Positions 1 to 64,000 of a stretch of DNA of 64,000 nt are shown here, one piece after another. A model generated the notes under the pieces. It had not been told where the DNA came from and ran no database searches. It was given only the letters and a program-made list of their open reading frames with translations. This DNA comes from a virus. Taxonomy: Duplodnaviria > Caudoviricetes. Positions within the stretch are counted from its first letter, which is position 1. Each line of letters starts with the position of its first letter. The stretch lies in the IMG/VR virus record IMGVR_UViG_3300031857_023573, positions 32,001-96,000 of that record; one strand, 5' to 3'. The translations under genes were made by a program, and so were the position numbers.

Positions 1-552
1 CAATTTATTAAAAAAAGTGATACTTTGGAATCTGATTATAGAGATTTAATAGCAAGTCTAGATGATAGAAAAAAATCACTTGATGAACTAGACGCGGAGT
101 TGACTAAAAAAGTTCAAGATCTTGCTAACGATTTTAAAATGAAGCAGGAATCATTTGATTCATTTAAAAAAGAAGAAACCTTAAAGTTAGAGAAAATTAA
201 ATCTGATTTAGACCAGAAAAAGATAGAGGTAGATTCAAAAGAAAAGTCTGTAAATGAGACCATAGAGTCCGAAATGACGAAGGCTAAAGAGAAATTTCAG
301 AAAGAAGTTGATTTGTTAAATACTCAGAAAAAAGAATTGGCATCTCTTAAAAAACAAATTTCTTTAGAAAAAAAAGAATTAGAATCAGAGACAGAGAAAC
401 TTCAAGAAATGAGAGATCAAATACTTGAAAAGCAGACTGATCTAGAAAAATTAGATAACGAGATCAAACAATGGGAATCACAACATTGGCAGATGCAAAG
501 ATTAAAAGGTTATAACGGAACACCACCGCCACCTCCTTCTGCTATAGTTTAA
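1..552 (+). CDS. Coiled-coil protein, 3' part (frame open from base 1, so the gene probably starts before the window)
   Basis: Frame 1 is open from position 1 (caa ttt att aaa...) through the TTG called at 25; E/K-rich heptads; Pro-rich C-terminus. Confidence 0.75.
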   Translation, partial: QFIKKSDTLESDYRDLIASLDDRKKSLDELDAELTKKVQDLANDFKMKQESFDSFKKEETLKLEKIKSDLDQKKIEVDSKEKSVNETIESEMTKAKEKFQKEVDLLNTQKKELASLKKQISLEKKELESETEKLQEMRDQILEKQTDLEKLDNEIKQWESQHWQMQRLKGYNGTPPPPPSAIV

Positions 553-557
553 AAAAT

Positions 558-587
558 AAAAACCTCTGAAAGTTCAGAGGTTTTTTT
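558..587. terminator. Bidirectional intrinsic terminator
   Basis: AAAACCTCTGAA-AG-TTCAGAGGTTTT with A/T tracts, between convergent genes. Confidence 0.85.
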
Positions 588-1401
588 ATAAGTTATCACT
601 ACAGTAACCTTCTTCATAGGATTTTACAGCTCTATCTAACTCATCATAATGAATTACTAGTCTATCTTTATCGTTTAGATCTTCTTCATCTTCATGATAA
701 AAGTCCGCAATTACTATTATTTCATCATTTGTTAAAAAACCAAATGAAACAAATCCAAGTTCTTCAATGTCTTGAGAGTCTATTAGCCTCTCAGCTTCAA
801 TCACTCCTCTTTCTTTTAGCATCTTTACAATATTTTCTTGAGCTTGTTTTAATGGGCTATTTTCTTTTTGAAATCTTTTTTTAGCCTCAATAAGTTCATT
901 TGTAATTATGTAGTGATACATACTTAGCCTCAGACTGAATGTACCAAATTCTTTAAGATTATTACCAGAACCTATAAATGGAACCTCACTTACAGTCTTG
1001 GTTTTGACATTAAGGTCTTCAGCTTTACTGATTCTACCAGAACACTCTTCGAATATCTTAATGAAATTTGATAGATTGTCCAAAAAATCTTTATATTTAT
1101 CAGTATCCATGTAATAACTTTTAGAATAGTCGTTTGTTGGATTTTCAATTTGTTTTGTAAAAGAGATGTCGTATGAAATTCTGATACCATCATCTGACAT
1201 TTTTGTTCCTTCAATTTTTTGTTGACTGAACATTTCAGACGCTATTTGAATTTCAAATCCTTCATCAATAAGATCAGTGAAATAATCTTTAATTAAAGAA
1301 TCTGGTAGTCTATATTTATCCTCTATTTGATAAAACTCCTCACTATTTTCAAAATGTATTGTATTAGATTCTAGAAATTTACTCCATTTAAAAATTCTCA
1401 T
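586..1401 (-). CDS. Hypothetical protein with capsid-targeting-like leader (MRIFKWSKFLES)
   Basis: 271-aa acidic ORF; AATATATA 5 nt upstream of ATG (motif at 1407-1414). Confidence 0.75.
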   Translation of the reverse strand: MRIFKWSKFLESNTIHFENSEEFYQIEDKYRLPDSLIKDYFTDLIDEGFEIQIASEMFSQQKIEGTKMSDDGIRISYDISFTKQIENPTNDYSKSYYMDTDKYKDFLDNLSNFIKIFEECSGRISKAEDLNVKTKTVSEVPFIGSGNNLKEFGTFSLRLSMYHYIITNELIEAKKRFQKENSPLKQAQENIVKMLKERGVIEAERLIDSQDIEELGFVSFGFLTNDEIIVIADFYHEDEEDLNDKDRLVIHYDELDRAVKSYEEGYCSDNL

Positions 1402-1420
1402 AATTGTATATATTATGAGT

Positions 1421-2191
1421 CTATTTCCAAATTTCTTCTAGGTCAATTTTAGCAGTGACATCAATTATTTGCGAGTCTCTTTTAAGTGAATATCTACCTA
1501 TTTCAGATAACTTTTTGACTATCTTTCTGATATATTTTCTATCAGACTCTGGAATATCAAAATTAAATATTTGTATTAGATTATCGATTTCTTGAAAAGA
1601 CAATGTTGATTTGTTACCAAGAAAGTATAGAAAATCATAAGAGTAAGTATTATAGGATTCAGAATTAGGATCATCTGATTTTGATACAAGGAAGTGTGTT
1701 AATGAGTTTTCAATACCTATTGATGGAACAGAGTATTTATAACCATTAAAGTTAAATTCTTTGGTTTCTGTGTCATACTTTTCAATTAAATCAAGTTCTG
1801 GTTCGTAATAATTGAAAGTTTCAGATTCGAAATTTATTAGTTCATCTTTTCCATTTGTATCGTTAAAATAGTTTAATTTTATTGGTTTATTATTTGTAAA
1901 CTTGACTATCTCTAAAAATAGGAAAACAATATCTATACTTTTTATATCGTTGTAAGTATAGTTTTTTGATAAAATAACATTTTTTTCTACAATCTTTTTA
2001 AGTCTTGTAATTACTGAACCAAGATTTTCTTTGTTGTACTTATATTCGTATTCGATAATGTCTTCGATTTTGGCTTTTTTGATATAGAGTTCAAAATCGT
2101 CTTTGTAAAAAAGTCCTTGTGAAGGAAGGTAAATTACTTCGATTTTTTTTTGAACATTTAAAATACCTTTAATAATCGATATTAAATTCAT
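1421..2191 (-). CDS. Putative baseplate hub assembly protein (T4 gp26/gp51-like)
   Basis: LPSQGLFY followed by IKSIDIVFLFLEI resembles the LPSxG...D(I/F)xYxFLxI pattern of T4-like gp26-type proteins. Confidence 0.5.
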   Translation of the reverse strand: MNLISIIKGILNVQKKIEVIYLPSQGLFYKDDFELYIKKAKIEDIIEYEYKYNKENLGSVITRLKKIVEKNVILSKNYTYNDIKSIDIVFLFLEIVKFTNNKPIKLNYFNDTNGKDELINFESETFNYYEPELDLIEKYDTETKEFNFNGYKYSVPSIGIENSLTHFLVSKSDDPNSESYNTYSYDFLYFLGNKSTLSFQEIDNLIQIFNFDIPESDRKYIRKIVKKLSEIGRYSLKRDSQIIDVTAKIDLEEIWK

Positions 2192-2200
2192 TTAATTTAT

Positions 2201-3313
2201 TTAGTTTTCTTGAAGTATTAAATAAATAGTTTGAGCAAATTCATTTATTGGTACTTCATCAAATATCTTTTTATCTTTTAATTCAACTTGAACTAAATTT
2301 TTCTTAACATCATACTTTACGTGTATTATATAATGTTTTGACTTGTAATTTATATCAAATAAATAAAAATAGTTTCCTTGATGTTGCCAATCAGCTTCTA
2401 TTTGAAAATCCTCTAGTTTATTAAACTCGTTGAATAATTCAGAAATTGATCTAGTTTCATCTGTTGAAAAAAGAGGAAAAACTTTTTCTCGAATAGTATC
2501 TAATAGTCTCTTTGCCTCCAAATTAGGATCAGAATTTAGGTTTAATTGAAATGTTAGATTCATTGAATTTGTTTTCTCACCAATCTTTTTTAGATTATTT
2601 AGAGTATCATAATGTATTGGTAAACTATCTCTCATCCAAGTTCGGAAAATGAAATCTGGTTTATCTAAATCTAAATCTTGTATCCATCTATCATTTAGAT
2701 TCCTTGAGCTATTGAAGAAAAAACTTGTTGATATTTTATAATTTAAATAATTAGATTCAATATTCTCTCTATTTAATTTTAGATTTACTCCAAGTTTACT
2801 TAGATATTTTCTTATCCATATAGTCAGACTTTTGGTGTTGCCAAAATCATCGGTTGTCAGATCTATAACTGATGTGTAAGGATTGTCTTTTATCTCCCAT
2901 ATCTCATCTTCTATTGAGTATTCAAACTCACAAATAAATTTTAATACTTGATACTCTTTTTCATTGCAAATCACAAATTCATTTATTGGGAATGATTGTA
3001 ATGATATACATTTAATCTTCTCATCAAATTCTAAAGATAATGTAGATTCGATTCTTGGTGATATACTATCAAATTCTTCTTTTTCAATTCTTCCATTGAA
3101 TGATACTAAGTAACTTCTAAATTCTAAGTCGTCACTAGAATATTCACTCCTTTTTAAATCGTGACAAGTTATTTGATTATCATTGATTGCAATAATTGAT
3201 TGGTGAATTACTGGAACTATTGATTCTTCTATTTCAGAAAGAATAATATCTTCTACTGTGTCTTTTATAAATGATAACTCGTTATAATCTTTGAATTCTA
3301 ATAGAAGCCTCAT
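2201..3313 (-). CDS. Hypothetical protein with leader MRLLLEFKDYNE
   Basis: 370-aa ORF; TATATATA at 3321-3328, 7 nt upstream of ATG. Confidence 0.75.
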   Translation of the reverse strand: MRLLLEFKDYNELSFIKDTVEDIILSEIEESIVPVIHQSIIAINDNQITCHDLKRSEYSSDDLEFRSYLVSFNGRIEKEEFDSISPRIESTLSLEFDEKIKCISLQSFPINEFVICNEKEYQVLKFICEFEYSIEDEIWEIKDNPYTSVIDLTTDDFGNTKSLTIWIRKYLSKLGVNLKLNRENIESNYLNYKISTSFFFNSSRNLNDRWIQDLDLDKPDFIFRTWMRDSLPIHYDTLNNLKKIGEKTNSMNLTFQLNLNSDPNLEAKRLLDTIREKVFPLFSTDETRSISELFNEFNKLEDFQIEADWQHQGNYFYLFDINYKSKHYIIHVKYDVKKNLVQVELKDKKIFDEVPINEFAQTIYLILQEN

Positions 3314-3348
3314 GATAGAGTATATATAATTAAAATTGAATTAGATAA

Positions 3349-4071
3349 ATGTTAATTTTAGATGATTGTTATAACTATCTTTCTAAGATTGAAAATAATA
3401 GTATTGACCTAATCTTGACAGATCCTCCTTATGCTGTTTCAAGAACTTCAAATTTTGATAAAATATCAAAAACTGCTGATGAGACTTTGAGAGTTAAATA
3501 CACAAAACATTCAATTGATTTCGGATATTGGGACACTGAAATAGATTTAGATATTTTATTTAAAGAATACTATCGAGTTCTTAAAAAAGGTGGAACACTT
3601 ATAATTTTTTATGATATTTGGAAAAGCTCACTTATAAAACAGTTCGCTGATAAGTGGAAATTTAAACAACCAAGAGTTGGTCAATGGTTAAAAACAAATC
3701 CAGTTCCGATTAACTCTAAAGTTAATTATCTTTCAAATGCTTCTGAATACTTTTTTTCTTTTATTAAAGATAAAAATCCGACATTTAATTCTGAGTACGA
3801 TCCAGGAATTTATAAATATCCACTTTGTCATGGTAAAGAAAGACTTGAACATCCAACACAGAAACCACTTGGTCTGATAAAGGATTTAATCAAAAAACAT
3901 TCAAATATTGGTAATACTGTTCTTGATACATTTTCTGGAGTCGCGACCACTGCTATTGCTTGTATAGAAACAGAAAGAAAGTGGATTTGTATCGAAAGAG
4001 ATGAGAATTACTATAATATTTCAAAAAAACGACTAGAAAATCACAAACAATCTAATTTAGACACTATATAA
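3349..4071 (+). CDS. DNA methyltransferase, N6-adenine/N4-cytosine, beta class
   Basis: DLILTDPPY (motif IV) precedes HPTQKP and VLDTFSGVATT (motif I), the beta-class order. Confidence 0.92.
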   Translation: MLILDDCYNYLSKIENNSIDLILTDPPYAVSRTSNFDKISKTADETLRVKYTKHSIDFGYWDTEIDLDILFKEYYRVLKKGGTLIIFYDIWKSSLIKQFADKWKFKQPRVGQWLKTNPVPINSKVNYLSNASEYFFSFIKDKNPTFNSEYDPGIYKYPLCHGKERLEHPTQKPLGLIKDLIKKHSNIGNTVLDTFSGVATTAIACIETERKWICIERDENYYNISKKRLENHKQSNLDTI

Positions 4072-4093
4072 TAAAAAAATATACTGTTAACAA

Positions 4094-4495
4094 ATGTCTT
4101 TTAAAATAAAAAATTCACAAATTAATAATGAGGCTTTAGAATGTTTGAATTCAATAATCGATGAGGATATCAATGCCGGTGCTGCTTTTAAACTAACAAG
4201 AATTCTAAAATTTATTTCAACTATAGTTGAGGATCGAGTAAAGGCAGAAGAGAAAATACTTGATAAGTGGGTCCAAAAGGATGAAAATGGTCAGATAAAA
4301 AAAGCAACGGGTGAAAATGGTGAAGATTTGCCAGATACAGTTTATATAAAAGATGTAGATGCATTTAGTAAGGATATGTCTGATCTATTGAATGCCGAAA
4401 ATGTAATTCCATTTGAAAAGTTAGAGTTTTCAGAACTAGGACTCAAGACTGCTAAAATTAAAGATCTTCTAAAGATCGAATTTCTTTTCAATTAA
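4094..4495 (+). CDS. DUF1617-like phage protein (often next to tail-fibre genes)
   Basis: AFKLTRILK...KILDKW..KDENG pattern; lies directly before two structural genes. Confidence 0.45.
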   Translation: MSFKIKNSQINNEALECLNSIIDEDINAGAAFKLTRILKFISTIVEDRVKAEEKILDKWVQKDENGQIKKATGENGEDLPDTVYIKDVDAFSKDMSDLLNAENVIPFEKLEFSELGLKTAKIKDLLKIEFLFN

Positions 4496-4562
4496 TTTAT
4501 TCAAAGAAAATATTATTATAAACTGACGAAGTTAATATATACAATAAAATTGTATAATTTTA

Positions 4563-6113
4563 ATGGCAGTTGCAACTTATAGTATAAGTGTAGGGACCAC
4601 ACAGGAGTCAAGTAGTAAATCGCTAATAACAGATGTGTTGTCTCTTTTACCTGATAATACTTCTAAAGAAATTACACCTAGAGATGTAAGAGATGCCATT
4701 TTTTCTGCATGGGAAAGTTCAGTCATAAGATATACATCTGATGGTGCAACTGACTATATCGGAATTGATAGAAATACTGTCAAAGATACCAAAATATTTC
4801 TAGGTAAAAAAGAAATATCAGGAACAACTGTTCTTAGTGGTCTTTTAGGCAGTGATACTGATATATTTCTATACAATACAAAATCTGACTCAGCCTTAAC
4901 TCAGAATTTCAAAATGAGTTTACTAGCTGGATCTAATACTGGTTTATTTTCAACAGCTCCTTATATATCCTCTGAATTTGTATCAGGTTCACCGAATTAT
5001 CTTTCACTCGGATTAGTAAATCCTGGAACTTACGGTACAATAAATATTGAAAGTGGTTCATCCGCGAGTATAAGTATAAATAATTTAATATTTCCATCAA
5101 CAAGTTATGTTGATGATATAGTGAATTTAGTAGTAACACCTCAAGCATCAGATGGAAGTACACTCTTGTTAGCTACAAGAGCCGGTGGTAATGTTGAGTT
5201 ACTTACACCAGCCGCTTTAGCAGGTGGTACTATTGGTGCAACTGGTTCACCTACTAACATCTACGGAACGCCGGTCACTGTAAACGGTCAACCTTTAGAA
5301 TATACAAATGCTATTCCGACTGTAACTCAGACTGGTGGTGTTGCAATTGGTACAACCTTCACAGATGTTCCACTTGTAGATGTGCTTACTGCCATACTTT
5401 ATCCTTATATACCACCAGCTGCTACAATTATAATTACAACATCACTTGGTGTTAATAGAACACTTGAGAGAAATCACTCATCTAATACTTCAATTGCTTA
5501 TACATATACTTTAACTAAAGCTACTTATAATATTACTTCTACTTCTTTACAAGTTTTAAGAAATGGTACATTAATAGTTAATGACTCATCTCTATCAACT
5601 CTTTCAGGTTCAGGTTTAATCACAAATACATATACAAATACAAGAAATATAACTGCTGCTGAAGTTTCATCTGTTTCTAATGGACCTTGTGTGATGACAT
5701 TTTCTATTGTTCCGACTGATGGAACTTCTTCAGGCACAGCTTCTACAAGAATAGAATTTGTTTATCCATATTTTTACGGATTTAGTGCAACAAACGTGAC
5801 AGATGGTGCTGGATTTAATGGTATCAACTCATCACTTAGCAAAAAATTAGATATTGGTGGTAGTCAATCAGTTGCTATGAATGGTACAGGATATATGTAT
5901 TTCGCATATCCAGCTTATCACGGAAACTTGACTACTATTAAAGATGGAAATGACTTTACGGAATTTTCACCAGTTGATTTTAGTACTTGGACTTACTCGT
6001 ACTACGCAAATATACAAGGCACAAATTGGTCTAATGGTCAATACTATGTCTATAAAAAATGGGTTAGTGTATCTACTGTTAATCCAACACAAACATATAA
6101 ATTTAATTTCTAA
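4563..6113 (+). CDS. Virion structural / fibre-associated protein
   Basis: 516 aa, S/T/G-rich beta composition; ITPRDVRDA N-terminal motif; YPYFYG and YMYFAYP motifs typical of phage structural proteins; AATATATA at 4534-4541. Confidence 0.6.
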   Translation: MAVATYSISVGTTQESSSKSLITDVLSLLPDNTSKEITPRDVRDAIFSAWESSVIRYTSDGATDYIGIDRNTVKDTKIFLGKKEISGTTVLSGLLGSDTDIFLYNTKSDSALTQNFKMSLLAGSNTGLFSTAPYISSEFVSGSPNYLSLGLVNPGTYGTINIESGSSASISINNLIFPSTSYVDDIVNLVVTPQASDGSTLLLATRAGGNVELLTPAALAGGTIGATGSPTNIYGTPVTVNGQPLEYTNAIPTVTQTGGVAIGTTFTDVPLVDVLTAILYPYIPPAATIIITTSLGVNRTLERNHSSNTSIAYTYTLTKATYNITSTSLQVLRNGTLIVNDSSLSTLSGSGLITNTYTNTRNITAAEVSSVSNGPCVMTFSIVPTDGTSSGTASTRIEFVYPYFYGFSATNVTDGAGFNGINSSLSKKLDIGGSQSVAMNGTGYMYFAYPAYHGNLTTIKDGNDFTEFSPVDFSTWTYSYYANIQGTNWSNGQYYVYKKWVSVSTVNPTQTYKFNF

Positions 6114-6115
6114 AT

Positions 6116-7645
6116 ATGTCAATAAATATACAAGATACATTTAAAGTTAACATCGGACTTCCAATCGACTCCAGGATTGTAGCAACAACTTCTGCAGTTA
6201 GAGATGCTATTACATATAAATATGATGGACTTAGTGTATTCCAATTAAGTGATAGAAAGACATACACTTGGAATGCGAATACTGCTACTTGGTCAGGTAC
6301 TGCTGATTTCGTGGGTGCTGGTAATGTGGGTTATCTGGCACGTTTTAGTGATGTTAGAGGACTTACCTCCTCAGCATTATATATGACGACTGGTTCTACT
6401 CCACTAAAGGGTAAAATAGGTATAAATACACCTAATCCGCAAGAAATATTTCAAATTAACGTTGATACAGGTAGTGCTGATCCTTTTGTTGTTTCTCAAG
6501 CTACTAATACGATTCTAGCACTTAACTGGTACAATGATGGAACTGATAAATCGTTTTCAAATGCAAATCCGTCTGCTGCAATAAAATTTAGAAGAACTGA
6601 TGGAGCAATACATTTTCTTAGTAGGGCTGCAAGCACTTCTGCTTTAGATTCAAGTGATACATTCAATGTAAATAACGTTTTAGCAAGATTTTCACTTGGT
6701 TCTATAAATTTCACTAGAGATTTGAATTTCAACAATGCTAACAGCGGTTCAAGTGCCGCTTATATTAGAGCTACTGGATCCGTCGTGTCATCTTTTTCGA
6801 CTAAGTCACTTCCAGACTATACCTGGAATAGCGATGGATCTACAGGTCTTTATCATCCAGCTTCCGCCAGAATTGGTTTTGCTATCGGTGGTCAACAGAA
6901 AATGGTACTTAACGCCAGTGGCTTACTTATAAGTTCAGATGATACAGCAGTAACAACACCGTCAAGCAGACTACACTTACACAACTCAACTGCTGCTCAA
7001 ACATATTTACAGATATCAAATGTTAATACTGGTAGTGGTGCGAACGATTCGATGCTTGTTGGAATAAGTCAAGAGGGTTGGCCTCAGATTCAAAGTAGAT
7101 GGGATAACAAACCATTTTTAATTAGATTTTCAAATGGTAATACTGGTGGTGGTAATTTCTTCCGATTCGAAAGAAACTATTTCACAATTTTCTCAAACGA
7201 ATTAGGAAGTGGTTTTAGTGAAATGACTTCAAATGCCTACGACCGTGTGATGTATGGAACTAGAAATTTTAACTGGTTTTCTGAGGCAAGTCAAGCATTC
7301 AGAACCGTTTTTCAACTTACATTACCTAGTAGTTCATCTGTCATTATTGAGTGTCAATTTAACACGTCGATAAATGCTAGTGGAAACAAACAGTTTAGAA
7401 ACCAGAAATCAATATACGCTTTTACAGTAAACTTATCAGGCGCTATACAACAATTGCCTGGTAGTCCTGATCTTATTTCAGAAAGTGCTTCTTCAAGTAT
7501 CTCATTTATTGGACAATCACAAGTTGTGTCTGCTGGTGCAAATACTTTAGCGTTTCAGGTAAATTTAGGTAATGGTGCGAATGGATGGTCAGGAAGATCG
7601 GTTGTTTCTTTTACATCAACGGTCAACAGATACCAAGGGCACTAA
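6116..7645 (+). CDS. Tail fibre-like structural protein
   Basis: N-terminal PIDSR..R..I.YKYDGLSV motif; GKIGINT.NP and RIGFAIGG..KM.L repeats typical of fibre shafts. Confidence 0.6.
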   Translation: MSINIQDTFKVNIGLPIDSRIVATTSAVRDAITYKYDGLSVFQLSDRKTYTWNANTATWSGTADFVGAGNVGYLARFSDVRGLTSSALYMTTGSTPLKGKIGINTPNPQEIFQINVDTGSADPFVVSQATNTILALNWYNDGTDKSFSNANPSAAIKFRRTDGAIHFLSRAASTSALDSSDTFNVNNVLARFSLGSINFTRDLNFNNANSGSSAAYIRATGSVVSSFSTKSLPDYTWNSDGSTGLYHPASARIGFAIGGQQKMVLNASGLLISSDDTAVTTPSSRLHLHNSTAAQTYLQISNVNTGSGANDSMLVGISQEGWPQIQSRWDNKPFLIRFSNGNTGGGNFFRFERNYFTIFSNELGSGFSEMTSNAYDRVMYGTRNFNWFSEASQAFRTVFQLTLPSSSSVIIECQFNTSINASGNKQFRNQKSIYAFTVNLSGAIQQLPGSPDLISESASSSISFIGQSQVVSAGANTLAFQVNLGNGANGWSGRSVVSFTSTVNRYQGH

Positions 7646-8334
7646 TTATCAACCTCTTCAAACCACCAGTTGAAATAAACAAAGTTGTCACCAGTCAAGG
7701 TATATTGATTACTATCATATTCAAAAATTAATCTACCGTCATATGATTTCAAAACTTCAATTATTGAGTTTTGTGGAAGTCTAAGTAATTTACCAGTGAG
7801 GTTTGAATAACAAATGACCTCATCTTTTAGTAGTTTGAACTTACCAAATTGAGGTTTCATCCAGTTTTTGATATGTTTGATAATTAATCCCTTGGTTTTG
7901 ATAATCCATTCTTTTGTTTGAAGTAAAAGATGGTCTTTGAATACCTCTGATTTAAATTCTGGATTATTTAATATATCTGTAATAACGCCCCAATATTCAT
8001 CTTCGTCAATTTTAAAACTTAAATAAACATCATACTGAAAACTACTTGATTTCACTATTCTAATGATTTTTACATTTGAAATTTCTTGGTCTTCTAGTGA
8101 AAGTTTTGACTTTAGTGTTTTATAACCTTGTGTATTCTGAAGAGCTCTTGAAAGGTTTCCAAGTTTTGATATTGCTTGTCTTACTACATCTTCGTGTTTG
8201 TCAAATGCATTAATAGAAAGGCTAGGATCATCAACGTGAATTGATGCCCTCACACTATCGGAATTCAATCTTTGGTAGTTGAACTCAGTCGATTCATTTA
8301 CAAGAAATTTTTTGTAATTCGATATTCTTTTCAT
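7642..8334 (-). CDS. Hypothetical protein with leader MKRISNYKKFLVNES
   Basis: 230-aa ORF; shares a palindromic TATA motif with the divergent gene at 8392. Confidence 0.75.
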   Translation of the reverse strand: MKRISNYKKFLVNESTEFNYQRLNSDSVRASIHVDDPSLSINAFDKHEDVVRQAISKLGNLSRALQNTQGYKTLKSKLSLEDQEISNVKIIRIVKSSSFQYDVYLSFKIDEDEYWGVITDILNNPEFKSEVFKDHLLLQTKEWIIKTKGLIIKHIKNWMKPQFGKFKLLKDEVICYSNLTGKLLRLPQNSIIEVLKSYDGRLIFEYDSNQYTLTGDNFVYFNWWFEEVDN

Positions 8335-8361
8335 TAGTAATAATCAGTATTAAAAAATAAT

Positions 8362-8373
8362 AATATATATATT
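8362..8373. promoter_or_regulatory. Palindromic AATATATATATT, candidate bidirectional late promoter
   Basis: Reads AATATATA on both strands between divergent leader-bearing genes (7642-8334 and 8392-8697). Confidence 0.5.
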
Positions 8374-8391
8374 AAAATCTAATGTTATAAT

Positions 8392-8697
8392 ATGAAGATT
8401 AACAGATTCAATGAAAGTGAAGTTCAAAATTTATCCTCTGATAGAACAGACGAGATTATAAAAAGTCTTCAAGAACTATCAGTTTTAATAAATCAAAAAG
8501 ATGAGATAATTGAGTCATTAATAAATGAGTTAAATAATTTTAGAGATGTGTCTAAGTCTAAAAATGATCAAATTGACGATTCAATTTCGAATTTACAAAT
8601 TGTAAAATCTAGTTTTGTTGAGTCACTTGATAAAATGAATAACGTAGTTATCAGTTTGAACGATTACAAAGAGTCGGGTAGAAAATACTTATATTAA
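8392..8697 (+). CDS. Small helical protein with leader MKINRFNES
   Basis: 101-aa ORF, WXG100-like size and helical composition; followed by a terminator. Confidence 0.7.
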   Translation: MKINRFNESEVQNLSSDRTDEIIKSLQELSVLINQKDEIIESLINELNNFRDVSKSKNDQIDDSISNLQIVKSSFVESLDKMNNVVISLNDYKESGRKYLY

Positions 8698-8700
8698 TAA

Positions 8701-8730
8701 AAAAGTCCTCAATTTGAGGACTTTTCTTTT
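8701..8730. terminator. Bidirectional intrinsic terminator
   Basis: AAAAGTCCTCAA-T-TTGAGGACTTTT between convergent genes. Confidence 0.85.
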
Positions 8731-9200
8731 TACTTTAGATAAGTAAGTTTATAAATTGTTTTATAAAAAAGAGCTATGATTTCATCTACAATATTGTGAA
8801 GGTGTGTATCTTCTGATGATATTGCCTTTCTTTCTTTCTTAATAAATTCTACATTTTCTTTTAAGTAGTCTAAAGATTTAGTTTCACTAGTAATTGAGGA
8901 ATCAATTATTTCATATCCTTCTACAATTCCGTATTGACCTTGATATGTCTCGATTAGATCATCAGTGAATTCTAAAATCTCATTATAAAATTCACCAAGT
9001 GCTTCGTGTTGCCATCCAGAACCCATATCACCTTGAACTTGAAGATGAAAAATATGTGAAACCTGTCTTACTTCAAATAACTTTGAAAAGAAGATTGCAA
9101 CTTCTGATTTTTCTATTTGAACTTCTGGTTCATTTTGAACAATTTCTTGTTCATTTAATTTTTCAATTTTTTGTATTTTAAAATCACTAAATCTTTTCAC
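8730..9200 (-). CDS. Ferritin-like / Dps-like protein (DUF5856-type) with N-terminal leader
   Basis: HIFHLQV...QHEALGEFY...TDDLIETYQG matches the Dps ferroxidase H..H...H..E......D..E pattern; GTG start; AATATATA at 9219-9226. Confidence 0.7.
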   Translation of the reverse strand: MKRFSDFKIQKIEKLNEQEIVQNEPEVQIEKSEVAIFFSKLFEVRQVSHIFHLQVQGDMGSGWQHEALGEFYNEILEFTDDLIETYQGQYGIVEGYEIIDSSITSETKSLDYLKENVEFIKKERKAISSEDTHLHNIVDEIIALFYKTIYKLTYLK

Positions 9201-9224
9201 TTTGATTATTATTTTTTTTATATA

Positions 9225-9407
9225 TTATTTTGTCTCACCAATATTTTTGATGGTATATTCTGACTGTTCTTGGATTGACTGAAGAATTGAATCAGACATG
9301 TATCCGGCTTCTCCTTCATTTTCAGCAAAAATTTCTAGTTTTACTTCAGCAACTACTTCATATTTTTTCAAATATTTATTTTCTAATATTTTCGTGAACT
9401 TTTTCAT
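9225..9407 (-). CDS. Small hypothetical protein (MKKFTKILE leader)
   Basis: 60 aa; start overlaps the stop of the upstream gene. Confidence 0.65.
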   Translation of the reverse strand: MKKFTKILENKYLKKYEVVAEVKLEIFAENEGEAGYMSDSILQSIQEQSEYTIKNIGETK

Positions 9408-10477
9408 AAGCTTGCCTTTATATTATTTGCTTTCCTTTTTATTGTCTTGCCTTGAAAATTTATTCTTTTCTGCCAATATTTTAAAAATTCAAGACAATTC
9501 ATTTTATTCAATGTTTCAAAACTTATTACCGGTTGTGTTTTTTGATTATCACATTCTCTTTTATAAGTTTTTACCCACATATCTTTTATTCTATCTGCAA
9601 CATCAGATTCTATTCCTTTATAAGGTTCGTGATCAGAAATTTTACTTAGGAGTTCTTCATAATACTTTTCTGCGTTGAATTTTTCCATCTCATCTGCCTT
9701 TTTATAAATTCTGAACTCAGATAGCTCTTTTTTTGGATATTTTTTTATAAAGTAGTAAATTTCTTGAATATTTGCTCTTGTTTCATGAAATTCAGAAAAG
9801 TAAAGAAAATAGGCGAAGTTTGTCCAGAATTTCCAGATATTTTTTGGAAATTTCCAAATATTTTCAGCCCAGCTAAGTGTTGAGTTAAAACTTCTACTTT
9901 CTGGTCTTATTATTTTAGATTTCCTCTTAACTCTAACATAGTGCTCATAACAATGATGTAGCTCATGATAAACAGTTGAGTTTATATCATCTTCCAGAAT
10001 ATTCTTATAAGTTCTGTTTTTATAATCAAAATCAGGTCCAATATCAATTGAAATTCCTAAATAAATTATTACAGAGTCGTCAGAAACTTGTTTGACTGGT
10101 TCAAGTATTCTTGAGTATCCAGACCAATTTTTATTACCGAAATACGATGCAAAACCACCTGTTTTAATTTCTAAATTTTTATCTGAAGTAGAAGGTGGGT
10201 ATTTTTTATCAAAATCTTTTTTTGATAGCTTATTAAAATCAATTTGTATTTCAAATTGTATTACTGGAAAATCAGACCAAAGTTCTTTATTATAAATAAG
10301 AGGATTTAATATTCTGTAGTCAATAGTTTCTATGGTTTGAAGTACATTTTCACCAGAATAAAAAAAATCAACAAATTTTGATCTAACTCTTCTGAATATC
10401 GTATTACTGAACATCAAGGATGATTCAGATACACCAAACTTTTCAAGTAAAAAATTCTGAAATGTTTTTAACCTCAT
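9404..10477 (-). CDS. Putative zincin metallopeptidase with leader MRLKTFQNFLLE
   Basis: YHELHHCYE (HExxH) plus downstream HETRA..QE (gluzincin-like third ligand); AATATATA at 10505-10512. Confidence 0.6.
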   Translation of the reverse strand: MRLKTFQNFLLEKFGVSESSLMFSNTIFRRVRSKFVDFFYSGENVLQTIETIDYRILNPLIYNKELWSDFPVIQFEIQIDFNKLSKKDFDKKYPPSTSDKNLEIKTGGFASYFGNKNWSGYSRILEPVKQVSDDSVIIYLGISIDIGPDFDYKNRTYKNILEDDINSTVYHELHHCYEHYVRVKRKSKIIRPESRSFNSTLSWAENIWKFPKNIWKFWTNFAYFLYFSEFHETRANIQEIYYFIKKYPKKELSEFRIYKKADEMEKFNAEKYYEELLSKISDHEPYKGIESDVADRIKDMWVKTYKRECDNQKTQPVISFETLNKMNCLEFLKYWQKRINFQGKTIKRKANNIKASL

Positions 10478-10525
10478 AAAACAATAATTAATTGTATTTG
10501 AGATTATATATTAAAATCTAAAGGT

Positions 10526-11008
10526 TTATAATTGTGAAAGCCACTTTTCAATTTGTCTATCAGCAACTTCAATTATATCTTTCTTTTGGAACTTACCATA
10601 GTTTAAAATATCCATTGTCATAATTAGACAGTCAACAGTTTCAAGAAGTATATTATTCTTTATTTCTTCTTTTGATAGATCAGAATTTTTAAAGCCTTTT
10701 AATTTTAAGACTTCAGCAGAGAGTTCTCCAACCTCTTCTTGTAACTTAATAACTCTTTCTGTTAACCCATATCCTTGCATTGAAGTTACATTCTTAATAA
10801 GATCAAAGATGTAATCGAGGTCCTCGTTTGTGAAATCATCCTCTAATCTCACTTTAGATAAATTATTTTGCTCCCAGTGGTCAATTAGTTGTTGAATTAC
10901 AAGAATATCGTTAGTTTGTTCTTCACTTAATTCTACACCGTAGAGACTATCTAAATATTTTGTGTATTTTGAGTAGTCATCGTGAGAATTTATAGGTGTG
11001 ATTTTCAT
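10526..11008 (-). CDS. HigA-like N-terminal domain fused to MazG-like NTP pyrophosphohydrolase
   Basis: C-terminal KLQEEVGELSAE...LLETVDCL is the MazG EExxE..ExxD motif; N-terminal ITPINSHDDY...LIDHWE resembles HigA N-domains. Confidence 0.65.
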   Translation of the reverse strand: MKITPINSHDDYSKYTKYLDSLYGVELSEEQTNDILVIQQLIDHWEQNNLSKVRLEDDFTNEDLDYIFDLIKNVTSMQGYGLTERVIKLQEEVGELSAEVLKLKGFKNSDLSKEEIKNNILLETVDCLIMTMDILNYGKFQKKDIIEVADRQIEKWLSQL

Positions 11009-11056
11009 ATTATAGTTAATTAAAATAATATATACAGAAAAATATATACTTTATAT

Positions 11057-11323
11057 ATGAAATATTTAAAAATGTTTGAAGAATTTAGAATGAGTCCAGA
11101 AACTGCAGAACCAGTGATTGCACCACCTTCAACGCCAACAGAAACACCAAGACCTTGGAGACCAGTTCCAACTCAAGTTCCAAGACCTGGTACAGAAGAA
11201 AAACCAATGGGTTCGTTTGAAGAAGTTATGGATATTTTCTTTTATGAATTAGATAAGATTAAAGACACACCAGAAGGTCAATCAATTATAAAAAAATTAC
11301 AAGATAAATATGGCAATCTCTAA
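11057..11323 (+). CDS. Pro-rich small protein with leader MKYLKMFEEF
   Basis: 88 aa; two AATATATA copies upstream (11027-11034, 11041-11048); first of three coupled genes. Confidence 0.7.
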   Translation: MKYLKMFEEFRMSPETAEPVIAPPSTPTETPRPWRPVPTQVPRPGTEEKPMGSFEEVMDIFFYELDKIKDTPEGQSIIKKLQDKYGNL

Positions 11324-12737
11324 AAAATTCTCACAGTTTTTAAATGAGGCTTCACTAAAGGGCAATATTGGTGTTCCAGGTGAAGGTGGAACTGAAGGTT
11401 CTTGGATCGATTCGATAAATCGCGAACAAAGAGACAAAGTCAGAGACTTTGAAAGAACTAATATGAATCTTTTAAGAGATTTTCCAAGAATTATTCAGAA
11501 TTCTCAATCATTACAAAGAGGTAAAGAAAAAGAACTTTCTGAACTTTGTCAAAAGTCGTTTTATCAATTATTTGGTACTTTACTTGACGATGTCACCCTT
11601 GATTTAAAAATTAGTCAAGAGGCTCGTCAGATGATGTCAGGTACACCCGAAAAATCTACTCAAAAAGTTGAAAATATTGTAGACCAGAGAGTTCTAGATG
11701 AAATAATGAAAAGAAAAATTCTAAGAACAATTCAACAAGGAAAGGGTCTTAATTCTAAATCATTACTAAACCTACCAATGTTTAAAGATGGTATAAAAGA
11801 AATTTTAGGAGAAAGAAACTCAGAATTATACATTAACAATTTGAACAATATAGTTAAAGTTATGGCATTTTTTGATGCGACTCTATCAGAAGCTCAAATC
11901 TCACAAGCTCTAAAGATGAATGCACAAGGCGCTTGTGATATTAAGATAGAAGAAGAAAAAAAGGATAAAGATAAACAAAAAGATGCAGAACAACTTCTTA
12001 ATGATTTAGAAAACGGTATTGATCTTACTGAAACTGAATCAGATATACTTAGTGACATTAAAGTTACAATTAAGGCACGTGGTGTTGATATGGGTATATT
12101 AATTCACGAATCACTTAAAGGTATTTATAAGTTAGCGACTCAAATGAGTCTTGAGCACTTACCAGAAGAACTAGCTAAACAAGTTTTGCAAAATGTTGAT
12201 ACTATTGCGGATGAGCCACAAGAATTTAAGTATGGTCCATCTATGCAAAAGCAGTTTGAAAAAGTTGTTAATTCTCACCCAAGAGTAAAAAAGATACTTG
12301 ATGAATATCAAAGAGTAATTACTCAGGGAGATTTTGAAGAGAGTAAAGCTGCAGAAAATGAAATTGCTTCTTTTCAAGAACAACTATTCTTTTATGTGTT
12401 TGGATACTTAGCTAATCTTGGAAAAGAAAATCCAAAAGATATGTTGAATGTTGTTTATGCTGTCTTGGCTGATAAGAAAGATGACATTGAAAAATTGTTT
12501 TTCCCAATAATTGTTGATTCTGTTACTGGAATAGAAAAAGAGTTTGAATATCAAATGTCGAAGAAAAAGACACAAGCTGAAAAGACTGACGTAAAATCAG
12601 AGGTAAAGCCAGACGTTAAAGTAGAAATTACACTTGCTGACTTACAAGAGCAACTTGATGATGCTTTAGATAATGAAGATTATGAAAAGGCATCTGAAAT
12701 CAGAGATGAGATAAAAAAAAGATTTCCAAATAAATAA
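11310..12737 (+). CDS. Hypothetical protein with leader and C-terminal UVR (UvrB/C) motif
   Basis: MAISKKFSQFLNEA start; ends LQEQLDDALDNEDYEKASEIRDEIK; internal LIHESLKG. Confidence 0.7.
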   Translation: MAISKKFSQFLNEASLKGNIGVPGEGGTEGSWIDSINREQRDKVRDFERTNMNLLRDFPRIIQNSQSLQRGKEKELSELCQKSFYQLFGTLLDDVTLDLKISQEARQMMSGTPEKSTQKVENIVDQRVLDEIMKRKILRTIQQGKGLNSKSLLNLPMFKDGIKEILGERNSELYINNLNNIVKVMAFFDATLSEAQISQALKMNAQGACDIKIEEEKKDKDKQKDAEQLLNDLENGIDLTETESDILSDIKVTIKARGVDMGILIHESLKGIYKLATQMSLEHLPEELAKQVLQNVDTIADEPQEFKYGPSMQKQFEKVVNSHPRVKKILDEYQRVITQGDFEESKAAENEIASFQEQLFFYVFGYLANLGKENPKDMLNVVYAVLADKKDDIEKLFFPIIVDSVTGIEKEFEYQMSKKKTQAEKTDVKSEVKPDVKVEITLADLQEQLDDALDNEDYEKASEIRDEIKKRFPNK

Positions 12738-12743
12738 TTAATT

Positions 12744-14726
12744 ATGTTACTTAGATTTCAAGACTTTAAATTAAATGAAAATGTAGCCGCTGCTAAAAAA
12801 ATATTGAAAGACACTTTCGTATTGAACAAGGCTTTAAAGGAACTAAATCTTGGGTTTAAGACCGATTCGACTGGAATGTTTCTTTTTGATAAGTCTGATG
12901 CTCCTATAAATTTCAGTGATCTGCCTGAAGAAGTTCAGGTTGAGGTAAAAAAGAAGATTAGAGAGATCAAATTAACTGAAGAGGAGCAAAGAGTGGTTGA
13001 AAGACATCCAAAATTTAATGAAATAAGAGAAATCTTGGGCGATAAATTAGGATGGGCAGGTCTATTTGCCTATCTATATTTTAAAGAAAAGGTTGAAATA
13101 AACGAACTTAAATTAATATTCGATGACCTTGTTGCTTTTCAGGACTTACTTGGAAAATTAAGAAGACCTATTTCAAATTATATAGACACAAACATACCTA
13201 ATAATTCTGAACAACTTATAGATGATATAGAAGATATCAAAAGATATAGAAAGTTAAAAAAGTTCATAGATGAGTTTAATAAAGATTTAAAAGCAGACTA
13301 TGCTGTGACTCCAAAGTATTTTAAAGATAGACTTATAGATATTGCTACTGCATTTGATGACTTAGGAAAAGAACAAAGTGGTAAAGTTGACCCAGACAAG
13401 CAAAGAGCTATTCAAAAAAGATTTTTTGATAAAATTGGAAGATATAAAACCGTTAGAGAGTTGACAGATGGAGCTGATTCGTTTTTAAAGGCAGAGTCAA
13501 ATGCAGATGTGGCTAAGTTTTACCAAGCAATAGATAAGTGTAATAAAAAATACGGTGAATATGGTATAAAAGTTCTCTATGATGAGGGTGGACTTTTAAT
13601 AATGGAAGTTAAGTCGTTTTCAGCTTGTAAAGAACTCTTCTCAAATACATCTTGGTGTATAGCTCAGTATTTAGGTCAGTGGAATAGTTATGTTGGTGGT
13701 GATGATGTATTTAACAAACAATATGCTATTTTAAATTTCAATTTACCACCATCTAATAATGAATCTATTATTGGTATAACAATCGCTCCTAGACAAGAGG
13801 TTAGAGCTTGTCATTTGAAAAACGATGCTAATGCTAAGGGTAATTTTCAGAGTATTTTTAATAAATTTGAAGAATCTTTGGGATTGGAAAGGGGATTTAT
13901 CTGGAAAGGACTTGAGCCAATGTCAAGTAAAGAGATTGATGAGAAGAAAAGAAGAATTGTAGCAAATAGAGAAGTTGTTAAAAAAGGTCTATCTCTTGAA
14001 CAATTGAAGAAGTATATTGTTGACGATGGTGCTGATGTAAATGCTGGAAATGGTCAAGCTCTAGATAATGCAGTTGCAGAAGATGACATCTCAAAAGTAG
14101 AATTTCTTTTAGATTTTGGAGCATCTGCTAATTTAAGAAATAGACAAGAGGCAACCGTTAACAAAGTTAAATCATTTGAAATTTTAAAACTATTGATTAA
14201 AAAAGGAGCCGAAATCACACCACAAGTATTTAAATCATTAGTTGAAGATGAAAATGCAATTAAATTCTGTCTTGATAATGGTTTAGATCCTAATTTTGAA
14301 GATAATATGCCACTTAGACTCGCTGTTAAAAATGGTAAATTAAACATTGTAAAAATGCTTGAAGAATATAATGTGAGCACTGAGAATAGAAGGCAGATGA
14401 ATACTAAGCACGCTGCTGAGTTTCAAAGATGGGATATTTTAGAGTATTTTATTAACAAAGGTGGATCCTATATTGAAGGATTTGAAAATGTGTTAAAATG
14501 GATTGGACACACTCAAAAAATTCAACCAGTTGAGAAGAAACTAGAAGTCTTAGATAGACTTCAAGGTTATATCGATAGTGGTAAAGTAAAAGTTAGTGAA
14601 TCTGGATATAAAGTTGGAAGTAATCGTGATGCTAAATTAGAAGATGTTTTGAATCAATTCGGTAGTGTCAAAAACTGGATTGTTGGTCAACACGAAGATC
14701 TGAAAAGAGCTAGTCAATCAAGATAG
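12744..14726 (+). CDS. Ankyrin-repeat protein with leader and PcfJ-like SWCIA segment
   Basis: GADVNAGNGQALDNAV..., GLDPNFEDNMPLRLAVKNGKLNIVKML ankyrin repeats (about 14020-14465); MLLRFQDFKLNEN start. Confidence 0.75.
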   Translation: MLLRFQDFKLNENVAAAKKILKDTFVLNKALKELNLGFKTDSTGMFLFDKSDAPINFSDLPEEVQVEVKKKIREIKLTEEEQRVVERHPKFNEIREILGDKLGWAGLFAYLYFKEKVEINELKLIFDDLVAFQDLLGKLRRPISNYIDTNIPNNSEQLIDDIEDIKRYRKLKKFIDEFNKDLKADYAVTPKYFKDRLIDIATAFDDLGKEQSGKVDPDKQRAIQKRFFDKIGRYKTVRELTDGADSFLKAESNADVAKFYQAIDKCNKKYGEYGIKVLYDEGGLLIMEVKSFSACKELFSNTSWCIAQYLGQWNSYVGGDDVFNKQYAILNFNLPPSNNESIIGITIAPRQEVRACHLKNDANAKGNFQSIFNKFEESLGLERGFIWKGLEPMSSKEIDEKKRRIVANREVVKKGLSLEQLKKYIVDDGADVNAGNGQALDNAVAEDDISKVEFLLDFGASANLRNRQEATVNKVKSFEILKLLIKKGAEITPQVFKSLVEDENAIKFCLDNGLDPNFEDNMPLRLAVKNGKLNIVKMLEEYNVSTENRRQMNTKHAAEFQRWDILEYFINKGGSYIEGFENVLKWIGHTQKIQPVEKKLEVLDRLQGYIDSGKVKVSESGYKVGSNRDAKLEDVLNQFGSVKNWIVGQHEDLKRASQSR

Positions 14727-15194
14727 AAGATCATCTAGGTTAGAATCCCTAGACAATCCACTTTCTTTTAATATTAAGCTGTAAAGTTCTTCAAAGTTAG
14801 AATCATTTAGTTCTTTGAATACTTCTTTTGATTTTTCTAATACCTCATAATATAGATTTTCATCTTTAAAGGCAAATTTCTTGTCTTTCCAATGTAAAAG
14901 ATATCCTATATCTTTCATAATATCTAAACTTAGATAATCACTTGAGTTTGAATTATAATTTAAATTAAAACCGTTTTCTGAAGAGATGTAAATGTGGTCC
15001 TTATCTACACTCATGTTGAGTGTGTCACGAAGTTTAAGTAATCGAAAAATCATATTTCTAGTTTTCTTTTTAATCTCTTTAGTTGGTTCAGTGAATAATA
15101 AGTTTTGAAAACTGTTACTTGATTCTAATACTTTAATTTCATGAAGTTCTTTTATTGATTGATTAATAACTTTTTTGATTTTTTTCGATTTCAT
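14718..15194 (-). CDS. Hypothetical protein
   Basis: 158-aa ORF with short convergent overlap; no recognised motif. Confidence 0.65.
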   Translation of the reverse strand: MKSKKIKKVINQSIKELHEIKVLESSNSFQNLLFTEPTKEIKKKTRNMIFRLLKLRDTLNMSVDKDHIYISSENGFNLNYNSNSSDYLSLDIMKDIGYLLHWKDKKFAFKDENLYYEVLEKSKEVFKELNDSNFEELYSLILKESGLSRDSNLDDLLS

Positions 15195-15258
15195 AAAATT
15201 TTATATCAAATTGCAAGAGATAGTTTATTAAGATATATACTTTAAATATTTTGAAATT

Positions 15259-15966
15259 TTGAACATTATATCAATAGATCCTTCACTAATTTCTACTGCA
15301 CTTGTTGTTAACGGAAAAATTTTTAACTATTGTAGAGAATCGAAAGTTATGCTAAAAAGTGGTATGTCGAAATGGTTCAAATCAGCTGAGCAATATTGCA
15401 CTTATAGATTTATTTCGTACAGAGAGTTTTCTAACTATTCTGATGGTGAGTTAATTAAATTGAAGGATTATGATCAAATCACAGAAATGATAATTAACGA
15501 CATACTTGAGAATATTAAATCAAATGAGGAATCCGTTGTTGGAATCGAAGGGTATAATTTCGGCGCAACCGTTGGAGATTTAATAGATTTAGTTACATTT
15601 TCAACTTTACTTAGAAAGAAATTATATGATAGGGTATCTGAAAATATAATTGTAATGTCACCCTCTACACTTAAATTAGAGGCTTGTAAATTGACTTATG
15701 AGCCAATAGTTAAAGAGATAGGAAAAAAGGTTAAAAGAATAGAGTATGAGTGGAGAAATAAACTTGGAATTTCTGGTGGTAAATTCACCAAAAGAGATAT
15801 GGCACTGTGTATAATTGAAAATGATAAAATTAATCACGATTGGTTTAAATATTTAAAGTCTATCAAAAGTGAACTTCTAGAGGTTAAAGATATTCAAAAG
15901 CCTCATGAAGATATTAATGATGCTGTTTTAATTTACCACGTTTTAAAATCAGATTTTCAGAAATAG
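15259..15966 (+). CDS. RuvC-like Holliday junction resolvase
   Basis: IISIDPSLISTAL, VVGIEGY and EDINDA give the RuvC D-E-D-D acidic set; TTG start. Confidence 0.75.
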   Translation: MNIISIDPSLISTALVVNGKIFNYCRESKVMLKSGMSKWFKSAEQYCTYRFISYREFSNYSDGELIKLKDYDQITEMIINDILENIKSNEESVVGIEGYNFGATVGDLIDLVTFSTLLRKKLYDRVSENIIVMSPSTLKLEACKLTYEPIVKEIGKKVKRIEYEWRNKLGISGGKFTKRDMALCIIENDKINHDWFKYLKSIKSELLEVKDIQKPHEDINDAVLIYHVLKSDFQK

Positions 15967-15977
15967 ATATATAATTT

Positions 15978-16301
15978 ATGAATCAAATGGATTTTGAAAA
16001 ATTGTTTGGTGATAATTCTAAAGATTATTTCGAATTGTTAATTAAGAAGTATAATTTAAAGCCAAAATATGTGGTTTATCAAAATGAACAAGATGAAGTT
16101 ATCGTTGATGAACAATGGACATCAGAAAATACTGAAAAAGTTAAAGCAAATAGAATTTTCAAATTTGATCCTAATTTTCTTGATTTAATTGAAGATGAAT
16201 GTGTAAATGAAGTTTTAGAAAAAGTAATAGAGCTGTATGTTTCTATTGAGGATTATGAAAATGCTGCAATAGTTAAAAATATTCTCGATTCTGAGTATTA
16301 A
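15978..16301 (+). CDS. Hypothetical protein with C-terminal UVR-like motif
   Basis: Ends LEKVIELYVSIEDYENAAIVKNIL; GATATATA 4 nt upstream of ATG. Confidence 0.65.
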   Translation: MNQMDFEKLFGDNSKDYFELLIKKYNLKPKYVVYQNEQDEVIVDEQWTSENTEKVKANRIFKFDPNFLDLIEDECVNEVLEKVIELYVSIEDYENAAIVKNILDSEY

Positions 16302-16477
16302 GACTTATAGTCACCGCCTCTTCTCTTTCTCTTACAATACTGAATTTGTGAAAAACCTCTTGGATTATTACAGTCAATTGACTTTTTATATTTAACAGAC
16401 CATCTTGATTTCATGCCTTTTCTTGGCTTGTTATAAGATTCATTTATAAACTCTTCGTATGTAAAGATATTATTCAT
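16298..16477 (-). CDS. 59-aa basic peptide with leader (absent from the ORF track)
   Basis: My translation: MNNIFTYEEFINESYNKPRKGMKSRWSVKYKKSIDCNNPRGFSQIQYCKRKRRGGDYKS; its ATG overlaps the TAA of the upstream gene (TAATG). Confidence 0.8.
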   Translation of the reverse strand: MNNIFTYEEFINESYNKPRKGMKSRWSVKYKKSIDCNNPRGFSQIQYCKRKRRGGDYKS

Positions 16478-16830
16478 TATTTTTGAGAGAGTAATTGTGT
16501 TACTATAAAGACTATCTTATTTTCCGACTTTTTATATTCAAATTCGGATATTTTAAAATCCATAACATCAAAGTGACCTTGGATTTGTGAGTAAACATCT
16601 TTCTTTTTTAAGAATTCGAATACCTCACTTAGATTATTTTTATCAGATTCGTCTAAAAGATCTATTTGAAATTTTTTATTATCAATTTCTTCAAGTTTTA
16701 TTTGAATATTTGGAAATTTTTCAAGCATCTCTGAGAATACATAAGAAAGTACTTCTTCATCTATGTCAAATACTTTCTCGAAGTCAAAAAATTCAAATAC
16801 ATAATTTTCAAAAGTTAATAAATGTTTCAT
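16477..16830 (-). CDS. Acidic hypothetical protein with leader MKHLLTFENYVFE
   Basis: 117 aa; AATATATA at 16835-16842, 4 nt upstream of ATG. Confidence 0.75.
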   Translation of the reverse strand: MKHLLTFENYVFEFFDFEKVFDIDEEVLSYVFSEMLEKFPNIQIKLEEIDNKKFQIDLLDESDKNNLSEVFEFLKKKDVYSQIQGHFDVMDFKISEFEYKKSENKIVFIVTQLLSQK

Positions 16831-16880
16831 ATCTTATATATTTATTTGGTAAATTACAATTTAGTTCTTAAATTAGCAGT

Positions 16881-17294
16881 ATGAATACAAATAAATTGAC
16901 ATCAGAAAAGGCTTATCAGTTTATACACGGCGGTAATTCTGTATTTACTGTACTAAACACTCTAACTAAAAATCGATTTACTTACAAGGTTAAAAGACAT
17001 AAAGTAGAAGATGTCTATTTTGTGAATCTTCTTGTTAATCCAGATACCTATGTTTATATTGGATTTTTGAAACATGGTAATTTTATTTTGTCTAAGAAAT
17101 CTAAATTCTCAAAAGACTCACAGAGTGTAAAAGTTTTCAACTATATTTATACTAAATTAAAAATAGGTAATTTACCAGATATTATTGAGTTTTGGCACGA
17201 GGGAAAATGCGGAAAATGTGGTCGTAGTTTGACGGTACCTGAGAGTATAGATAGTGGTTTTGGACCAGAGTGTATAAAAAAGATAGTAAAATAA
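16881..17294 (+). CDS. DUF6011-family zinc-ribbon protein
   Basis: HEGKCGKCGRSLTVPESIDSGFGPEC C-terminus; F..GGNS.FT N-terminus. Confidence 0.75.
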   Translation: MNTNKLTSEKAYQFIHGGNSVFTVLNTLTKNRFTYKVKRHKVEDVYFVNLLVNPDTYVYIGFLKHGNFILSKKSKFSKDSQSVKVFNYIYTKLKIGNLPDIIEFWHEGKCGKCGRSLTVPESIDSGFGPECIKKIVK

Positions 17295-17318
17295 AAAACC
17301 CTCAAGAGAGGGTTTTTT
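17293..17318. terminator. Intrinsic terminator (bidirectional shape)
   Basis: AAAAAACCCTC-AAGA-GAGGGTTTTTT. Confidence 0.85.
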
Positions 17319-17418
17319 GAGCCCGACCGGATTGGTCGAATCCACCACATTGTTTGTTTAAGTTAAACAATGAAAACTATAATGTATATAACATTGAATT
17401 TAAGAAGTTTTTAAAATT

Positions 17419-17652
17419 ATGAAACGTCTAACATTAAAGTCATATGGCTTTTTAATTGAGTCAAATTTAGAGAGAATAAAATTAGGAAAAGTTTTTGATC
17501 AAAATCTAAAACCCTATGAAAAGGATTTTCTAGAAAATATGCTACAGTATCTGGAAGAAAGGGAAAGATTTGAAGATTGTCTTATTGTAAGCTCTCTTAT
17601 TAAATCTCGTTTTGACCACGATAAAAACTATATTTATGATGGAAAAATCTGA
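17419..17652 (+). CDS. Small protein with degenerate UVR-like C-terminus
   Basis: LENMLQYLEERERFEDCLIVSSLIK; first gene of a coupled plus-strand run. Confidence 0.55.
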   Translation: MKRLTLKSYGFLIESNLERIKLGKVFDQNLKPYEKDFLENMLQYLEERERFEDCLIVSSLIKSRFDHDKNYIYDGKI

Positions 17653-17857
17653 AATTCAACAATTGAAAGATTTACAGTATGAAGAATTTGTTCAGAAAAC
17701 ACTCACTGAACTTATAATACTTTCTACAAATCATAACATCTTAAAGGAACTAATAGATCATTCCAGAGAAATTGGATTACATGATGAATTACTAGATGCT
17801 CTCTCTACTATGAGAGACGAAAAAATTTTAGAGATTTTAAAAAATGAACAGTCGTGA
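17636..17857 (+). CDS. Hypothetical protein (start probably the ATG at 17636)
   Basis: In-frame ATG at 17636 reduces overlap with the upstream gene; 3' end overlaps the next start. Confidence 0.55.
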   Translation: MMEKSEIQQLKDLQYEEFVQKTLTELIILSTNHNILKELIDHSREIGLHDELLDALSTMRDEKILEILKNEQS

Positions 17858-18716
17858 AAATTTTGTAAAATTATTTGACTTAAATGTTCCAAAAATTGAA
17901 TATTTTGACTATTACTTAGGTCAGATGTCAAAATCTAAAAAGTATGGTGATATTTCTAACTATTATAAACTTTTTGAGTCATCCACTCAGGATATTACCG
18001 ACCCTTATGAATATCGTAGGGTCAAGGCACTTGAGGTAACTGATTTTATTCAGGGTACTAACGCCTATAATGAGCTTTGTTACGATAAGAATTTAATAGA
18101 ATACCCAACTAATAAAAATATTGAGTATAGTGATGATTTAAATTATTTATCTATAGATTTAAAATCGGCAAACTGGATTGCGTTAAAGTCTTATGATCCA
18201 CCTCATATTAACGAGTTAGGAGATGATTTTTCACAATTTTTTTCACGTTTTGACCTACCTAAAGTTTTTATAGAGTCAAAATATTTAAGACAGTTTTTAT
18301 TTTCTAAACTTGATACCAAGAAAATAATTAAGGTTCAGCGAAATATGATACAAGAAATTGTTAGAAAGTATCAAAGTGATCTTCTAGTAGAGGGTGTTAG
18401 AAATGATGAAGTCATTTTCCAGTTTTCAGACTTTAGTGAGGTTAGAGATATTTCAAATGAAATTGATCACAGTAAATATAAAATGAAGATTTTTAAAACT
18501 CAGAAATTTGATGATTTTAGAGTCGATAGTCATTTTGATACTTCTGGAAGTTTAATACACAAAGAATTGATTGGAGTTGATACTTCCGTATTTTACCTCA
18601 ATTTGAAGAAATATATTACTGGTGAAAAAATTGAACTTAAAGACCTTTATTTCAGGTCTGGTGGTAATCTTGCTATTTGGTATGAAGATAATTTAAAAAT
18701 TGAATACAATGATTGA
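17844..18716 (+). CDS. Hypothetical protein with possible degenerate polymerase-palm motifs
   Basis: SIDLKSAN and VRNDEVIF could be motif A- and motif C-like aspartates; function uncertain. Confidence 0.5.
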   Translation: MNSRENFVKLFDLNVPKIEYFDYYLGQMSKSKKYGDISNYYKLFESSTQDITDPYEYRRVKALEVTDFIQGTNAYNELCYDKNLIEYPTNKNIEYSDDLNYLSIDLKSANWIALKSYDPPHINELGDDFSQFFSRFDLPKVFIESKYLRQFLFSKLDTKKIIKVQRNMIQEIVRKYQSDLLVEGVRNDEVIFQFSDFSEVRDISNEIDHSKYKMKIFKTQKFDDFRVDSHFDTSGSLIHKELIGVDTSVFYLNLKKYITGEKIELKDLYFRSGGNLAIWYEDNLKIEYND

Positions 18717-19326
18717 TCTTTTTGAAGAGCCTAAAATTAATAAGTCTAATATAATATGTCATAGTGGGGGTGCTGAAGGTTCTGATACTTACTTTTCAGA
18801 AATAGGACTTCAATTTGGTGTGAAGACAAGAGCTTACTCCTACAAAACTAAGTATCATACAAGTAGTGATAAAGTTGAAATTTCAGATTCTGATTTCAAT
18901 GAAGGTGTCGGTAAAGTAACTCTCGCAAATAAAGTTTTGTGTCGGTATGGAATAAACAAGTACATGAATTTACTAGCCAGAAATTGGGCACAAGTCAAAT
19001 ATTCTACTCAAACTTTTGCAATAGGTAATATAGTTGAGCCTGGAAAAAAATCACAAAAAGGTTACTACTCTAAGTCAAAATTCGAAACAATCGAAGGTGG
19101 TACTGGTTACGCAATACAAATGTCTATAGACCACTTGAGAGAAGTCTATGTTTTTGATCAAACACAATTAAAGTGGTTTAAATGGTCTTATACCGCTATG
19201 AAATTTATTCAAATTGATATAAGTCCAAAAATTACTTGTCAAAATTTCGCAGGTATAGGTACGAGACAAATAAATGAGCCTGGAATTGGAGCAATCAGAC
19301 AACTTTATGAAAATACTTTTAGTTAA
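18700..19326 (+). CDS. SLOG superfamily (DprA/YspA-like) nucleotide-binding protein
   Basis: ICHSGGAEGSD, GGTGYAI and FAGIGTR motifs. Confidence 0.55.
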   Translation: MNTMIDLFEEPKINKSNIICHSGGAEGSDTYFSEIGLQFGVKTRAYSYKTKYHTSSDKVEISDSDFNEGVGKVTLANKVLCRYGINKYMNLLARNWAQVKYSTQTFAIGNIVEPGKKSQKGYYSKSKFETIEGGTGYAIQMSIDHLREVYVFDQTQLKWFKWSYTAMKFIQIDISPKITCQNFAGIGTRQINEPGIGAIRQLYENTFS

Positions 19327-19377
19327 AACTTTTTTATTTTAGTTTATATAAACACTTATTAAAATTTAACAAAATAA

Positions 19378-19842
19378 ATGAAAAATTATACTACAAAAAA
19401 CGGATATCAAAAGATGGTTGATGAATTACATCAACTTACTACCGTTGAATATAGAAATGCTATCGAGATGCTCCAAGAAGCACGTGATAAAGGAGATCTT
19501 TCTGAAAATGCTGAGTATGAGGCAGCCAAGGAATTTCATGCCAAAGTTATAAATAAAATTACTAAACTTAAAGAAAAGATTCGTCAGTCTGAAATAATTA
19601 ATCAGTCACATCTTTCAATAGATTCTGTGAATATGCTATCTACGGTTGAAATTAGAAACCATAAGATTGGAAAGACGCAAATTTGGAAACTAGTTTCAGA
19701 AAATGAGATTGATACTAAAAATGGTAAAATCTCATTCAATTCACCAATTGGTTCTGCCTTAATCGGTCATAAAGTAGGTGAGGTAGTAGAAGTTAGTGTT
19801 CCATCTGGATCAATGAAGCTTGAAATTCTTAGTATTAAATGA
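19378..19842 (+). CDS. greA: Transcription elongation factor GreA
   Basis: ARDKGDLSENAEYEAAK with both acidic catalytic residues; ISFNSPIGSALIGHKVGEVVEV. Confidence 0.95.
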   Translation: MKNYTTKNGYQKMVDELHQLTTVEYRNAIEMLQEARDKGDLSENAEYEAAKEFHAKVINKITKLKEKIRQSEIINQSHLSIDSVNMLSTVEIRNHKIGKTQIWKLVSENEIDTKNGKISFNSPIGSALIGHKVGEVVEVSVPSGSMKLEILSIK

Positions 19843-20237
19843 TCAAAATCAGTTTCGATTTCGACGGTACTTTAGAGGATGAATTCGGAGGAGTTCACAA
19901 TGCACAAAAGTCCGAAATACAGAATCTTGCAAAGAAATATATCGATGAAGGACATCAGGTCTGTATTATTACAAAAAGATATGGACCTGAAATGTCTACT
20001 TTTGGTTTAAAAAACGAGCATGTAATTGTTCTTAGATTAGCTAGAGAATTAGGAATAAATGAAGTCTACTTTACAAATCGAGAAATGAAGTTCTCACATA
20101 TTTTATCTCTTAAAATTGATATTCATTTTGAAAATTCAGATTATGAAGTTGAATTAATTAATAAACACTGTAAAGAAAAATCTCACAAGTGTTTAGTTGT
20201 GCCGGTAGAATCTAAAAATTGGAGAGATCTAATTTAG
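19839..20237 (+). CDS. HAD-superfamily hydrolase-like protein
   Basis: ISFDFDGTL (DxDGT motif I); IITKR motif II; starts by ATGA overlap with greA. Confidence 0.7.
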   Translation: MIKISFDFDGTLEDEFGGVHNAQKSEIQNLAKKYIDEGHQVCIITKRYGPEMSTFGLKNEHVIVLRLARELGINEVYFTNREMKFSHILSLKIDIHFENSDYEVELINKHCKEKSHKCLVVPVESKNWRDLI

Positions 20238-20587
20238 TGCCCGTTTTTAGGAAGTGGCATGTCACTTACAACACTTACTTTAAAGGTATATCCAGAATCA
20301 CCATCAGTTCCATAAGTTGTATTAGCATCATAGGAACCACCAAATGTATAAGGCTTTGGTCCGTTAGCCTTTAACATTTGTTCGTGCATTCTTTGTCTAT
20401 TTTTCTCTTCTTCTTGTCTAATCATTTCTTCAAAACTTAGCTCACTACTTTGCGTAGTTTGATAATTTTGACTATTTGATTTATATCCGTACTTTGCAAG
20501 TAACATTTCTGCCTCATTTTGAGAGATATCTGCAGGTTTAATTTCTTCTTGCTGATCTTGTACTATTCTGACTTCAGGTCTTTGCAT
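20234..20587 (-). CDS. Hypothetical protein
   Basis: 117 aa; palindromic AATATATATT upstream. Confidence 0.65.
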   Translation of the reverse strand: MQRPEVRIVQDQQEEIKPADISQNEAEMLLAKYGYKSNSQNYQTTQSSELSFEEMIRQEEEKNRQRMHEQMLKANGPKPYTFGGSYDANTTYGTDGDSGYTFKVSVVSDMPLPKNGH

Positions 20588-20606
20588 ATAGTGAGAAAAA
20601 ACTTTT

Positions 20607-20644
20607 AATATATATTAAAATTGATTTTTTAAATCTAATATATA
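20607..20644. promoter_or_regulatory. Divergent AATATATA motif pair
   Basis: AATATATATT at 20607-20616 and AATATATA at 20637-20644 between divergent genes. Confidence 0.5.
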
Positions 20645-20670
20645 CAATAGAAAAAATTACACCTTTAGAT

Positions 20671-21135
20671 ATGAAATATTTAAAAACATTTGAAAACTAT
20701 CAAATAAACGAAGAGGAAGAAATAATTGGTAAAGTAAGAAAATTCTTTACTGGTTACGAAACTGGTGAAGATAAGCAAAAAGCAATGGTTGCATTCGAGA
20801 AAGCACTTGGTGAAATTACAGCTGAGTATAATAAGTCTCCTGAAAGTTGGGTTTATGTTTATAAATCTAAAGATGGTAAAGTAATGAATGAAATGGTTAG
20901 ACCTTGGGAAGATAGAGAACTATTAGCACTTACTAAAGATAAGGATAATAAAGATAAGCCTTATACAAAAACAAGATGTGAATTGCTAAAAGAAGAGGCA
21001 AAAGAAAATAATTACAGAGGTACACTAGAAGTTGGCTACTGGGGTACAAAAGTAAAGGGTGTTAAATATGTACCAGGAGCTTCTGAGTTTCAGAAGACTA
21101 CAATGGGTAGTTCATCACAGACAGTTGGTACTTGA
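20671..21135 (+). CDS. Hypothetical protein with leader MKYLKTFENYQINEE
   Basis: 154 aa; own upstream motif and downstream terminator. Confidence 0.75.
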   Translation: MKYLKTFENYQINEEEEIIGKVRKFFTGYETGEDKQKAMVAFEKALGEITAEYNKSPESWVYVYKSKDGKVMNEMVRPWEDRELLALTKDKDNKDKPYTKTRCELLKEEAKENNYRGTLEVGYWGTKVKGVKYVPGASEFQKTTMGSSSQTVGT

Positions 21136-21156
21136 TAATAAACCTATATAAAATTG

Positions 21157-21186
21157 AAAAACCCTGTCATATGACAGGGTTTTTTA
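21157..21186. terminator. Bidirectional terminator (perfect 28-bp palindrome)
   Basis: AAAAACCCTGTCAT/ATGACAGGGTTTTT between convergent genes. Confidence 0.85.
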
Positions 21187-21615
21187 TTTAGAAAGAATAA
21201 TTTTATCAATTTCATCGATATTTTCAATACCTTTATTGTTTATCTTATCTAGAATATCATCAACATCGGCGACATCAAGTCTGTAGTTATCAAAGAATGA
21301 TTTAAATTGTGTATTTGAGACAATAAAATCAAAATCCTTAGTCTCTCCTTTAATAATATTTTCGCCTACTTCTACTAGGTCAAAATTTACATACGGTTCA
21401 AGAATAGAACAAATTCTCATTACCTTCATTTTAGAAAGTCTGAAGAACATATACTCACTATCATCATATTCTTCTGAAACAACGTTATCCATGTCACCAG
21501 GATCTAAAACATCACTAATTTCATTCAGAATTTTGTCTTGAATATCGTGTGGAACTTCACCTTCTCCTGTTTTAGAAGAAACTGTCTTGACTAGGTAGAT
21601 GTTGCTACATTTCAT
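21184..21615 (-). CDS. Hypothetical protein with C-terminal DUF6576-like motif
   Basis: VDDILDKINNKGIENIDEIDKIIL. Confidence 0.6.
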   Translation of the reverse strand: MKCSNIYLVKTVSSKTGEGEVPHDIQDKILNEISDVLDPGDMDNVVSEEYDDSEYMFFRLSKMKVMRICSILEPYVNFDLVEVGENIIKGETKDFDFIVSNTQFKSFFDNYRLDVADVDDILDKINNKGIENIDEIDKIILSK

Positions 21616-21645
21616 ATTGCTAATATAAATAAATATTTTAAAATA

Positions 21646-22044
21646 TCAAATATTTTCTAAACAATTTTTATCAAGTTGAGTCAATGAATCAATTCCAAGA
21701 TAATTGATTTTATCAAGAACAAGGTCAATAGTTAAAAATTCTTCAATATAATGTTCGGTTTCTAATTCAAATTCGGTGTTTTTAAGTGATAATCTACCAA
21801 TTAGTATATCGTAAGATACGTCTTTTAATTCATAATATACTCCTTTTTTGTCTAGAAAATTTTGAACCTTTGAAATAGTATAATCATTACATATTATATA
21901 AGATGTTACAAAACCATCATATTCAATATCTTCGGAAATTATATCAAGACTTTGTAGTTCTTCAATTTCAATAGAAGAAAGTGAATTAAGAAGATCTTCA
22001 CATTGTGTCTTTGTAAGATTTGTATCTACCTTAAAAAACTTCAT
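21646..22044 (-). CDS. Hypothetical protein with C-terminal DUF6576-like motif (tandem paralogue)
   Basis: IDLVLDKINYLGIDSLTQLDKNCL. Confidence 0.6.
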   Translation of the reverse strand: MKFFKVDTNLTKTQCEDLLNSLSSIEIEELQSLDIISEDIEYDGFVTSYIICNDYTISKVQNFLDKKGVYYELKDVSYDILIGRLSLKNTEFELETEHYIEEFLTIDLVLDKINYLGIDSLTQLDKNCLENI

Positions 22045-22121
22045 AATATAAATATAACGATTTTCTTTAAAATTAAGAAATTTTATTTTTAAGAAATTAT
22101 ATATTATTTTGGAAACTTATT

Positions 22122-22148
22122 AAAAAAACCCAGTCAATTGACTGGGTT
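22122..22148 (-). terminator. Terminator directly 3' of the tRNA
   Basis: Perfect palindrome AACCCAGTCAATTGACTGGGTT (22127-22148) followed by a U-tract on the minus strand. Confidence 0.85.
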
Positions 22149-22153
22149 ACTAG

Positions 22154-22249
22154 TTGCGGGAAAAGGACTCGAACCTTTGACCTTTGGGTTATTTCTTCCT
22201 TGATAATTCAAAAATGAGCCCAACGAGCTACCAACTGCTCCACCCCGCA
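22154..22249 (-). tRNA. Initiator-type tRNA-Met(CAU) with a 23-nt insertion in the anticodon loop; no encoded CCA
   Basis: TGCGGGGTGGAGCAGTTGGTAGCTCGTTGGGCTCAT[TTTTGAATTATCAAGGAAGAAAT]AACCCAAAGGTCAAAGGTTCGAGTCCTTTTCCCGCAA; intact acceptor, D and T arms; GGG/CCC anticodon stem; 73 nt without the insert. Confidence 0.88.
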
Positions 22250-22367
22250 ATATTTATATATTAATATTGATTTCGAGTTTTTAAATTTATGAACAATAAA
22301 TAATAATTTATATGAAAATTTTCAATAATTGGATATCAAATGAAGATATTTTATAAAATATTTTTCA

Positions 22368-22376
22368 TATATTTGC
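22368..22376 (+). promoter_or_regulatory. Bacteroidota-type -7 promoter element TATATTTGC
   Basis: Exact TAnnTTTG consensus upstream of the 22403/tilS pair; no clear -33 TTTG seen. Confidence 0.5.
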
Positions 22377-22402
22377 ATTCTTAAAATGTAAAAACTCTTA
22401 AA

Positions 22403-22768
22403 ATGAAAAAAATTATCTACTTACTTGTTTTTTTGCCACTTTTATCAAACGCTCAACAGGCATATAAGGTGTATTATAATGTTGTTAATGAAACTAAGGA
22501 TTGGATAAGTGAACCGCTTGATGTAGATTTCACTGTTGAACTTAGAAATATTGACTTCAACTATGAATTAATAACTAATGGTAATGAAGATTTTTCTTAT
22601 GTCTTGACAGATACGATATATTCGAGTTTAAACTTCACAAAGTGGAAAGCATATGACTGGAAAGGAGATGATTGTGATGTTTCAATCGGTCATGATTTAG
22701 ATGGTAATCAATATATTATAATTCAATATCCAGATATGGGTTGGTGTGTGTTTTTTAATAAAAATTAA
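22403..22768 (+). CDS. Secreted protein with Sec signal peptide
   Basis: MKKIIYLLVFLPLLSNA-QQ: basic n-region, hydrophobic h-region, S-N-A cleavage followed by Gln. Confidence 0.7.
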   Translation: MKKIIYLLVFLPLLSNAQQAYKVYYNVVNETKDWISEPLDVDFTVELRNIDFNYELITNGNEDFSYVLTDTIYSSLNFTKWKAYDWKGDDCDVSIGHDLDGNQYIIIQYPDMGWCVFFNKN

Positions 22769-22771
22769 AAT

Positions 22772-23362
22772 TTGATGATTAGAATACTTGGAAATATACC
22801 AAAAGGTGAATTTGGTCTCGCTTGCTCTGGTGGTGTGGACTCTATGGCTGTTGCCAATTTTTTATTAAACGGTGGTTGGGAGCCAAATATTTTATATTTT
22901 AACCATAATACTGAACATGGTCAACTTGCTGAAGAGTTTGTAACTAATTATTGTAAAACACATAATTTAAAATTACATGTTGATCGTACAGACCTTACTC
23001 CTAAGTCAAATAAAGAAAAGATTTGGAGTGATTTAAGATACGAATTTTTCTCTAAGTTTGATTTTCCAGTAATTACTTGCCACCATTTAGATGATTGTGT
23101 CGAGACATATCTCTTTTCATGTCTTAGGGGATTTCAATCAGTTATTCCATATTCTAAGGGTAATGTAATTAGACCTTTTTTACTTAATGAAAAGTCAGTA
23201 TTTTACGACTGGTGTTTACATAAATCGGTTCCTTTTATTGAAGATGAATCTAATTTAAATGTCAATTTCTCAAGAAACAGAATTCGTCATAATATTGTTC
23301 CAGAGGCACTTACGGTAAACCCTGGATTAAAGACGGTTGTTAAGAAAATGATTAGTATATAA
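22772..23362 (+). CDS. tilS: tRNA(Ile)-lysidine synthetase, catalytic domain only
   Basis: LACSGGVDSMA PP-loop, FNH, CHHLDDCVET, IRPFL, EDESN and RNRIRHNIVP motifs. Confidence 0.88.
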   Translation: MMIRILGNIPKGEFGLACSGGVDSMAVANFLLNGGWEPNILYFNHNTEHGQLAEEFVTNYCKTHNLKLHVDRTDLTPKSNKEKIWSDLRYEFFSKFDFPVITCHHLDDCVETYLFSCLRGFQSVIPYSKGNVIRPFLLNEKSVFYDWCLHKSVPFIEDESNLNVNFSRNRIRHNIVPEALTVNPGLKTVVKKMISI

Positions 23363-23741
23363 ACATACCAAGTCTGTAAAGTTCTTCACCATTAAATTCT
23401 AGAATGAAATCCTCAAATGGCATTTCTGTATCTTCTTCAGATGGAATATCTAAGTTTATAGTGAATCCCTCGAGTTCTGTGACAGTTTTTATTCTACTTA
23501 ATATTGGTTGTATTTCTTCAATTCTGAAAAATCTGTTTTGATTGTCTTGAAAAATTATTCTAATTGCGTCTACTGGATTTTTTTTTGATACGTAATACTT
23601 ACAAATCCAGAAAGTTGATTTGATTTCTACATCTTCACAATCTAATAAAATATCTTTAATTTCAGCAATTAATTCAGAATTTTCAGACTTGAATTTATCA
23701 AATTGGTCATCATAGGACTCAAACTTATAAAGATACCTCAT
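23352..23741 (-). CDS. Hypothetical protein with leader MRYLYKFESY
   Basis: 129 aa; AATATATA at 23746-23753, 4 nt upstream of ATG. Confidence 0.7.
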   Translation of the reverse strand: MRYLYKFESYDDQFDKFKSENSELIAEIKDILLDCEDVEIKSTFWICKYYVSKKNPVDAIRIIFQDNQNRFFRIEEIQPILSRIKTVTELEGFTINLDIPSEEDTEMPFEDFILEFNGEELYRLGMFIY

Positions 23742-23816
23742 AGTTTATATATTAGATTTCTTCGATATTAAACTTTCGGTTTAAATATTAATAAAAATAA
23801 AAACTAATTTAAAAAA

Positions 23817-24236
23817 ATGATTAAACAAGGTAGTAAAGTTAAGGCTCACTATACAGGAAGACTTAATGATAATGATGTTTTTGATACATCTATCCAAGAT
23901 GGAAGAGATCCTCTTGAATTCACAATCGGTGAGGGTACTCTCTTACCAGCTTTTGAAAACGAACTTTTAGGTCTTGCAACAGGAGATAAAAAGACTTTTG
24001 AACTTACTTCAGATGATGCTTACGGTCCTTATAGAGATGACCTCAGACTAACTGTTCCTAGAACAAATGTCCCACAAGGTGTTGAAGTAGGTCAAAGTTT
24101 GCAAGGAAATTTCAATAATGAAATGATCACCTTCATGGTGAGACAGGTAAATGAAGATAACGTTATTGTTGATGCTAATCATCCTTTAGCTGGTAAGGCA
24201 CTTATTTTCGACGTAGAAATCGTTGAAATCGACTAA
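23817..24236 (+). CDS. FKBP-type peptidyl-prolyl isomerase (SlyD/SlpA-like, no His-rich tail)
   Basis: VKAHYTGRL..VFDTS, PLEFTIGEG, AYG, insert-in-flap segment and DANHPLAGKALIFDVEI. Confidence 0.92.
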   Translation: MIKQGSKVKAHYTGRLNDNDVFDTSIQDGRDPLEFTIGEGTLLPAFENELLGLATGDKKTFELTSDDAYGPYRDDLRLTVPRTNVPQGVEVGQSLQGNFNNEMITFMVRQVNEDNVIVDANHPLAGKALIFDVEIVEID

Positions 24237-24577
24237 ACGAACTTTTTATGAATTTTCGAATTCTGAAACCAAGTATTGTTCTTGGAAAGAAGTTCAAAAT
24301 TATTGTGTGATTGTTCACAAATTTCTCTAAATTTTATCAAATCATAAGCGGTGAGTCTAAACCATTCACCGCTTATTTTTTTTTCACAAAAATGTCTGTG
24401 TAATTTAGCTTCAATTTGGGTTCCCCATTTAGATTCAAAAAAATCTACTAATTCTAGATCAGAGGCATTTCCAGTTTTTATTTCTTTAATTCTATTTTGA
24501 GGATTTCTTTTTGTATATCCTATTTTATAACATGTGTCACCTTCTATAGTCGAGGAAATTAGATATACTTTATACAT
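24233..24577 (-). CDS. GIY-YIG nuclease (T5orf172/MUG113-like)
   Basis: KVYLI...YKIGYT.RNP..RI.EIKTGN...E..LH..F....GEWF; AATATATA 5 nt upstream. Confidence 0.8.
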   Translation of the reverse strand: MYKVYLISSTIEGDTCYKIGYTKRNPQNRIKEIKTGNASDLELVDFFESKWGTQIEAKLHRHFCEKKISGEWFRLTAYDLIKFREICEQSHNNFELLSKNNTWFQNSKIHKKFV

Positions 24578-24611
24578 GAAGTTATATATTACAACATCAT
24601 GTCTCTATTTT

Positions 24612-25322
24612 TTAATTAAAAACTTGATTAATTTTCATTTCTCTACCCAGAATAAAACATTTAGATTTATAATCATCTAAAATAGTACTATAGGCCACAA
24701 CTGATAAATTACAATTTTTATCTAAAACTTGAATTAAATTTCCTGATTTGTTGATTAATGACTTTGCACATTTTGATATTACTAATGATCTACCAGTTTG
24801 ATGTTTCCAGAATCTATAAGAAAGAAGTGTGTTAATTATCTGACAATCTTTATCTTCTCTAAGATTAGGATTAAAATTAAATATGCTATCAGAGATTAGA
24901 TAAAAGAAAAGCTCAACTGATTTATCTCTTACTTCAAGACAAGATTCTCTGACGATAGTGTCAAAGTTTCTTTGTCTATAATGTTCATCTATTGCTAATT
25001 TTTTAAAGTGAGTAGTTTCATCTAAGTATTTTTTAGGGATTTTAAAATATTCAAATTTGGTATAAACATCCTTGTATTTGAGAGGATAGTGAAAATCAGA
25101 CCAGTCTGTTTCTTTGATTATTTCTTCAACTGCTAACTTTTCTGATTGACTTTCTGGTTTACAAATTGAATATAACCAAGAAATGTGATCTATTTTTTTA
25201 TATTCATCGAAGTTAGACCAATCTATTTGACAAAGAAGCAAGGTTTTATATTCGCCTAATTTAGACTGATTTTGTACTTCTTTAATGACTTTTATTTCTG
25301 GAAATATAAATTTATCAAACAC
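24612..25322 (-). CDS. Hypothetical protein
   Basis: 236 aa, GTG start preceded by TATATTAG 3 nt upstream. Confidence 0.65.
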   Translation of the reverse strand: MFDKFIFPEIKVIKEVQNQSKLGEYKTLLLCQIDWSNFDEYKKIDHISWLYSICKPESQSEKLAVEEIIKETDWSDFHYPLKYKDVYTKFEYFKIPKKYLDETTHFKKLAIDEHYRQRNFDTIVRESCLEVRDKSVELFFYLISDSIFNFNPNLREDKDCQIINTLLSYRFWKHQTGRSLVISKCAKSLINKSGNLIQVLDKNCNLSVVAYSTILDDYKSKCFILGREMKINQVFN

Positions 25323-25336
25323 TAACTAATATAGAA

Positions 25337-25636
25337 TTAGTAATTTAAAAAGTTATAGCATTTTTGAATTGCTGACATTAGGATATCTTGATTCTCTTCA
25401 CTATAAGAAGACGGGTATTTATCAGAGTACCAATCTATTAGGTAGTTGATAATTGCACTTTCTGCTTCACCATTTGAAAAATGAGAGTAATCACCATTTT
25501 CGGGTGTCCATTCTAAAACTTCCTTATCTAACATTTCTTTAACTTTTTCAAATGGAAAGTGTTCTTGGATTTTTGCTATTGCAAAATCTACATCAAATGA
25601 ATTAATATTTTCGTTATATTTTCTGAGATATTTCAT
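25337..25636 (-). CDS. Hypothetical protein with leader MKYLRKYNEN
   Basis: 99 aa; AATATATA at 25642-25649, 5 nt upstream. Confidence 0.7.
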   Translation of the reverse strand: MKYLRKYNENINSFDVDFAIAKIQEHFPFEKVKEMLDKEVLEWTPENGDYSHFSNGEAESAIINYLIDWYSDKYPSSYSEENQDILMSAIQKCYNFLNY

Positions 25637-25651
25637 GTTTTTATATATTTA

Positions 25652-26614
25652 CTATTTCAATTTAATTTGTATATAGACCCAAAACTTACTTGGATAAACA
25701 TTTATCATAACTTTTTCAACCCATCTATATTTTATTAAAAATGTTTTTAAATTAGATTTTATATTTTCAAGTTCGCCTTCATCTAATTGACCATTATCCC
25801 ATTTGCCACATCCATAATATCCAAAAGTTATGACTCTATCATTTATTTGAGGTGCCATTTTTTGTTCTGTATATCCTGGATTAAATGTCAACATTTCCAT
25901 TTTAATTTTTGACATAAGTGTGACATCTTCAAAATTAAAATTTACAAGTGCCTTTTTAAGACCCGATGTCGCTTTTAGGTCAGACAATTTTAGTTGATTA
26001 TAAATTGATTTTGTTAATTTAAAAAATCCTATTGGATTTAATTGATTAACATAGTATCCATATTCAAATATACCGTCACATTTGATGCCAAAATACAAAT
26101 TAATAGTTGGACTTGATGGTTCAATATGAATCGATTGTAGTGACTTAAAACGATTAAAAACAACTTTAACTTTCTCTGAATCTAAATTAGAAAATTTAAA
26201 GAATAATAAAAAATCAGATGGAGTTTCTTTTGTTTCAGGTGAATTTTCTTTGAAACCAAGAGCAGATAAACACTTAAAAAATGTATTTACTACACTTTTA
26301 CCGTAGCTTTCTTTGACTTCACCTTCTATATTATCTATGTCAACAATAGTTGAGACTTTTTTCTCGCCTTCTTCTTGATTTAGGTAATTCTCTACTCTTT
26401 TTAACAGTTCAACTTTCTTTAAATCGTCGAGAAGGTTAATTGCGTTAGATAGTCTTATCGACGGATTTATGTCTTGAGTCATTTGATTAGCAATCATTCT
26501 AATAAATTCATCTTCTATCGACAAATTCTCGATGTATTCACCTATTGAATTGCCTTCTAGTGAATTAGATTCTAAAATATATTTTTGATACTTTTTAATC
26601 ATTTTATTGTACAA
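25652..26614 (-). CDS. Hypothetical protein with leader (probable start MIKKYQKYILES at 26602)
   Basis: About 316-320 aa; AATATATA at 26652-26659 inside the end of the upstream gene. Confidence 0.7.
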   Translation of the reverse strand: MYNKMIKKYQKYILESNSLEGNSIGEYIENLSIEDEFIRMIANQMTQDINPSIRLSNAINLLDDLKKVELLKRVENYLNQEEGEKKVSTIVDIDNIEGEVKESYGKSVVNTFFKCLSALGFKENSPETKETPSDFLLFFKFSNLDSEKVKVVFNRFKSLQSIHIEPSSPTINLYFGIKCDGIFEYGYYVNQLNPIGFFKLTKSIYNQLKLSDLKATSGLKKALVNFNFEDVTLMSKIKMEMLTFNPGYTEQKMAPQINDRVITFGYYGCGKWDNGQLDEGELENIKSNLKTFLIKYRWVEKVMINVYPSKFWVYIQIKLK

Positions 26615-29600
26615 GTGCTAATTTATAAGATACTCCGTTTATTGATATTTCTATATATTGGTTTGTTATAAGTGTTACTGATGCACTCATCGTTGCTCCT
26701 AGTTTCCATTGGGCTGGTTGAGCATTAGACATAGTTGCTGTCATTAGGCTTGGTACATAAACAGTATTTGACTTATTTGCTAGATTTATACCATTTCCAC
26801 TAATTATACCAACATTTTGACCGTTTGTAATTGTGCTAAATGAGCTAGATATAATTATACTTCCACAGCTTGCTCCGTTTATGTTATTACCATTTCCTCC
26901 GATTATAGTATTAAGAAAACCATCTGATATATTATTAACTAAACCACCAACTATTTGAGAAGTAGTAGATGCACAAATAAAACTACAATCACTTCCAACT
27001 ATTGATGAACCAATACCGTCAAGAATTTCATTAACTCTTCCAGCAATAATCGTTGAGCATCCTCCAGAACATATATAAGATGATGGACTTGAAATTATAC
27101 TTGATGATTTAGTACAGTATATTTTAGCTGAGTATGAATTCGAAATTAAGATATTAGGACACGAGCAACAAATTTTTGAAGCACTTGAGTTATCAATCTG
27201 AGAAGTTAGTGAGCAACAAATAAAGCTATTTATCGAGTTCGATATTATTGATACTTTTGAGTTTTGTATACAGTTTCCGTAACCTAATAAAGTCGAAGAG
27301 TGACTTGATCCGATGATACAAGATTCTTTACCACCGATTATCAAACTAACTGTAGAATCTGTTGTACAAGATAAGTCTGATGAAATCACTGCAGAAATTG
27401 AACCTCCGGATATTTTTGAAGAACAAGATGTGTGTACTGAAGAGCACTTTGCATTAGTTACAGAGTTGCTGTATCCTCCTAAAATTGAAGAATGATGTGA
27501 ATTTTTAGTAATCGAGTTCAATTGGCCACTCAAAAAAGTATAGTTCGATGTGCTGTTATCATTTTGTCTACCAATTAGTGTAGAACTACACGACTCACAA
27601 ATAATATTACTACTTCCAGAAAGAATACTAGACGAAAGTGATTTACAAATACAAGCGTTGTCACCAGTAACTATTGATGAACAAGAAAGGTATATGCAAT
27701 TGTTGAATCCTGCTAATATACTTGAATTGTACGTACAAGAACTAAGTTCACTACAAAATGAGCTTAAAACAGTAGAATTATAAGAACACTTGCAGATTCT
27801 ACTACATTTAGAAGATAAAATATTAGAATATTGAGTCAAATATAAAAGTGAGTTACCTGAGCCAATTATATTATTACCATAGCTTGCACAACAGGTGGTT
27901 CCATCTATGTAGTTTTTTCTACCACCAATAATAGTTGATTCACAAGAAGAACATATTATATTATCTTTTGCACCTATAATTGCAACATTACAGCTACAAA
28001 TTGGACCTGAATCATATATGCAGTTATTCTCACCAGTTATTGCGATGCATGCATTCACTAGTATATAAGATCCTCCACCAGCCGGCCCTTGTGGACCTTG
28101 TGGTCCAGTAACACCTCCGATAGTGCTTACATCTCTATAATTTATATTACCACAAGAATCTGCAGTTAAAATTCTAGAATCACAGCATTGTGAGAAAGTC
28201 GCAACTCTTAATTTACTTGCAAGTACAATATCATTCTCAGTATCTAAGCATAAATTATTACCACCCAAAATTACTGATCTACCAGATAGTCTTATACAGT
28301 TTTTAACACCTCCAACTATTGATGAATAACAAGAATAATAATTTATACAATTGCAACAACCCCCTACGATAGAAGAAAGTTGTGAGTAGTAATAAATTGA
28401 ATTAGCACAACCACCAATTATAGAAGACTTGTGACTATTAAAAGTCAGTGAGTTTTTGTCGCCACCTACAATAGATGACAGTGAACTTCCAGAGATTGAG
28501 TTTTTACACCCACCTATTGATGATGAATTATTGGAAGATGATACTGAATTACAACTACCACCTAATTGAGAAGTATAGCTAGATGAGTTTAATGTATTTT
28601 TATAACCAGATATAATTGAAGAAGATATAGAACAATTACACATTGTATTATACTTACCTGAAGTTACAAGTGAATAGTTTGAATCTTCTGATTTTATATT
28701 ACCGTACCCTGGGTCATTAATACTAGAAACATTTCTAAAATTAATATTTCCAGATTCATCTGTAGTAAGTATTTTACTATCACTACACTCGCTAATTTCT
28801 GAAATTCTCAATTTTTGCACAAATGTCAAGTTTTCTTCACCATCTAATTCTAGGTCAACCCCACCTAGTATAATTGAGTTGATTGAATTTTTTATGCAGT
28901 TGTTGTATCCACTAATTATAGATGAGTAGTTTGAACAACAAACGTAGTTATTATAACCACCGACTATTGTTGAGTAGCATGATCCATTTGATAAATAGTT
29001 TTTACCACCACCAACAATTGTAGAATTTGATGAATAGTTATCTAGTCGACTACCTGTACTACCGATTATAGACGAATTACAAGAATGTACTCCAAGGTAG
29101 TTATTAGATCCGGCTAGTATTATTGAATTTTCTGTTGAGTAGAATAGTCTATTACATGATCCACCAATAATTGACGAGTTATTTGATCCTATTGAAATTT
29201 CGTTAAGTACACCACCCAAAATTGATGTTTCTTCTGAGTTGATAATACAGTTTTGATAACCAGTTATTGTGCAAATTTCATTAAGTCTTATAAAAGAAGG
29301 TGTATTTCCAAGACCTATTGAATACAAGCTTGTGTAGTTTACGAGACCAGTTTCACTGACTGTTAATATTCTATCACTGTATCCATAACCTAGAACTCCT
29401 ATTTTTAAGTTCGGAACTAAAACTGTGTTACTTTCAGAATTTAGTGAGAGATAAGAACCTCCTATAATCACTGATCCTTCTGATGAAGATATACAATTGC
29501 ATTTACCTCCAATAATTGAGGATAGATTTGAAGTATAACCTATTGAGCTTTTATAAGATGCCGAGATATTATTATAACTACTTGCGTAATCTATCGTATT

Positions 29601-30524
29601 TCTACCTCCGCCCAAGATCGTGTTATAGCTTGAGAGTCTATCAATAGTATTCTGGAATCCACCAATTATAGCATTATAATAATTAGAATCTGTAATTAAT
29701 GAGCAAACTGATCCTCCGATTAAATTCCCATCATTGTAACTAATTGTGTTAGAATCCCCACCCAGAATGATGGATTTGCTAGCATTTAGAATAATATTAC
29801 AGTTACCTGATAGTACACTTGAGCAGTTTGAGTAGAAGCAAATTTTATTTTTAGATCCTCCTACTACTGACGACTCATTTGATTTTTGATAGATGTTATT
29901 CTCTCTACCACCTGTGATGGATGATCTGTAAGAATACTTTCCAATATAATTACAATAACCACCTACTATTGATGAACCTATATTTCTAAAATATAGTGTA
30001 TTACAAGCACCTGATAGAATTGCAGCACAGCAAGAATCTTGAACAATATCATTACATTTACCACCTACAATTGTTGAAAAATCTGAACTTCTTAAAATTC
30101 GGTTTTCTTGGCCTCCAATTATAGAAGATGCCCAGTTATTGTCACAGACATTGTTGTAATATCCACCTACAATTGTTGAATATTTTTGACACGCATCATA
30201 GCAAGAAACATAAGGATAGTTTACTACTAAGTTTTTCTGACCACCGATAATTCCAGAATAAGAACTACAATATAATAAATTAGTACCACCACCAATTATT
30301 GATGAGTTACAAGAACCTTTAACTATTATATTAAAACACCCACCAATTACATTAGACATTGAGGAGTCTATAGAAACAGTATTATTACAACCTGAAATTC
30401 TAGACTCGGTCATTCCTTTGAAGAGTTGCTCTAAATAAACGAAATTGCCATCCATTTCGTTTATTGTGAGTTTCCTATTCAGCTGGGTTCTTAAAATTAA
30501 GTTATTCGAGGCAGTAGTTGGCAT
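26604..30524 (-). CDS. Cys/Ser-rich beta-helical tail fibre-like protein
   Basis: N-terminal LILR...KLTINEMDGNF fibre-anchor motif; dozens of SSIIGG..N repeats; short GPQGPQGPAG; AATATATA at 30547-30554. Confidence 0.7.
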   Translation of the reverse strand: MPTTASNNLILRTQLNRKLTINEMDGNFVYLEQLFKGMTESRISGCNNTVSIDSSMSNVIGGCFNIIVKGSCNSSIIGGGTNLLYCSSYSGIIGGQKNLVVNYPYVSCYDACQKYSTIVGGYYNNVCDNNWASSIIGGQENRILRSSDFSTIVGGKCNDIVQDSCCAAILSGACNTLYFRNIGSSIVGGYCNYIGKYSYRSSITGGRENNIYQKSNESSVVGGSKNKICFYSNCSSVLSGNCNIILNASKSIILGGDSNTISYNDGNLIGGSVCSLITDSNYYNAIIGGFQNTIDRLSSYNTILGGGRNTIDYASSYNNISASYKSSIGYTSNLSSIIGGKCNCISSSEGSVIIGGSYLSLNSESNTVLVPNLKIGVLGYGYSDRILTVSETGLVNYTSLYSIGLGNTPSFIRLNEICTITGYQNCIINSEETSILGGVLNEISIGSNNSSIIGGSCNRLFYSTENSIILAGSNNYLGVHSCNSSIIGSTGSRLDNYSSNSTIVGGGKNYLSNGSCYSTIVGGYNNYVCCSNYSSIISGYNNCIKNSINSIILGGVDLELDGEENLTFVQKLRISEISECSDSKILTTDESGNINFRNVSSINDPGYGNIKSEDSNYSLVTSGKYNTMCNCSISSSIISGYKNTLNSSSYTSQLGGSCNSVSSSNNSSSIGGCKNSISGSSLSSIVGGDKNSLTFNSHKSSIIGGCANSIYYYSQLSSIVGGCCNCINYYSCYSSIVGGVKNCIRLSGRSVILGGNNLCLDTENDIVLASKLRVATFSQCCDSRILTADSCGNINYRDVSTIGGVTGPQGPQGPAGGGSYILVNACIAITGENNCIYDSGPICSCNVAIIGAKDNIICSSCESTIIGGRKNYIDGTTCCASYGNNIIGSGNSLLYLTQYSNILSSKCSRICKCSYNSTVLSSFCSELSSCTYNSSILAGFNNCIYLSCSSIVTGDNACICKSLSSSILSGSSNIICESCSSTLIGRQNDNSTSNYTFLSGQLNSITKNSHHSSILGGYSNSVTNAKCSSVHTSCSSKISGGSISAVISSDLSCTTDSTVSLIIGGKESCIIGSSHSSTLLGYGNCIQNSKVSIISNSINSFICCSLTSQIDNSSASKICCSCPNILISNSYSAKIYCTKSSSIISSPSSYICSGGCSTIIAGRVNEILDGIGSSIVGSDCSFICASTTSQIVGGLVNNISDGFLNTIIGGNGNNINGASCGSIIISSSFSTITNGQNVGIISGNGINLANKSNTVYVPSLMTATMSNAQPAQWKLGATMSASVTLITNQYIEISINGVSYKLALVQ

Positions 30525-30575
30525 AATTTACAGATATTTATTAGTCTATATATTAAATTTGGAATCAAAACACCT

Positions 30576-31205
30576 TTAAATGTTTTGAAAATATTTTTGA
30601 ATTCTCTCACTCAACCTGACTCTTGGATCTTCTTTTGATCTGTTTGTAAAAGAATAGGGTACTAAAAATCCAAAACTTAAAAAAACTCTTCGAGATTTAA
30701 ATTCGTTTGTCCAATGCTTATACAAAGAAGCCTCAAAACAATAAAGGTCAAATTGTTGCACAGGTATTTCAAACTGATCTGTAAATAATGAATAATCTTC
30801 AGATAATACACTCAAGTTACATTTGTAATTAATTAATCCATCAAGAGATGCGTCATAATGAGCGGCAATTTTACCACCCCTTTGCATATTAACAGCCTGT
30901 AAAAATAAATGGTTTTTTGGAATACCTATTGTTTCAGAAATTCTATCAATTAATTTAATAATAAAATCGGGAACTCCTTCTGTTCTAACATAATCTCTTT
31001 TTTGGAAGTTTGTGATATATGTTGTCTCTTTGGTTTGTGAGATGTCAAACATAAATGAATTTCCATTTAGAACTTTAGTAATCTCTCTTAAATGATGATT
31101 TGCAGTAAGTTCCGTGGTACTCAAAGTATCAACCCAAGATAGAATCTCATCTACTTCATTTTGGTTAATGAAGTTTTTAATTATTTTATGATTTTTAGAT
31201 TCCAT
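30576..31205 (-). CDS. 2OG-Fe(II) oxygenase
   Basis: AAHYDAS (HxD), YKHWT (distal His), RRVFLSF (2OG-binding Arg). Confidence 0.75.
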   Translation of the reverse strand: MESKNHKIIKNFINQNEVDEILSWVDTLSTTELTANHHLREITKVLNGNSFMFDISQTKETTYITNFQKRDYVRTEGVPDFIIKLIDRISETIGIPKNHLFLQAVNMQRGGKIAAHYDASLDGLINYKCNLSVLSEDYSLFTDQFEIPVQQFDLYCFEASLYKHWTNEFKSRRVFLSFGFLVPYSFTNRSKEDPRVRLSERIQKYFQNI

Positions 31206-31426
31206 TTTGTCAAGAATTCTTTTGGACCAGATATTTCCATAGTAGTTATTTCAGCTTTGCTGAGTAATTCTTGAGCTCCTTTTTCATCAGTAGCTATACA
31301 ACAGAAACGGTGAGTGGCTGGTAGTTCACCACTTTCAGAACAAGGAATGGTTAAGATATTCTCTCTTTTCATTTTTTCTCTTGCCTGAGAAACTTTAGAT
31401 TCTTCGCATAAGATACATACTCTCAT
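31181..31426 (-). CDS. Small hypothetical protein
   Basis: 81 aa, in an operon with its neighbours. Confidence 0.6.
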   Translation of the reverse strand: MRVCILCEESKVSQAREKMKRENILTIPCSESGELPATHRFCCIATDEKGAQELLSKAEITTMEISGPKEFLTKWNLKIIK

Positions 31427-31431
31427 ATTAG

Positions 31432-31674
31432 TTATTTATTTTTTAATAGAGATAGAATCTCTTTTCTTTCTGCTGATGTCATAGGCTTAGTCTTTAAGAA
31501 ATTTACAATCTCTTTTAATTGACTCTCCGAGTATGTATTCAATAGTAAAGTTTTTGTTTCATTACGTTCCTTGAAAGTCATTTCGAAAGCTTCTTTTTGA
31601 TCATCTACCCACAGATCATTTTCTAATGATTTGAGATATTTATTATCTGTTGTTCTTTTAATTACAATAACCAT
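31432..31674 (-). CDS. Small hypothetical protein
   Basis: 80 aa, in an operon with its neighbours. Confidence 0.6.
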   Translation of the reverse strand: MVIVIKRTTDNKYLKSLENDLWVDDQKEAFEMTFKERNETKTLLLNTYSESQLKEIVNFLKTKPMTSAERKEILSLLKNK

Positions 31675-31694
31675 TTTTAATAATTTTATTTTAT

Positions 31695-32657
31695 TTAATC
31701 TGCGTAGACTTCAAATGTTAAAACACCGTCAGGAGAAAACTGATTCTTTAGATATTGAGGTATAGTTAAAATCAAACCTTCTTCACCCTCAGGATCTATT
31801 GAAAAAGTTCCTAAATAATTCGTATTCGGATCAGAGTTTAACAAATCTACAAGTTCATTTATGTCATTTACAGTCACACCAGGGTCAGCAGAAAAAATAC
31901 CAACACCACTTCCGTTGTATTGAGGGCTACCCAGTAGTTCTACCTCTACACTGCTATATGGATATTCACTCAGATTCAGTCCATAAATTGTGACTGGAGT
32001 CGTATCTTGGTCTCTTTTAATCTTTATTTCAACTGGTTGATAATATAATGAATCCTCAATAGGAGTTTGATTATCCATATCCCATATATAGAGAAAGACT
32101 GCATCATCTTTGTAAGCTAAACCAGCAACTCCACCTTGTTTGATAATCCAAGGTGATGTGAAAGCTCCTCCATTCTGACTTACTGATACCTGCGTTGATT
32201 TTCTAGGAAATGCATTTGTCTGAGGGCCTGTAATACTATTAAAACCAACATAAGCTCCTGGACCAGCATAACCACCCCAATCTATATCAAAACCAAGTGT
32301 ATTTTCCAATACTTGCACCACAATATCACCAGATGAATCTAATATTGAACCATTCGTCCAATCCGCTGGAACTTCACCAGTAGCTGCAAATACACATCCA
32401 CTAGTATTCATTGTCCCGGATATCAATTCAGCAATATTACTGAAATCATCACCCGAAGAATAGGTTCCTATTGTGTAAGTTTCTCCTATTATTAGTCCAC
32501 CTAAAAAATAACCAATATCATTACCTGACGTGGGTGTAGTGTCGGTCAATAGAGCTCTATAAATACCATAATTAGTGGAAAAAGTTCCTGTAATTGTAAG
32601 ACTTCCATCGATAGTCTGATTTTCTAAATTATTTATAATATATCTTGTAGTTGCCAT
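31695..32657 (-). CDS. Putative virion structural protein
   Basis: 320 aa, G/T/S-rich; abuts the stop of the 1370-aa fibre gene. Confidence 0.55.
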   Translation of the reverse strand: MATTRYIINNLENQTIDGSLTITGTFSTNYGIYRALLTDTTPTSGNDIGYFLGGLIIGETYTIGTYSSGDDFSNIAELISGTMNTSGCVFAATGEVPADWTNGSILDSSGDIVVQVLENTLGFDIDWGGYAGPGAYVGFNSITGPQTNAFPRKSTQVSVSQNGGAFTSPWIIKQGGVAGLAYKDDAVFLYIWDMDNQTPIEDSLYYQPVEIKIKRDQDTTPVTIYGLNLSEYPYSSVEVELLGSPQYNGSGVGIFSADPGVTVNDINELVDLLNSDPNTNYLGTFSIDPEGEEGLILTIPQYLKNQFSPDGVLTFEVYAD

Positions 32658-35600
32658 TTATTCGGTTATATTTTTTATTGTTAAAACATCATTCTCATCA
32701 TAGTATGATAGTCTTAAATTTCCATCACTTCTTCTAAAAATTGTACAATTGTAGTTACCGTAAACTGATGGTGTTCCTGACACAGTTTCTACTGTGATTT
32801 CTATATCAAAACTATAGGTTCCGAATTGAGAAGCTGCAATTGTTAATACATCTGAAACCTGATATTGATTACCCGGTGTACTTATAGTAACACCTGTTAC
32901 AACTGAACCTGAAACGGTCAAGTCAAAAGTAGCCCCTGTTCCACTTCCCCCAGATACTGTAAGTCCAACATAATTACCATCTGTGCCAGGTATAGAAGGT
33001 GATAATCCAGTATTATCAGATATTGTAAGTATGTTGTTATAATATTCTTTAAAATTATAATTATATAAATTTTGTGTCTTAACATCATTCATTTGAAAGT
33101 AATCACCTATTTCATTCTCCTCAAATACATCTGCGATATTATTATCGTAAAAATACTCACCGATAGTATTATATCGAAAATCATTACCAATCTTATTTCC
33201 TCTTGATAGGCCGCCTCCGAATCCAAAATCATTTTCAATATTGTTGTCATAAAAATCATTACCTATTAAATTATAGGAGAAATTGTTTGATATATTGTTA
33301 AGTGAGAAGCCATTACCAACTTTATTGTTTTGTGAGCCAGTTCCAATCACGTTGTCTGCACAATCCATACCAAAAACATTTTTAATAAACCCATTATAAA
33401 TTTCGTTAGTAGCAAAATTATCACCTATAATATTTTTATAGGTATCACCTACAACGAAATTTCCTTTAAAGTCATTAGAAATTTGATTTTTGATGAAGTC
33501 ATATTCTCCAATTAGTTCAGAACTTCCGATAGTATTGTTATTGAAGTCATTTCCTATCCTATTATTACTAAATACATTGTAAATACTGTTATCAACTACT
33601 CCACTACCGATGAAGTTATATTGAAAATAACTAAAAATTATATTATTGTTAAAATCCGATTCTATTTGATTATATCCAAAATTATCTTTAATCTGGTTTG
33701 ATTCAAATGAGTGTCCTATTCTATTATTATTAAAATTGTTACCAATTTTATTATCATTAAAATAATCACCTATATTGTTCTGATAGAAACTACCCATTAA
33801 ATTTTGTTGAAAATCTTTTCCAACATTATTTCCTTCGAATGAAGATATTCCAATGTTGTCTTGAAATCTCTTACCAATTTTGTTATTTGTGAAAGCTTGG
33901 AAAAATGTATTGTCTCTGAAACCCATTCCTATTTTCAGATTTCGTACACTAGATGTAAATATATTATTTTCAACATCACCATTTTGCCACCATCCACCAT
34001 CAGGACTTCCAACACCATCAATGTGAATATCATAAACGCCATCGCCATAAAGAGGGAATACTGGGAAGTCTTTATAATTACCAGTTGTAATTTGACTACC
34101 AAGTGCATGTACAGTATCTGTTAGGCCCAAGTAATTTGCACTAAGATTTAACCAATTGTAAGAACCACTTAAATCCATTTGCCATCTTCTGTATTTTATT
34201 CCTCTAAAATCAAAAGGTACTACAATATCATTTGATCTATCAGTTCTTTTAGTGACACATCCTGTTATTTCTTCTGTTGGATTAATAGTATACACATATA
34301 GACTAGAGGACTGATAAGATAAAAAGTCATTATAAGTCAAGTCAGGTAACATTACTCTAATTCCATCATCGCTGATTAGAATCTCATTTATAATAATTGT
34401 ATTGTATGAGTTATTGTATCTTGGTGCTGATCTTATAGGTGTAACTGGTTCGAAAACACAATCTATTTGACTGTTTCCTAATTCAGCATAGATTGAGAAA
34501 TAATGACCATATTGTACACTATAACCTGTCGGCACATCAAAATAAACCTGACTGTTATCAGCATCCCACATCAAGTCAAAACCAGTAACCTCTGACTCAT
34601 CAGGTAGAGTATTATTGTTAGTGATTTCTAAAGGAAATCCTAGATTATTACAATATGGTAGATACTCAAGTACGTCATTCGGATAAGTCTCAGATAAAAC
34701 TACTGGATCGAACTCATAAGATGAAATTGCACGAAGTAAAAGAACCTCGGAATTTTCAGACGTGTAGACTTCTCTAGCAACATAACCAGATGGTGTCTCT
34801 TGATTGTGTAATTTAATTATTTTACTTACCGGTTCATCTTGATAATTGACTATATCTCCAGCTACAATAACATAATCATTATCAAAAGCGTTTACATATT
34901 TTATCGCCTGAAAGAAACCATTATAAGTTGCAAAATCAGAGTCTATACTTCCATCACTACTCAGTTTAACAAAAGATTGATTTCTGACATTGTTGAGGTA
35001 TGAAAATTGTCCACCTACTGCAATTGTATTATCTGGTAGTTGTTTTACATCAAATACTGATCCGTCAAAACCAAATCCGTTTCCGGTGGAAGTGAGATTA
35101 TTATAAAAAGATTGGTCTTCTGTTCCATTAGAATTTAATCTAACCAACCTACGTCTTGTGGAAGAAGTTAGGCCTGTGAATTGACCACCGACTAGTATGC
35201 TATCATTGGATTGTATGAAAACCGAAATTAAAGGACCATTAAAACCAAGTCCGATATTATTAGTAAATTCCTCTTCTACGTACCCTGTTGACTCTAATTT
35301 AAGGATGTAATTTGCTGTGTTCCCATTATATGAGGTGAAACTACCTCCCAAAACTATAGTTCCGTCGTTGGAGTTATATCCAATAGAATTTAGACCACCA
35401 TTTAATCCTGAGTTATTTCCAGTATCTATAAAATTCGTATAGAAAGTTTCATCTTCAAGTCCATCAGAACCTAATCTGACAAGGTAGGTTCTAGACGACC
35501 CATTAAATTGATTGAAATAGCCACCAACTAAAATTTTACCATCATCTTGTAATTCGAGAGTTCTAATCTGGTCGTTAAACCCAGTTCCGTCTCCAGTCGA

Positions 35601-36770
35601 TGCAACTCCATCTTCATAGAACGCTGTGTCTTCAGTTCCATTTGAGTTCAATCTTACTATCCCATTTCTTGTATTTCCATTGAATGATGTGAAGTTACCA
35701 GCGACTATAATTTTACCACTAGGTTCTACAATAATACTGAATACAGTTCCACTAAATCCAGTACCTAGATTTGTATTAAATGTTGTGTCTGGACTACCAT
35801 CCGGATTCATTTTAAATAAATAACTCATGGTCATACCGCCAACTTGGTCGAATTCTCCACCAACTATCAGACCATTATCTGTTGCTAAATCAACTGTCCA
35901 AATGTTGCTGTTAAAAACAACATTATTATTTGACATAGTTGCACTAAATTCTTTGTATAATCTACCAGCTTTCACGTTTGCAGCTGATGTGTTATTAATA
36001 GCGTTACTATATCCATGTATAAAGTTTTTTGAAGTATAGTCGGTCAATCTGTAAATTGAATTTGCAACTAAGGATTGTGAAGTAATTGCAGATATTAACT
36101 CAGAGTATGTGATATCAGTAACACTAACTGTAAGTCCAGCTCCAGATTCACCATTAAATGCAGTCGATTGAGTTGTTCCGTCTGGAAATTCTAAATATCC
36201 GAGTTTATCAAATTTAAAATTCTTAGTTTCACTAAATCCGTCATAGAAATTGATGGATATAGATTGTTCTCCATAGTCATTACTAGCTGAAACTAGAATA
36301 TCACTTTTTCTACCAGCCCCGTCCTGTGCATAAATATTAACAAAACTATTATTGATACCATCTAGATTTAGTTGAACTTGAGCCTGTGTCGATTCATTCC
36401 CATCAACTTTTACTTTATATGTGTTACCACCATCAATTGTAGGAAAACTAGTCTCATAATAAGTCATTCCGGTCAGCTCTAAATACCCATTAGTATCTAT
36501 ATTAGTAAGTATTGTTGATACATCACCTGATATTAATCTATCTGAAGTACCACCTCCACCACCTGCAGGACCAGCTGGTCCTTGTGGACCTGGTGAACCT
36601 GCTGGTCCTTGTGGTCCCGGAGCTCCAGTTGCTCCACCACCAGCTTGAATAGTTTCACCATCTTCACCCTTTTCGCTGAAATTTGGCCCATCAAATCCGA
36701 TGTATTTAAAACCAGCTGGTGGATTGGGCAATGCATTAAAATCAGTTTCTTGAAATAATATTCTTCTCAT
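32658..36770 (-). CDS. Mosaic tail fibre/adhesin: collagen stub, delta-60 (DUF5122) beta-propeller, N-x-I-G beta-helix
   Basis: GAPGPQGPAGSPGPQG; repeated QDDGKILVGG.F..FNG....L.RL.S.G..D..F; repeated N.IG..F..N; AATATATA at 36798-36805. Confidence 0.75.
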   Translation of the reverse strand: MRRILFQETDFNALPNPPAGFKYIGFDGPNFSEKGEDGETIQAGGGATGAPGPQGPAGSPGPQGPAGPAGGGGGTSDRLISGDVSTILTNIDTNGYLELTGMTYYETSFPTIDGGNTYKVKVDGNESTQAQVQLNLDGINNSFVNIYAQDGAGRKSDILVSASNDYGEQSISINFYDGFSETKNFKFDKLGYLEFPDGTTQSTAFNGESGAGLTVSVTDITYSELISAITSQSLVANSIYRLTDYTSKNFIHGYSNAINNTSAANVKAGRLYKEFSATMSNNNVVFNSNIWTVDLATDNGLIVGGEFDQVGGMTMSYLFKMNPDGSPDTTFNTNLGTGFSGTVFSIIVEPSGKIIVAGNFTSFNGNTRNGIVRLNSNGTEDTAFYEDGVASTGDGTGFNDQIRTLELQDDGKILVGGYFNQFNGSSRTYLVRLGSDGLEDETFYTNFIDTGNNSGLNGGLNSIGYNSNDGTIVLGGSFTSYNGNTANYILKLESTGYVEEEFTNNIGLGFNGPLISVFIQSNDSILVGGQFTGLTSSTRRRLVRLNSNGTEDQSFYNNLTSTGNGFGFDGSVFDVKQLPDNTIAVGGQFSYLNNVRNQSFVKLSSDGSIDSDFATYNGFFQAIKYVNAFDNDYVIVAGDIVNYQDEPVSKIIKLHNQETPSGYVAREVYTSENSEVLLLRAISSYEFDPVVLSETYPNDVLEYLPYCNNLGFPLEITNNNTLPDESEVTGFDLMWDADNSQVYFDVPTGYSVQYGHYFSIYAELGNSQIDCVFEPVTPIRSAPRYNNSYNTIIINEILISDDGIRVMLPDLTYNDFLSYQSSSLYVYTINPTEEITGCVTKRTDRSNDIVVPFDFRGIKYRRWQMDLSGSYNWLNLSANYLGLTDTVHALGSQITTGNYKDFPVFPLYGDGVYDIHIDGVGSPDGGWWQNGDVENNIFTSSVRNLKIGMGFRDNTFFQAFTNNKIGKRFQDNIGISSFEGNNVGKDFQQNLMGSFYQNNIGDYFNDNKIGNNFNNNRIGHSFESNQIKDNFGYNQIESDFNNNIIFSYFQYNFIGSGVVDNSIYNVFSNNRIGNDFNNNTIGSSELIGEYDFIKNQISNDFKGNFVVGDTYKNIIGDNFATNEIYNGFIKNVFGMDCADNVIGTGSQNNKVGNGFSLNNISNNFSYNLIGNDFYDNNIENDFGFGGGLSRGNKIGNDFRYNTIGEYFYDNNIADVFEENEIGDYFQMNDVKTQNLYNYNFKEYYNNILTISDNTGLSPSIPGTDGNYVGLTVSGGSGTGATFDLTVSGSVVTGVTISTPGNQYQVSDVLTIAASQFGTYSFDIEITVETVSGTPSVYGNYNCTIFRRSDGNLRLSYYDENDVLTIKNITE

Positions 36771-36852
36771 ATTGTATCAGTTAATATTTTATTACCATAT
36801 ATATTAAATATGAAATGAATTAAAATAAAACTAACTTGGAAATAATTGAAGT

Positions 36853-38907
36853 TTATAGTGAGTAAGTAGACCTATTTGCTTCAAAATTTTGAGAAACATC
36901 CGCCGCACTGAGAGCGGATGAATATATTCTAACAATACCAATTTGTCCATTAAAATATTGTGAAAATTCTCCGTTATTATAAGAACCAATATAAAGATTA
37001 CTTGTTGTGTTTAATAAATTACCTATCGTAGAAGATACTGTTCCTATTGAACTTCCGTTTATATATGTTGTGAAAGTATCTCCAGTATTTGAGTAAACAT
37101 ATACAGCTTGATACCAAGTACTAGTAGTTATTGTATAACCTGTTGAATTAGAGTAGTGTGTGTTTAATGTTCCACCAAGTCCATTTCCAATTTGTGAATA
37201 TACTGAAGAAGATGAATTTATTCTTACTGAATATGACACATCAATTGCACCACCACCTGTATCGAACTTTCCAAGAATTACTTGAGATCCAGAAACATTA
37301 TCAACTTTGAACCAAACTTCCATCGTCCAGTTACCAGTTCCGGGCTCTAAAAGAGCATTATCTGATATTGATATTTGTGAACTAGTACCATTGAAGTCAA
37401 AGTATTTTTTGTTGAAGGTCACATTTGATAAAGTTCCACTTAACGAGTTTCCAGAGAGGTCACTAACTGTTGAGCCTGTTCCAGAATAAGATGTTAAAAG
37501 TGATGGATTGAAGTATAATTTTAAATTAGAGGTGATAAAATTTGTACCGTTGTATACGGGACTAAGTGCATCATAGTTTTGTTTAATTTGCTCTACTGTA
37601 AGTTTTGAGTTATATAACATCATATTTGCAACATATCCAAAAGGTTGAGAAACTCCAAGATTATTACCTAATCCATCGTGTAAATTTCCACCAGATCCGT
37701 AAGAAATTGAACTTCCAACTTGAGAACCGTTTATGTAAAATGCTTGAGATGAATTATCACCAACAACAGAATATTGAGTCCATACGTCAACAAATGGAGA
37801 CAGATCATATCCCGAACTTCTAAAGGCGCTATCCCAATATCCTAAGGTATTTGTACCATTTGGAATTGTAATTGGTGTATAACGTGGGGATTTAGTATAA
37901 AGTAAGGTTCTAAATGATGTGTTATCATTGATAGCTCTTGCCCAAATGACATATGTATATCCAGTCGTTGATAATGTAGGGCCAGTACCATCCACTGCTA
38001 TTTTTTTATCACCAGTAGTACAGTCAAAGCATTTTATTCCATAAATCACAGCCGATGTGGCACCTGTGGTCAGAGAGTGTGTGTAATTATTTCCACTGAT
38101 ATCAAAAACTGATCCACCACTAAAACTTTGTGGATCGTTCGCGTCCAACCAAATTAATAAATCATTTGTGTGTATATAATTTGATTTAGTTGAATTATAA
38201 TTATTTAAAACCTGTTGTTGTGAAAGCGCGGTGTTATAAACATGAAAAGCTCCGAATTTTGCTTTTGCATATGTACCGTCTCCTAAATTTGTGGTATCAG
38301 CGGCACCTATTGCGTAGAAAAGTCCAGCACCACTCCCATTGTTATATGGTGTTTGTCTGATTCCGGTTGTTGTTCCAGCGACCTGTCCATTTATGTATCC
38401 TTTCATAGTCAGTCCATCATATGTCAGACCAACATAATACCAATTATGTGAAGATATAGGAATTGAAGATATAAAGGTCAATCCTGGCCAAAGAAAGAAT
38501 TCTAAATCACCGTTGACAATTTCGATCTGTGAATCGTGCCAAACAGAACTCAGAGTTGATGTTCCTTGTTCTGTAATTAATACACCGTTATCCATAGGAT
38601 ATACCCATAAAAAATACGATATTATTGTAGAAGTGTTTGGTGGTGACAACTTTGAATTGAGTGAGGTACTAGTTATTATGTAATCATTTGTACCATCTAT
38701 ATTTAAATAACCGTTAGATGAATAAACTGGACCATTTATCAAAGTCGCGTTACTATTTTCAACTAAATCATCTATAGTAGTTAAACCATAGTAGGTATTA
38801 CTATTGTACATTTCATATCTTAAAATTAATCCAGGAAGCGTGAATCCCCTTATAGAGGTGAAGAGTTTAGATAATGGTCCTGAGAAACTTGAAAGTCTAT
38901 TTAGCAT
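36853..38907 (-). CDS. LamG / concanavalin A-like multi-domain virion protein
   Basis: Three domains with F(D/N)G.N....I, WY.V..(T/V)Y, .YING and (V/I)Y..ALS...V.QN(Y/F) LamG-like patterns. Confidence 0.8.
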   Translation of the reverse strand: MLNRLSSFSGPLSKLFTSIRGFTLPGLILRYEMYNSNTYYGLTTIDDLVENSNATLINGPVYSSNGYLNIDGTNDYIITSTSLNSKLSPPNTSTIISYFLWVYPMDNGVLITEQGTSTLSSVWHDSQIEIVNGDLEFFLWPGLTFISSIPISSHNWYYVGLTYDGLTMKGYINGQVAGTTTGIRQTPYNNGSGAGLFYAIGAADTTNLGDGTYAKAKFGAFHVYNTALSQQQVLNNYNSTKSNYIHTNDLLIWLDANDPQSFSGGSVFDISGNNYTHSLTTGATSAVIYGIKCFDCTTGDKKIAVDGTGPTLSTTGYTYVIWARAINDNTSFRTLLYTKSPRYTPITIPNGTNTLGYWDSAFRSSGYDLSPFVDVWTQYSVVGDNSSQAFYINGSQVGSSISYGSGGNLHDGLGNNLGVSQPFGYVANMMLYNSKLTVEQIKQNYDALSPVYNGTNFITSNLKLYFNPSLLTSYSGTGSTVSDLSGNSLSGTLSNVTFNKKYFDFNGTSSQISISDNALLEPGTGNWTMEVWFKVDNVSGSQVILGKFDTGGGAIDVSYSVRINSSSSVYSQIGNGLGGTLNTHYSNSTGYTITTSTWYQAVYVYSNTGDTFTTYINGSSIGTVSSTIGNLLNTTSNLYIGSYNNGEFSQYFNGQIGIVRIYSSALSAADVSQNFEANRSTYSL

Positions 38908-38909
38908 AA

Positions 38910-41195
38910 TTAATCAAAAGCATTTATTTGTCCAAGAACTTGAGTCCAAGAACCACTACTTCTAATAAATGTAAATCCAACTATATCTATCCCGTTTGGT
39001 GTTCCAGAAGCGGTTCCACCTGACCACTTAATGGTCTCACTAGCGCCACCATTTATTGTAACGGAAGTTGGTATATATGCAGTTGATCCTTGATTTATAA
39101 CTAATGTCGTTGTAATTGCTCTATTATCAGTAGTTGGGACATTAATAAAATTTGCGGAGAAATTTGTATTCGTAGATGAGTGATACCAATTTGCACCTGT
39201 AGAAAAATCGTAAACAACTGTAGACGCAGTCGCATTAATAGATGTTTCTATTACTTCAGATACTTGTTGGAATATTGTATGACCTGTAAACACCGAATTT
39301 CCAGTTACTGAAAAAGTAGAACCATCAAATGTTAAATTAGATTCAGCGTTTGATCCAGTCGCGGTACCATCTGATGTGATGATTCTACCAAGTCCGTAAT
39401 TAGTGATACTAAGTTGAGGTCCTTGTGGACCAGTGACACCTATTTCACCATTTGGCCCAGTGGGTCCAATTTCACCTTGTGGTCCAGTAGGTCCAGTTTC
39501 GCCTTGTGGACCAGTTGCGCCTATTTCACCATTTGGTCCAGTAGGTCCAGTTTCGCCTTGTGGACCAGTTGCACCTATTTCACCATTTGGTCCAGTTTCG
39601 CCTTGTGGACCAGTTGCACCTATTTCACCATTTGGTCCAGTAGGTCCAGTTTCGCCTTGTGGACCAGTAGGTCCATCATTACCATTAGTACCATTCGTTC
39701 CAGTAGGTCCTGGCACACTTACAACATTATTTACCGCATTATCTACATATTCTTTATCTACAAGTGATCTGTTAACAAATCCAGACGAGTAATCTGTAAA
39801 ATATACAAGTCCTTGTGATGCTGATGCGTCACTTCCGATTGATATTAACGATGAATCACCTGTTAATGCTAAAACACCGCCAGCTGAGATTGTAATATCA
39901 TTACTGGCGATAACTTGTACGCCATCAGATGAGTCAAAACTTATAAAGTCTGAGACTGTATCAAAGACAGAAGATGTGAAAGAAATATAGTCGAAACCAA
40001 CTGCAATCAAATCATTATAGTTACCCTGGAAATTCAAACTACTTACTAGTGTTCCGCCTACACTTAATGTACCACCAATATTTTGAAGGCCATTGCCATA
40101 ATTACTTGGTGTTACTCCTGATCCAACATCTTGTGTTCTACCAGTAATGTTTATATACCAAGCACTGAAAGTCGCTATTTCATTATTACTGTCGGTCACT
40201 CCAAACCCTTCGGAGTAAGAAACGACTAATGATAATTCACCGGTTGCTCTATCATATGAGTCTACTAAACCTTCGAAGAAGATACTTGAAAGTTCTTCTA
40301 CATAGTCATCTTGATAGTAATTCTGAACAAGTGTATTATAAACTTGAGCGTATTCACCAGAAACAAATCCAAGTTTTCTCTGAGTGAACAGATTTGCAAT
40401 TGCTCCTGGTTCTGGTATCTGTAAAGGAGTGCTTGAGGTGCCGTGTAAATGTCCAGTAATTGGTGAACCGTTTTGTAAAATATCACCATCAATAGGTATT
40501 ATTAAATTACCATTATAGATAGTATAGACATATTCAATTGGTGATGCAGTTGCTGACCAGTCATATGTCTTAAAAGAAAGAGAGCTACTTTGTGTAGCTT
40601 CCATAGTGAAAGAAATCTGTGCTCTTTCAAATTCGGTGTTTTCAAACTCAGATGAAGTAGGTCCAAGTTCAATTGGACTAGTACCTGACCAAACTCTCAA
40701 AAGTGGATTAGAACCAGTCGCGGTAAAATTTGTAAATCTTAATGAGCTTCCACTATCTAAATACAAATGGTGACCATCCATCGACATATCACCTTGTGAT
40801 TCAAATCTACCAAGTTCATTTGGAATTAGTGGCTTCTCAGTCAAATCGTTATAAGATGTGACAGTTGAATATGAGAAACCTGCGAGTGATTGAGTTATAG
40901 TCTCTAAAACAAAGTTTTTTACTTCAGCATCAATAAAAAGTGGTGATCTTTCTTTTAAAATATCAACTTGAGTTTGTATTCTCGAAAGAGCTATTCTTGC
41001 TTCATTTGTTGTTGAAAAATCTAGATCAATTGTGTGAGATTTAGTGATAATCTTCACAAGATTATTAATAGCTCTTAATGATGTTATCGAATAAGCATTT
41101 ATAGTATGCTTAATTACACCAGTAGTATCTTTGATTTTTAATAAATTATCTGTATCTGATACCTGAACTAAAAAATTGTCTAGTTTATATGCCAT
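38910..41195 (-). CDS. Collagen-repeat tail fibre protein
   Basis: About 33 G-X-Y triplets; C-terminal D(F)S.GAN.Y...N..N.P...I.WSGG..DIVGF fibre-tip pattern. Confidence 0.75.
39414..39710 (-). repeat. Collagen-coding tandem repeat (near-identical 54-nt unit, [18 protein letters not shown])
   Basis: Repeated cctatttcaccatttggtccag(taggtccag)tttcgccttgtggaccag on the + strand; one copy lacks a 9-nt triplet-repeat step. Confidence 0.9.
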
Positions 41196-41210
41196 TATTT
41201 AAAGTAATTT

Positions 41211-42371
41211 TTAAGCTGTTATATTTAAATTTATAATTACTCCATCTAAGTAATTTTGAGCAATATCTGAAAAATCAAATGACATTGAATGTGTTCCAAT
41301 ACCAGTAATCGATGAGACTAAATTACTTTCAGTTCCTGTCAAGATTATATTGGATGCAGTTATTGCCATAATACCATCTCTGTTATCAACAATTTGATCA
41401 ATTAAAAGATCAATCAAATTAGACTTACTAATCACACTAGATACACCGTAAGTAGAGAGTGATATTGAAGTCGAGAAAGTGTATCCTGTAACACTGTAAG
41501 AACTTCCACCTGCATAGGTAGGAACGTCAACAGATATATCAGACAAAATCAAATCACCAGTTCCTCCAACAAATTCATTGAAGTGCATAACTGGGTCTAT
41601 ACTATCCGAAAGTGGATCAATATCGCCAATATTTATTTGAGGGTTAGAAAGTACATAAGTAAGAAGTGATTGAGCTTGTACAGCATCCTGTTCTGTAACA
41701 AATGATAAAAGTAATGTACCAAGTGTATCATCATCAATAGTCAAAATTGAGGCAGTTCTTGTAACTGAATTTATAGTTGATAAGTTAATATAGACAAGTG
41801 GTCTTGCGTTTACATCAACAATTACTATTGATTCTCCAACAATATAAGTTTGAATGTCTGTATATTGAAGATCTGTAAATGAGGTTCCACTTTGATTAAG
41901 TGTATCATTAAAGAATGAATAAGTATCATCAATTACCGCAACCATTACATCTAAAACAACTGCATATTTTGAATTAGGATTAGTTAAATAAAGTTGTTTA
42001 ATTCTATTCGATGAGTTACCAGTTAATACAATTAACTGATTAAATGAATGTCTCGAAGCCAAGTCGTCATAATAATAGTAATCTATATAATTATCTTCTT
42101 CATTTACTGATTTAGTATTATAAGTAGCTTTGATTGCTAAAAAAGTCGCATTATCACCTAATCCAAGATGATTAAGTAGAAAGTTAGCTTGACCGGCTTT
42201 TAGGATTACTCTACTTTTAAGTAATTGTTTGTATGGTATTCTGATATCACCACCTAAAAGTCTTTCAACTGTGTTAACTCCCTCGATTGCAACGAAATCA
42301 GACCCTTGTAATTTGATATATTGACTTGTAGCGCCAAATATTGAAGTATTTCCAGGACATCCTATACACAT
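41211..42371 (-). CDS. Putative virion structural protein
   Basis: 386 aa within the structural block; AATATATA at 42393-42400. Confidence 0.55.
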   Translation of the reverse strand: MCIGCPGNTSIFGATSQYIKLQGSDFVAIEGVNTVERLLGGDIRIPYKQLLKSRVILKAGQANFLLNHLGLGDNATFLAIKATYNTKSVNEEDNYIDYYYYDDLASRHSFNQLIVLTGNSSNRIKQLYLTNPNSKYAVVLDVMVAVIDDTYSFFNDTLNQSGTSFTDLQYTDIQTYIVGESIVIVDVNARPLVYINLSTINSVTRTASILTIDDDTLGTLLLSFVTEQDAVQAQSLLTYVLSNPQINIGDIDPLSDSIDPVMHFNEFVGGTGDLILSDISVDVPTYAGGSSYSVTGYTFSTSISLSTYGVSSVISKSNLIDLLIDQIVDNRDGIMAITASNIILTGTESNLVSSITGIGTHSMSFDFSDIAQNYLDGVIINLNITA

Positions 42372-42423
42372 GTGCAGAGTTTAAATTTAACTTATATATT
42401 AAATAGAAAAACTTTAAACTCAA

Positions 42424-45240
42424 TTAATATTGAATATCTCTTACGTCTATTTGATATTTTTCCGAGATAGGAATTTGATCTAACTCATTAATACGAGTTA
42501 TTCTAATCATTAGACCTTTATTTATGTCTAAATATGGTAAATTTGAAAGAAGTGAGCTACTTGCACTGTGTAAAGTAAGTGGTAGTTGACCACTAACATA
42601 ATCCATAAAATCTGAATTTACTGAAACATCAAGTGTAATTGTTGATGATGTGGCACTCACTGATGTTACAGAATATTGTCCAGAAAAATCAAATACTGAG
42701 CTTGTACCCACAAAAAGATTATTTAATGTAAAAACATCACCTTGTTTTATTGAATTATAAACAATGTTTGCATCAGTATCAAAACTTAATTCAAGAAGAT
42801 TATTTGATGTTACTGTTATATCTTTAGTAAAATCAACATTAAATTTAAAATTTTTCCAAGTCTTTGCAGAGTTTGGTTGAGAGGTTATTGAATTATAAAA
42901 AACAGGCAAATCTATATCACTTACTACTAATGTTTCAATTAAAGAAGTATTTGCAGCTCCAGTCGCTATTGATCCGCTACCTTCTAGAAAATCAAGATTT
43001 ACTGTTGATGTGCCGGTCGGATCACTAACACTTCCAAGTCCAAGAGGGTTAATTGTTGATATAAAAATATCTAACTTCTTATTCTGTGTACTCAAATCAG
43101 AGCCAGTGATGAAAATATCAACACTTTGCCTAAACTCAAGGTCTGATGTCATGAGAAGTTTTAATTTACCATCATTTGGTAATAATAATGATACTTCATC
43201 ATTATTTATTATGTTTACTGAAAAGTCCTTATATCTCGGTACAGTAACACTAACAGGTACCGCACCGTCAGCATTGTACATATCAGTGGTGTTATAGTTT
43301 TCAATCTTAAAATACCTTCTATCAATACTATTATATCTTATAAAAGGTGGACTAGTCTCTGAAACCAATTCAACTTCGATGGTATTCGATGAGAAAGACT
43401 GCATAGTGCTATAACTTTTCAAAAGTTCTTCTAAATTCGAAATTTTAGAATTTATTGTAGCGAAATCTCTCTGAGAATAAATTAGTTGTTTAACACTCAA
43501 AATTTGATCTTTTAATGATGAGTGCTCACTAATAATATTCAAAAAACTATCATTTACTGAAGCTAATCTCTTCATAGCTTCATTGAAAAGAGTCATACTG
43601 AATACAGAATTTACGGATTCTGGATTATAAGCCTCGATTGGATTGTCATTAATTATATTAAAGTTGAGATTAAGAGCAAATGCATATGATGTACCATCTT
43701 GATTACCATTTGCAACTAGTTTTCTATATGTTGGGAATCTTATCCCGATTTCAGCATCTTTTGGATTATTGTCTGGGTTGTCTAAGAAAGAAATACCGTA
43801 TAGATTTGTTTTCTTAGTACCATTTTGATCTTCTACTGTATAATACCACAAAATTGCATTAAATTCAAAATCTTGCGGTGGTTGATTATTTACCTCCAGT
43901 CCATTAAATTGGTCAAAGTTTGAAAGCTGTCTATCTGGTAGATTCATCTTTACATAGTGAGCTGTATCTAAATCAATAACAACTCCATCTATATTACTTC
44001 CATCAACAATTGGCGTATTAATATCGCCACTAACACCGTAAAAATCACCACTTCTTCTTAAAGAATCACCATTCGATGTTTCATATGTAAAATCTTCTGT
44101 ATCAAATTGTCCATAATAAGAACCTGGATAGTTCTGTGGAGTATTTACTATTGGTGATGAGAAAAGTTCAGATCCAAGTATCTCTGGTTGATATTGACTC
44201 GGTATAATAGGAAAAGACATTCCTGGAGTGTAGTTGTTATCTGCCAGAGTTCTAAATAAAATATCAGGAGTTCTACCGGTGTGATCAGGTACGTGAGCAT
44301 AAACCTCTGTGTAGGCTTTATTTGCCTCTTGAACGTTTGATATACCATTAACCTCACCAATGTATTTCACAAGTGGATGATATACTAAATTACCATAACT
44401 TAAACCACCTGGTGAGGCACTACTTCCACTAAATGGGAAATCTATCACAACTAATTGATTGCCACAACAACCACCATCAGTAATTTCTAGAACTGTTACT
44501 TGAATAGGTCCGGGCCATTCCGTATATACTCCAACCCCAAATAGGGCATCTAATAGATCTTGATTAGTGATATCACCATCAAGTATAATTGTATCACCTG
44601 GTTGAAATCCAGTTTCGTTCTGAAAAGTAAGAGCAAGTGCTTGATCACCTATAGAAACTAATTGACCATCTATAGTAGCTGTGAAGTCACCGAATTGAAT
44701 AAAAACATATTGAGATGTTTGTCTTTCTCTCCATAAATATTCTCTAAAATAAGTATCATCGGTAACACTATTTCTTGAAAATTCTTCTAAAGTGTCTATG
44801 TATTCGTCTTGTGGTAGAGCTGGTTCGAATTCAATAAGACCTAGTTTTCTACACCATTTCCAGAATATTTTTTCAGCAGTTGTTTCAAGTGCCGTATTGT
44901 CATAATAATATTCTGTGTTATTTAGTCTTGATTCTCTTATTGTAATTTCGTGATTTGCTACGTAATTTCTTAGTGATTCGATTACTTGATCTTTGAATGT
45001 TTCAGCTACTGTCAAAGATGAGCTATTAAATGTTGTTGTAAAATCCCAGGTTATTCTTTCTGATTGGGTACCACCAGGTGATGAGGTATTTTGTATTGGA
45101 AAATCCAATAAAACATACTTTGAGAAGTACATTTTATAATTTGAATTTTGGTACGCTGCTGATATATCTTCGGCTGCACCTGGAAAAGCATAAAAAGATG
45201 TTCCGTTGGTTTTAAGAAATTTATAAAGTGGTGTAACCAT
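42424..45240 (-). CDS. Large putative virion structural (tail/baseplate) protein
   Basis: 938 aa, acidic and beta-rich; AATATATA at 45264-45271; context only. Confidence 0.55.
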   Translation of the reverse strand: MVTPLYKFLKTNGTSFYAFPGAAEDISAAYQNSNYKMYFSKYVLLDFPIQNTSSPGGTQSERITWDFTTTFNSSSLTVAETFKDQVIESLRNYVANHEITIRESRLNNTEYYYDNTALETTAEKIFWKWCRKLGLIEFEPALPQDEYIDTLEEFSRNSVTDDTYFREYLWRERQTSQYVFIQFGDFTATIDGQLVSIGDQALALTFQNETGFQPGDTIILDGDITNQDLLDALFGVGVYTEWPGPIQVTVLEITDGGCCGNQLVVIDFPFSGSSASPGGLSYGNLVYHPLVKYIGEVNGISNVQEANKAYTEVYAHVPDHTGRTPDILFRTLADNNYTPGMSFPIIPSQYQPEILGSELFSSPIVNTPQNYPGSYYGQFDTEDFTYETSNGDSLRRSGDFYGVSGDINTPIVDGSNIDGVVIDLDTAHYVKMNLPDRQLSNFDQFNGLEVNNQPPQDFEFNAILWYYTVEDQNGTKKTNLYGISFLDNPDNNPKDAEIGIRFPTYRKLVANGNQDGTSYAFALNLNFNIINDNPIEAYNPESVNSVFSMTLFNEAMKRLASVNDSFLNIISEHSSLKDQILSVKQLIYSQRDFATINSKISNLEELLKSYSTMQSFSSNTIEVELVSETSPPFIRYNSIDRRYFKIENYNTTDMYNADGAVPVSVTVPRYKDFSVNIINNDEVSLLLPNDGKLKLLMTSDLEFRQSVDIFITGSDLSTQNKKLDIFISTINPLGLGSVSDPTGTSTVNLDFLEGSGSIATGAANTSLIETLVVSDIDLPVFYNSITSQPNSAKTWKNFKFNVDFTKDITVTSNNLLELSFDTDANIVYNSIKQGDVFTLNNLFVGTSSVFDFSGQYSVTSVSATSSTITLDVSVNSDFMDYVSGQLPLTLHSASSSLLSNLPYLDINKGLMIRITRINELDQIPISEKYQIDVRDIQY

Positions 45241-45321
45241 TTTTTACAACTCAGTTTTTTGTATATATATTTAGATTGGTGGGCTCCAGAAACAATCCTA
45301 ATTTTTTTCATATAAATTAAA

Positions 45322-45765
45322 ATGTTTATACAAATTTTAGGTCATATTTTCTATTTCATTGGACTTTTTGTTCTTATTATGTCTTTTTCAAATATGTTCA
45401 ATTTTTTGAAATTCATCACAATAAAGAACTGGTTCGACTCTTTCAAAAAGATAACCGGGAAAGATGCTAAAAAATCTGACTTCAGAAGTCCAGAAGACTA
45501 TAACATTTTCTCAATTTATGTTACTTTTATCTTTGCTGAATTTTTCTGGCTTTTATTCGGACTTGCAACTTCTAGTTGGTATATTTTCCTACCACTTTTA
45601 ACATTAGACATGTGTTACAAGTTTTTTGTTTCTTCAACTTCTAATTTATTATCATTAAAGAAAGTAATAGGTCAGACATTTAGTTGTATAAAATTCTCAA
45701 TAATATTAATTCTAATATTAAATCACTTTCATTTACATATAAATTGGATTGAATTATTTAGATAA
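45322..45765 (+). CDS. Membrane protein, about 4 TM helices
   Basis: Hydrophobic segments FIQILGHIFYFIGLFVLIMSF, IFSIYVTFIFAEFFWLLFGL, WYIFLPLL, FSIILILIL. Confidence 0.7.
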   Translation: MFIQILGHIFYFIGLFVLIMSFSNMFNFLKFITIKNWFDSFKKITGKDAKKSDFRSPEDYNIFSIYVTFIFAEFFWLLFGLATSSWYIFLPLLTLDMCYKFFVSSTSNLLSLKKVIGQTFSCIKFSIILILILNHFHLHINWIELFR

Positions 45766-46107
45766 CTCTTTTACAAATTCAACAACGGCAGCTTGAGTTC
45801 CATTAATTGTATATTCATATAGACCGAAACTACCAGTTTCAGAAGCTGGTTTATCAAAAAATTTAACATCATTTAAGCACTCATCTATTTGATTTCTATA
45901 TTTAAGATAAAAATCATAGATATCTGAATCATTTATAAATCCTTCTATTTTTACTTCTTTAGGATCTTTGATAAAAGATTCAACAAATGATTTAAATTCA
46001 CCACCAGATTTTTCGATAGTTTTTTCAATCATCTTTTTTACTTCCTCGATGACTTCTTGAAACTTATTTGCTTCAATCGCTTCTGTAAATTTTCTTATTC
46101 TATTCAT
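45754..46107 (-). CDS. Hypothetical protein with leader MNRIRKFTEAIE
   Basis: 117 aa; AATATATA at 46112-46119 overlaps the upstream stop, 4 nt from ATG. Confidence 0.7.
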   Translation of the reverse strand: MNRIRKFTEAIEANKFQEVIEEVKKMIEKTIEKSGGEFKSFVESFIKDPKEVKIEGFINDSDIYDFYLKYRNQIDECLNDVKFFDKPASETGSFGLYEYTINGTQAAVVEFVKELSK

Positions 46108-46117
46108 ATACTATATA

Positions 46118-49100
46118 TTAACCCCAAACACCATTAAACCATCCATTATACCAAATACCTCCGTTAAAGTACCCTTCATCAAAAACTCCGTTAAACCATA
46201 TTCCAGAGTTCCAGGTTGATGCTTTGAAACTTGAAACACATTTTATACCGAGGTTATTTGATATTCCTGTATCAACAGACATTATATCTACCAATAGTTG
46301 ATCCACAAAAACTTCAGTTCTATTAAGATCTTCATCAATATTTGTATCAAGTACAGTATATTTTCTTGGGTTATTTGTTGAACCAAAATCAGAGTATACA
46401 CCAGTTATAAGGTTATCAACAATATAGAAAATATCACCTATATTAAACCTATAAACGCCACTCAGTGTGAATCTATTGTCGTCAGTGTTTATTCTAATAA
46501 TATTAACTTCATTTGATATACCACCTTGCCACAATGAAGAGTTAAAGTTGATATTATAAACATCACCACCGTAGAATACACCACCGCTAAAAACACCAGT
46601 GTACCATTTTGAATATTTATGAATTTCAGAAACATCTGGTAAACCTTGGTCGTTTATATTTAGGAATGAATGGAATTGTCCTTTTATAAATTTACCACCA
46701 TACCATATAGAATTTCTACTATTAAATGACTTTGTTCCAAATCTTGAGATTTTACCTCCTTGTTCATTAAACTCACCATCATACCAGATACCATTTTCAA
46801 AATCACCACCGTTAAATTTACCATCTAACCAGTATGATAGACTACTATCTGTGTTGAAAATTCCGTTATACCAAGTTCCGAGTACCCAAGTACCGCCAAG
46901 GAACTGACCATTATTCCAAGTGCCATCATTCCAAGTTCCATCAAACCATCTACCACTGCCCCAAGTACCTCCATACCATCTACCACTATACCAGGATCCA
47001 TTTTCCCAACTTCCACCAAACCATCTGCCACCATACCACGTAGAGTTAAACTCATCAGTTCTTAAATTATCAACTTTAACACTTAAAAGTTTATCTGTAA
47101 TTTGTTTAGATGTCCACACCCCATCATACCAGTCTCCAGATTTCCAAGTACCAGAAATCCAAGTACCACCAAACCATCTTCCACCTTCCCAGATGCCTCT
47201 ATACCAAATAAGGTTTTGATCTTGATCCATTCCGATTATTGCATCAGAGACTTCAGCATCTAGTATCCAGTAGTATTTTTCAGTCAGACTTACTAAATCC
47301 AGTCCATCAATTAATCTGAATCTAAATTTATTAAAATCAACATTTTCTAACTTGTACTTATCATCTACTAATTTGTACATTTCTGTTGTGATTTCAACAG
47401 ATTGTTTAACTTTTTTATCACCAACTCCCAAATCGAATATATCAACGGGTTGAAAATTCAAAAATGGATCTTTCCTCGTAACAGAAGCGACTAAATTGTC
47501 AAGAGGAAATACTCCAGCGAATGGTACATTTAGTTCTATAAAATAATCATCAATTACATTCACTGTATGAAAGCCAAGGTATTCTGTGTGGTTTGGTGTA
47601 CTTGCTGTTGCAGTTTTTATAGTAACTGCATCACCAGTTTTTAACCCGTGTTTATCACCAAATGCAATTTGATATAATCCATTTACAGAACTAAAAATTC
47701 CATTCACATCTAACAACAGATCTCGATCTAATTTAGTCATCTGTATTGCAAGGTTTCCCTCGAAATCGGTATACACTATTCCAGAAACATTCTTAATTAC
47801 ATCTAAATCTGCGGTAAGTGCCTTAGTATATGAGTCAGTTGGAATTTTAAACTTAATTGGTGTTTGATAATTTGTGAACGTAAAACCAGGTTCAATTTCA
47901 ATTTCAGACCAAATATTACCGTCTGAATCATCATACGGTCTATGAATGTTATTCATATATTGTAAATCTTCTGATATCTGTCTTAAAGTTCTTCTACTGT
48001 GTATTGTAATTGCCGAGGTATCATTTGTGCCTTCGAATTTTTGATGAAAAACTATAACATAATATGGTTCGGTGTATGTAGTATTATCGTAATATTTATC
48101 AACTATTAACAGTCGATTTGTAGTATGAACAACACCCGAAGGCGGATAACCTGTTCCTTGTTTCACTTGAATATCAACAAATGTCCATAAAAGAAACGAG
48201 TCCCAAATTGGCTTTAAATTAATACCAAAAAATAGTTTATTACTTTCAGATTGACCAGAATATGGATTTGGTATGAAGTCTACGTAAATTAAATTGTCAT
48301 TTACAACACTTGTATCTGCAATTCCGGAATCTGGTCCAGGTATATCATCATATTTTGGCAAAACCAAAAACTCTTTACTAGGAACAAATATTGAGTCATC
48401 AATAAAATTCAAGTAACTTAATAAATTATACGTAGGTGTATAACCAAAATTCAAGAATTGAGATTTATATCTTATATCATCTTGTAGCAAATATCCAGAA
48501 GTATTCAAAACTTGTACATTTGCTTGTAAATTGTAGTAAGCTGAATATTGACTATACTTACCAGTAATTTGAAAAGACTGTGTTAATCCCACTGGTGAAG
48601 CAACTGGTACCGGATAGTCTGACTCTTTTACTTCGATTTCATATGCATATGAGATGTAGTGTTTTTTGAAGTTATCTAGAAATAGTGAGTTGTAGTTCAA
48701 CTCGGTTATAGTAAGTGAAATATCTCCTGAACCACCTATTTGATTAGTTGTTGATAAATAAATAATATCACCAACTGAGTATTTGTAACCAGGATTGTTT
48801 ACTGCAATACTTACAACATTTCCAGCTCCGTTTATCTGTACATCAAAAGTCGCACTATATCCAATTGCACTTGTTGACGATAGATTTTTATAAGATCCTT
48901 GATTGTAACCAGCGCCAACAAAAGTTTGTGTGAATGTCCCAATACCTCCTGTAGTTGTTGGATATTTATTTAAATTTGTTACAGATATTAAGGTACTTTC
49001 ATTTAGATTATTTAGTATATTCTGATTAAAGTTCGTATAAAAATATTGAAAGTGTCTAGCATTACCACCTACTATTTGCGTGAAAACTTTGTTTATTATA

Positions 49101-51607
49101 AATCTTCCAGTTACTACATCAGATTCTATGTAAATTACATCTCCTTTTTTAGGTGCGGTATCACCACTAGGTATTATAACTAACCATATACCTAGAAATC
49201 CATAAAAATATAAGCTTCTGATGACTGCAGGTGCTGATATCGCAGTTACTCCTTCTCTATACCTACTAGTTTCTGACGGCATTAGAGGTTGAATCTGTGA
49301 GTATTGAATTGTCACATTAGTTGATGAATAGGTAAATACGCCGGATAAACTATCTGAACTATTAAATTCAAAAGAAGGTTCAACCTTGAATCCATCTGAT
49401 AAGTGAGTATAATATTCAAAAGTTTTTAGTGAGTCTTTCCAGTATGTAATCCAGTTTGTTTCTAGGTAACTTTGAGAACCAGAATCATAAATTTCGTTTG
49501 TATTTCTTCCGAAGTTTATAGAAGTTTCAGTTACTGCAGAAGCATCTACAAGATAGCTGACAGGAATTAAAAACCTTTCTGGTAGTCTATATTGACCAAA
49601 ATCATCAAACCAGTTAAGTTTTGAACCCTGATCGTAATTCATGAAAAGCAGTCTTGGCTTTAATTTATCGAAAAATGTACTATCATAAACATCTGTGCGA
49701 GTCGGTGTGTTTGAGTAGTTAGAAGTCAACCACAGAGATTCATTACCTGTTAATATAAGCTCAGAATCATTGTAGTTATAGAGTTTATTTACTCCAGACT
49801 GTGTGAAAAAATTAGCGAAAGTATTTGTTAAAATATTACTTTCTGAGTTTGAAAATGTTACACCACCAGCAAATGGGTTAACTCTATAAATATTTGTGAA
49901 GTTTGAGAAGTATAAGTTAGGTGATCTATAAATAACACTATTAATATCACCATATGTGAGATTAGTTCCTAAATGTATAAAACTACCGTTTTCATTTACC
50001 ACATTCTGTAAGTCATAAAGATACAGATTGTTATTTGTACTTGAAATTGCTATGAATGATGCTGTTGCTGTATCAAAAGTCGATGGTATTCTTTCGAAAT
50101 ATTCCAAATCTGTGATATCATCAACTAAAAGGTATTCATCATCAGCGTCAACAAATTTAGAAACTCTTCTTTTAAAAGCGGTCCAGTTTCCTGACTCATA
50201 AAAAAAGTCAATAAATACTCCATTATCACCACCAACATAAAATCTATCTATGTTCAAATAAAGAGCAATATTATAATTATACTTGTCGAAATCAACAAGG
50301 TTAATTCTAGTCCAAGAATCACCACCATCATCGGTTATCCAGAGCTGATTAAATTTACCAACTACAACACCTTTTAAATCATTATAAAATGAAACAGAGT
50401 TTAGTGTAGTTATAACTTTACCCTCGTTTTGATATATCCTCGGATCTCTCGGTGTACCGGGTTTTGGTGGCACGAGAGTTTCTTCTAGTTTTACTTTTTC
50501 AATTGTAAAGTCTATTTTGTTAACCCTTAAAAGAGTACCATCATCTCCACATATCCAGTAATATTTTGATGATTGCGCTATTCCTCTTAGGGCGGTTTTA
50601 TACTTTGAACCTATAATATTAGTATATCCTTCTTGATCTACTAAAATCCCCCCGAACTCACCAACACTAATTGATCTTTCTGGTATTGTATAAACTATAT
50701 CATCTACTGTTATGCTTTGTGTTCCGTGTTTGAACGTATCATTTAGTACTAGCTCGAATAGATTATTATAATCCATTCTATTTCTTAAAACATAATTTTT
50801 TTTCTGTGTAAAGTAAACTGATTCGTTTTTCTGATATTCAGGGAAAAACCCATTTGTTAATCTTGAAAGTGACCAATAAGTCTCTCTATTTGATGTTCCT
50901 AGTTTTACACAGATTGAATATTTAATTAAGTTTTCATAAAGATCTAAATCACTTGTTCTAACAAGCCTTGAGTTTGTATACGTGTAGATTCCATTTTCGC
51001 TTGTATATACTTGATAAGTAATATTTGTACCAACCTCATCGATAATTCGATAAAATCCTTGAAAATAAGTATCTGGATTAGTTGAACTTGGTAGTGTTAT
51101 ATTAGTTACTTGGTCTTTTACAAGTACTCTATGACCCTCTTTTAGAGTAACACTATCAATTACAAAATTTGTTATCGATTGAGTTAAATTTTCATATCTT
51201 TGGTTTGTTGCAACATCTACATAAAAAAGATTTTTATACTGACTTTCAATTAATCTTGTTGGTGTGAAAAGATTTTTTAAAGTAAGTCCATATTCAGGTA
51301 GAAACTTTTCTAAAAGGTCATATTGTGAAGCTGTTGATATAATTGGTACTTCATTATCTACAGCACCACCATAAGGATTTAGATAGGGAGATAAAAATGT
51401 TGTATAGTTATAGTTTCTTAATATTTTATTAGATAACATCTCGTAGATATCATCTAAATTATTCATAGTTACAAACGTAGATCCACTAAGAACCTTTTGA
51501 TAGAATCTTAAAGATTTTAGATCTTGTTTAAGTGAGTCAAAGTCTGATCTATCTAAAGTATCAACTTTTGCGGTCCATTTATTTGTATCATTATTTAAAA
51601 TCCACAT
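46118..51607 (-). CDS. Very large virion protein: fibre-type N-module, BNR/Ycf48-like propeller segment, C-terminal Trp-Gly pentapeptide repeats
   Basis: DSVTLKEGHRVLVKDQ...ENGIY; ITDDGGDSW BNR motif; WYGGRWFGGSWENGSW repeats. Confidence 0.7.
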   Translation of the reverse strand: MWILNNDTNKWTAKVDTLDRSDFDSLKQDLKSLRFYQKVLSGSTFVTMNNLDDIYEMLSNKILRNYNYTTFLSPYLNPYGGAVDNEVPIISTASQYDLLEKFLPEYGLTLKNLFTPTRLIESQYKNLFYVDVATNQRYENLTQSITNFVIDSVTLKEGHRVLVKDQVTNITLPSSTNPDTYFQGFYRIIDEVGTNITYQVYTSENGIYTYTNSRLVRTSDLDLYENLIKYSICVKLGTSNRETYWSLSRLTNGFFPEYQKNESVYFTQKKNYVLRNRMDYNNLFELVLNDTFKHGTQSITVDDIVYTIPERSISVGEFGGILVDQEGYTNIIGSKYKTALRGIAQSSKYYWICGDDGTLLRVNKIDFTIEKVKLEETLVPPKPGTPRDPRIYQNEGKVITTLNSVSFYNDLKGVVVGKFNQLWITDDGGDSWTRINLVDFDKYNYNIALYLNIDRFYVGGDNGVFIDFFYESGNWTAFKRRVSKFVDADDEYLLVDDITDLEYFERIPSTFDTATASFIAISSTNNNLYLYDLQNVVNENGSFIHLGTNLTYGDINSVIYRSPNLYFSNFTNIYRVNPFAGGVTFSNSESNILTNTFANFFTQSGVNKLYNYNDSELILTGNESLWLTSNYSNTPTRTDVYDSTFFDKLKPRLLFMNYDQGSKLNWFDDFGQYRLPERFLIPVSYLVDASAVTETSINFGRNTNEIYDSGSQSYLETNWITYWKDSLKTFEYYTHLSDGFKVEPSFEFNSSDSLSGVFTYSSTNVTIQYSQIQPLMPSETSRYREGVTAISAPAVIRSLYFYGFLGIWLVIIPSGDTAPKKGDVIYIESDVVTGRFIINKVFTQIVGGNARHFQYFYTNFNQNILNNLNESTLISVTNLNKYPTTTGGIGTFTQTFVGAGYNQGSYKNLSSTSAIGYSATFDVQINGAGNVVSIAVNNPGYKYSVGDIIYLSTTNQIGGSGDISLTITELNYNSLFLDNFKKHYISYAYEIEVKESDYPVPVASPVGLTQSFQITGKYSQYSAYYNLQANVQVLNTSGYLLQDDIRYKSQFLNFGYTPTYNLLSYLNFIDDSIFVPSKEFLVLPKYDDIPGPDSGIADTSVVNDNLIYVDFIPNPYSGQSESNKLFFGINLKPIWDSFLLWTFVDIQVKQGTGYPPSGVVHTTNRLLIVDKYYDNTTYTEPYYVIVFHQKFEGTNDTSAITIHSRRTLRQISEDLQYMNNIHRPYDDSDGNIWSEIEIEPGFTFTNYQTPIKFKIPTDSYTKALTADLDVIKNVSGIVYTDFEGNLAIQMTKLDRDLLLDVNGIFSSVNGLYQIAFGDKHGLKTGDAVTIKTATASTPNHTEYLGFHTVNVIDDYFIELNVPFAGVFPLDNLVASVTRKDPFLNFQPVDIFDLGVGDKKVKQSVEITTEMYKLVDDKYKLENVDFNKFRFRLIDGLDLVSLTEKYYWILDAEVSDAIIGMDQDQNLIWYRGIWEGGRWFGGTWISGTWKSGDWYDGVWTSKQITDKLLSVKVDNLRTDEFNSTWYGGRWFGGSWENGSWYSGRWYGGTWGSGRWFDGTWNDGTWNNGQFLGGTWVLGTWYNGIFNTDSSLSYWLDGKFNGGDFENGIWYDGEFNEQGGKISRFGTKSFNSRNSIWYGGKFIKGQFHSFLNINDQGLPDVSEIHKYSKWYTGVFSGGVFYGGDVYNINFNSSLWQGGISNEVNIIRINTDDNRFTLSGVYRFNIGDIFYIVDNLITGVYSDFGSTNNPRKYTVLDTNIDEDLNRTEVFVDQLLVDIMSVDTGISNNLGIKCVSSFKASTWNSGIWFNGVFDEGYFNGGIWYNGWFNGVWG

Positions 51608-51608
51608 A

Positions 51609-51824
51609 TTATCTCTTAACTTTTAATTTCCAAGTAACTGTTTTTGTATTCACATCTATGTAGTTTGTAGAAATCGTTACTTTAGATTTCTGTAAAATTT
51701 GTTTAATTTCGTCTATAAATTCATCATACTTATAGATGTCAGAAATATACTCTCCTACATCAATGAGAAACTCATCGTTATCTGAGAAAATCAAATTATA
51801 TACTAATTCGTCTTTATATTTCAT
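51609..51824 (-). CDS. Small hypothetical protein
   Basis: 71 aa; AATATATA at 51829-51836, 4 nt upstream. Confidence 0.65.
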   Translation of the reverse strand: MKYKDELVYNLIFSDNDEFLIDVGEYISDIYKYDEFIDEIKQILQKSKVTISTNYIDVNTKTVTWKLKVKR

Positions 51825-51853
51825 AAACTATATATTAAAGACGTTGTTTTTTA

Positions 51854-53725
51854 TCAAAAGTTTGGATTTTCTGACCGATATTTATCATATCTGTTAGTCA
51901 ATTCAATCAAAAACTTATTTCTTACAATATCTTCATTTTTGAATTCGAACATGAAGAGATCTTCCATTCCATCTGTCATTTTGATAAAATCAACATACCC
52001 AGAATCTCTCCTTTTTACATCATACTGTGATGTATCTCCCATCATAACTGCTTTTGAGTCTTTACCAAGACGTGTGGACCAAAGCATAAGTTGCTTGATA
52101 GATGCGTTTTGACATTCGTCGAGTAACATAATACAGTTATCATAGGTTGAACCTCTCATGTACGCAAGTGGTTCAAAAGTAATTTCTTCTATTGAAAAAA
52201 GCCAATCTATAGTTCCTCTATCTAAAATTTTACAGAAATTGGTATAATATGACTGCTTGTATGGATCAATCTTTTCATCTACTGTTCCCGGCAGAAGTCC
52301 AAGTTGCTCACCACTTTCTTGAATTGGTTTTGTTATTATGATTTTATCAATTTTTCTATCTGCAAGTAGTGAGAGTGCTGTGTAACACGTTGTAAAAGTG
52401 TTGTGAGTCACAATGTAATCATTTGTAAGATAAAGATGACTAGAGTGTTCGACTTTAATACACTTTGCTTCTTTTTTTCCGATGAATTTAGCACCAATGA
52501 TATATCTTGTAGGTCTGTATTTAGTTTTAGAAACTACTTTTTCAGATTTTCTTTTAAGTAGAAATGGATTAATATCTGGATTCATAGTTACAGTAATTGA
52601 GTATGAATTTTTTCCCATAATTTTTTCACCATCTTTATAATAGTATCCTTGAGTAGACTTTCTTTCAGTTGCAATTCCACCTAAAGATTGAACAAGTTCT
52701 TTGACATCATTAACTAATCTTTTTGATGTTGATGAAAAACTAACATATGTCCCATCATTAGAAACTGTGCCATCTGTGTCCATAATTCCTCTAAGTAGAG
52801 AAATTCTATTTTCCACAGTATTAAATTTATAAACATCTGGAATAAATTTATCACTAGACAAATTTCCCCATAGTTCAATTTTTTTAAGATATTGTTTTAT
52901 TTTGTTTGTACGAGAATCTTCTTTTTTGATAAGTGCATAGTCGTACTTTGTTCTTTTTGATACTTTAATATCACTATCTAAAAGACTCGTAATTGTATCA
53001 ATAATTTCACTATCTGCAGTTGTGAACCCAACGTGGTGTCTTAGGCAACCATCACCAATTAGACAACCCATAATATATGGGTGTATTTCTAATTCCTGTT
53101 CTATGAACTCAACTGGGTTCGTAATTGGTATTGTGTGGTTTATTCTACCTCTTTTTGTATAGAGTGTTTCTATTATTTCACTTGTTGTTTTTACAGTCCC
53201 TGGCTTTTGTTCTCTGTATCTAGTTCTTTGGCCATTTACTGTTTTTGTCCACTTTCTATTATTTCTATCATTTTCAGACTGTGTAACCCAAAGATGGTCG
53301 AGACAACATTCTACTGTCGTATTATCCGAAAACTTGAGTTCCCAAATATCTTTTTTACCTTGTGGAAAAACTCCAACAATATTGGTCTCTTTACCATCAA
53401 TTGATACTACTTTATCACCGATTTCAAGCTGACCCATAGTAGTCCATCCGGTCGGTGTTAAGACTGGTGAATCGAGAGGTTGTGCCTTACTAGTTCCAGC
53501 AGGGCCGTGAACCACAGTAAGGGTATTGTTTCTAATACCTTTATAAAGATCAGTTTGCTTGTCAGATAATCTTACACCAGTTGAATTTTGGAAAGACTCT
53601 TTGGTTAGAGAAGCTCTTTTTCTTTGAAGTTTATCAACTTCATATTCTCTTAAGCTTTCATCAATCTCTCTTTGAACTTGAGTTCGTTGACTTTGCTTTG
53701 TTTTAGAACGTTGTTGTCGAGCCAT
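51854..53725 (-). CDS. phoH: PhoH-like ATPase interrupted by an intein
   Basis: HGPAGTSK|intein|TF; KIIITKP; LGLLPG...EK..PY; PLAYMRGST; LDECQNA; GDTSQYD; IVRN. Spliced product 261 aa. Confidence 0.92.
   Translation of the reverse strand: MARQQRSKTKQSQRTQVQREIDESLREYEVDKLQRKRASLTKESFQNSTGVRLSDKQTDLYKGIRNNTLTVVHGPAGTSKAQPLDSPVLTPTGWTTMGQLEIGDKVVSIDGKETNIVGVFPQGKKDIWELKFSDNTTVECCLDHLWVTQSENDRNNRKWTKTVNGQRTRYREQKPGTVKTTSEIIETLYTKRGRINHTIPITNPVEFIEQELEIHPYIMGCLIGDGCLRHHVGFTTADSEIIDTITSLLDSDIKVSKRTKYDYALIKKEDSRTNKIKQYLKKIELWGNLSSDKFIPDVYKFNTVENRISLLRGIMDTDGTVSNDGTYVSFSSTSKRLVNDVKELVQSLGGIATERKSTQGYYYKDGEKIMGKNSYSITVTMNPDINPFLLKRKSEKVVSKTKYRPTRYIIGAKFIGKKEAKCIKVEHSSHLYLTNDYIVTHNTFTTCYTALSLLADRKIDKIIITKPIQESGEQLGLLPGTVDEKIDPYKQSYYTNFCKILDRGTIDWLFSIEEITFEPLAYMRGSTYDNCIMLLDECQNASIKQLMLWSTRLGKDSKAVMMGDTSQYDVKRRDSGYVDFIKMTDGMEDLFMFEFKNEDIVRNKFLIELTNRYDKYRSENPNF
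52400..53485 (-). mobile_element. Class-3 intein (362 aa) with LAGLIDADG homing endonuclease
   Basis: Starts at Ala (AQPLDSPVLTPTGW), ends THN before Thr+1; WCT triad (DHLW, AKCIKV, VTHN); LAGLIDADG motifs YIMGCLIGDG and LLRGIMDTDG. Confidence 0.9.
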
Positions 53726-53772
53726 AGATTTTTATTTTTATATATTCAAATAACTATGACCTCGAAAAAAAT

Positions 53773-53798
53773 AAAAAACCTCAAAAAAATTGAGGTTT
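53773..53798 (-). terminator. Intrinsic terminator
   Basis: AAACCTCAA-AAAAA-TTGAGGTTT with U-tract on the minus strand, at the stop of 53797-54747. Confidence 0.8.
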
Positions 53799-54747
53799 AT
53801 TGTTCATCTTCATACCATTCATCGTATTCTGGTTCAGGCTCTTCTTCTATTCTTTCAAGTCCACCATCGTTTTGAACTAGTATATAATCCCATCTAAATG
53901 ATCCGGAATTAGACAGGTATCCATTCACAGTATCAAAGTATTTAAAAGTATCGATATATGGGTAGTAATTAAACTGTTTGTTTTCTAATTTTATTTTAAG
54001 ATCAAGTTTTTTTGGTTCACCATCAACTACAAAAATACGTTCTGATTTAGCAGATTGTTCCCACTTATAAATATATCCGTTTTCTTTTGCCCAAGTTTTG
54101 AATGCTTCTACTTCATGATCATAGACTGAATAGATTCTATCCATGACTTTATAAGAATTTCCGTCTTTATCTACAGCAGATTCCCAGAGAAGAGCTCTTG
54201 TTATAAGTCTATCATTTTCATCTACGTGAATTAGCATCTTTACTTGCTGTGGATTATTTGAGTAGATACTCATGAATTTGTTTTTTTCTGGGTATCTCAT
54301 GCAAGAATGCCAGAGAGTACCGGGTGTCAAACCATTCGGGGTGGAGTAGTTGTCTTCTAAGTACCATTTTTTAATTTCTTGACCTTCTACTATTTTAAAC
54401 TCATTAATATTTGAGTTAAAATAGCTTTTATAGATATTGACATAGAATTCAATATCAGAGTCTTTTACATTAAAAAGATTAATAGCTTCTTTTCTCAAGA
54501 ACTTTTTAATAAATCTGCCGATTTTCATTTTAGTTCTATACTTTGACTCATTGGCGTCATTAATTGAAACTAATTTACTAGATGGAATAAATGAAATAAA
54601 ATCATCGTTTTCAACTTTGATAAAATCCCCTTCTTTTTTTACGAATCTTTCTGATTCAAAAGTTAGAATAGCACTTATTTTTGAGATTTGTAGAGTATCT
54701 CTTGTAAAGTTTCTAAACTTATCATCTAAATTGAATTGTAGCATCAT
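53797..54747 (-). CDS. Phage protein with SCMR motif (PcfJ-like), function unknown
   Basis: TLWHSCMRY, ITRALLW, MDRIYS, YYPYIDTF motifs recurring in large-phage hypothetical proteins. Confidence 0.6.
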   Translation of the reverse strand: MMLQFNLDDKFRNFTRDTLQISKISAILTFESERFVKKEGDFIKVENDDFISFIPSSKLVSINDANESKYRTKMKIGRFIKKFLRKEAINLFNVKDSDIEFYVNIYKSYFNSNINEFKIVEGQEIKKWYLEDNYSTPNGLTPGTLWHSCMRYPEKNKFMSIYSNNPQQVKMLIHVDENDRLITRALLWESAVDKDGNSYKVMDRIYSVYDHEVEAFKTWAKENGYIYKWEQSAKSERIFVVDGEPKKLDLKIKLENKQFNYYPYIDTFKYFDTVNGYLSNSGSFRWDYILVQNDGGLERIEEEPEPEYDEWYEDEQ

Positions 54748-54760
54748 AATATATAGTTTT

Positions 54761-54985
54761 ATGAACTTTTTATTTGAGTTTAAAAATTATTATAATCCTG
54801 GTGATATCGTACTTATCGAATATTGGTACAACGGTATGATAACACCTGTAAAAATTTTAGAAAAAGTTTCTAAAAAGTCTTATTTAATCTCTCACAACAT
54901 TCCCCAGTCTAAAATACATTTGGCACCTGATGAAATTATTAAATCATCAGATATTATTGACACTTTTAATAAACAAGTGAATTAA
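54761..54985 (+). CDS. 74-aa SH3/KOW-like protein (MNFLFEFKNY...)
   Basis: ATG at 54761 is in frame with track ORF 54551-54985 and lies 5 nt after AATATATA (54748-54755); PGDIVLIEY. Confidence 0.7.
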   Translation: MNFLFEFKNYYNPGDIVLIEYWYNGMITPVKILEKVSKKSYLISHNIPQSKIHLAPDEIIKSSDIIDTFNKQVN

Positions 54986-56120
54986 CCATTACCTCGTAAG
55001 AGATTCTATCATCTGGATTATTCATGTCTAAATACTGATTTTTAATTACTTCAATTTCTTCTTTTGAAAGTGAAGTATTCAAAAACTTGTCTTTCACACT
55101 TTCGTATTTATAGTCAACATCAGTTGTAGTTTTAAAACTAGTTACTTCCATTTCTTTTAACTGGCCTTTTCCAGAGTCATAGTAAGTTCTTGCCTTTCTT
55201 TGCTTTGACATTCCTGAATTATGATAATAATCTTCATCATCATAGTATTGTCCGTAGTCATAATTATGATAGTTCTTATTTGACCAAGATTTAGGCTTTC
55301 TTGAGAATCCTCTTGAATTCCAAGATGTAGCGGTTCTTGAGTCATAAGAATCCCAGTCATATAGGGATTCTTTTTTATTTTTATCTCTTTTTGTTGGTAG
55401 ATTTTCCCAGTCAACATTCAAACAAGCAACTGCTAGCTTGTGTAGATGTAAAATATCTTGACTTTCATTGAAAGTATGTTCTGAGTTATATCCAACTGAG
55501 ATATTAGTACATTCTGAAATTTGAGATACGAATTCAGCTGAGTCTGTATAAACACCAGTTGAATCTGTTTTGTAGGAAAGACCACCTTTATTTAGTTCTT
55601 TTGCTAGAGCTTTTGCAAATTCATCTGAACAGCTTCTAGTTGAAGATTGGTGTGTAATAACTGAATTATTTCCTCTTCGGTCGAATGAAATAATACGGTC
55701 CCAGTTTTGTTCTATTGTTTTAGATCGAAGTGATGATCCGATACAACCAACTTCTTCACCAAAGAAGAAGTAGTAGAGTCCAGGTATTTGGTGTTTCATC
55801 ATCCAAAGCATGATTGTGACACCTGCTTTATCATCAGCTCCTAAGATTGATTTTCCGTCAGTTTTGATGATATTTCCTTGAAATTGATGTTTTACTTCAA
55901 CTTGGTCTTTACAAGCGGTATCAAGGTGGCTTGCAAAAATTGTTCTGCTTTCACCTATTTTGAAAAAATAATTGCCGTGAATATCTTTTTCTAAGTTTTT
56001 TGGGAAAACTCCTGCTTCGGTCATTTCCTCTACTAACTCGTCTTCATACCCATATGGATAGGTCTTTGACGTTAGTTTAATAAATGTGTTTTTAATAAAA
56101 TTGAAAGATTCTTTACTCAT
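54966..56120 (-). CDS. M20/M28-like zinc metallopeptidase
   Basis: FASHLD, LGADDKAG, FGEEVGCIGS, ISFDRRG, TDSAEF, NISVGY..EH ligand set; Y/D-rich tail. Confidence 0.75.
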   Translation of the reverse strand: MSKESFNFIKNTFIKLTSKTYPYGYEDELVEEMTEAGVFPKNLEKDIHGNYFFKIGESRTIFASHLDTACKDQVEVKHQFQGNIIKTDGKSILGADDKAGVTIMLWMMKHQIPGLYYFFFGEEVGCIGSSLRSKTIEQNWDRIISFDRRGNNSVITHQSSTRSCSDEFAKALAKELNKGGLSYKTDSTGVYTDSAEFVSQISECTNISVGYNSEHTFNESQDILHLHKLAVACLNVDWENLPTKRDKNKKESLYDWDSYDSRTATSWNSRGFSRKPKSWSNKNYHNYDYGQYYDDEDYYHNSGMSKQRKARTYYDSGKGQLKEMEVTSFKTTTDVDYKYESVKDKFLNTSLSKEEIEVIKNQYLDMNNPDDRISYEVMVNSLVY

Positions 56121-56311
56121 TAGAGCTAATATAAGATAAATATATCAAAAATCCAAATTTGTTGAAGTCTTTTTTGGTAAAGGTTTCTGAAAAATAGTGT
56201 CAAAATTACTCATAAAAAATCCGAATACCGAATTTAAACAAAAATATTTTTTGATATATAACAACATGATTCTTGGAACATGATTTCAAGAACCAAAAAA
56301 TAAATATCAAT

Positions 56312-56953
56312 ATGATAAAAACAATTAAAAGTTTGATGCTGGTATTGACAATGGTATTTGCCTTCAATTTTGCAAGTGCTCAAAATACCTGTTGTACTAA
56401 AAATGGTACTAACGTTCTACCAGAAGCAGGCGAATTCTCAATTGGAATAGATGCAGTTCCAGTTTTAAACTATTTCGGAAATTTCTTTAACAACTCTGGA
56501 AACACAGCAGCTGTTGGTTTCCAACAAGCTGGTGTTATCACTGGTTCTTATATGAAGACTGCAAATACTTCATATCGTGGAAAATTAGCTATCAACTATG
56601 CTACTTCAACTGTAGATTCTACTGATACCCAATCAGCTGGTGTTAATGTAGGAGCTGGTATTTTGAAGTATCGTGGCAAAACTCGTCTACAAGGTTACTA
56701 TGGTGCTGAAGTAGGACTTGGTTTTGGTAGCGGTAAAGTTACAGTAAGTGGTACTGAAACTGAAACACCTTCAACTCTTGGTGTTAATGCTCGTGCATTT
56801 GTTGGAGCTCAATATTTCTTTGCTCCAAAAATGTCAGTTGGAACAGAATACGGTTGGGGACCTGGTTTCTCTAAAGTGGGTGACAATAAATCATCTTTCA
56901 ACCTTGGTGTTGATAACATGGGTGGTTCTATCTACTTGAACCTTTTCTTCTAA
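56312..56953 (+). CDS. Outer-membrane beta-barrel protein with signal peptide (probable start ATG 56312)
   Basis: MIKTIKSLMLVLTMVFAFNFASA-Q signal; alternating amphipathic strands (FVGAQYFFAPKMSVGTEYGW); C-terminal Phe. Confidence 0.8.
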   Translation: MIKTIKSLMLVLTMVFAFNFASAQNTCCTKNGTNVLPEAGEFSIGIDAVPVLNYFGNFFNNSGNTAAVGFQQAGVITGSYMKTANTSYRGKLAINYATSTVDSTDTQSAGVNVGAGILKYRGKTRLQGYYGAEVGLGFGSGKVTVSGTETETPSTLGVNARAFVGAQYFFAPKMSVGTEYGWGPGFSKVGDNKSSFNLGVDNMGGSIYLNLFF

Positions 56954-56979
56954 TATTATACACATATAATAAATGCATC

Positions 56980-57011
56980 AAAGAGGCTTCGAAAGAGGCC
57001 TCTTTTTTTTT
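56980..57011 (+). terminator. Intrinsic terminator with GAAA tetraloop
   Basis: AAAGAGGCTTC-GAAA-GAGGCCTCTTT followed by a T-run. Confidence 0.9.
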
Positions 57012-57042
57012 AAACTAACCCTTGAATTCCTACTATATAACT

Positions 57043-57118
57043 TAGCTGTTCGTCAATCTTATGTCGAGTGTTCAGTGTGACACTTTTAAGAGTTTGAAAA
57101 GACTCAAAGATATAGGAT
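57043..57118 (+). ncRNA. Structured 5' leader RNA (three-way junction plus long-range helix)
   Basis: P2 ATCTTATGTC(57056-65)/GATATAGGAT(57109-18); P3 GAGTGT/ACACTT; P4 GAGTTT-GAAA-AGACTC; P1 TAGCTGTTCGT pairs with ACGAACAGCTA at 58077-58087. Confidence 0.6.
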
Positions 57119-57138
57119 AAAAAATAAAAAGAATAACT

Positions 57139-58068
57139 ATGAAAGTTAAACAAACAAAAGGCACTAATTTGCCAAGTGCTTGGATCGTAAGTCCAAAAGA
57201 TAAAGGCAGAAAATCAATCAAGGGAGATAAAATCTATCTCGATGATAATCAAGAATTTGAAATCGAAATCTTCAACCCCTTAAAAGAATCAGTACTAGCT
57301 GATATTCGTTTAAACGGTAGTTCAATTGCTAAAACCGGTCTAGTTATCAAACCAGGCCAAAGAGTCTACTTAGATTGTTTTGTTGATGATAGAAAGAAAT
57401 TTATATTTCAAACCTATCAAATCGATGGAAGTCAAGAATCAATTGATGCAACCTCTGATAACGGTCTACTTGAAGTATTTTTCTACAAAGAACAAGCAGT
57501 CACACTTCAAAACTGGGCTGATAGATTTCATAAAGTTGTAATTCATGAATACTATCCAGTGTATCCTGTATACACAAGATGGTATCCTTACTCCGGAACT
57601 ATTTTGACTGGTGGTATAACTACTGACACAATTACTTCTGGAACAACTTTAACCAACACAAACGGTTCAAATGCTATTTTTAGTACAAATAGTGGAAATT
57701 TTACTGTTGGTAACAGTTATAATTCTGGAACTCTTACTTCTTGCAATACTGCTTATTACAATTCACCAGTAGCTGATCCTCTTGAAACCGGTAGAGTTGA
57801 AAAAGGTGAGAAATCTAATCAGCAATTTGTTGATGTTGATATGGAGTTTGAAAAGAACCACATACACCATCTTGTATATCAACTTCTACCAAGCTCAAGG
57901 AAACCAAAAGAAGTTAAAGATTTTTCAAAAAATTATGATAAAAAAACAAACAGAAATTCAGATGACACAATTGAGTTAATTAAAAAGCTCTCTGATTTAC
58001 ACTCAGCTGGCATCTTAACAGATGAAGAGTTTTCTAATAAAAAGTCTGAACTACTCAGTAAAATTTAA
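57139..58068 (+). CDS. Phage hypothetical protein with C-terminal SHOCT domain
   Basis: N-terminal beta-domain (EFEIEIFNP...NGLLEVFFYKE), T/S/N-rich linker, IKKLSDLHSAGILTDEEFSNKKSELL (SHOCT). Confidence 0.75.
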   Translation: MKVKQTKGTNLPSAWIVSPKDKGRKSIKGDKIYLDDNQEFEIEIFNPLKESVLADIRLNGSSIAKTGLVIKPGQRVYLDCFVDDRKKFIFQTYQIDGSQESIDATSDNGLLEVFFYKEQAVTLQNWADRFHKVVIHEYYPVYPVYTRWYPYSGTILTGGITTDTITSGTTLTNTNGSNAIFSTNSGNFTVGNSYNSGTLTSCNTAYYNSPVADPLETGRVEKGEKSNQQFVDVDMEFEKNHIHHLVYQLLPSSRKPKEVKDFSKNYDKKTNRNSDDTIELIKKLSDLHSAGILTDEEFSNKKSELLSKI

Positions 58069-58094
58069 AGAACCAAACGAACAGCTATAAATCT

Positions 58095-58124
58095 AAAAAG
58101 AGAGTCATTTGACTCTCTTTTTTT
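58095..58124 (+). terminator. Intrinsic terminator (bidirectional shape)
   Basis: AAAAAGAGAGTCA-TT-TGACTCTCTTTTT. Confidence 0.9.
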
Positions 58125-58136
58125 ATATATACTCTT

Positions 58137-59510
58137 ATGAGACTTAAAAAGTATCTAGAATTTATCAAAGAATCTGTAAAAAACGATTCAATGTACTGGA
58201 TTAGTGAAGATGAAATTAAAGATATTTTCAAATTCATTACTGATGAAGGTTATCCACTCAGTATCACAAAAGTGCTTTTTGGCCATTCTGGATATTCTGA
58301 GCACGGTAACAATCACATTAGAAATTCAAAAGAATTAGTCTTGTTTGATATAAACCAAGATGATGTTGTACTAAGAGGTGAAGAGTATATGCCTGGATAT
58401 AGAATATCAATCATTATAAGTCAGTCTAAAGGTGACAATGTAACAGATGAATTTCGAAGTGCTATTTCTCAATTAAAAGGCGAAGGGTATGTAGTTGATA
58501 CAGTTGAAGATGAAGATGGTAAGACTAATTTGGAAAATATACACCTTTTAGATGGTTCTATTGTGACTTGGATACCAGAAACTCCTAACAAACCATTTAC
58601 TACCGATCCAGATGAGATGTCAGATGGTGATGTTTATATCAGTTCTTCTGAACTTGTCATTTTAGTTCATCAACCAGAAGAGGTTAAATTTACCGAGAAA
58701 ATGTTGGCTGAAATCTATGACTGGAAATGTGATAGAATAGAAGGCGACAAAATCTACTGTCATGTTGATATAGAAGATATGGCAAGATCTGTTCTTTCAA
58801 GAAGAGATTATGAAAGATGGGGTAAAATGCTAGAAGAAGGAATCGATATTGACAACTACTATGGAGAAGGCTACTATCCAGACATAAGTAGTGTTTTTCA
58901 ATATACACTAAACAAAGAAGCAACTACTCTATTAGTAAAAGTAATTATTAAAGAGTTAGGCGGCCTTGAATCAGCTCTCACTGAACTTGAAGGTGAAGAG
59001 ATCTATGAAAGTCTTTCTGGAAAGTCCGAAGACGAGGTTATTGATATTCTTTTAAAAGAAAGATTTAAAAGAAGTTTAGAAAAACTATCACAAGATTCTG
59101 AAATAATGTCAACAGTTAGAGAAACTATTGCAGATTGGGAAAGACAAGCACATTGTGACGCAAATTGGGATGAATTGATATCTGAATTTGATGAAATTGT
59201 ATCAGATGTCACTGAATATACTAAACTTGAAAAAGAAGTTGATAAGTACTACATGAAGAAAGACACTCGTGAAAAAGTTTGGTATAAATCAGTAGTGACT
59301 CATTATGAGATACCATTTCAAGATAAATGGATTGAAGAGTATGGAAAGTCACTTAGAGGATATTCACTTGATGCACTATTTCAAGAATGGTGTTCTGATG
59401 AATATTTAGATTACAAATTGGAACCAAGATTTAATGACTGGGGTGACGTTGATTCTGATGCCCTAAATAAAGAGATTATATCAATATTAAACTACAATTT
59501 AAAGTCCTAA
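58137..59510 (+). CDS. Acidic hypothetical protein with leader MRLKKYLEFIKES
   Basis: 457 aa; TTATATATA 5 nt upstream of ATG. Confidence 0.75.
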   Translation: MRLKKYLEFIKESVKNDSMYWISEDEIKDIFKFITDEGYPLSITKVLFGHSGYSEHGNNHIRNSKELVLFDINQDDVVLRGEEYMPGYRISIIISQSKGDNVTDEFRSAISQLKGEGYVVDTVEDEDGKTNLENIHLLDGSIVTWIPETPNKPFTTDPDEMSDGDVYISSSELVILVHQPEEVKFTEKMLAEIYDWKCDRIEGDKIYCHVDIEDMARSVLSRRDYERWGKMLEEGIDIDNYYGEGYYPDISSVFQYTLNKEATTLLVKVIIKELGGLESALTELEGEEIYESLSGKSEDEVIDILLKERFKRSLEKLSQDSEIMSTVRETIADWERQAHCDANWDELISEFDEIVSDVTEYTKLEKEVDKYYMKKDTREKVWYKSVVTHYEIPFQDKWIEEYGKSLRGYSLDALFQEWCSDEYLDYKLEPRFNDWGDVDSDALNKEIISILNYNLKS

Positions 59511-59687
59511 AGTTGACTTAGCTGCAAGATATTGCTTTTCAGAAAGAACTTTAAACTCTTTACCATCTAACATTTCCTTTTTACAGTATTTAGAAGATAA
59601 CGCTTTCTTCAAAGAAGATATAAAGGTGTTTGTACCTTCATATTTTTTTATTAACTTATTTAGTTGGATTTTCTCTTCGATTGTCAT
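59499..59687 (-). CDS. Small hypothetical protein
   Basis: 62 aa; TATATTTG at 59692-59699, 4 nt upstream of ATG. Confidence 0.6.
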   Translation of the reverse strand: MTIEEKIQLNKLIKKYEGTNTFISSLKKALSSKYCKKEMLDGKEFKVLSEKQYLAAKSTLGL

Positions 59688-59720
59688 GTCTCAAATATAC
59701 AAAATTTTTATATATAAATC

Positions 59721-60224
59721 ATGTTAAATTTTAACGATTTTATAGAAGAATCTTATCTTGAATCAAATTTTGCACCAATATATCATTTTACAAATAATTA
59801 CTACCTTCTTACAATTTTAAGAGAAAATGTTTTAAAAGTTGGTTGGTTTGATAATCCTTTCTTTGGTAAGAATGTTAAAATTGTTTCATTTACTCGAAAT
59901 AATAAACTGAATGTAGGTAATTATAAAACTGATTTAAATGTGATACTATGTGTTGATAAAAATAAAATGTTATTAGATGGGTATAAATTATATCCATATG
60001 ATTACTTCATTCAAAGTGGCAAAGAGATCCATACAAAATCTAATATTTTAAGATCTAAACCTTTTGAATTTGAAGAGGCTTCAAATGTTGATATTATCAA
60101 CATAGATAAGTATATTATATATGTTGATTTTCTAGAAGACTCTCTATTTGACTCATCAACATCTATCAACATTTTAAAGAAAAAAAATATACCAATTTAT
60201 GAAGCCGGTAGAAGATTATTTTGA
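59721..60224 (+). CDS. Putative ADP-ribosyltransferase-fold protein with leader MLNFNDFIEES
   Basis: IYHFT ... VSFTRN ... FEFEE spaced like the H/R - S-x-T - ExE signature of ART folds; TATATA motif 4 nt upstream. Confidence 0.45.
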   Translation: MLNFNDFIEESYLESNFAPIYHFTNNYYLLTILRENVLKVGWFDNPFFGKNVKIVSFTRNNKLNVGNYKTDLNVILCVDKNKMLLDGYKLYPYDYFIQSGKEIHTKSNILRSKPFEFEEASNVDIINIDKYIIYVDFLEDSLFDSSTSINILKKKNIPIYEAGRRLF

Positions 60225-60402
60225 GTATTTAAAAATAGAATTATCAAAGTATGATTCTCCTTTTTTTAAAGTTGTTCTTGAAAAGATAGAAAATTGGAAA
60301 GATTATGAAAATCTAAGTGGAGTCAATAAAATGTTGTTTTTTCTACTAGATGTAGAAAATGTTAAGATAGCAACTTTTACAGAGTGGCAAAGAATAGATT
60401 AA
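60199..60402 (+). CDS. Small hypothetical protein
   Basis: 67 aa overlapping the upstream stop. Confidence 0.5.
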   Translation: MKPVEDYFEYLKIELSKYDSPFFKVVLEKIENWKDYENLSGVNKMLFFLLDVENVKIATFTEWQRID

Positions 60403-60965
60403 CTTATATTCAAATAATCTTTCATTTGTCCGATCATATACTGGGTAATTAGATCAGAAGCATTTATTGAATTTAAATACTTAACATCTACTTTCACTGA
60501 TTGAGATTTCTTCTCTGTTTCTGAACCATCTCCAGTTGGCATAATCTCGTGATAATCTCTTTCCATTAATTGAATAATACAAGGATGATATTTAGAAGAA
60601 TTACCCTTTGAAACATAAAGTGGTTTCATAAATTCTACCTTATAATCTGGACTTATTACAAGACCAGCCTCTTCTTCAATTTCTCTGAGTATTGCCCTTT
60701 CAGGTGATTCACCAGCTTCAATACCACCACTTAAAACTGTAACGTGATATTCTTGACCATCTCTATATTTGAAAGTAGGAATATACTCATGTCTAAGAAT
60801 TATTTGATTTGTTTCAGCCAAATAAGGTATACAAATAACAAAATCTGATTCTTTTATTATAGACCATCCTTCATAGTCTAAAAGTTTCATATAATCATTT
60901 TCAAAAAGAACTTTTTCTTTTTGTTCGTAGTCAGATTTGGGTTTGAGTTTTGAGAATTGTTGCAT
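60399..60965 (-). CDS. Nudix hydrolase (ADP-ribose pyrophosphatase-like)
   Basis: GGIEAGESPERAILREIEEEAGL Nudix box; IILRHEYIP; AATATATA at 60970-60977. Confidence 0.88.
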   Translation of the reverse strand: MQQFSKLKPKSDYEQKEKVLFENDYMKLLDYEGWSIIKESDFVICIPYLAETNQIILRHEYIPTFKYRDGQEYHVTVLSGGIEAGESPERAILREIEEEAGLVISPDYKVEFMKPLYVSKGNSSKYHPCIIQLMERDYHEIMPTGDGSETEKKSQSVKVDVKYLNSINASDLITQYMIGQMKDYLNIS

Positions 60966-60975
60966 AAATTATATA

Positions 60976-61377
60976 TTATAAACCAGAGTTTATTTTTTCC
61001 CACTTTAAATCAGAATTTAACTTAAAAGTGCCTAGGTATTCCATTTTCCACTCGCTGGGTCCAATTAGTGAAATGAATTTCTTACCATCATTCAGATACA
61101 AATGATATATTTCTCCAACAACTGGTTCAAATCTTAAATCTGATTCATAGATAATTTTATTCCACTCAAATTCTTCAATAAGATTATCCCATTCACGTTT
61201 TAATTTTTCAAAACGGTCTTTAAACTCATGATTGACTTTAGATACTCCTCTATTTACAAATGAACTGGTATTCTCAGGTTTTATAGCAGCAGATCCAACA
61301 TGATGTGGATATGGTAAGAGTCCTGGATTAGTAGCGGCTTTATCTCTTAGTCGTTCTAATTCTTTATCAGTGAGCAT
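60976..61377 (-). CDS. DUF2452 family protein
   Basis: LPYPHHVGSAAIKP...FEPVVGEIYHLY...SLIGPSEW...F.LNSD.KW. Confidence 0.7.
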   Translation of the reverse strand: MLTDKELERLRDKAATNPGLLPYPHHVGSAAIKPENTSSFVNRGVSKVNHEFKDRFEKLKREWDNLIEEFEWNKIIYESDLRFEPVVGEIYHLYLNDGKKFISLIGPSEWKMEYLGTFKLNSDLKWEKINSGL

Positions 61378-61549
61378 TTAGTTTTTCGTTTATTAATTCT
61401 TCAATATATGATTTTATTGATTTTTTATTCTTAATTTCTAACTTCAATCTATCGATCAATTCACGATTCAGCTGAACATTTATATTCTCTTTGTTGTATT
61501 TATCACCGTAATTTCGCTTTGACTTTTTAATATTTTCCTCGACACTCAT
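61367..61549 (-). CDS. Ribbon-helix-helix-like small DNA-binding protein
   Basis: NINVQLNRELIDRLK...SIKSYIEELINEKL: beta-strand plus two helices. Confidence 0.5.
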   Translation of the reverse strand: MSVEENIKKSKRNYGDKYNKENINVQLNRELIDRLKLEIKNKKSIKSYIEELINEKLNAH

Positions 61550-61606
61550 ATAGGGAAGTTAATTTTATTTATATATATCTTATAAATAAAAAAACATTGA
61601 TGGTTT

Positions 61607-62680
61607 ATGATGTCCTGTAAAATAACATATATTTATGGTCTATTTGAAATTGGTACTGAAGAGGAGATACGATATGTTGGTAAAACTGACAATCCATCTA
61701 AAAGACTTAGAGACCACAGAAATGATAAGAATTCAACAAGTCACAAATCTTGTTGGATCAAAAGTGTTTTCAATAAAGGAGGTGATATTGGATTAAAAGT
61801 TTTTAAAGTAGTCAACCATGATAATTGGAAGGATGAAGAAATTAAATTTATAAAAGAAATGTCGACTAAATTCAAACTTGTAAATTTGACCGATGGTGGT
61901 GACGGTCGCATGGATAATATTTATAACAGAACCTTTGCTGAGTGTAAACTGTGGTTAGAATCTAATAAACCCGAGTGGATAGTAGGAATGAAAGAATACA
62001 AAAAATGGTCAAAAATGAATGATTTTCCAGACTTTTTACCGAAGGCACCGAATCGTGTTTTTACTGACTGGACCACTTGGGGCGATTATTTGGGAACAGG
62101 AAGTATTCATACGATGAAGAGAAAAGATATTTATCTAAGTTATGAGGAAGCGAAAAAATACTTGAAAGAAAACTTCGATTTAAAAAGTTCAGTTGACTTT
62201 AAAAAAGAAAAAATTCCAGTATTTATTCCCAAAAAGCCCTATAATGTTTATACTTGTTGGAAAGGATGGCATGAATTTTTAGATTATGTTCCCTTTAAAA
62301 GAATAAATGCTGAATATCTTGACTATGATTCTGCCAAGTTATGGATAAGTGAAAATTTTGGTCCTATAACATCAAAAAATTATAGAGAAAAATCCAAAAA
62401 TAATGAGATATCAATTTTTTTACCGAGAAAACCGGAGAGAGTCTATGAAAATTTCAAATGGGGTGAATTTCTATCTACTAACGGCAGGAAAAAGAATAAA
62501 AGTTTCTATTTGAGTTACAATGAATCTGTGAGTATTGTTCATACTTTGAATATAAAAACCAATGCAGAATGGCGAAAATGGTGTAAAAACAAACCAAAAG
62601 AATTTGTTAGAATACCATCTTCGCCAAGTACTGTTTATAAAGGAGAGTGGAAAAACTGGTTCGAATGGTTAGGAAATTGA
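61607..62680 (+). CDS. GIY-YIG endonuclease with tandem phage-integrase-repeat-like units (homing endonuclease-like)
   Basis: TYIYGL...RYVGKTDNPSKRLRDH; 4-5 repeats of (S/T)(Y/F).EAK......P..P..VY..W..W..(F/Y)LG. Confidence 0.75.
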   Translation: MMSCKITYIYGLFEIGTEEEIRYVGKTDNPSKRLRDHRNDKNSTSHKSCWIKSVFNKGGDIGLKVFKVVNHDNWKDEEIKFIKEMSTKFKLVNLTDGGDGRMDNIYNRTFAECKLWLESNKPEWIVGMKEYKKWSKMNDFPDFLPKAPNRVFTDWTTWGDYLGTGSIHTMKRKDIYLSYEEAKKYLKENFDLKSSVDFKKEKIPVFIPKKPYNVYTCWKGWHEFLDYVPFKRINAEYLDYDSAKLWISENFGPITSKNYREKSKNNEISIFLPRKPERVYENFKWGEFLSTNGRKKNKSFYLSYNESVSIVHTLNIKTNAEWRKWCKNKPKEFVRIPSSPSTVYKGEWKNWFEWLGN

Positions 62681-63403
62681 ACCTTTAGATAGAACTTCTT
62701 TATTATAATATTGTTCGAATCCATCCAATTGTTTTTCTACACTATCATTTTTATCTAAACCAATAATCTCATCTATTAAACCAAAGTCGAGAGCTTCTTT
62801 TGAATTAAACCACCTGTCTCTTCTTGATGACTCTAACATATCTTCAAAAGTTTTTCCACAATTTTTAGCAAGTAATTTAAAGAGTATATAGTTATACTTG
62901 TGTGACTCAAGATGTGATATAGTAGAGTCTTGTATATTTCCACCATATTGTGATGATACCATATGAGTCATAACTTTTGAATAAATCAATGATGAACGCT
63001 TTCCTTTAGTCCCAGAGCTTAATAGCACCGATCCCATACTAGCACACATTCCGATATTAACAGTTGCAACATCACAAGAGATATAGTTCATTAAGTCAAC
63101 TATACCGAGTCCACATAGAACTGAACCACCAGGTGAATTAATGTAAAGAGTAATATCTTTCTTTTCAACAGAATCTAGAAAAAGTAACTGTGCTTGAACA
63201 ATATCTGACATGTGTTGATCAACTGGACCAGAAACCCACAAAATACGGTCTCTCATCAAGCGACTAAAGATATCTATTTGCGTGGCGCGCATTTCACGCT
63301 CCTCCAAGATATAAGGAGTCAATCCATTTTCATATTGATCAAGTGCAGTAGAAGATACACCCTCACTTTTTGCAAATTTTCTAAATTCTTTTCCTAAGTT
63401 CAT
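62669..63403 (-). CDS. clpP: ATP-dependent Clp protease proteolytic subunit
   Basis: DIFSRLMRDRI, LYINSPGGSV, CASMGS (Ser), VMTH (His), RDRWF (Asp); N-terminal LTPYILEER extension of Bacteroidota-type ClpP. Confidence 0.95.
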   Translation of the reverse strand: MNLGKEFRKFAKSEGVSSTALDQYENGLTPYILEEREMRATQIDIFSRLMRDRILWVSGPVDQHMSDIVQAQLLFLDSVEKKDITLYINSPGGSVLCGLGIVDLMNYISCDVATVNIGMCASMGSVLLSSGTKGKRSSLIYSKVMTHMVSSQYGGNIQDSTISHLESHKYNYILFKLLAKNCGKTFEDMLESSRRDRWFNSKEALDFGLIDEIIGLDKNDSVEKQLDGFEQYYNKEVLSKGSIS

Positions 63404-63463
63404 AAATATAAATTTTTTATTAAAAATTATAAGTACGAATTAGATGAAAGTTGAAGGAATAAA

Positions 63464-63913
63464 TTAAATAACATGAGAAAGATACTGACCTTCTTTTAAT
63501 TTAATTTTTTTACAGCCAATTTGATTCTCAAGTTCCTCAATCCAATTTTTCCAATTATCATTTAATAGTTTAATAAATGATTCTGAACTATTTCTATCTT
63601 TGTATCGTTGAATATACTCGTCTTTTATTAAGATATCTGGATAAACGAGTGTGAAATCTATTTTATTATTAACAAGAGCCTCTCTAACTTCTTTATGTGA
63701 TGAAACCATAATAACATCTACCTTACCGATATTACTTTTGATATGTTCAATGTAATTTCTTGGGAAATCAGATTTATCAAATTTACTTGAATCAGAATCT
63801 AAAACAATTTTATCACTATTTGTTCTGAAAAAGTGTGATTTTCCACATCCTGGGAAAGCAGATATAACTAGAGTATCTTTTGTATTATAATCTGTATAGT
63901 TTTTTAATTTCAT
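63464..63913 (-). CDS. P-loop NTPase / nucleotide kinase-like protein
   Basis: VISAFPGCGKS Walker A, D.DSS.F; TATAAATA 5 nt upstream (63919-63926). Confidence 0.7.
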   Translation of the reverse strand: MKLKNYTDYNTKDTLVISAFPGCGKSHFFRTNSDKIVLDSDSSKFDKSDFPRNYIEHIKSNIGKVDVIMVSSHKEVREALVNNKIDFTLVYPDILIKDEYIQRYKDRNSSESFIKLLNDNWKNWIEELENQIGCKKIKLKEGQYLSHVI

Positions 63914-63914
63914 A

Positions 63915-64000
63915 TTAGTATTTATAATTTTTAGTTGCCACCCTGCTTTTTATCTGACTTTTTGTATTATTGTTTTCAGTAGTTCCAACTTCTAACTTAC
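63915..64000 (-). CDS. 3' end of a gene starting beyond the window
   Basis: Open minus-strand frame ...KLEVGTTENNNTKSQIKSRVATKNYKY* ending 1 nt before the next ATG. Confidence 0.4.
   Translation of the reverse strand, partial: KLEVGTTENNNTKSQIKSRVATKNYKY

Follow-up and report, generated by a model that had tools for sequence, protein, structure and literature searches.

Some 20 otherwise unrelated open reading frames (ORFs) in the window, by which we mean the whole 64,000-nucleotide stretch of viral DNA analyzed here, had been described as sharing one N-terminal leader. Is this leader a genuine signal, and what might it do for the proteins that carry it? We found all 20 N-termini at the positions where the preliminary description had placed them, with two amendments: the ORF at 54761 lies on the plus strand and not on the minus strand, and the ORF starting at 9200 begins with GTG.

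Table 1. Tagged genes and other features of the window. A caret marks the proposed cleavage point; the late box is [AT]ATATATA.
Feature	Position	Strand	Length (aa)	N-terminus	Remarks
Tagged ORF	586-1401	-	271	MRIFKWSKFLE^S	Complete tag (W6, F9, F-L-E11); late box 5 nt upstream of ATG; orthologue sought in G001 and LR745206.1, none found
Tagged ORF	2201-3313	-	370	MRLLLEFKDYNE	Aromatic pair F7/Y10; Y-N-E in place of [LI]-x-E; late box 7 nt upstream of ATG
Tagged ORF	7642-8334	-	230	MKRISNYKKFLVNE^S	Complete tag; orthologues start MKRKN(R/K)LILEFTEFN
Weak tag	8392-8697	+	101	MKINRFNES	One aromatic residue only; orthologues start MKIRRFNED, MKIKRLYEN
Tagged DUF5856 protein	8730-9200	-	156	(V/M)KRFSDFKIQKIEKLNE^Q	GTG start, backed by orthologues starting MKKFSDF; Pfam DUF5856 4.4e-15, residues 64-152, domain from about residue 64
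Tagged ORF	9225-9407	-	60	MKKFTKILE^N	Ile at second hydrophobic position; orthologues start MKKFTKIVEE, MRKFTKILEE
Tagged ORF	9404-10477	-	357	MRLKTFQNFLLE^K	Invariant HExxH at 171-175
Tagged ORF	11057-11323	+	88	MKYLKMFEEF	MK[YH]L..FE.[FY] subtype; orthologues MRFIKNFEKFLES, MRFLKKFEKFNEE have full motif
Tagged ORF	11310-12737	+	475	MAISKKFSQFLNE^A	Then Gly-rich linker; C-terminal UVR motif; orthologues start MKNFSKFIKEE, MKNFKDFMNEE
Tagged ankyrin-repeat protein	12744-14726	+	660	MLLRFQDFKLNE^N	Pfam Ank_2 2.5e-8
Tagged ORF	16298-16477	-	59	MNNIFTYEEFINE^S	Complete tag
Tagged ORF	16477-16830	-	117	MKHLLTFENYVFE^F	Late box 4 nt upstream of ATG
Tagged ORF	20671-21135	+	154	MKYLKTFENYQINE^E	LR745206.1 orthologue starts MKYLKTFENYSPINEEEE
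Tagged ORF	23352-23741	-	129	MRYLYKFESY	Aromatic pair alone; late box 4 nt upstream of ATG
Weak tag	25337-25636	-	99	MKYLRKYNEN	Late box 5 nt upstream of ATG; orthologues start MKYLRKFNEN, MKYLRKYNES
Tagged ORF	25652-26602	-	316	MIKKYQKYILE^S	Immediately downstream of 1306-aa fiber-like gene; orthologues start MKLKKYIDFISES, MIIKKYIKFIKEN
Untagged block of large structural (fiber or baseplate-like) genes	26604-51607	-			Late box upstream of genes
Tagged ORF	45754-46107	-	117	MNRIRKFTEAIE^A	Immediately downstream of 1829-aa structural gene
Tagged ORF	54761-54985	+	74	MNFLFEFKNY	Orthologues start MKFILEYKSFYKE, MKFLNEYKSFYKE
Tagged ORF, best-studied example	58137-59510	+	457	MRLKKYLEFIKE^S	
Tagged ORF	59721-60224	+	167	MLNFNDFIEE^S	Late box 4 nt upstream of ATG
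ClpP-family protease	62669-63403	-	244	MNLGKEFRKFAKSE	Tag-like start; Pfam CLP_protease 6.4e-52, residues 41-214

A peptide motif at N-termini

The literal pattern first proposed, M-[KR]-x(1-4)-[FY]-x-x-[FY]-x(0-3)-E, was matched by 8 window ORFs, which include just 6 of the 20 examples. Thirteen of the 20, and three more real N-termini (including that of the ClpP-like gene), matched a relaxed core, [FYW]xx[FYW]x(0-4)E inside the first 16 residues. The check suggested for the leader, enrichment at N-termini over internal positions and shuffled starts, was run with this core and came out positive. It occurred in 16 of 70 window genes vs. 3.3% of internal 16-residue windows (binomial P = 8e-10), and composition-preserving shuffles of each N-terminus (2000) gave a mean of 4.1 and a maximum of 11 vs. 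the 16 observed. The strict skeleton [FYW]xx[FYW][LIVM]xE was found in 7 of 70 genes vs. 0.18% internally (P = 6e-11), and the core stayed at background in decoy ORFs (5/171) and at internal Met sites (8/210). The shared N-terminal motif in window genes is real. Moreover, it is conserved at the peptide level, because codons vary synonymously within it (AAA/AGA/AGG for K/R; TTA/CTT/CTA/CTC for L; TTT/TTC; TAT/TAC; GAA/GAG).

The 20 tags differ in completeness. Thirteen combine an aromatic pair with [LIVMF]-x-E ending at residue 9-17; five (2201-3313, 11057-11323, 23352-23741, 45754-46107, and 54761-54985) have the aromatic pair alone or an atypical second position, and two (8392-8697 and 25337-25636) are weak. 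A canonical [LI]-x-E near the aromatic pair is missing in 7 of the 20, which counts against reading the leader as a capsid-targeting sequence (CTS). Pfam bore out the identities of the genes named as untagged (MTase, GreA, a TilS-like PP-loop protein, FKBP, and PhoH). The clpP start had rightly been called a loose resemblance: ClpP carries just a tag-like N-terminal extension of ~40 residues, and its orthologue in LR745206.1 starts MDHGKDFKKYAMSE and a second paralogue MNQSKDFQNYLLSK.

Two families show invariant tag residues. Homologues of the 58137 protein keep it in 116 of 120 cases, with F9, I10, E12, and S13 invariant in all that have the N-terminus; it ranks fifth in conservation among 444 windows along the protein, and a hypervariable linker comes after it. 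In the AF2 model of this protein (mean pLDDT 87.7), residues 1-20 lie near 50 and are detached from the fold; a fold match for the protein was sought, and none was found. In the 9404 family, F6, F9, and E12 are kept in 28 of 28 full-length homologues while the x positions vary, H171, E172, H175, and E178 are invariant, and the AF2 model gives residues 1-11 a pLDDT of <50, placing the tag outside the fold here as well. Across orthologues, the tag persists despite linkers of differing length, and its two parts, aromatic pair and L-N-E site, can become separated. In orthologues of the ankyrin protein, both the aromatic pair and L-N-E-N are present, with 5 additional residues in the spacer; the mature part of 45754-46107 is ~70% identical to orthologues with the N-termini MLKRYSQFIKEA and MIKKYLQFIKEA, in which tag and linker lengths differ.

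The T4 capsid-targeting sequence and the head modules of relatives

Mutagenesis of the T4 CTS assigned residues 4 and 7 to targeting and residues 8 and 10 to processing (PMC9026906, summarizing Mullaney and Black 1996). The conserved tag positions (aromatic-x-x-aromatic-[LI]-x-E) are these same four residues. Applied to 241 T4 ORFs, a matrix trained on the window ranked IPIII second, IPII third, and IPI sixth. At 10 bits, the same matrix was enriched at N-termini 45-fold in the IMG/VR contig G001 and 21-fold in LR745206.1, both syntenic with the window, and showed no enrichment in Lak-C1 (2/127) or PTm1 (4/312), control phages of Bacteroidota (the same host phylum) with the same or lower GC.

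Syntenic relatives carry a head module of the T4 type, in which PHROG scans identified portal, head-maturation-protease, and major-head-protein families. Their capsid protein matches T4 gp23 (E = 4e-9), and their protease domain matches gp21 (E = 2e-4), His and Ser motifs included; some homologues carry precomputed PF03420. The gp21-like protease is fused to a scaffold with ~11 tandem 14-residue repeats, YSEY[IL]AENLDKNI, conserved as far as relatives with 52% capsid-protein identity. The strict skeleton has 67 internal matches in 634 kb, and this single protein accounts for 11 of them, a likeness that counts as roughly one event since all repeats derive from a single unit. The likeness is confined to the four-position skeleton: with the full window-trained matrix, the repeats score only 3.5-5.4 bits and do not stand out. 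The capsid propeptide of the relatives has the ending YAE[FY]HSINE^N, which lines up with L-T-E65^A66, where T4 gp23 is cleaved. Tagged genes are located within the relatives' head modules and, in the window, behind structural genes. They also share a promoter element with head genes: the late box lies upstream of the portal, protease, and capsid genes, and in LR745206.1, it is found at 52% of tagged genes vs. 21% (P = 2e-7). The window holds no head module; protease and scaffold are known from the relatives alone, whose shared proteins are ~27-75% identical to the window's, and we infer that the phage of the window shares this protease-scaffold.

We favor, as a fairly probable explanation, that the shared N-termini are T4-type prohead-targeting (capsid-targeting) propeptides in greatly expanded use. 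The tag would form a short amphipathic helix, its two aromatic residues, three apart, recruiting the protein to the prohead core during assembly. The [L/I/V]-x-E, directly after the aromatic pair or past a short spacer, would be the cut site for a gp21-family prohead protease, and the cut would free the mature protein inside the head. From the protease-fused scaffold, whose ~11 repeats share this skeleton (Y-S-E-Y-[I/L]-A-E), we infer that the tag may act as a single scaffold repeat, co-assembling with the scaffold and being cut by the same enzyme. Tagged proteins would thus be physically encapsidated, cleaved after the Glu, and delivered into the next host cell. The preliminary description had called the leader a portable T4 CTS-like tag, and its computational side passed all of the tests run (T4 residues, matrix, relatives' head module, late box, and position outside the fold).

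Because ~20 unrelated late proteins of this giant-phage fragment start with a peptide matching the four key residues of the T4 CTS, the head of the phage probably takes up many more cargo proteins than that of T4. Two observations count against the CTS reading. The tally is unusually large, ~20 of 71 window genes and ~6-7% of the relatives' genes vs. three to four proteins in T4. The tagged proteins are not basic, whereas T4 internal proteins are, and those of LR745206.1 are slightly more acidic. The relatives' tagged set (NUDIX, SMODS-associated NUDIX, Acb1/2H, T4-type RNA ligase, nucleotidyltransferase, cyclase, and GNAT proteins) would be compatible with host-takeover or anti-defense cargo. 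Among the cargo labels given earlier for the window, the ankyrin protein stood, the "Dps-like" protein proved to be a DUF5856 protein, the "zincin" was supported by its invariant HExxH and not by a fold match, and the "ART-like" label received no confirmation from Pfam.

Other readings of the tag

It is doubtful that the tag is instead a recognition peptide for non-capsid machinery, timing or placing late accessory proteins, such as an N-terminal degron or adaptor site for the phage ClpP, a docking helix for a chaperone or FKBP, or a cellular-location signal. The window does encode a true ClpP-family protease and an FKBP, a degron or docking peptide would likewise be conserved, N-terminal, and outside the fold, and the nonbasic character of the tagged proteins fits. 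However, such a peptide would not account for the agreement with the four T4 CTS residues mapped by mutagenesis, for the occurrence of the skeleton both in scaffold repeats and where the capsid propeptide is predicted to be cleaved, or for the tagged genes within head modules. As a reader of the tag, ClpP is itself an awkward candidate, its tag-like extension fitting cargo better; no ClpX-like partner for it was seen in the window.

We regard it as improbable that tagged proteins enter the prohead and are cut but serve head assembly as core or scaffold factors, to be degraded or expelled rather than delivered. The tag resembles the scaffold repeat, the predicted products of scaffold cleavage are 14-residue pieces, and many tagged ORFs are small, without a recognizable enzyme domain. 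Nevertheless, the mature parts are well-folded (AF2), conserved domains with invariant residues of their own, including HExxH; the relatives' tagged proteins include anti-defense-type enzymes; and the CTS-bearing proteins of T4 remain in the head and are ejected.

The late box bears on a further reading. Most tagged genes belong to the class with the box 4-5 nt upstream of the ATG; the tag (matrix score >=8) occurs in 8 of 13 window genes of this class and in 10 of 32 such genes of G001, vs. 6-28% of genes in other promoter classes. This pattern is what would be expected if the motif were an mRNA-level need of leaderless or near-leaderless late transcripts, the first codons aiding ribosome binding and the peptide arising by chance, a reading that we hold to be highly improbable. 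Synonymous codons vary freely in the motif whereas the amino-acid classes are kept, and invariance within families is confined to the four skeleton positions. Many genes of the near-leaderless class are untagged, among them MTase, homing endonuclease, and fiber-like genes. Some tagged genes lie inside operons or have 20-29 nt leaders, and Bacteroidota phages just as rich in AT lack the enrichment.

A chance or compositional artifact of AT-rich starts, to which the ~30% GC of the window and N-termini rich in K, F, Y, N, I, and E might point, is refuted by the shuffle, decoy-ORF, internal-Met, and matched-phage controls; with the matrix, enrichment extends to independent genomes and is lacking in the composition-matched ones.

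A common N-terminal tag in the window and its relatives

The preliminary description reported that some 20 otherwise dissimilar ORFs of the window share a short N-terminal peptide, which we call the tag and write as aromatic-x-x-aromatic-[LI]-x-E. We confirmed this observation. All 20 quoted N-termini were found in the window, with two details corrected: the 54761 ORF lies on the + strand, and the 9200 ORF begins with GTG. The regular expression originally given for the motif was too literal, fitting 8 ORFs and only 6 of the 20 examples, but the pattern underlying it is strong. We graded 13 examples as complete, 5 as partial, and 2 as weak. An aromatic or hydrophobic pair three residues apart is present in 18 of the 20, if Ile or Ala is allowed as second residue in two; [LIVMF]-x-E ending at residue 9–17 is found in 13 and lacking in 7. 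Of 70 window genes, 16 have the motif [FYW]xx[FYW]x(0-4)E within their first 16 residues vs. 3.3% of internal windows (P = 8e-10), and the strict skeleton [FYW]xx[FYW][LIVM]xE occurs in 7 of 70 vs. 0.18% (P = 6e-11). The enrichment of the looser motif held against shuffled N-termini (mean, 4.1; maximum, 11), decoy ORFs (5/171), and internal Met sites (8/210). Tag codons vary synonymously, and the residue classes are kept.

The window has a GC content of ∼30%, with dense coding on both strands and numerous small ORFans (see the table for its main features). A megablast search of 24 kb of it against the phage collection gave no nucleotide match. Protein searches identified as its neighbors the huge uncultivated phages LR745206.1 (634 kb) and LR756502.1 and the IMG/VR contig G001 (195 kb), and the tagged region is syntenic with LR745206.1. 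Farther relatives, by capsid protein, are LR756501.1 (735 kb), the Lak phages, and the cultivated Tenacibaculum phage PTm1 (29% identity). We trained a 10-column scoring matrix on the window N-termini by iterative refinement and applied it to genomes unseen in training; its strongest columns are F/Y at both aromatic positions. At ≥10 bits, it matched 16 of 227 N-termini in G001 (vs. 0.16% of internal windows) and 40 of 942 in LR745206.1 (vs. 0.20%). Genome-wide, LR745206.1 has 27 N-terminal matches to the strict skeleton, where 4.1 are expected, and several tags were also seen in a 42-kb stretch of LR756501.1. In contrast, 100 kb of Prevotella phage Lak-C1 (25.7% GC; TAG read as a sense codon) gave 2 matrix matches among 127 N-termini, and the whole genome of PTm1 (29.7% GC; Flavobacteriia host; T4-like head) gave 4 among 312, with no enrichment at N-termini. 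The tag is therefore specific to one clade, and these two controls rule out AT-rich coding and Bacteroidota translation as its source.

The mature parts of the tagged proteins are unrelated. On alignment, 83 tagged proteins of the relatives had a mean column identity of 5%, save for the IKKF..F..E start, and Pfam and PHROG searches found no family common to tagged proteins. Within families, the tag itself is strongly conserved. The protein encoded from position 58137 (58137 protein) has >200 metagenomic homologues, and the tag is kept in 116 of the best 120. Residues F9, I10, E12, and S13 are invariant wherever a homologue has its N-terminus; among 444 windows, the one formed by the first 13 residues ranks 5th in conservation, whereas residues 14–19 are hypervariable. 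In the family of the 9404 protein, F6, F9, and E12 are present in 28 of 28 full-length members, with positions between them varying freely. AF2 models of the two proteins are confident overall (pLDDT 87.7 and 83.2, respectively) and place the tag, at low confidence, outside the fold. Comparisons of orthologues showed that tags stay while linker length changes and that the aromatic pair and an L-N-E site can separate, which fits separable targeting and processing parts.

Coordinates of features discussed in the text
Feature	Sequence	Positions	Strand	Remark
58137 protein	window	58137-59510	+	tagged, 457 aa
9404 protein	window	9404-10477	-	tagged, 357 aa
Box near ATG	window	1402-1418		
Box near ATG	window	16831-16846		
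Box near ATG	window	23742-23757		
Box near ATG	window	46108-46123		
Box near ATG	window	54740-54760		
Box near ATG	window	58115-58136		
Box near ATG	window	59700-59720		
Fibre/structural gene block	window	26.6-51.6 kb		very large
MTase	window			housekeeping-type
GreA	window			housekeeping-type
TilS-like PP-loop protein	window			housekeeping-type
FKBP	window			housekeeping-type
PhoH-like ATPase	window	51854-53725	-	housekeeping-type, intein-bearing, 623 aa
ClpP-family protease	window	62669-63403	-	housekeeping-type
Signal-peptide ORF	window	22403-22768	+	no tag
Signal-peptide ORF	window	56312-56953	+	no tag
Capsid gene	G001	4622-6313		
gp23 gene	T4	4945-6510		
gp61.1 gene	T4, NC_000866	18966-19130		54 aa
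Protease-scaffold	PTm1, AP019524.1	217778-219547		

The PhoH-like ATPase of the window is broken by a LAGLIDADG homing-endonuclease or intein-like insert. Pfam places PhoH at residues 442–613 (7.7e-45) and LAGLIDADG_3 at residues 308–361, and the N-terminal part matches helicase/terminase-type P-loop PHROGs.

Promoter boxes of tagged genes

An [AT]ATATATA box lies upstream of the portal, protease, and capsid genes in both G001 and LR745206.1 and upstream of the window's fibre genes. The same box stands before 11 of the 23 tagged genes of the window, and it is more frequent before tagged than before untagged genes in LR745206.1 (52% vs. 21%, P = 2e-7) and in G001 (62% vs. 33%). Its distance from the ATG is bimodal, at 4–5 or 20–29 nt, and the boxes of tagged genes usually end 4–5 nt before the ATG. 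Exactly this spacing was found for 13 of 71 genes in the window, 32 in G001, and 109 in LR745206.1. A box so placed suggests leaderless or near-leaderless late transcripts, and judged by this promoter motif, the tagged genes would be expressed late, at prohead assembly.

We considered whether the tag merely reflects leaderless transcription. We rejected this explanation: many genes of the leaderless class carry no tag, several tagged genes lie in operons or have 20–29-nt leaders, and conservation is at the amino-acid level.

Tags were weakly depleted behind host-type TAnnTTTG boxes in LR745206.1 (3% vs. 13%, P = 0.017); in neither the window nor G001 did the depletion reach significance. Two untagged window ORFs encode signal peptides (…LSNAQQ and …FASAQN), which we take to be Bacteroidota-style, and one of the two has a TAnnTTTG box upstream, consistent with a Bacteroidota host and with an early gene class transcribed by the host polymerase.

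Likeness to the T4 capsid-targeting sequence and the head module

The tag had been interpreted as a degenerate form of the T4 capsid-targeting sequence (CTS), and the likeness bore up on closer comparison. The CTS of T4 internal proteins IPI, IPII, and IPIII (MKTYQEFIAE; cleaved by gp21) is likewise an N-terminal peptide of ∼10 residues on otherwise unrelated proteins, with aromatics three apart followed by [I/L]-x-E, and its residues Y4, F7, I8, and E10 are exactly the conserved skeleton of the tag. These are the mapped positions: in the amber-suppressor mutagenesis of Mullaney and Black (1996), as described in PMC9026906, CTS residues 4 and 7 serve mainly targeting, and residues 8 and 10 serve processing. 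Other T-even phage proteins also bear CTS-like sequences (PMC9026906). Proteases of the gp21 family recognize a short motif that ends in Glu and cleave on its C-terminal side. Among 241 ORFs from our own ORF calling in the first 150 kb of T4, the matrix ranked IPIII 2nd and IPII 3rd (13.5 bits) and IPI 6th. IPII and IPIII have one CTS in common, and the top six therefore hold ∼2 independent matches, for which the chance is of the order of 5e-4 by our own arithmetic.

The first-ranked T4 ORF was gp61.1 (MKTFKEFIKE), a hypothetical protein of the early region that scores above the known internal proteins and may be an unrecognized CTS-bearing protein.

The tag differs from the T4 CTS in several respects. 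The first aromatic is usually at position 5–7 rather than 4, and the Glu follows a spacer of variable length (0–8 residues). The scale is larger, with ∼20 tagged genes in the 64-kb window and roughly at least 60 per genome in the relatives compared with 3–4 in T4, and the host phylum, Bacteroidota, is another. Nor do the tagged proteins belong to the small, basic, DNA-associated class of T4 internal proteins: they range from 59 to 660 aa, are no more basic than untagged proteins, and have a slightly negative median net charge.

As in T4, gp21-like and gp23-like head genes are found in the window's relatives. LR745206.1 has, in order, genes for the portal, a 707-aa "head maturation protease," and the major head protein, and G001 has all three at 77–81% identity. 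The capsid protein of G001 matches T4 gp23 (E = 4e-9), and the N-terminal 200 residues of the G001 protease match gp21 (E = 2e-4), including GEFDHP/GELNHP and VSSR. Profile PF03420 is weak in LR745206.1 and precomputed for several protease homologues; it gave no match in G001, although tblastn shows the protease-scaffold gene there. The gp21-family (Peptidase S77) protease with its scaffold is present in G001, LR745206.1, LR756504.1, and LR756501.1 and absent from the window; a homologue search and an IMG/VR scan yielded no head-module copy assignable to the window's contig.

The remainder of the protease polypeptide is scaffold, built of ∼11 tandem 14-residue repeats, YSEY[IL]AENLDKNI, that carry the tag skeleton. 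Thus, protease and scaffold form one polypeptide in the tag clade, unlike in T4, and we know of no repeats with the tag skeleton in T4 gp22. Of 67 internal matches to the strict skeleton in LR745206.1, 11 fall in the protease-scaffold and at most 3 in any other protein; because the repeats are copies of one unit, the 11 count as about one event. The four-position skeleton alone singles out the repeats, which the full 10-column matrix scores at 3.5–5.4 bits. The repeats are kept in LR756504.1 and LR756501.1, and the unit is identical in kind across the farther relatives, leaving no variation to compare with the tag. When a complex was predicted, without alignments, between the protease-scaffold of G001 and the N-terminal 60 residues of one of its tagged proteins, the score was 0.00 at low fold confidence, a result that we count neither for nor against an interaction.

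The capsid propeptide of the clade ends in YAE[FY]HSINE^N, a predicted cleavage site that aligns with LTE65^A66, which we take to be the T4 gp23 site. Its first 25 residues are alike in G001 (KQKAIKKWSPVLENMGV) and T4 gp23 (KAELLNKWKPLLEGEGL) and hold a second tag-like element, W-x-x-[VL]-L-E, upstream of the predicted cleavage site.

On balance, we consider it most likely, with moderate confidence, that the tag is a propeptide for capsid targeting and processing of the T4 type, which this clade has greatly expanded and which probably acts by resembling the scaffold repeat. More tentatively, scaffold mimicry might be a general loading device, each tag standing for a single copy of the 14-residue repeat. 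By acquiring ∼12 codons of "scaffold," any protein would join the assembling prohead, undergo trimming by the scaffold's own protease, and then travel into the next cell; the T4 CTS (YQEFIAE vs. YSEYIAE in the repeat) would be a remnant of this mechanism. Capsid targeting in T4 is, to our knowledge, still undefined at the molecular level, and the link between tag and scaffold repeat points to a concrete way in which such targeting sequences could function and could have originated.

Candidate cargo and known packaging systems

Should the tag act as it does in T4, a skeleton of 7 residues would be enough to predict, from sequence alone, the capsid-carried, first-moments proteins of uncultivated giant phages, a set otherwise invisible in metagenomes, and the tag could serve as a portable packaging handle. 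If scaffold mimicry holds, these phages would preload at least 50 different proteins, including Acb1-like, NUDIX, RNA-ligase, and metallopeptidase-like enzymes. The clade is abundant, since public metagenomes contain >4000 homologues of the protease-scaffold.

Giant phages phiKZ, 201phi2-1, and SPN3US package many head proteins (∼50 or more in SPN3US), some of them cut C-terminal to Glu by a gp21-family protease (gp175, gp245). However, cleavage in these phages depends on S/A-x-E and on hardly anything else, their long propeptides are unlike one another, and no short common targeting peptide has been described for them, whereas the clade of the window has a defined short tag at the N-terminus. 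Tags are short and motif-sharing, with L, I, or V rather than S/A two residues before the Glu, and so depart from phiKZ/SPN3US-type processing. Encapsulin cargo-loading peptides are similarly short and portable and bring diverse cargo into an HK97-fold shell, but they usually lie at the C-terminus, attach directly to the shell protein, and stay uncleaved in a system without scaffold, protease, or DNA. PTm1, the nearest cultivated relative by capsid protein, shares with the clade a Bacteroidota host, ∼30% GC, and a protease-scaffold fusion beside a gp23-like capsid gene; it differs in lacking tag enrichment and in its scaffold repeat unit. The PTm1 repeats, too, contain aromatics (…ESWIKYDFTKELSEGIEKWI…).

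Most tagged proteins have no known family. Among the cargo labels proposed earlier, the ankyrin protein was confirmed, and the "Dps-like" protein proved to be a DUF5856 protein. The 9404 family has an invariant HExxH..E. Fold searches left the labels "zincin" and "ART-like" unconfirmed: the AF2 structure of the 9404 protein had no significant match in the PDB, and that of the 58137 protein had none in the PDB or the AlphaFold DB clusters. Pfam matches among the 83 tagged proteins of the relatives comprise NUDIX, SMODS-associated NUDIX, Acb1/2H, RNA ligase, PolyA_pol-type nucleotidyltransferase, cyclase, GNAT, methyltransferase, and ClpP; a few of the 83 (DnaB, topoisomerase, terminase) are likely false positives, with either a late start or no Glu. 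A capsid-carried set predicted by the tag would likely be rich in anti-defence and host-takeover functions, most without a known fold.

The ClpP-family protease of the window is genuine and has an N-terminal extension of ∼40 residues with a tag-like start (MNLGKEFRKFAKSE). ClpP would be unusual as a packaged protein. LR745206.1 encodes two ClpP paralogues that start like the window's ClpP extension.

Follow-up and report, generated by a model that had tools for sequence, protein, structure and literature searches.

The interrupted tRNA gene and its expression signals

The window (the whole 64,000-nt stretch of DNA analysed here, which comes from a very large freshwater phage and has a G+C content of about 30%) carries an initiator-type tRNA(CAU) gene whose anticodon loop is split by 23 nt (Table 1). 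The gene is 96 nt long with this insert and 73 nt long without it, and CCA is not encoded. Rfam RF00005 matches 22249..22154 with 54.3 bits (E 6.4e-09) over 71/71 model positions, with 27 extra bases in the anticodon loop. ARAGORN in its default mode calls no tRNA over the window's tRNA region; when introns are permitted, it reports a tRNA-Met(cat) with an intron of 23 nt. Reading of the sequence gives an acceptor stem of UGCGGGG/UCCCGCA, with a U1:A72 pair and A73, together with a normal D arm (D-loop AGUUGGUA) and a normal T arm (AAAGG/CCUUU). The anticodon stem, UUGGG/CCCAA, has the three consecutive G-C pairs at 29-31:39-41 that are characteristic of fMet-type tRNAs. (Two G-C pairs are present at these positions in the related loci L283, L032, and L039, and two in the relative LR756502.1, as C:G and G:C.) The loop itself reads CUCAU + 23 nt + AA, and the 7-nt CUCAUAA loop with CAU that is expected of an fMet-type tRNA appears in the window gene only once the insert has been exactly removed.

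An earlier note on this DNA had described an otherwise intact tRNA-fMet-like gene with three G-C pairs in the anticodon stem, an upstream motif of its own 5 nt away, and its own terminator. Each of these features is found, and the description is accurate as to the gene; it is wrong as to the strand, the gene being on the minus strand. The U1:A72 pair that the note had listed is likewise present, but it does not serve as an initiator trait: bacterial initiator tRNAs have a 1x72 mismatch, as do 8 of the 9 aligned relatives, whereas the window tRNA is Watson-Crick paired at 1:72. Since an E. coli initiator tRNA with a C1-to-U1 change also functions in elongation, the U1:A72 pair means that the role of the window tRNA may be mixed.

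The promoter-like motif upstream of the tRNA, TAATATATA, is present in 21 copies in the window versus 3.5 expected, and none of 100 shuffles reaches 21. It is also found upstream of tRNAs in L283, in LR756502.1, and in LR745206.1, a 634-kb intronless relative.

Table 1. Features at and around the interrupted tRNA gene (coordinates in the window)
Feature	Coordinates	Strand	Basis or remarks
tRNA cassette, ~250 nt	22105..22360 (approximate)	minus	alignments; loci L120, L292, L293, L295; identical in phages with flanking proteins at 52-70% identity
Interrupted initiator-type tRNA(CAU) gene	22154..22249	minus	Rfam RF00005, ARAGORN -i, sequence reading
5' exon, tRNA positions 1-34 (acceptor 5' strand, D arm, anticodon stem 5' strand, C32 U33 C34)	22216..22249	minus	C34/A35 register; alignment with intronless and intron-bearing relatives
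23-nt insert	22193..22215 (C34/A35 register; equals 22191-22213 if cut after U36)	minus	alignment with L283 and LR756502.1
3' exon, tRNA positions 35-73 (A35 U36 A37 A38, anticodon stem 3' strand, variable loop, T arm, acceptor 3' strand, A73)	22154..22192	minus	sequence reading, Rfam, alignment
TAATATATA promoter-like motif	22255..22263	minus	3' end 5 nt before tRNA 5' end
Intrinsic terminator (9-bp stem with 5 G-C pairs, 4-nt loop, then T run)	22120..22148; hairpin 22148..22127	minus	begins 6 nt after tRNA
TilS-like gene, minimal, 196 aa, catalytic N-domain only	22772..23362	plus	TIGR02432 lysidine_TilS_N 107 bits, cut-off 93.6; PF01171
P-loop nucleotide-kinase-like gene (149 aa)	63464..63913	minus	resembles viral nucleotide kinases

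Authenticity and boundaries of the insert

Contigs from three other studies (estuary 2025, freshwater 2018, and freshwater 2017) span the insert, with differences from the window only outside the tRNA, and the sequence of the 64,000-nt stretch is present in lake, freshwater, and estuary metagenome runs of 15 studies. Among the runs listed with this sequence none is of RNA, and the four that were aligned consist of DNA contigs, one of them, labelled RNA-Seq, being probably DNA. The earlier note had raised an assembly artefact as a danger, and bacterial tRNA-fMet loci in public assemblies do often contain spurious loop duplications and N-gaps. However, this insert is not duplicated from neighbouring sequence, it is found again in two loci from other samples (L120 and L292), and diverged homologous inserts are present in L283 and LR756502.1. 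With the contigs of three independent studies bridging it identically, the insert is real, and an origin in assembly or scaffolding is effectively refuted, its probability being vanishingly small.

Among GenBank phages, DNA matches to the window are confined to two metagenomic phages, of 642 and 634 kb, and lie over the TilS-like gene. The body of the window tRNA is close to the U1-type initiator tRNA of a Bacteroidales genome and of Prevotella Lak phages, a resemblance that makes a Bacteroidota host likely. Its anticodon and T stems, however, set it apart from bacterial tRNA-fMet. The insert is a single copy in the window, even when up to 3 mismatches are allowed. An origin as a repeat or MITE was considered and rejected, given this single copy and a terminal inverted repeat of just ~4-6 nt of A/T.

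The boundaries of the insert are confirmed by contigs of these runs with ordinary bacterial tRNA-fMet genes, which match 22151-22192 and 22214-22253 separately and join the two halves directly. Because the insert is bounded by an AU repeat, cuts after C34, A35, or U36 each yield CUCAUAA in the window gene, just as the earlier note had proposed from the AT repeat at the insert ends; a cut at the canonical 37/38 position would instead give CUCAUUA. In L283 and LR756502.1 the first base of the insert is G, so that only a cut at 34/35 gives CAU there; the other registers give CGU, the anticodon that ARAGORN chose. Given the initiator-type tRNA bodies and the CAU anticodon of the intronless orthologues, the junction is placed between C34 and A35. 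(It should be said that this position is inferred rather than shown, because the other registers in these two genes would produce an anticodon, CGU.) The note had put the insert right after CAT, a placement that is among the three allowed in the window gene; the comparison with relatives favours C34/A35 instead.

Homologous inserts and conservation of the cloverleaf

Related phages carry homologous inserts. L283 is a 110-kb IMG/VR contig whose locus is syntenic with that of the window (four neighbouring proteins are 48-64% identical), and its tRNA loop is CUC + 23 nt + AUAA; the insert is identical to the window's at 17/23 positions, and every difference lies at position 1 or in the loop. The complete 642-kb record LR756502.1 has a CAU tRNA (L005, 273-377) with the loop CUC + 31 nt + AUAA. 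Shared elements of this 31-nt insert are GUUUUUGAUU, AAAU, and GAAGAA, and it equals the L283 insert with additions of 3 nt and 5 nt. (ARAGORN's calls of 'tRNA-Ser i(36,265)' and 'tRNA-Phe i(34,28)' in LR756502.1 were rejected as spurious; the first fuses two separate CAU tRNAs.) A 5' (R)UUUUUGA and a 3' GGAAGAA or GAAGAA are common to all three inserts, and the window insert is laid out as a conserved 5' block, (R)UUUUUGA, a variable loop, and a conserved 3' block, GGAAGAA.

These genes have diverged considerably. Between the window and L283 the insert is 74% identical and the exons 77%, so that the two are conserved to a like degree; between the window and LR756502.1 the exons are 62% identical. 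The L283 exons are 90-92% identical to the intronless tRNAs of other relatives, and an intronless CAU tRNA lies 60 nt downstream of the interrupted one in L283, so that the interrupted tRNA there need not supply initiation. In LR756502.1 the interrupted tRNA scores low, at 35 bits, and its acceptor stem contains a bulged A. The CUC and AUAA flanks are intact in 5/5 insert-bearing genes; consequently, exact removal always restores the initiator loop.

An alignment of nine relatives, five insert-bearing and four intronless, shows that the cloverleaf has been kept: 95.8% of cells are paired, and both sides have changed in 11 of the 21 pairs. None of 500 shuffles reaches this level of pairing, and no slid register comes close. 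Compensatory changes also separate the intron-bearing genes from one another, as seen in their anticodon stems (UUGGG/CCCAA versus CAAGG/CCUUG), T stems (AAAGG/CCUUU versus GAUGG/CCAUC), and D stems (GAGC/GCUC versus GGGA/UCCC). Because stems (through compensatory change), exact flanks, and insert blocks have been kept across this divergence, simple decay of the interrupted gene appears unlikely. The earlier note had argued against such decay and had suggested comparing related phages; both proposals are borne out by inserts at the same site in L283 (23 nt) and LR756502.1 (31 nt) and by the compensatory changes.

The interrupted form is rare. A scan of 185,579 species genomes for consensus fMet-type tRNAs with 4-34 extra loop bases yielded 40 loci; the genuine foreign inserts are all in DPANN or other archaea and always follow A37, and no genuine bacterial case is present in these genomes, the bacterial matches being tandem micro-duplications or N-gaps. 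The same search pattern applied to metagenomes gives mainly archaeal initiators and G+C-rich chance matches, together with a few bacterial-type cases. The latter include L120, with the same tRNA as the window; the phage-like contig L142, whose insert is 21 nt long and which also has an HNH gene and a cluster of tRNAs; and L185, in which the insert is 26 nt and the T loop is aberrant. (The loci L130, L152, and L155 of the metagenome scan are possibly archaeal or degenerate; L130 is grouped among the bacterial-type cases.) Within IMG/VR, five pattern scans aimed at this form recovered one such gene.

A swappable cassette

Two loci, L120 and L292, contain a block of ~330 nt (promoter motif, tRNA, terminator, and next promoter) that is near-identical to the window. 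The tRNA is identical at 96/96 positions in both, though the flanking proteins are just 37-90% identical to those of the window. The reverse situation is seen in L295, where a neighbour protein is 93% identical and the flanking DNA is almost as in the window: here ~250 nt of the window are replaced by a different CAU tRNA, which is inverted, has no intron, and is mismatched at 1x72. L293, whose neighbour protein is 69% identical, also has an inverted intronless initiator-type tRNA at this place. The neighbour protein is encoded on a contig of 225 kb as well. One initiator-type CAU tRNA is present at the locus in every case, whether interrupted or not, and the alignments indicate that cassettes are exchanged there. 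Because they alternate at one locus, the interrupted and intronless forms look interchangeable and functionally equivalent. Such fast exchange of initiator-tRNA cassettes would also be consistent with an arms race in which this tRNA is at stake.

Predicted fold of the insert

When the anticodon stem is enforced, the minimum-energy fold lengthens the anticodon arm, leaving C32 and A35-A38 unpaired. In this predicted fold U33 and C34 pair with an A and a G that lie 2-3 bases ahead of the 3' junction, a mismatch or bulge is formed by the first base of the insert, and the U-run pairs with a purine run. The hairpin of the window insert forms between the U-run/GA and UCAAGG, with the loop AUUA. The inserts of LR756502.1 and L142 adopt the same fold, which in L283 lies 0.3 kcal/mol above the minimum; C34 is paired in the minimum-energy fold of 3/5 inserts (window, LR756502.1, and L142) and in a near-optimal one in L283. 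Compared with shuffled inserts, however, the folds are only marginally better (p 0.03-0.1; window ~0.1), and C34 pairing is not above chance; for these reasons the fold is treated here as a hypothesis. MAFFT columns keep no single register for the insert helix of the window and L283, and covariation is not claimed for this helix because the significance of the hairpin is weak. The small hairpin put forward in the earlier note is thus the minimum-energy fold, though marginal against shuffled sequence.

The same note had found no canonical bulge-helix-bulge and had judged the insert too short for a group I ribozyme, and both judgments hold. No bulge-helix-bulge fits: in every register that restores the loop, the central helix of the window has 1/4 pairs, and all five phage inserts have 0-2/4, versus 3/4 in an archaeal control, in which both flanking helices also form. 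Over 22050-22350, a permissive Rfam scan returns the tRNA and rows at chance level only, with no intron or ribozyme family; Intron_gpI appears in a single row of 9.8 bits, which lies next to the insert on the opposite strand. Processing by RNase III, by RNase P, or by RNase Z, fitted by hand to the predicted fold, was rejected in each case as off one junction by 1-2 nt.

Candidate enzymes and neighbouring genes

The earlier note had suggested that an endonuclease together with an RtcB-type ligase might be encoded elsewhere in the genome or by the host. A route with an archaeal-type endonuclease and RtcB finds no support: profile searches of LR756502.1, LR745206.1, and the L283 record turn up neither PF01974 (splicing endonuclease) nor PF01139 (RtcB), and the searches do give matches to PF01974 in 4 archaeal control genomes and to RtcB in a Bacteroides control genome. 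Pfam analysis of 20 ORFs in 25-19842 and of 10 around the tRNA reveals no nuclease or ligase near the tRNA. The P-loop nucleotide-kinase-like gene near the end of the window is preceded by a gene for a minimal ATP-dependent ligase of 212 aa, which lies just past the window end and barely passes the cut-offs (27.1 versus 27 bits for RNA_ligase, 29.2 versus 26.2 for DNA_ligase_A_M). The ligase and the kinase-like protein are candidates for an end-healing and sealing pair. Small ORFs of the PF09414 RNA-ligase family number 4 in LR756502.1 and 5 in LR745206.1, of which 2/4 and 2/5, respectively, lie within ~20 kb of tRNA genes; ligase-family genes are thus also present in a phage of 634 kb that is intronless. 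Ligase-family and kinase-like proteins of this sort could act as exon sealers. Genes for IF3, SmpB, a sigma factor, and LigA are found just beyond the window end, where the analysis covered about 20 kb.

The TilS family acts on C34 of CAU tRNAs, and the TilS-like gene lies 520 nt from the tRNA; the target base of TilS coincides with the insert junction. Any functional link between this gene and the insert is conjecture. Small acidic proteins with DUF6576-like tails (21184-22044) were considered as a splicing factor and rejected, as their homologues flank intronless tRNAs in L032 and L033.

Comparison with known interrupted and repaired RNAs

The closest published parallel is with the 'enigmatic' tRNA introns of Lak megaphages, which have no Rfam match, are identical across cohorts, and are present or absent between genomes; they are 79-114 nt long and adjoin the anticodon of tRNAs for Tyr, Phe, Thr, and Gly (Devoto et al. 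2019, Nat Microbiol, PMC6784885). Like the window insert, these are non-ribozyme inserts in the tRNA anticodon loops of huge phages, invariant across samples and present or absent between close genomes. The phages are of related kind, probably infecting Bacteroidota, and in both cases splicing is presumed from the gene sequences. In contrast, the window insert has 23 nt and that of its relative 31 nt, far from the Lak lengths, and it splits the anticodon itself (at C34/A35), in a CAU tRNA of initiator type, rather than lying beside the anticodon. The Lak introns also contain tRNA-like elements (the T-arm-like GGTTCGAATCC), whereas the window insert is a plain hairpin without a T-arm-like element. 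The initiator-type tRNA of Lak-B1 is intronless, and for A1 and A2 Table S6 lists no Met(CAT) intron (PMC6784885).

The protein-spliced introns of archaea and eukaryotes (EndA/Sen with RtcB or Trl1) resemble the window insert in being short, non-catalytic inserts of the anticodon region, and archaeal initiator tRNAs with introns of 12-34 nt were recovered by the same pattern scans. However, the archaeal initiator introns follow A37 (CUCAUA + intron) and form a bulge-helix-bulge, whereas the window insert lies at 34/35 and forms none; furthermore, the window tRNA is bacterial-type, and homologues of EndA and RtcB were not found in the relatives' genomes.

Group I introns need a catalytic core of ~200 nt or more and usually follow a U at the 5' junction and end in G; the classical tRNA-Leu group I intron lies after position 34. 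The likeness to the window gene is a bacterial-type tRNA split in its anticodon loop, pairing of the 5' exon end with the intron (P1-like), and a patchy, mobile distribution. The insert nevertheless differs in having just 23 nt, in following C and ending in A, and in showing no overlapping Intron_gpI match on its strand. The catalytic core P3-P9, as modelled by Rfam Intron_gpI, is absent from it, and in both the window and L283, in the favoured 34/35 register, the base before the 5' junction is C and the last base is A. (With a cut after U36 the window insert would end in U; the insert of LR756502.1 ends in G.) All phage group I introns known in 2014 were in protein genes (Hausner et al. 2014, PMC3984707).

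RNA repair and processing offer further parallels. The shared features with tRNA repair in T4 and jumbo phages are an anticodon loop that is cut and then resealed by a kinase and ligase, and the presence of genes of such families in these phages. Phage T4 counters the PrrC anticodon nuclease with Pnkp and Rnl1; in that case a single break is rejoined and nothing is removed, whereas the window insert would need two cuts 23 nt apart. Bacterial rRNA intervening sequences, which are ~90 nt or longer, are excised by RNase III without religation, leaving the rRNA in pieces. They too are hairpin-shaped inserts that extend the helix of a stable RNA and are removed by a host nuclease, but a tRNA nicked in its anticodon would need religation. 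On the predicted fold, the 2-nt stagger of RNase III would fall one base off the junctions proposed for the window insert. Sets of RNA repair genes in jumbo phages have been described (Iyer et al. 2021, PMC7824862).

How the insert may be read

Taken together, these comparative observations are best accommodated by a genuine, heritable, protein-dependent mini-intron of a phage initiator-type tRNA(CAU), located between C34 and A35, a reading to which we give somewhat less than even confidence. On another reading, the RNA stays unspliced, and an L-shaped tRNA look-alike, its anticodon hidden in a lengthened arm, serves as a decoy or competitor for an enzyme that acts on initiator or CAU tRNAs, such as a host nuclease of the VapC kind or the phage TilS. 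The insert is conserved in sequence, beyond its length alone, and C34 is predicted to be paired in most of the folds, with A35-A38 exposed; L283 retains an intronless CAU tRNA alongside the interrupted gene, and the LR756502.1 copy has been retained despite the drift of its acceptor stem from the standard. All of this would suit such a function, as would the fast turnover of initiator-tRNA cassettes at the locus, which an arms race predicts, and the proximity of the TilS-like gene. In addition, phage tRNAs have been proposed to evade anticodon nucleases by anticodon-loop changes (PMC10264068). Yet a decoy has no obvious need to give a perfect CUCAUAA upon exact removal of its insert, as 5/5 copies do, and the ordinary intronless tRNA at the locus in close relatives suggests that the two forms do the same job; moreover, no target nuclease is known for the hosts of these phages. 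We regard the look-alike as somewhat unlikely.

The insert could also be a selfish or accidental insertion in a non-essential phage tRNA, that is, a dead or dispensable allele that spreads passively with the recombining cassette. Since the cassette moves between phages en bloc, identity across lineages may reflect recent transfer and not selection; the rarity of the interrupted form points the same way, and databases contain about as many micro-duplication artefacts in tRNA-fMet loops as they do genuine foreign inserts. Against this, the window, L283, and LR756502.1 have exons that, at 62-77% identity, have accumulated compensatory changes, with insert blocks and flanks left intact, and this is not how a dead gene would behave. 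The gene has also retained its promoter motif and terminator, and the single copy of the insert in the window argues against a repeat family. As a special case, the insert might be what is left of a group I intron, with only a P1-like hairpin remaining; the hairpin with U33-C34 does resemble P1 geometry, but the inserts of the window and L283 end in A (in the 34/35 register) and follow C, not U, and no Intron_gpI match overlaps the insert on its strand. A dead allele of either kind is judged unlikely.

If the insert is indeed a mini-intron, its removal could proceed as follows. Transcription would start from the phage-type TAATATATA motif and run to the gene's own terminator, both of which are observed as signals, and ordinary tRNA enzymes would presumably trim the ends and add CCA. 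The insert would then fold back, with the U-run paired to the purine run and U33-C34 paired to the A-G before the 3' end; this predicted fold would place the two junctions ~3 bp apart at the base of an extended anticodon stem, beside the unpaired A35-A38. A protein endonuclease, not of the archaeal bulge-helix-bulge type, would cut both junctions, and a ligase would seal the loop. Candidates for the sealing step are the small ATP-dependent ligase-family protein of the phage with the adjacent kinase-like protein, or a host RtcB. What results would be a tRNA of 73 nt whose loop is CUCAUAA. The intron-bearing gene moves as a cassette of ~250 nt, alternating with intronless initiator-type cassettes at the locus.

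The wider proposal is that huge phages possess a protein-dependent tRNA splicing that is unrelated to the bulge-helix-bulge system, with cutting at C34/A35 at the base of a conserved hairpin and resealing by phage repair-type enzymes. We put this forward tentatively, as possible and short of probable.

Implications for huge phages

Bacteria and their viruses are generally considered to lack protein-catalysed tRNA splicing, and the only published hint otherwise that we know of is the long, unexplained inserts in Lak megaphage tRNAs. At 23 nt, the insert described here is the smallest and simplest such case, much smaller than the other unexplained phage tRNA introns. Because its homologues point to one junction and two short conserved blocks, it offers a compact substrate for finding the nuclease and ligase. 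If the insert is spliced as proposed, phage factors would be needed to mature the phage initiator tRNA, and enzymes attacking or modifying C34 or the anticodon loop would not recognize the precursor. If instead the RNA remains unspliced, a conserved tRNA look-alike with a buried anticodon would constitute a new kind of phage counter-measure. The presence of the initiator tRNA in a phage that also has IF3, SmpB, and a nearby TilS may be relevant to the way in which huge phages commandeer or safeguard the initiation of translation, and related huge phages may have a hitherto undescribed way of cutting and rejoining tRNA.

Cassette exchange at the tRNA locus

The tRNA locus of the window phage and of its relatives L295 and L293 is a hot spot of cassette exchange: near-identical flanks enclose the intron-bearing tRNA in some phages, and in others an initiator-type tRNA that is inverted, lacks the intron and differs in sequence. 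In several related phages, small acidic proteins, which share the conserved, weakly DUF6576-like C-terminal tail ILDKI..G..SL....K..LE, adjoin the CAU tRNA whether the insert is present or absent. The huge-phage contig L283, which has a homologous 23-nt insert, also carries an intronless CAU tRNA 60 nt downstream of its interrupted tRNA; this second gene belongs to a cluster with Glu and Tyr tRNAs, and HNH endonuclease genes flank the cluster. In the window, the 357-aa ORF adjoining a ClpP-like gene has a GIY-YIG-like N-terminus and is probably a free-standing homing endonuclease.

Within the interrupted tRNA itself, a hairpin followed by the U run of the insert is terminator-like by score, and this U run is kept in all three homologous inserts (window, L283 and LR756502.1). 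The 642-kb phage LR756502.1 and its 634-kb intronless relative LR745206.1 each encode 4-5 small RNA-ligase-family paralogues (about 213-243 aa, one of 364 aa); in each genome, tRNA genes lie within about 20 kb of two of these ORFs.

Features of the interrupted tRNA, its neighbourhood and related loci
Feature	Location	Strand	Remarks
Intronless CAU tRNA	L283 4497-4577	-	three G-C pairs; unusual 13-nt variable region
Weak 5-bp hairpin in tRNA	window 22217-22229	-	D-stem 3' strand and anticodon-stem 5' strand
Initiator-type tRNA	L142 8459-8553, Ga0307474_10000110	+	C1xC72; 21-nt insert
RNA-ligase-family ORFs	LR756502.1 378234-380365, 297568, 485705		
RNA-ligase-family ORFs	LR745206.1 73412, 271741, 346461-347774, 465225		
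357-aa ORF	window 61607-62680	+	GIY-YIG-like N-terminus; faint Pfam match
Small acidic proteins	window 21184-22044; L283 4822-5253; L033 460-852	- (window)	weak DUF6576 match
tRNA cassette	window about 22105-22360; L295 1590-1790; L293 2040-2190		
TilS-like gene, 196 aa	window 22772-23362	+	above TilS N-domain equivalog cut-off
Second kind of CAU tRNA	L005 537-611 (LR756502.1); L033 1521-1596		odd D arm, GGUGAAACGGAAUUCAU-like

Inserts in other initiator tRNAs

L142, a phage-like contig unrelated to the window phage, has a tRNA cluster, an HNH gene and a sigma-70-like promoter. Its insert occupies the same position as that of the window tRNA and has a similar layout, a hairpin leading to a short tail, but is unrelated in sequence; further inserts are found in L185 (26 nt) and L130 (27 nt). 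Ten loci from metagenomes and genomes (L119, L122, L128, L141, L163, L164, L189, L192, L205 and L250) are initiator tRNA genes of archaeal, DPANN-like type that are interrupted twice: the first insert lies in the D loop, following GCCUGGAGU, and the second follows A37. [quoted passage not shown] Assembly error probably accounts for most of these; two such disrupted tRNA-fMet copies occur in Pseudomonas brassicacearum 38D7.

A TilS-like gene and its possible substrate

In many huge-phage contigs (IMG/VR, 250 relatives), a TilS-like gene is kept close to CAU tRNAs. TilS acts on C34 of CAU tRNAs, the same base as that at the insert junction of the window tRNA; the window's TilS-like protein is without the C-terminal tRNA-discriminating domains. 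In LR756502.1 and L033, a second kind of CAU tRNA, whose D arm is odd, stands in tandem behind the initiator-type tRNA, and it may be a tRNA-Ile2-type substrate for the phage TilS.

Follow-up and report, generated by a model that had tools for sequence, protein, structure and literature searches.

To our knowledge, long-range pairing between the 5' and 3' ends of bacterial mRNAs has been documented experimentally in a handful of cases (hok, icaR, hbs, and RNAIII), mostly with little or no evolutionary support. The B. subtilis hbs mRNA has a helix of ~14 bp between its 5' and 3' UTRs whose effect is to modulate, and limit, cleavage in the leader by RNase Y (PMC5737220; Braun, Durand and Condon 2017). 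Helices of this kind can protect bacterial mRNAs (PMC5737220; review PMC7821165), and the 3' UTR of hbs is not conserved among close relatives (review PMC7821165). In hok, the tac/fbi fold-back helix closes and stabilizes the complete mRNA and sequesters the Shine-Dalgarno sequence of mok; opening begins with 3' processing, which is followed by defined alternative pairings and antisense control (PMC9841398). In S. aureus, pairing of the icaR 3' UTR with the ribosome-binding site generates a site for RNase III (PMC3868564), and the end helix of RNAIII is a further intramolecular 5'-3' pairing (review PMC7821165).

The window analyzed here is a stretch of 64,000 nucleotides of phage DNA (positions 32,001 to 96,000 of IMG/VR record IMGVR_UViG_3300031857_023573). 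It contains a gene for a 309-aa SHOCT-domain protein whose mRNA had been proposed, from the letters of the window, to be clamped end to end by an 11-bp helix (P1) next to a three-way-junction leader. By blastn, two genomes of uncultured phages, 634 and 642 kb in length, contain the cassette at 72% and 69% identity. Sequence comparison places the window in a huge phage and indicates that the architecture is conserved in a clade of freshwater phages with genomes of ~0.5–0.64 Mb. Each element of the original prediction was recovered. The TACTATATA motif and the two arms, complementary at 11 of 11 positions, lie at the coordinates given in Table 1, and a terminator scan confirmed that the 3' arm falls between the stop codon and the terminator stem. 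The ORF has a Pfam match to the SHOCT domain (residues 281–306, E 1.3e-6), and the leader helix P2 and two hairpins, one of them GAAA-looped, are present where they had been placed. Because there are terminators on both flanks, the SHOCT-gene transcription unit is isolated. On the sequence evidence, this unit combines a previously undescribed leader motif with a covariation-supported 5'-3' mRNA clamp, a kind of structure that is known but rarely documented.

Table 1. Positions of features in and around the SHOCT-gene transcription unit, numbered from the first letter of the window
Feature	Positions	Strand	Basis or remark
Terminator of the upstream gene	56980–57005		Closes the preceding unit
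Promoter: upstream element AAACTAA (57012–57018), 14–15 nt spacer, (C)TATATA (57033/34–57039)	57012–57039	+	Consensus from homologous upstream regions
TACTATATA motif	57031–57039	+
P1 5' arm, TAGCTGTTCGT	57043–57053	+	Exact 11-bp complement of 58077–58087; covariation
P1 covarying core, AGCTGTTCG	57044–57052	+	Putative transcription start at ~57044
Three-way-junction leader	57056–57118	+	RNAalifold and pair counts; covariance model, 105 bits
P2	57056/57–57065 with 57109–57117/18	+	Leader helix
Hairpin 1	57066–57085	+	Leader helix
Hairpin 2, GAAA loop	57090–57105	+	Leader helix
A-rich translation-initiation spacer, unpaired, without Shine-Dalgarno sequence	57119–57138	+	Folds; A-rich in alignment A2
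ORF, 309 aa (beta-sandwich, S/T/N/G-rich linker, SHOCT helices)	57139–58068	+	Pfam, AlphaFold
Stop codon of the 309-aa ORF	58066–58068	+
P1 3' arm, ACGAACAGCTA	58077–58087	+	8 nt past the stop codon, 7 nt before the terminator stem
Intrinsic terminator (stem 58095–58122)	58095–58124	+	Terminator scan; stems covary among loci
TATATA of the next gene (ATG at 58137)	58124–58131		Entered by the T-run of the SHOCT gene's terminator

Among the experimentally studied cases, the hbs mRNA is the closest relative of the phage clamp. [quoted passage not shown] They differ in that the 5' arm of P1 coincides with the inferred 5' terminus, adjoins a three-way junction, and belongs to a phage gene. The support also differs, being experimental for hbs and evolutionary, from the sequences of >100 loci, for the phage message. 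Whereas the 3' UTR of hbs is not conserved (PMC7821165), P1 is conserved between loci whose proteins are just 41%–50% identical. With icaR and RNAIII, the likeness lies in intramolecular 5'-3' pairing in a bacterial RNA, with regulatory consequences. Unlike the icaR 3'-UTR motif, the phage 3' arm does not pair with the ribosome-binding site; its partner is the extreme 5' end (nt 1–11), ~95 nt upstream of the ATG.

The window was used to ask how often unrelated flanks match as well as the two arms do. The flanks of 58 genes gave 3306 non-cognate 5'/3' pairs, and 1.8% of these equal or exceed the score of the P1 11-mer. About one such match is therefore expected per window, and the 11-mer alone is not significant; the significance of the pairing comes from the comparative loci only and not from the window. 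The comparative set includes >110 homologous loci from huge freshwater phages, and protein-guided scans supplied 28 loci from IMG/VR and 80 from metagenomes (mostly lake water, contigs ≤492 kb). P1 was found in 91 of the 100 loci that could be scored, meaning that both flanks are present. Its length ranges from 9 to 18 bp, with a core of AGCUGUUCG paired with CGAACAGCU. A linker of 2–5 nt joins the 5' arm to P2. At the other end, the 3' arm lies 5–14 nt past the stop codon (mode 8–10) and 0–11 nt before the terminator stem in 71 distinct loci, 26 of which have a distance to the stem of 0–3 nt.

The P1 arms covary. Their covariation score is 0.293 for 41 distinct arm pairs, compared to 0.107 ± 0.012 for column shuffles, and none of 500 shuffles reached the observed value. 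In register, 86.5% of P1 cells are paired, compared to 28%–46% when the partner is slid by 1–3 nt. When mapped on the protein tree, the 9-bp core has 13 independent Watson-Crick-to-Watson-Crick switches, and 36 are found over 13 columns. The varying pairs are A-U/U-A, G-C/A-U, C-G/A-U, C-G/A-U/G-C, and G-C/U-A/A-U/C-G, and the four central pairs (UGUU/AACA) are invariant across loci. The original prediction had named covariation in the flanks of homologs as its check, and these counts bear it out. Positions -5 and -4, which precede the inferred start, have additional A/T pairs that are probably compositional.

Pairs other than Watson-Crick indicate the strand and molecule in which P1 forms. 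Ten changes account for the G·U states, which are present in 29 loci; five origins of one state are spread over 18 loci, and a clade of seven loci is marked by another. A·C states occur in five loci, all as singletons, and other mismatches are also mostly singletons. Since G·U states are kept in clades and A·C states are singletons, pairing in the sense-strand RNA is indicated, a pattern that is unexpected for a DNA repeat. This comparison rests on a tree-aware count over the P1 core; a raw count that includes position +6, which lies outside the helix in the main clade, gives 11 G·U and 20 A·C states.

The leader is ~62 nt in length and consists of P2 (9 bp), hairpin 1 (6 bp), and hairpin 2 (6 bp), the last with a loop that is mostly GAAA. 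To characterize it, 77 distinct leaders were aligned (alignment A2) and analyzed using RNAalifold and counts of pairs. Of the helix cells, 97.4% are paired, and 16 of the 21 pairs have two-sided (compensatory) changes. None of 500 shuffles reached the observed covariation, and slid registers pair just 33%–50%. All 77 leaders have identical junction nucleotides and one identical G·U pair; the invariance of the three-way junction suggests additional protein binding or a fixed tertiary fold. A search of the window against Rfam at gathering thresholds matched a tRNA alone, and raising the limit to E values up to 10 gave only chance-level matches in the leader region, far below thresholds, in line with the earlier statement that the leader is not a known riboswitch or ribozyme. 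Searched with a covariance model built from A2, the window and three related complete genomes each gave a single strong match, and all 17 further model-confirmed leaders from a pattern scan of IMG/VR sit before the same ORF. With one copy per genome, always ahead of the SHOCT ORF, the leader is a single-copy, gene-specific element. It adds an undescribed three-way-junction leader to the RNA elements of huge phages, a set that is, as far as we know, still small.

An exact 13-nt direct repeat, GAGTTTGAAAAGA, links hairpin 2 (57090–57102) to the ORF (57844–57856); it is absent in locus L001 and was set aside as probably due to chance. The copy in the ORF falls within a conserved DMEFEKN motif.

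Twelve divergent full transcripts (~1.0–1.2 kb) were folded using RNAfold. P1 is in the MFE structure of all 12, with a mean pair probability of 0.84–0.99. Together with the covariation of P1 and the leader in >100 loci, these folds support the central claim of the original prediction, that a 5'-3' helix beside the three-way-junction leader closes a single RNA structure around the whole ORF. The A-rich initiation spacer (~20–25 nt) is outside the consensus structure and is unpaired in the MFE structure of 11 of the 12 transcripts.

Upstream regions were compared to locate the promoter and the 5' end. The consensus of 65 distinct upstream regions is AAACAAA, ~15 nt, and ATATATA. TATATA is present at every homologous locus, and AAACAAA is ~15 nt upstream of it at most. 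In the window, TATATA occurs upstream of 41 of the 58 ORFs (e.g., at 58124–58139, at 59710–59723, and in the 16300 region), and AAACAAA is also present in a subset, namely the SHOCT gene, a beta-barrel gene at 56273, and an ORF at 4094. A sigma-70 scan gave no promoter match at 57012–57039. Judged from its distribution, TATATA is the general promoter of the phage. For 12 of the 58 ORFs, the ATG is just 2–7 nt after TATATA (mostly 4–5), so these messages would be leaderless and transcription would start ~5 nt after the motif. About 20 further ORFs in the window have 12–30 nt between TATATA and the ATG. The SHOCT gene is an outlier at 99 nt; other leaders are ≤53 nt and mostly ≤30 nt, and four other ORFs with a distant TATATA (65 nt; 134–142 nt) probably have chance matches. 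In 64 of 91 homologous loci, the P1 core begins 4–5 nt after TATATA, the same distance as the leaderless ATGs. From this spacing, we infer that transcription starts at the first base of the P1 core, within ~3 nt. These huge lake phages have a TATATA promoter in use and many genes that are apparently leaderless, and their hosts are probably without Shine-Dalgarno initiation.

P1 is missing from nine loci in two or three lineages (L015, L017, L024, L026, L028, L030, L105, L107, and L109), all of which retain the gene and the leader, with leader scores of 59–88 bits. These lineages have no 3' arm, and the terminator comes directly after the stop codon, within 3–8 nt. P1 has thus been lost two or three times with leader and gene kept and is dispensable. 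The P1-less lineages still carry GUUC near the 5' end. Given this and the invariant UGUU/AACA pairs, part of the conservation is not due to pairing, and the 5' arm perhaps also has a promoter or start-site function. In several of the P1-less lineages, the 5' tail has AAGUU, which repeats the end of the 3' strand of P2 and could compete for the P2 5' strand.

Some loci have broken or interrupted units. In L038 and L045, a 5' arm of the type AGAUGUUCGC is joined to the 3' arm and downstream region of another type, with two mismatches in P1, and these loci look like natural recombinants or chimeric metagenome assemblies. In two related phages, L126 (3769–4587) and L021 (~1690–2470), a GIY-YIG homing-endonuclease gene separates the leader from the SHOCT-domain ORF. 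In L126, whose leader and 5' arm are both intact, the endonuclease gene starts exactly at the usual place of the ORF's ATG. L021 has a degenerate leader (31.8 bits), and its 5' arm has lost the match to the 3' arm, which is kept.

The order of elements along the RNA has three consequences: P1 can form only on a finished message, the terminator hairpin then lies beside a buried 5' end, and both ends of the ORF leave the same P1/P2 junction. In the proposed clamp, the transcript would start no more than a base or two from the beginning of the P1 core, and its first 9–14 nt would then pair past the stop codon. As in hbs, the clamp would shield the leader and the 5' end against endonucleolytic decay and against decay that depends on the 5' end. 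We give about an even chance to the reading that a gene-specific end clamp stabilizes the full-length message and supports its expression in the manner of hbs. Among the roles first proposed (stabilization, an RNase III signal, circularization, and translational gating), stabilization appears to fit best, and the clamp probably does not switch translation off. Stabilization alone does not explain a partner 1 kb away, because a local 5' hairpin would be a simpler protection. Through the P1/P2 junction, P1 would also bring the stop codon within ~30 nt of the start codon. A closed-loop mRNA, in which terminating ribosomes would be released beside the A-rich initiation site and reused on the same message, is quite unlikely; in such a loop, the stop codon would be 5–14 nt and the start codon ~20–25 nt from the shared junction. 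If true, it would be an RNA-only analog of eukaryotic cap/poly(A) circularization, in a phage with mostly leaderless or short-leader genes.

Other readings of the locus give P1 a different part. The three-way junction, with or without P1, may be a platform for a protein, from phage or host, through which translation or decay of the message is set, with P1 mainly holding the platform in shape; the product of the gene itself and phage translation factors such as bS1 or IF-3 are candidates. Such an operator would be in keeping with the junction nucleotides and G·U pair shared by all 77 leaders, the absence of covariation in the UGUU/AACA pairs of P1, the mostly conserved GAAA loop, the single gene-specific copy, and the retention of the leader where P1 was lost. 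However, no RNA-binding domain is recognizable in the 309-aa product using Pfam, PHROGs, or Foldseek, and RNA tertiary structure or promoter function could explain the invariant nucleotides equally well. We regard an operator as unlikely. A lock of the hok type, in which the end-paired message is inert until 3' trimming or refolding activates it, would provide timed or conditional expression. The topology is that of the tac/fbi helix, in which the 5' end pairs with the 3' UTR after complete transcription and closes the mRNA (PMC9841398). The phage message differs from hok in its open initiation region, where hok has a sequestered ribosome-binding site, and in having no conserved alternative pairing and no small toxic peptide. 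Its initiation region is unpaired in the closed form (11 of 12 folded transcripts), and its ORF encodes a soluble-looking protein of 309 aa. No conserved alternative partner of the 5' arm was found across loci, the best ones being scattered, non-homologous, and anywhere from -79 to +943 relative to the ATG. Lineages without P1 also have the same leader and gene. Since the initiation stretch is not sequestered and the alternative partners are at unrelated places, a hok-like refolding lock is decidedly unlikely, and the translational gating suggested in the original prediction, by analogy to type I toxin mRNAs, is disfavored.

The remaining readings concern nuclease processing and DNA. Stacked on P2 or on the terminator stem, P1 could be a site for the RNase III of the host or another dsRNA nuclease, at which the message is trimmed or destroyed. 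P1 abuts P2 and often the terminator stem, so a quasi-continuous helix of ≥20 bp is possible. The RNase III-type processing of T7 early mRNAs is a parallel. In icaR, RNase III has a substrate that is made by 5'/3' pairing (PMC3868564). By itself, however, P1 (9–14 bp) is short for this enzyme, and the spacing between arm and terminator varies from 0 to 11 nt. A search for RNase III domains in three related genomes gave no match, although a host enzyme may exist, and a processing signal is very unlikely. Without any RNA helix, the arms could be an inverted repeat that acts in DNA, as the ends of an invertible segment or mobile cassette or as two operators recognized by a DNA-binding regulator. 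Recombination sites or paired protein sites would be expected to change in concert too, the 4 bp at the center never vary, and the genes flanking the SHOCT unit differ between phages. However, promoter, 5' arm, ORF, 3' arm, and terminator occur in one orientation in all of the >100 loci, and no recombinase is conserved beside the unit. No strand-switch joints were found in the DNA contigs of two lake metagenome runs, a weak test given that contigs can miss rare forms. The conserved block also extends beyond the repeats, from the promoter element to the terminator, and the 5' arm is at a fixed 2–5 nt from a helix shown by G·U-rich covariation. Combined with the persistence of G·U but not A·C states in clades, these observations make a DNA-level repeat extremely improbable.

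With >100 natural variants, numerous independently arisen compensatory changes, an inferred 5' end, and P1-less lineages as natural controls, the clamped message is a good system in which to ask whether end-pairing serves stability, full-length quality control, or ribosome reuse. The end clamp was also considered as a general feature of the phage, and this was rejected. No other gene in the window stands out against non-cognate 5'/3' flank pairs (58 genes). A scan of LR745206 (634 kb) for complementarity between promoter-proximal and terminator-proximal sequence identified the SHOCT gene and one further hit, and controls gave as many hits. In the further match, the TATATA is inside a coding region.

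The 309-aa protein belongs to a family of at least 1434 clusters at 90% identity, none of which is functionally named. AlphaFold predicts a beta-sandwich (residues ~11–120 plus strands at 215–251, with pLDDT >85 for 11–120 and 215–250), a disordered linker rich in S/T/N/G, and C-terminal helices that include the SHOCT domain. Foldseek searches of the PDB and AFDB clusters returned generic beta-sandwich matches alone, with no functional lead, and matches in PHROGs are to families of unknown function only.

Several other genes in the window were annotated. A 623-aa ORF at 51854–53725 (-) matches a PhoH-like ATPase at residues 442–613 and LAGLIDADG/intein-type homing endonucleases at residues 302–382, and from this domain arrangement it looks like an intein-interrupted phoH. 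A free-standing ORF of 357 aa at 61607–62680 (+) has an N-terminal GIY-YIG nuclease domain and is probably another homing endonuclease. The 384-aa ORF at 54966–56120 (-) matches phrog_4191, which is annotated as a peptidase (E 7e-72).
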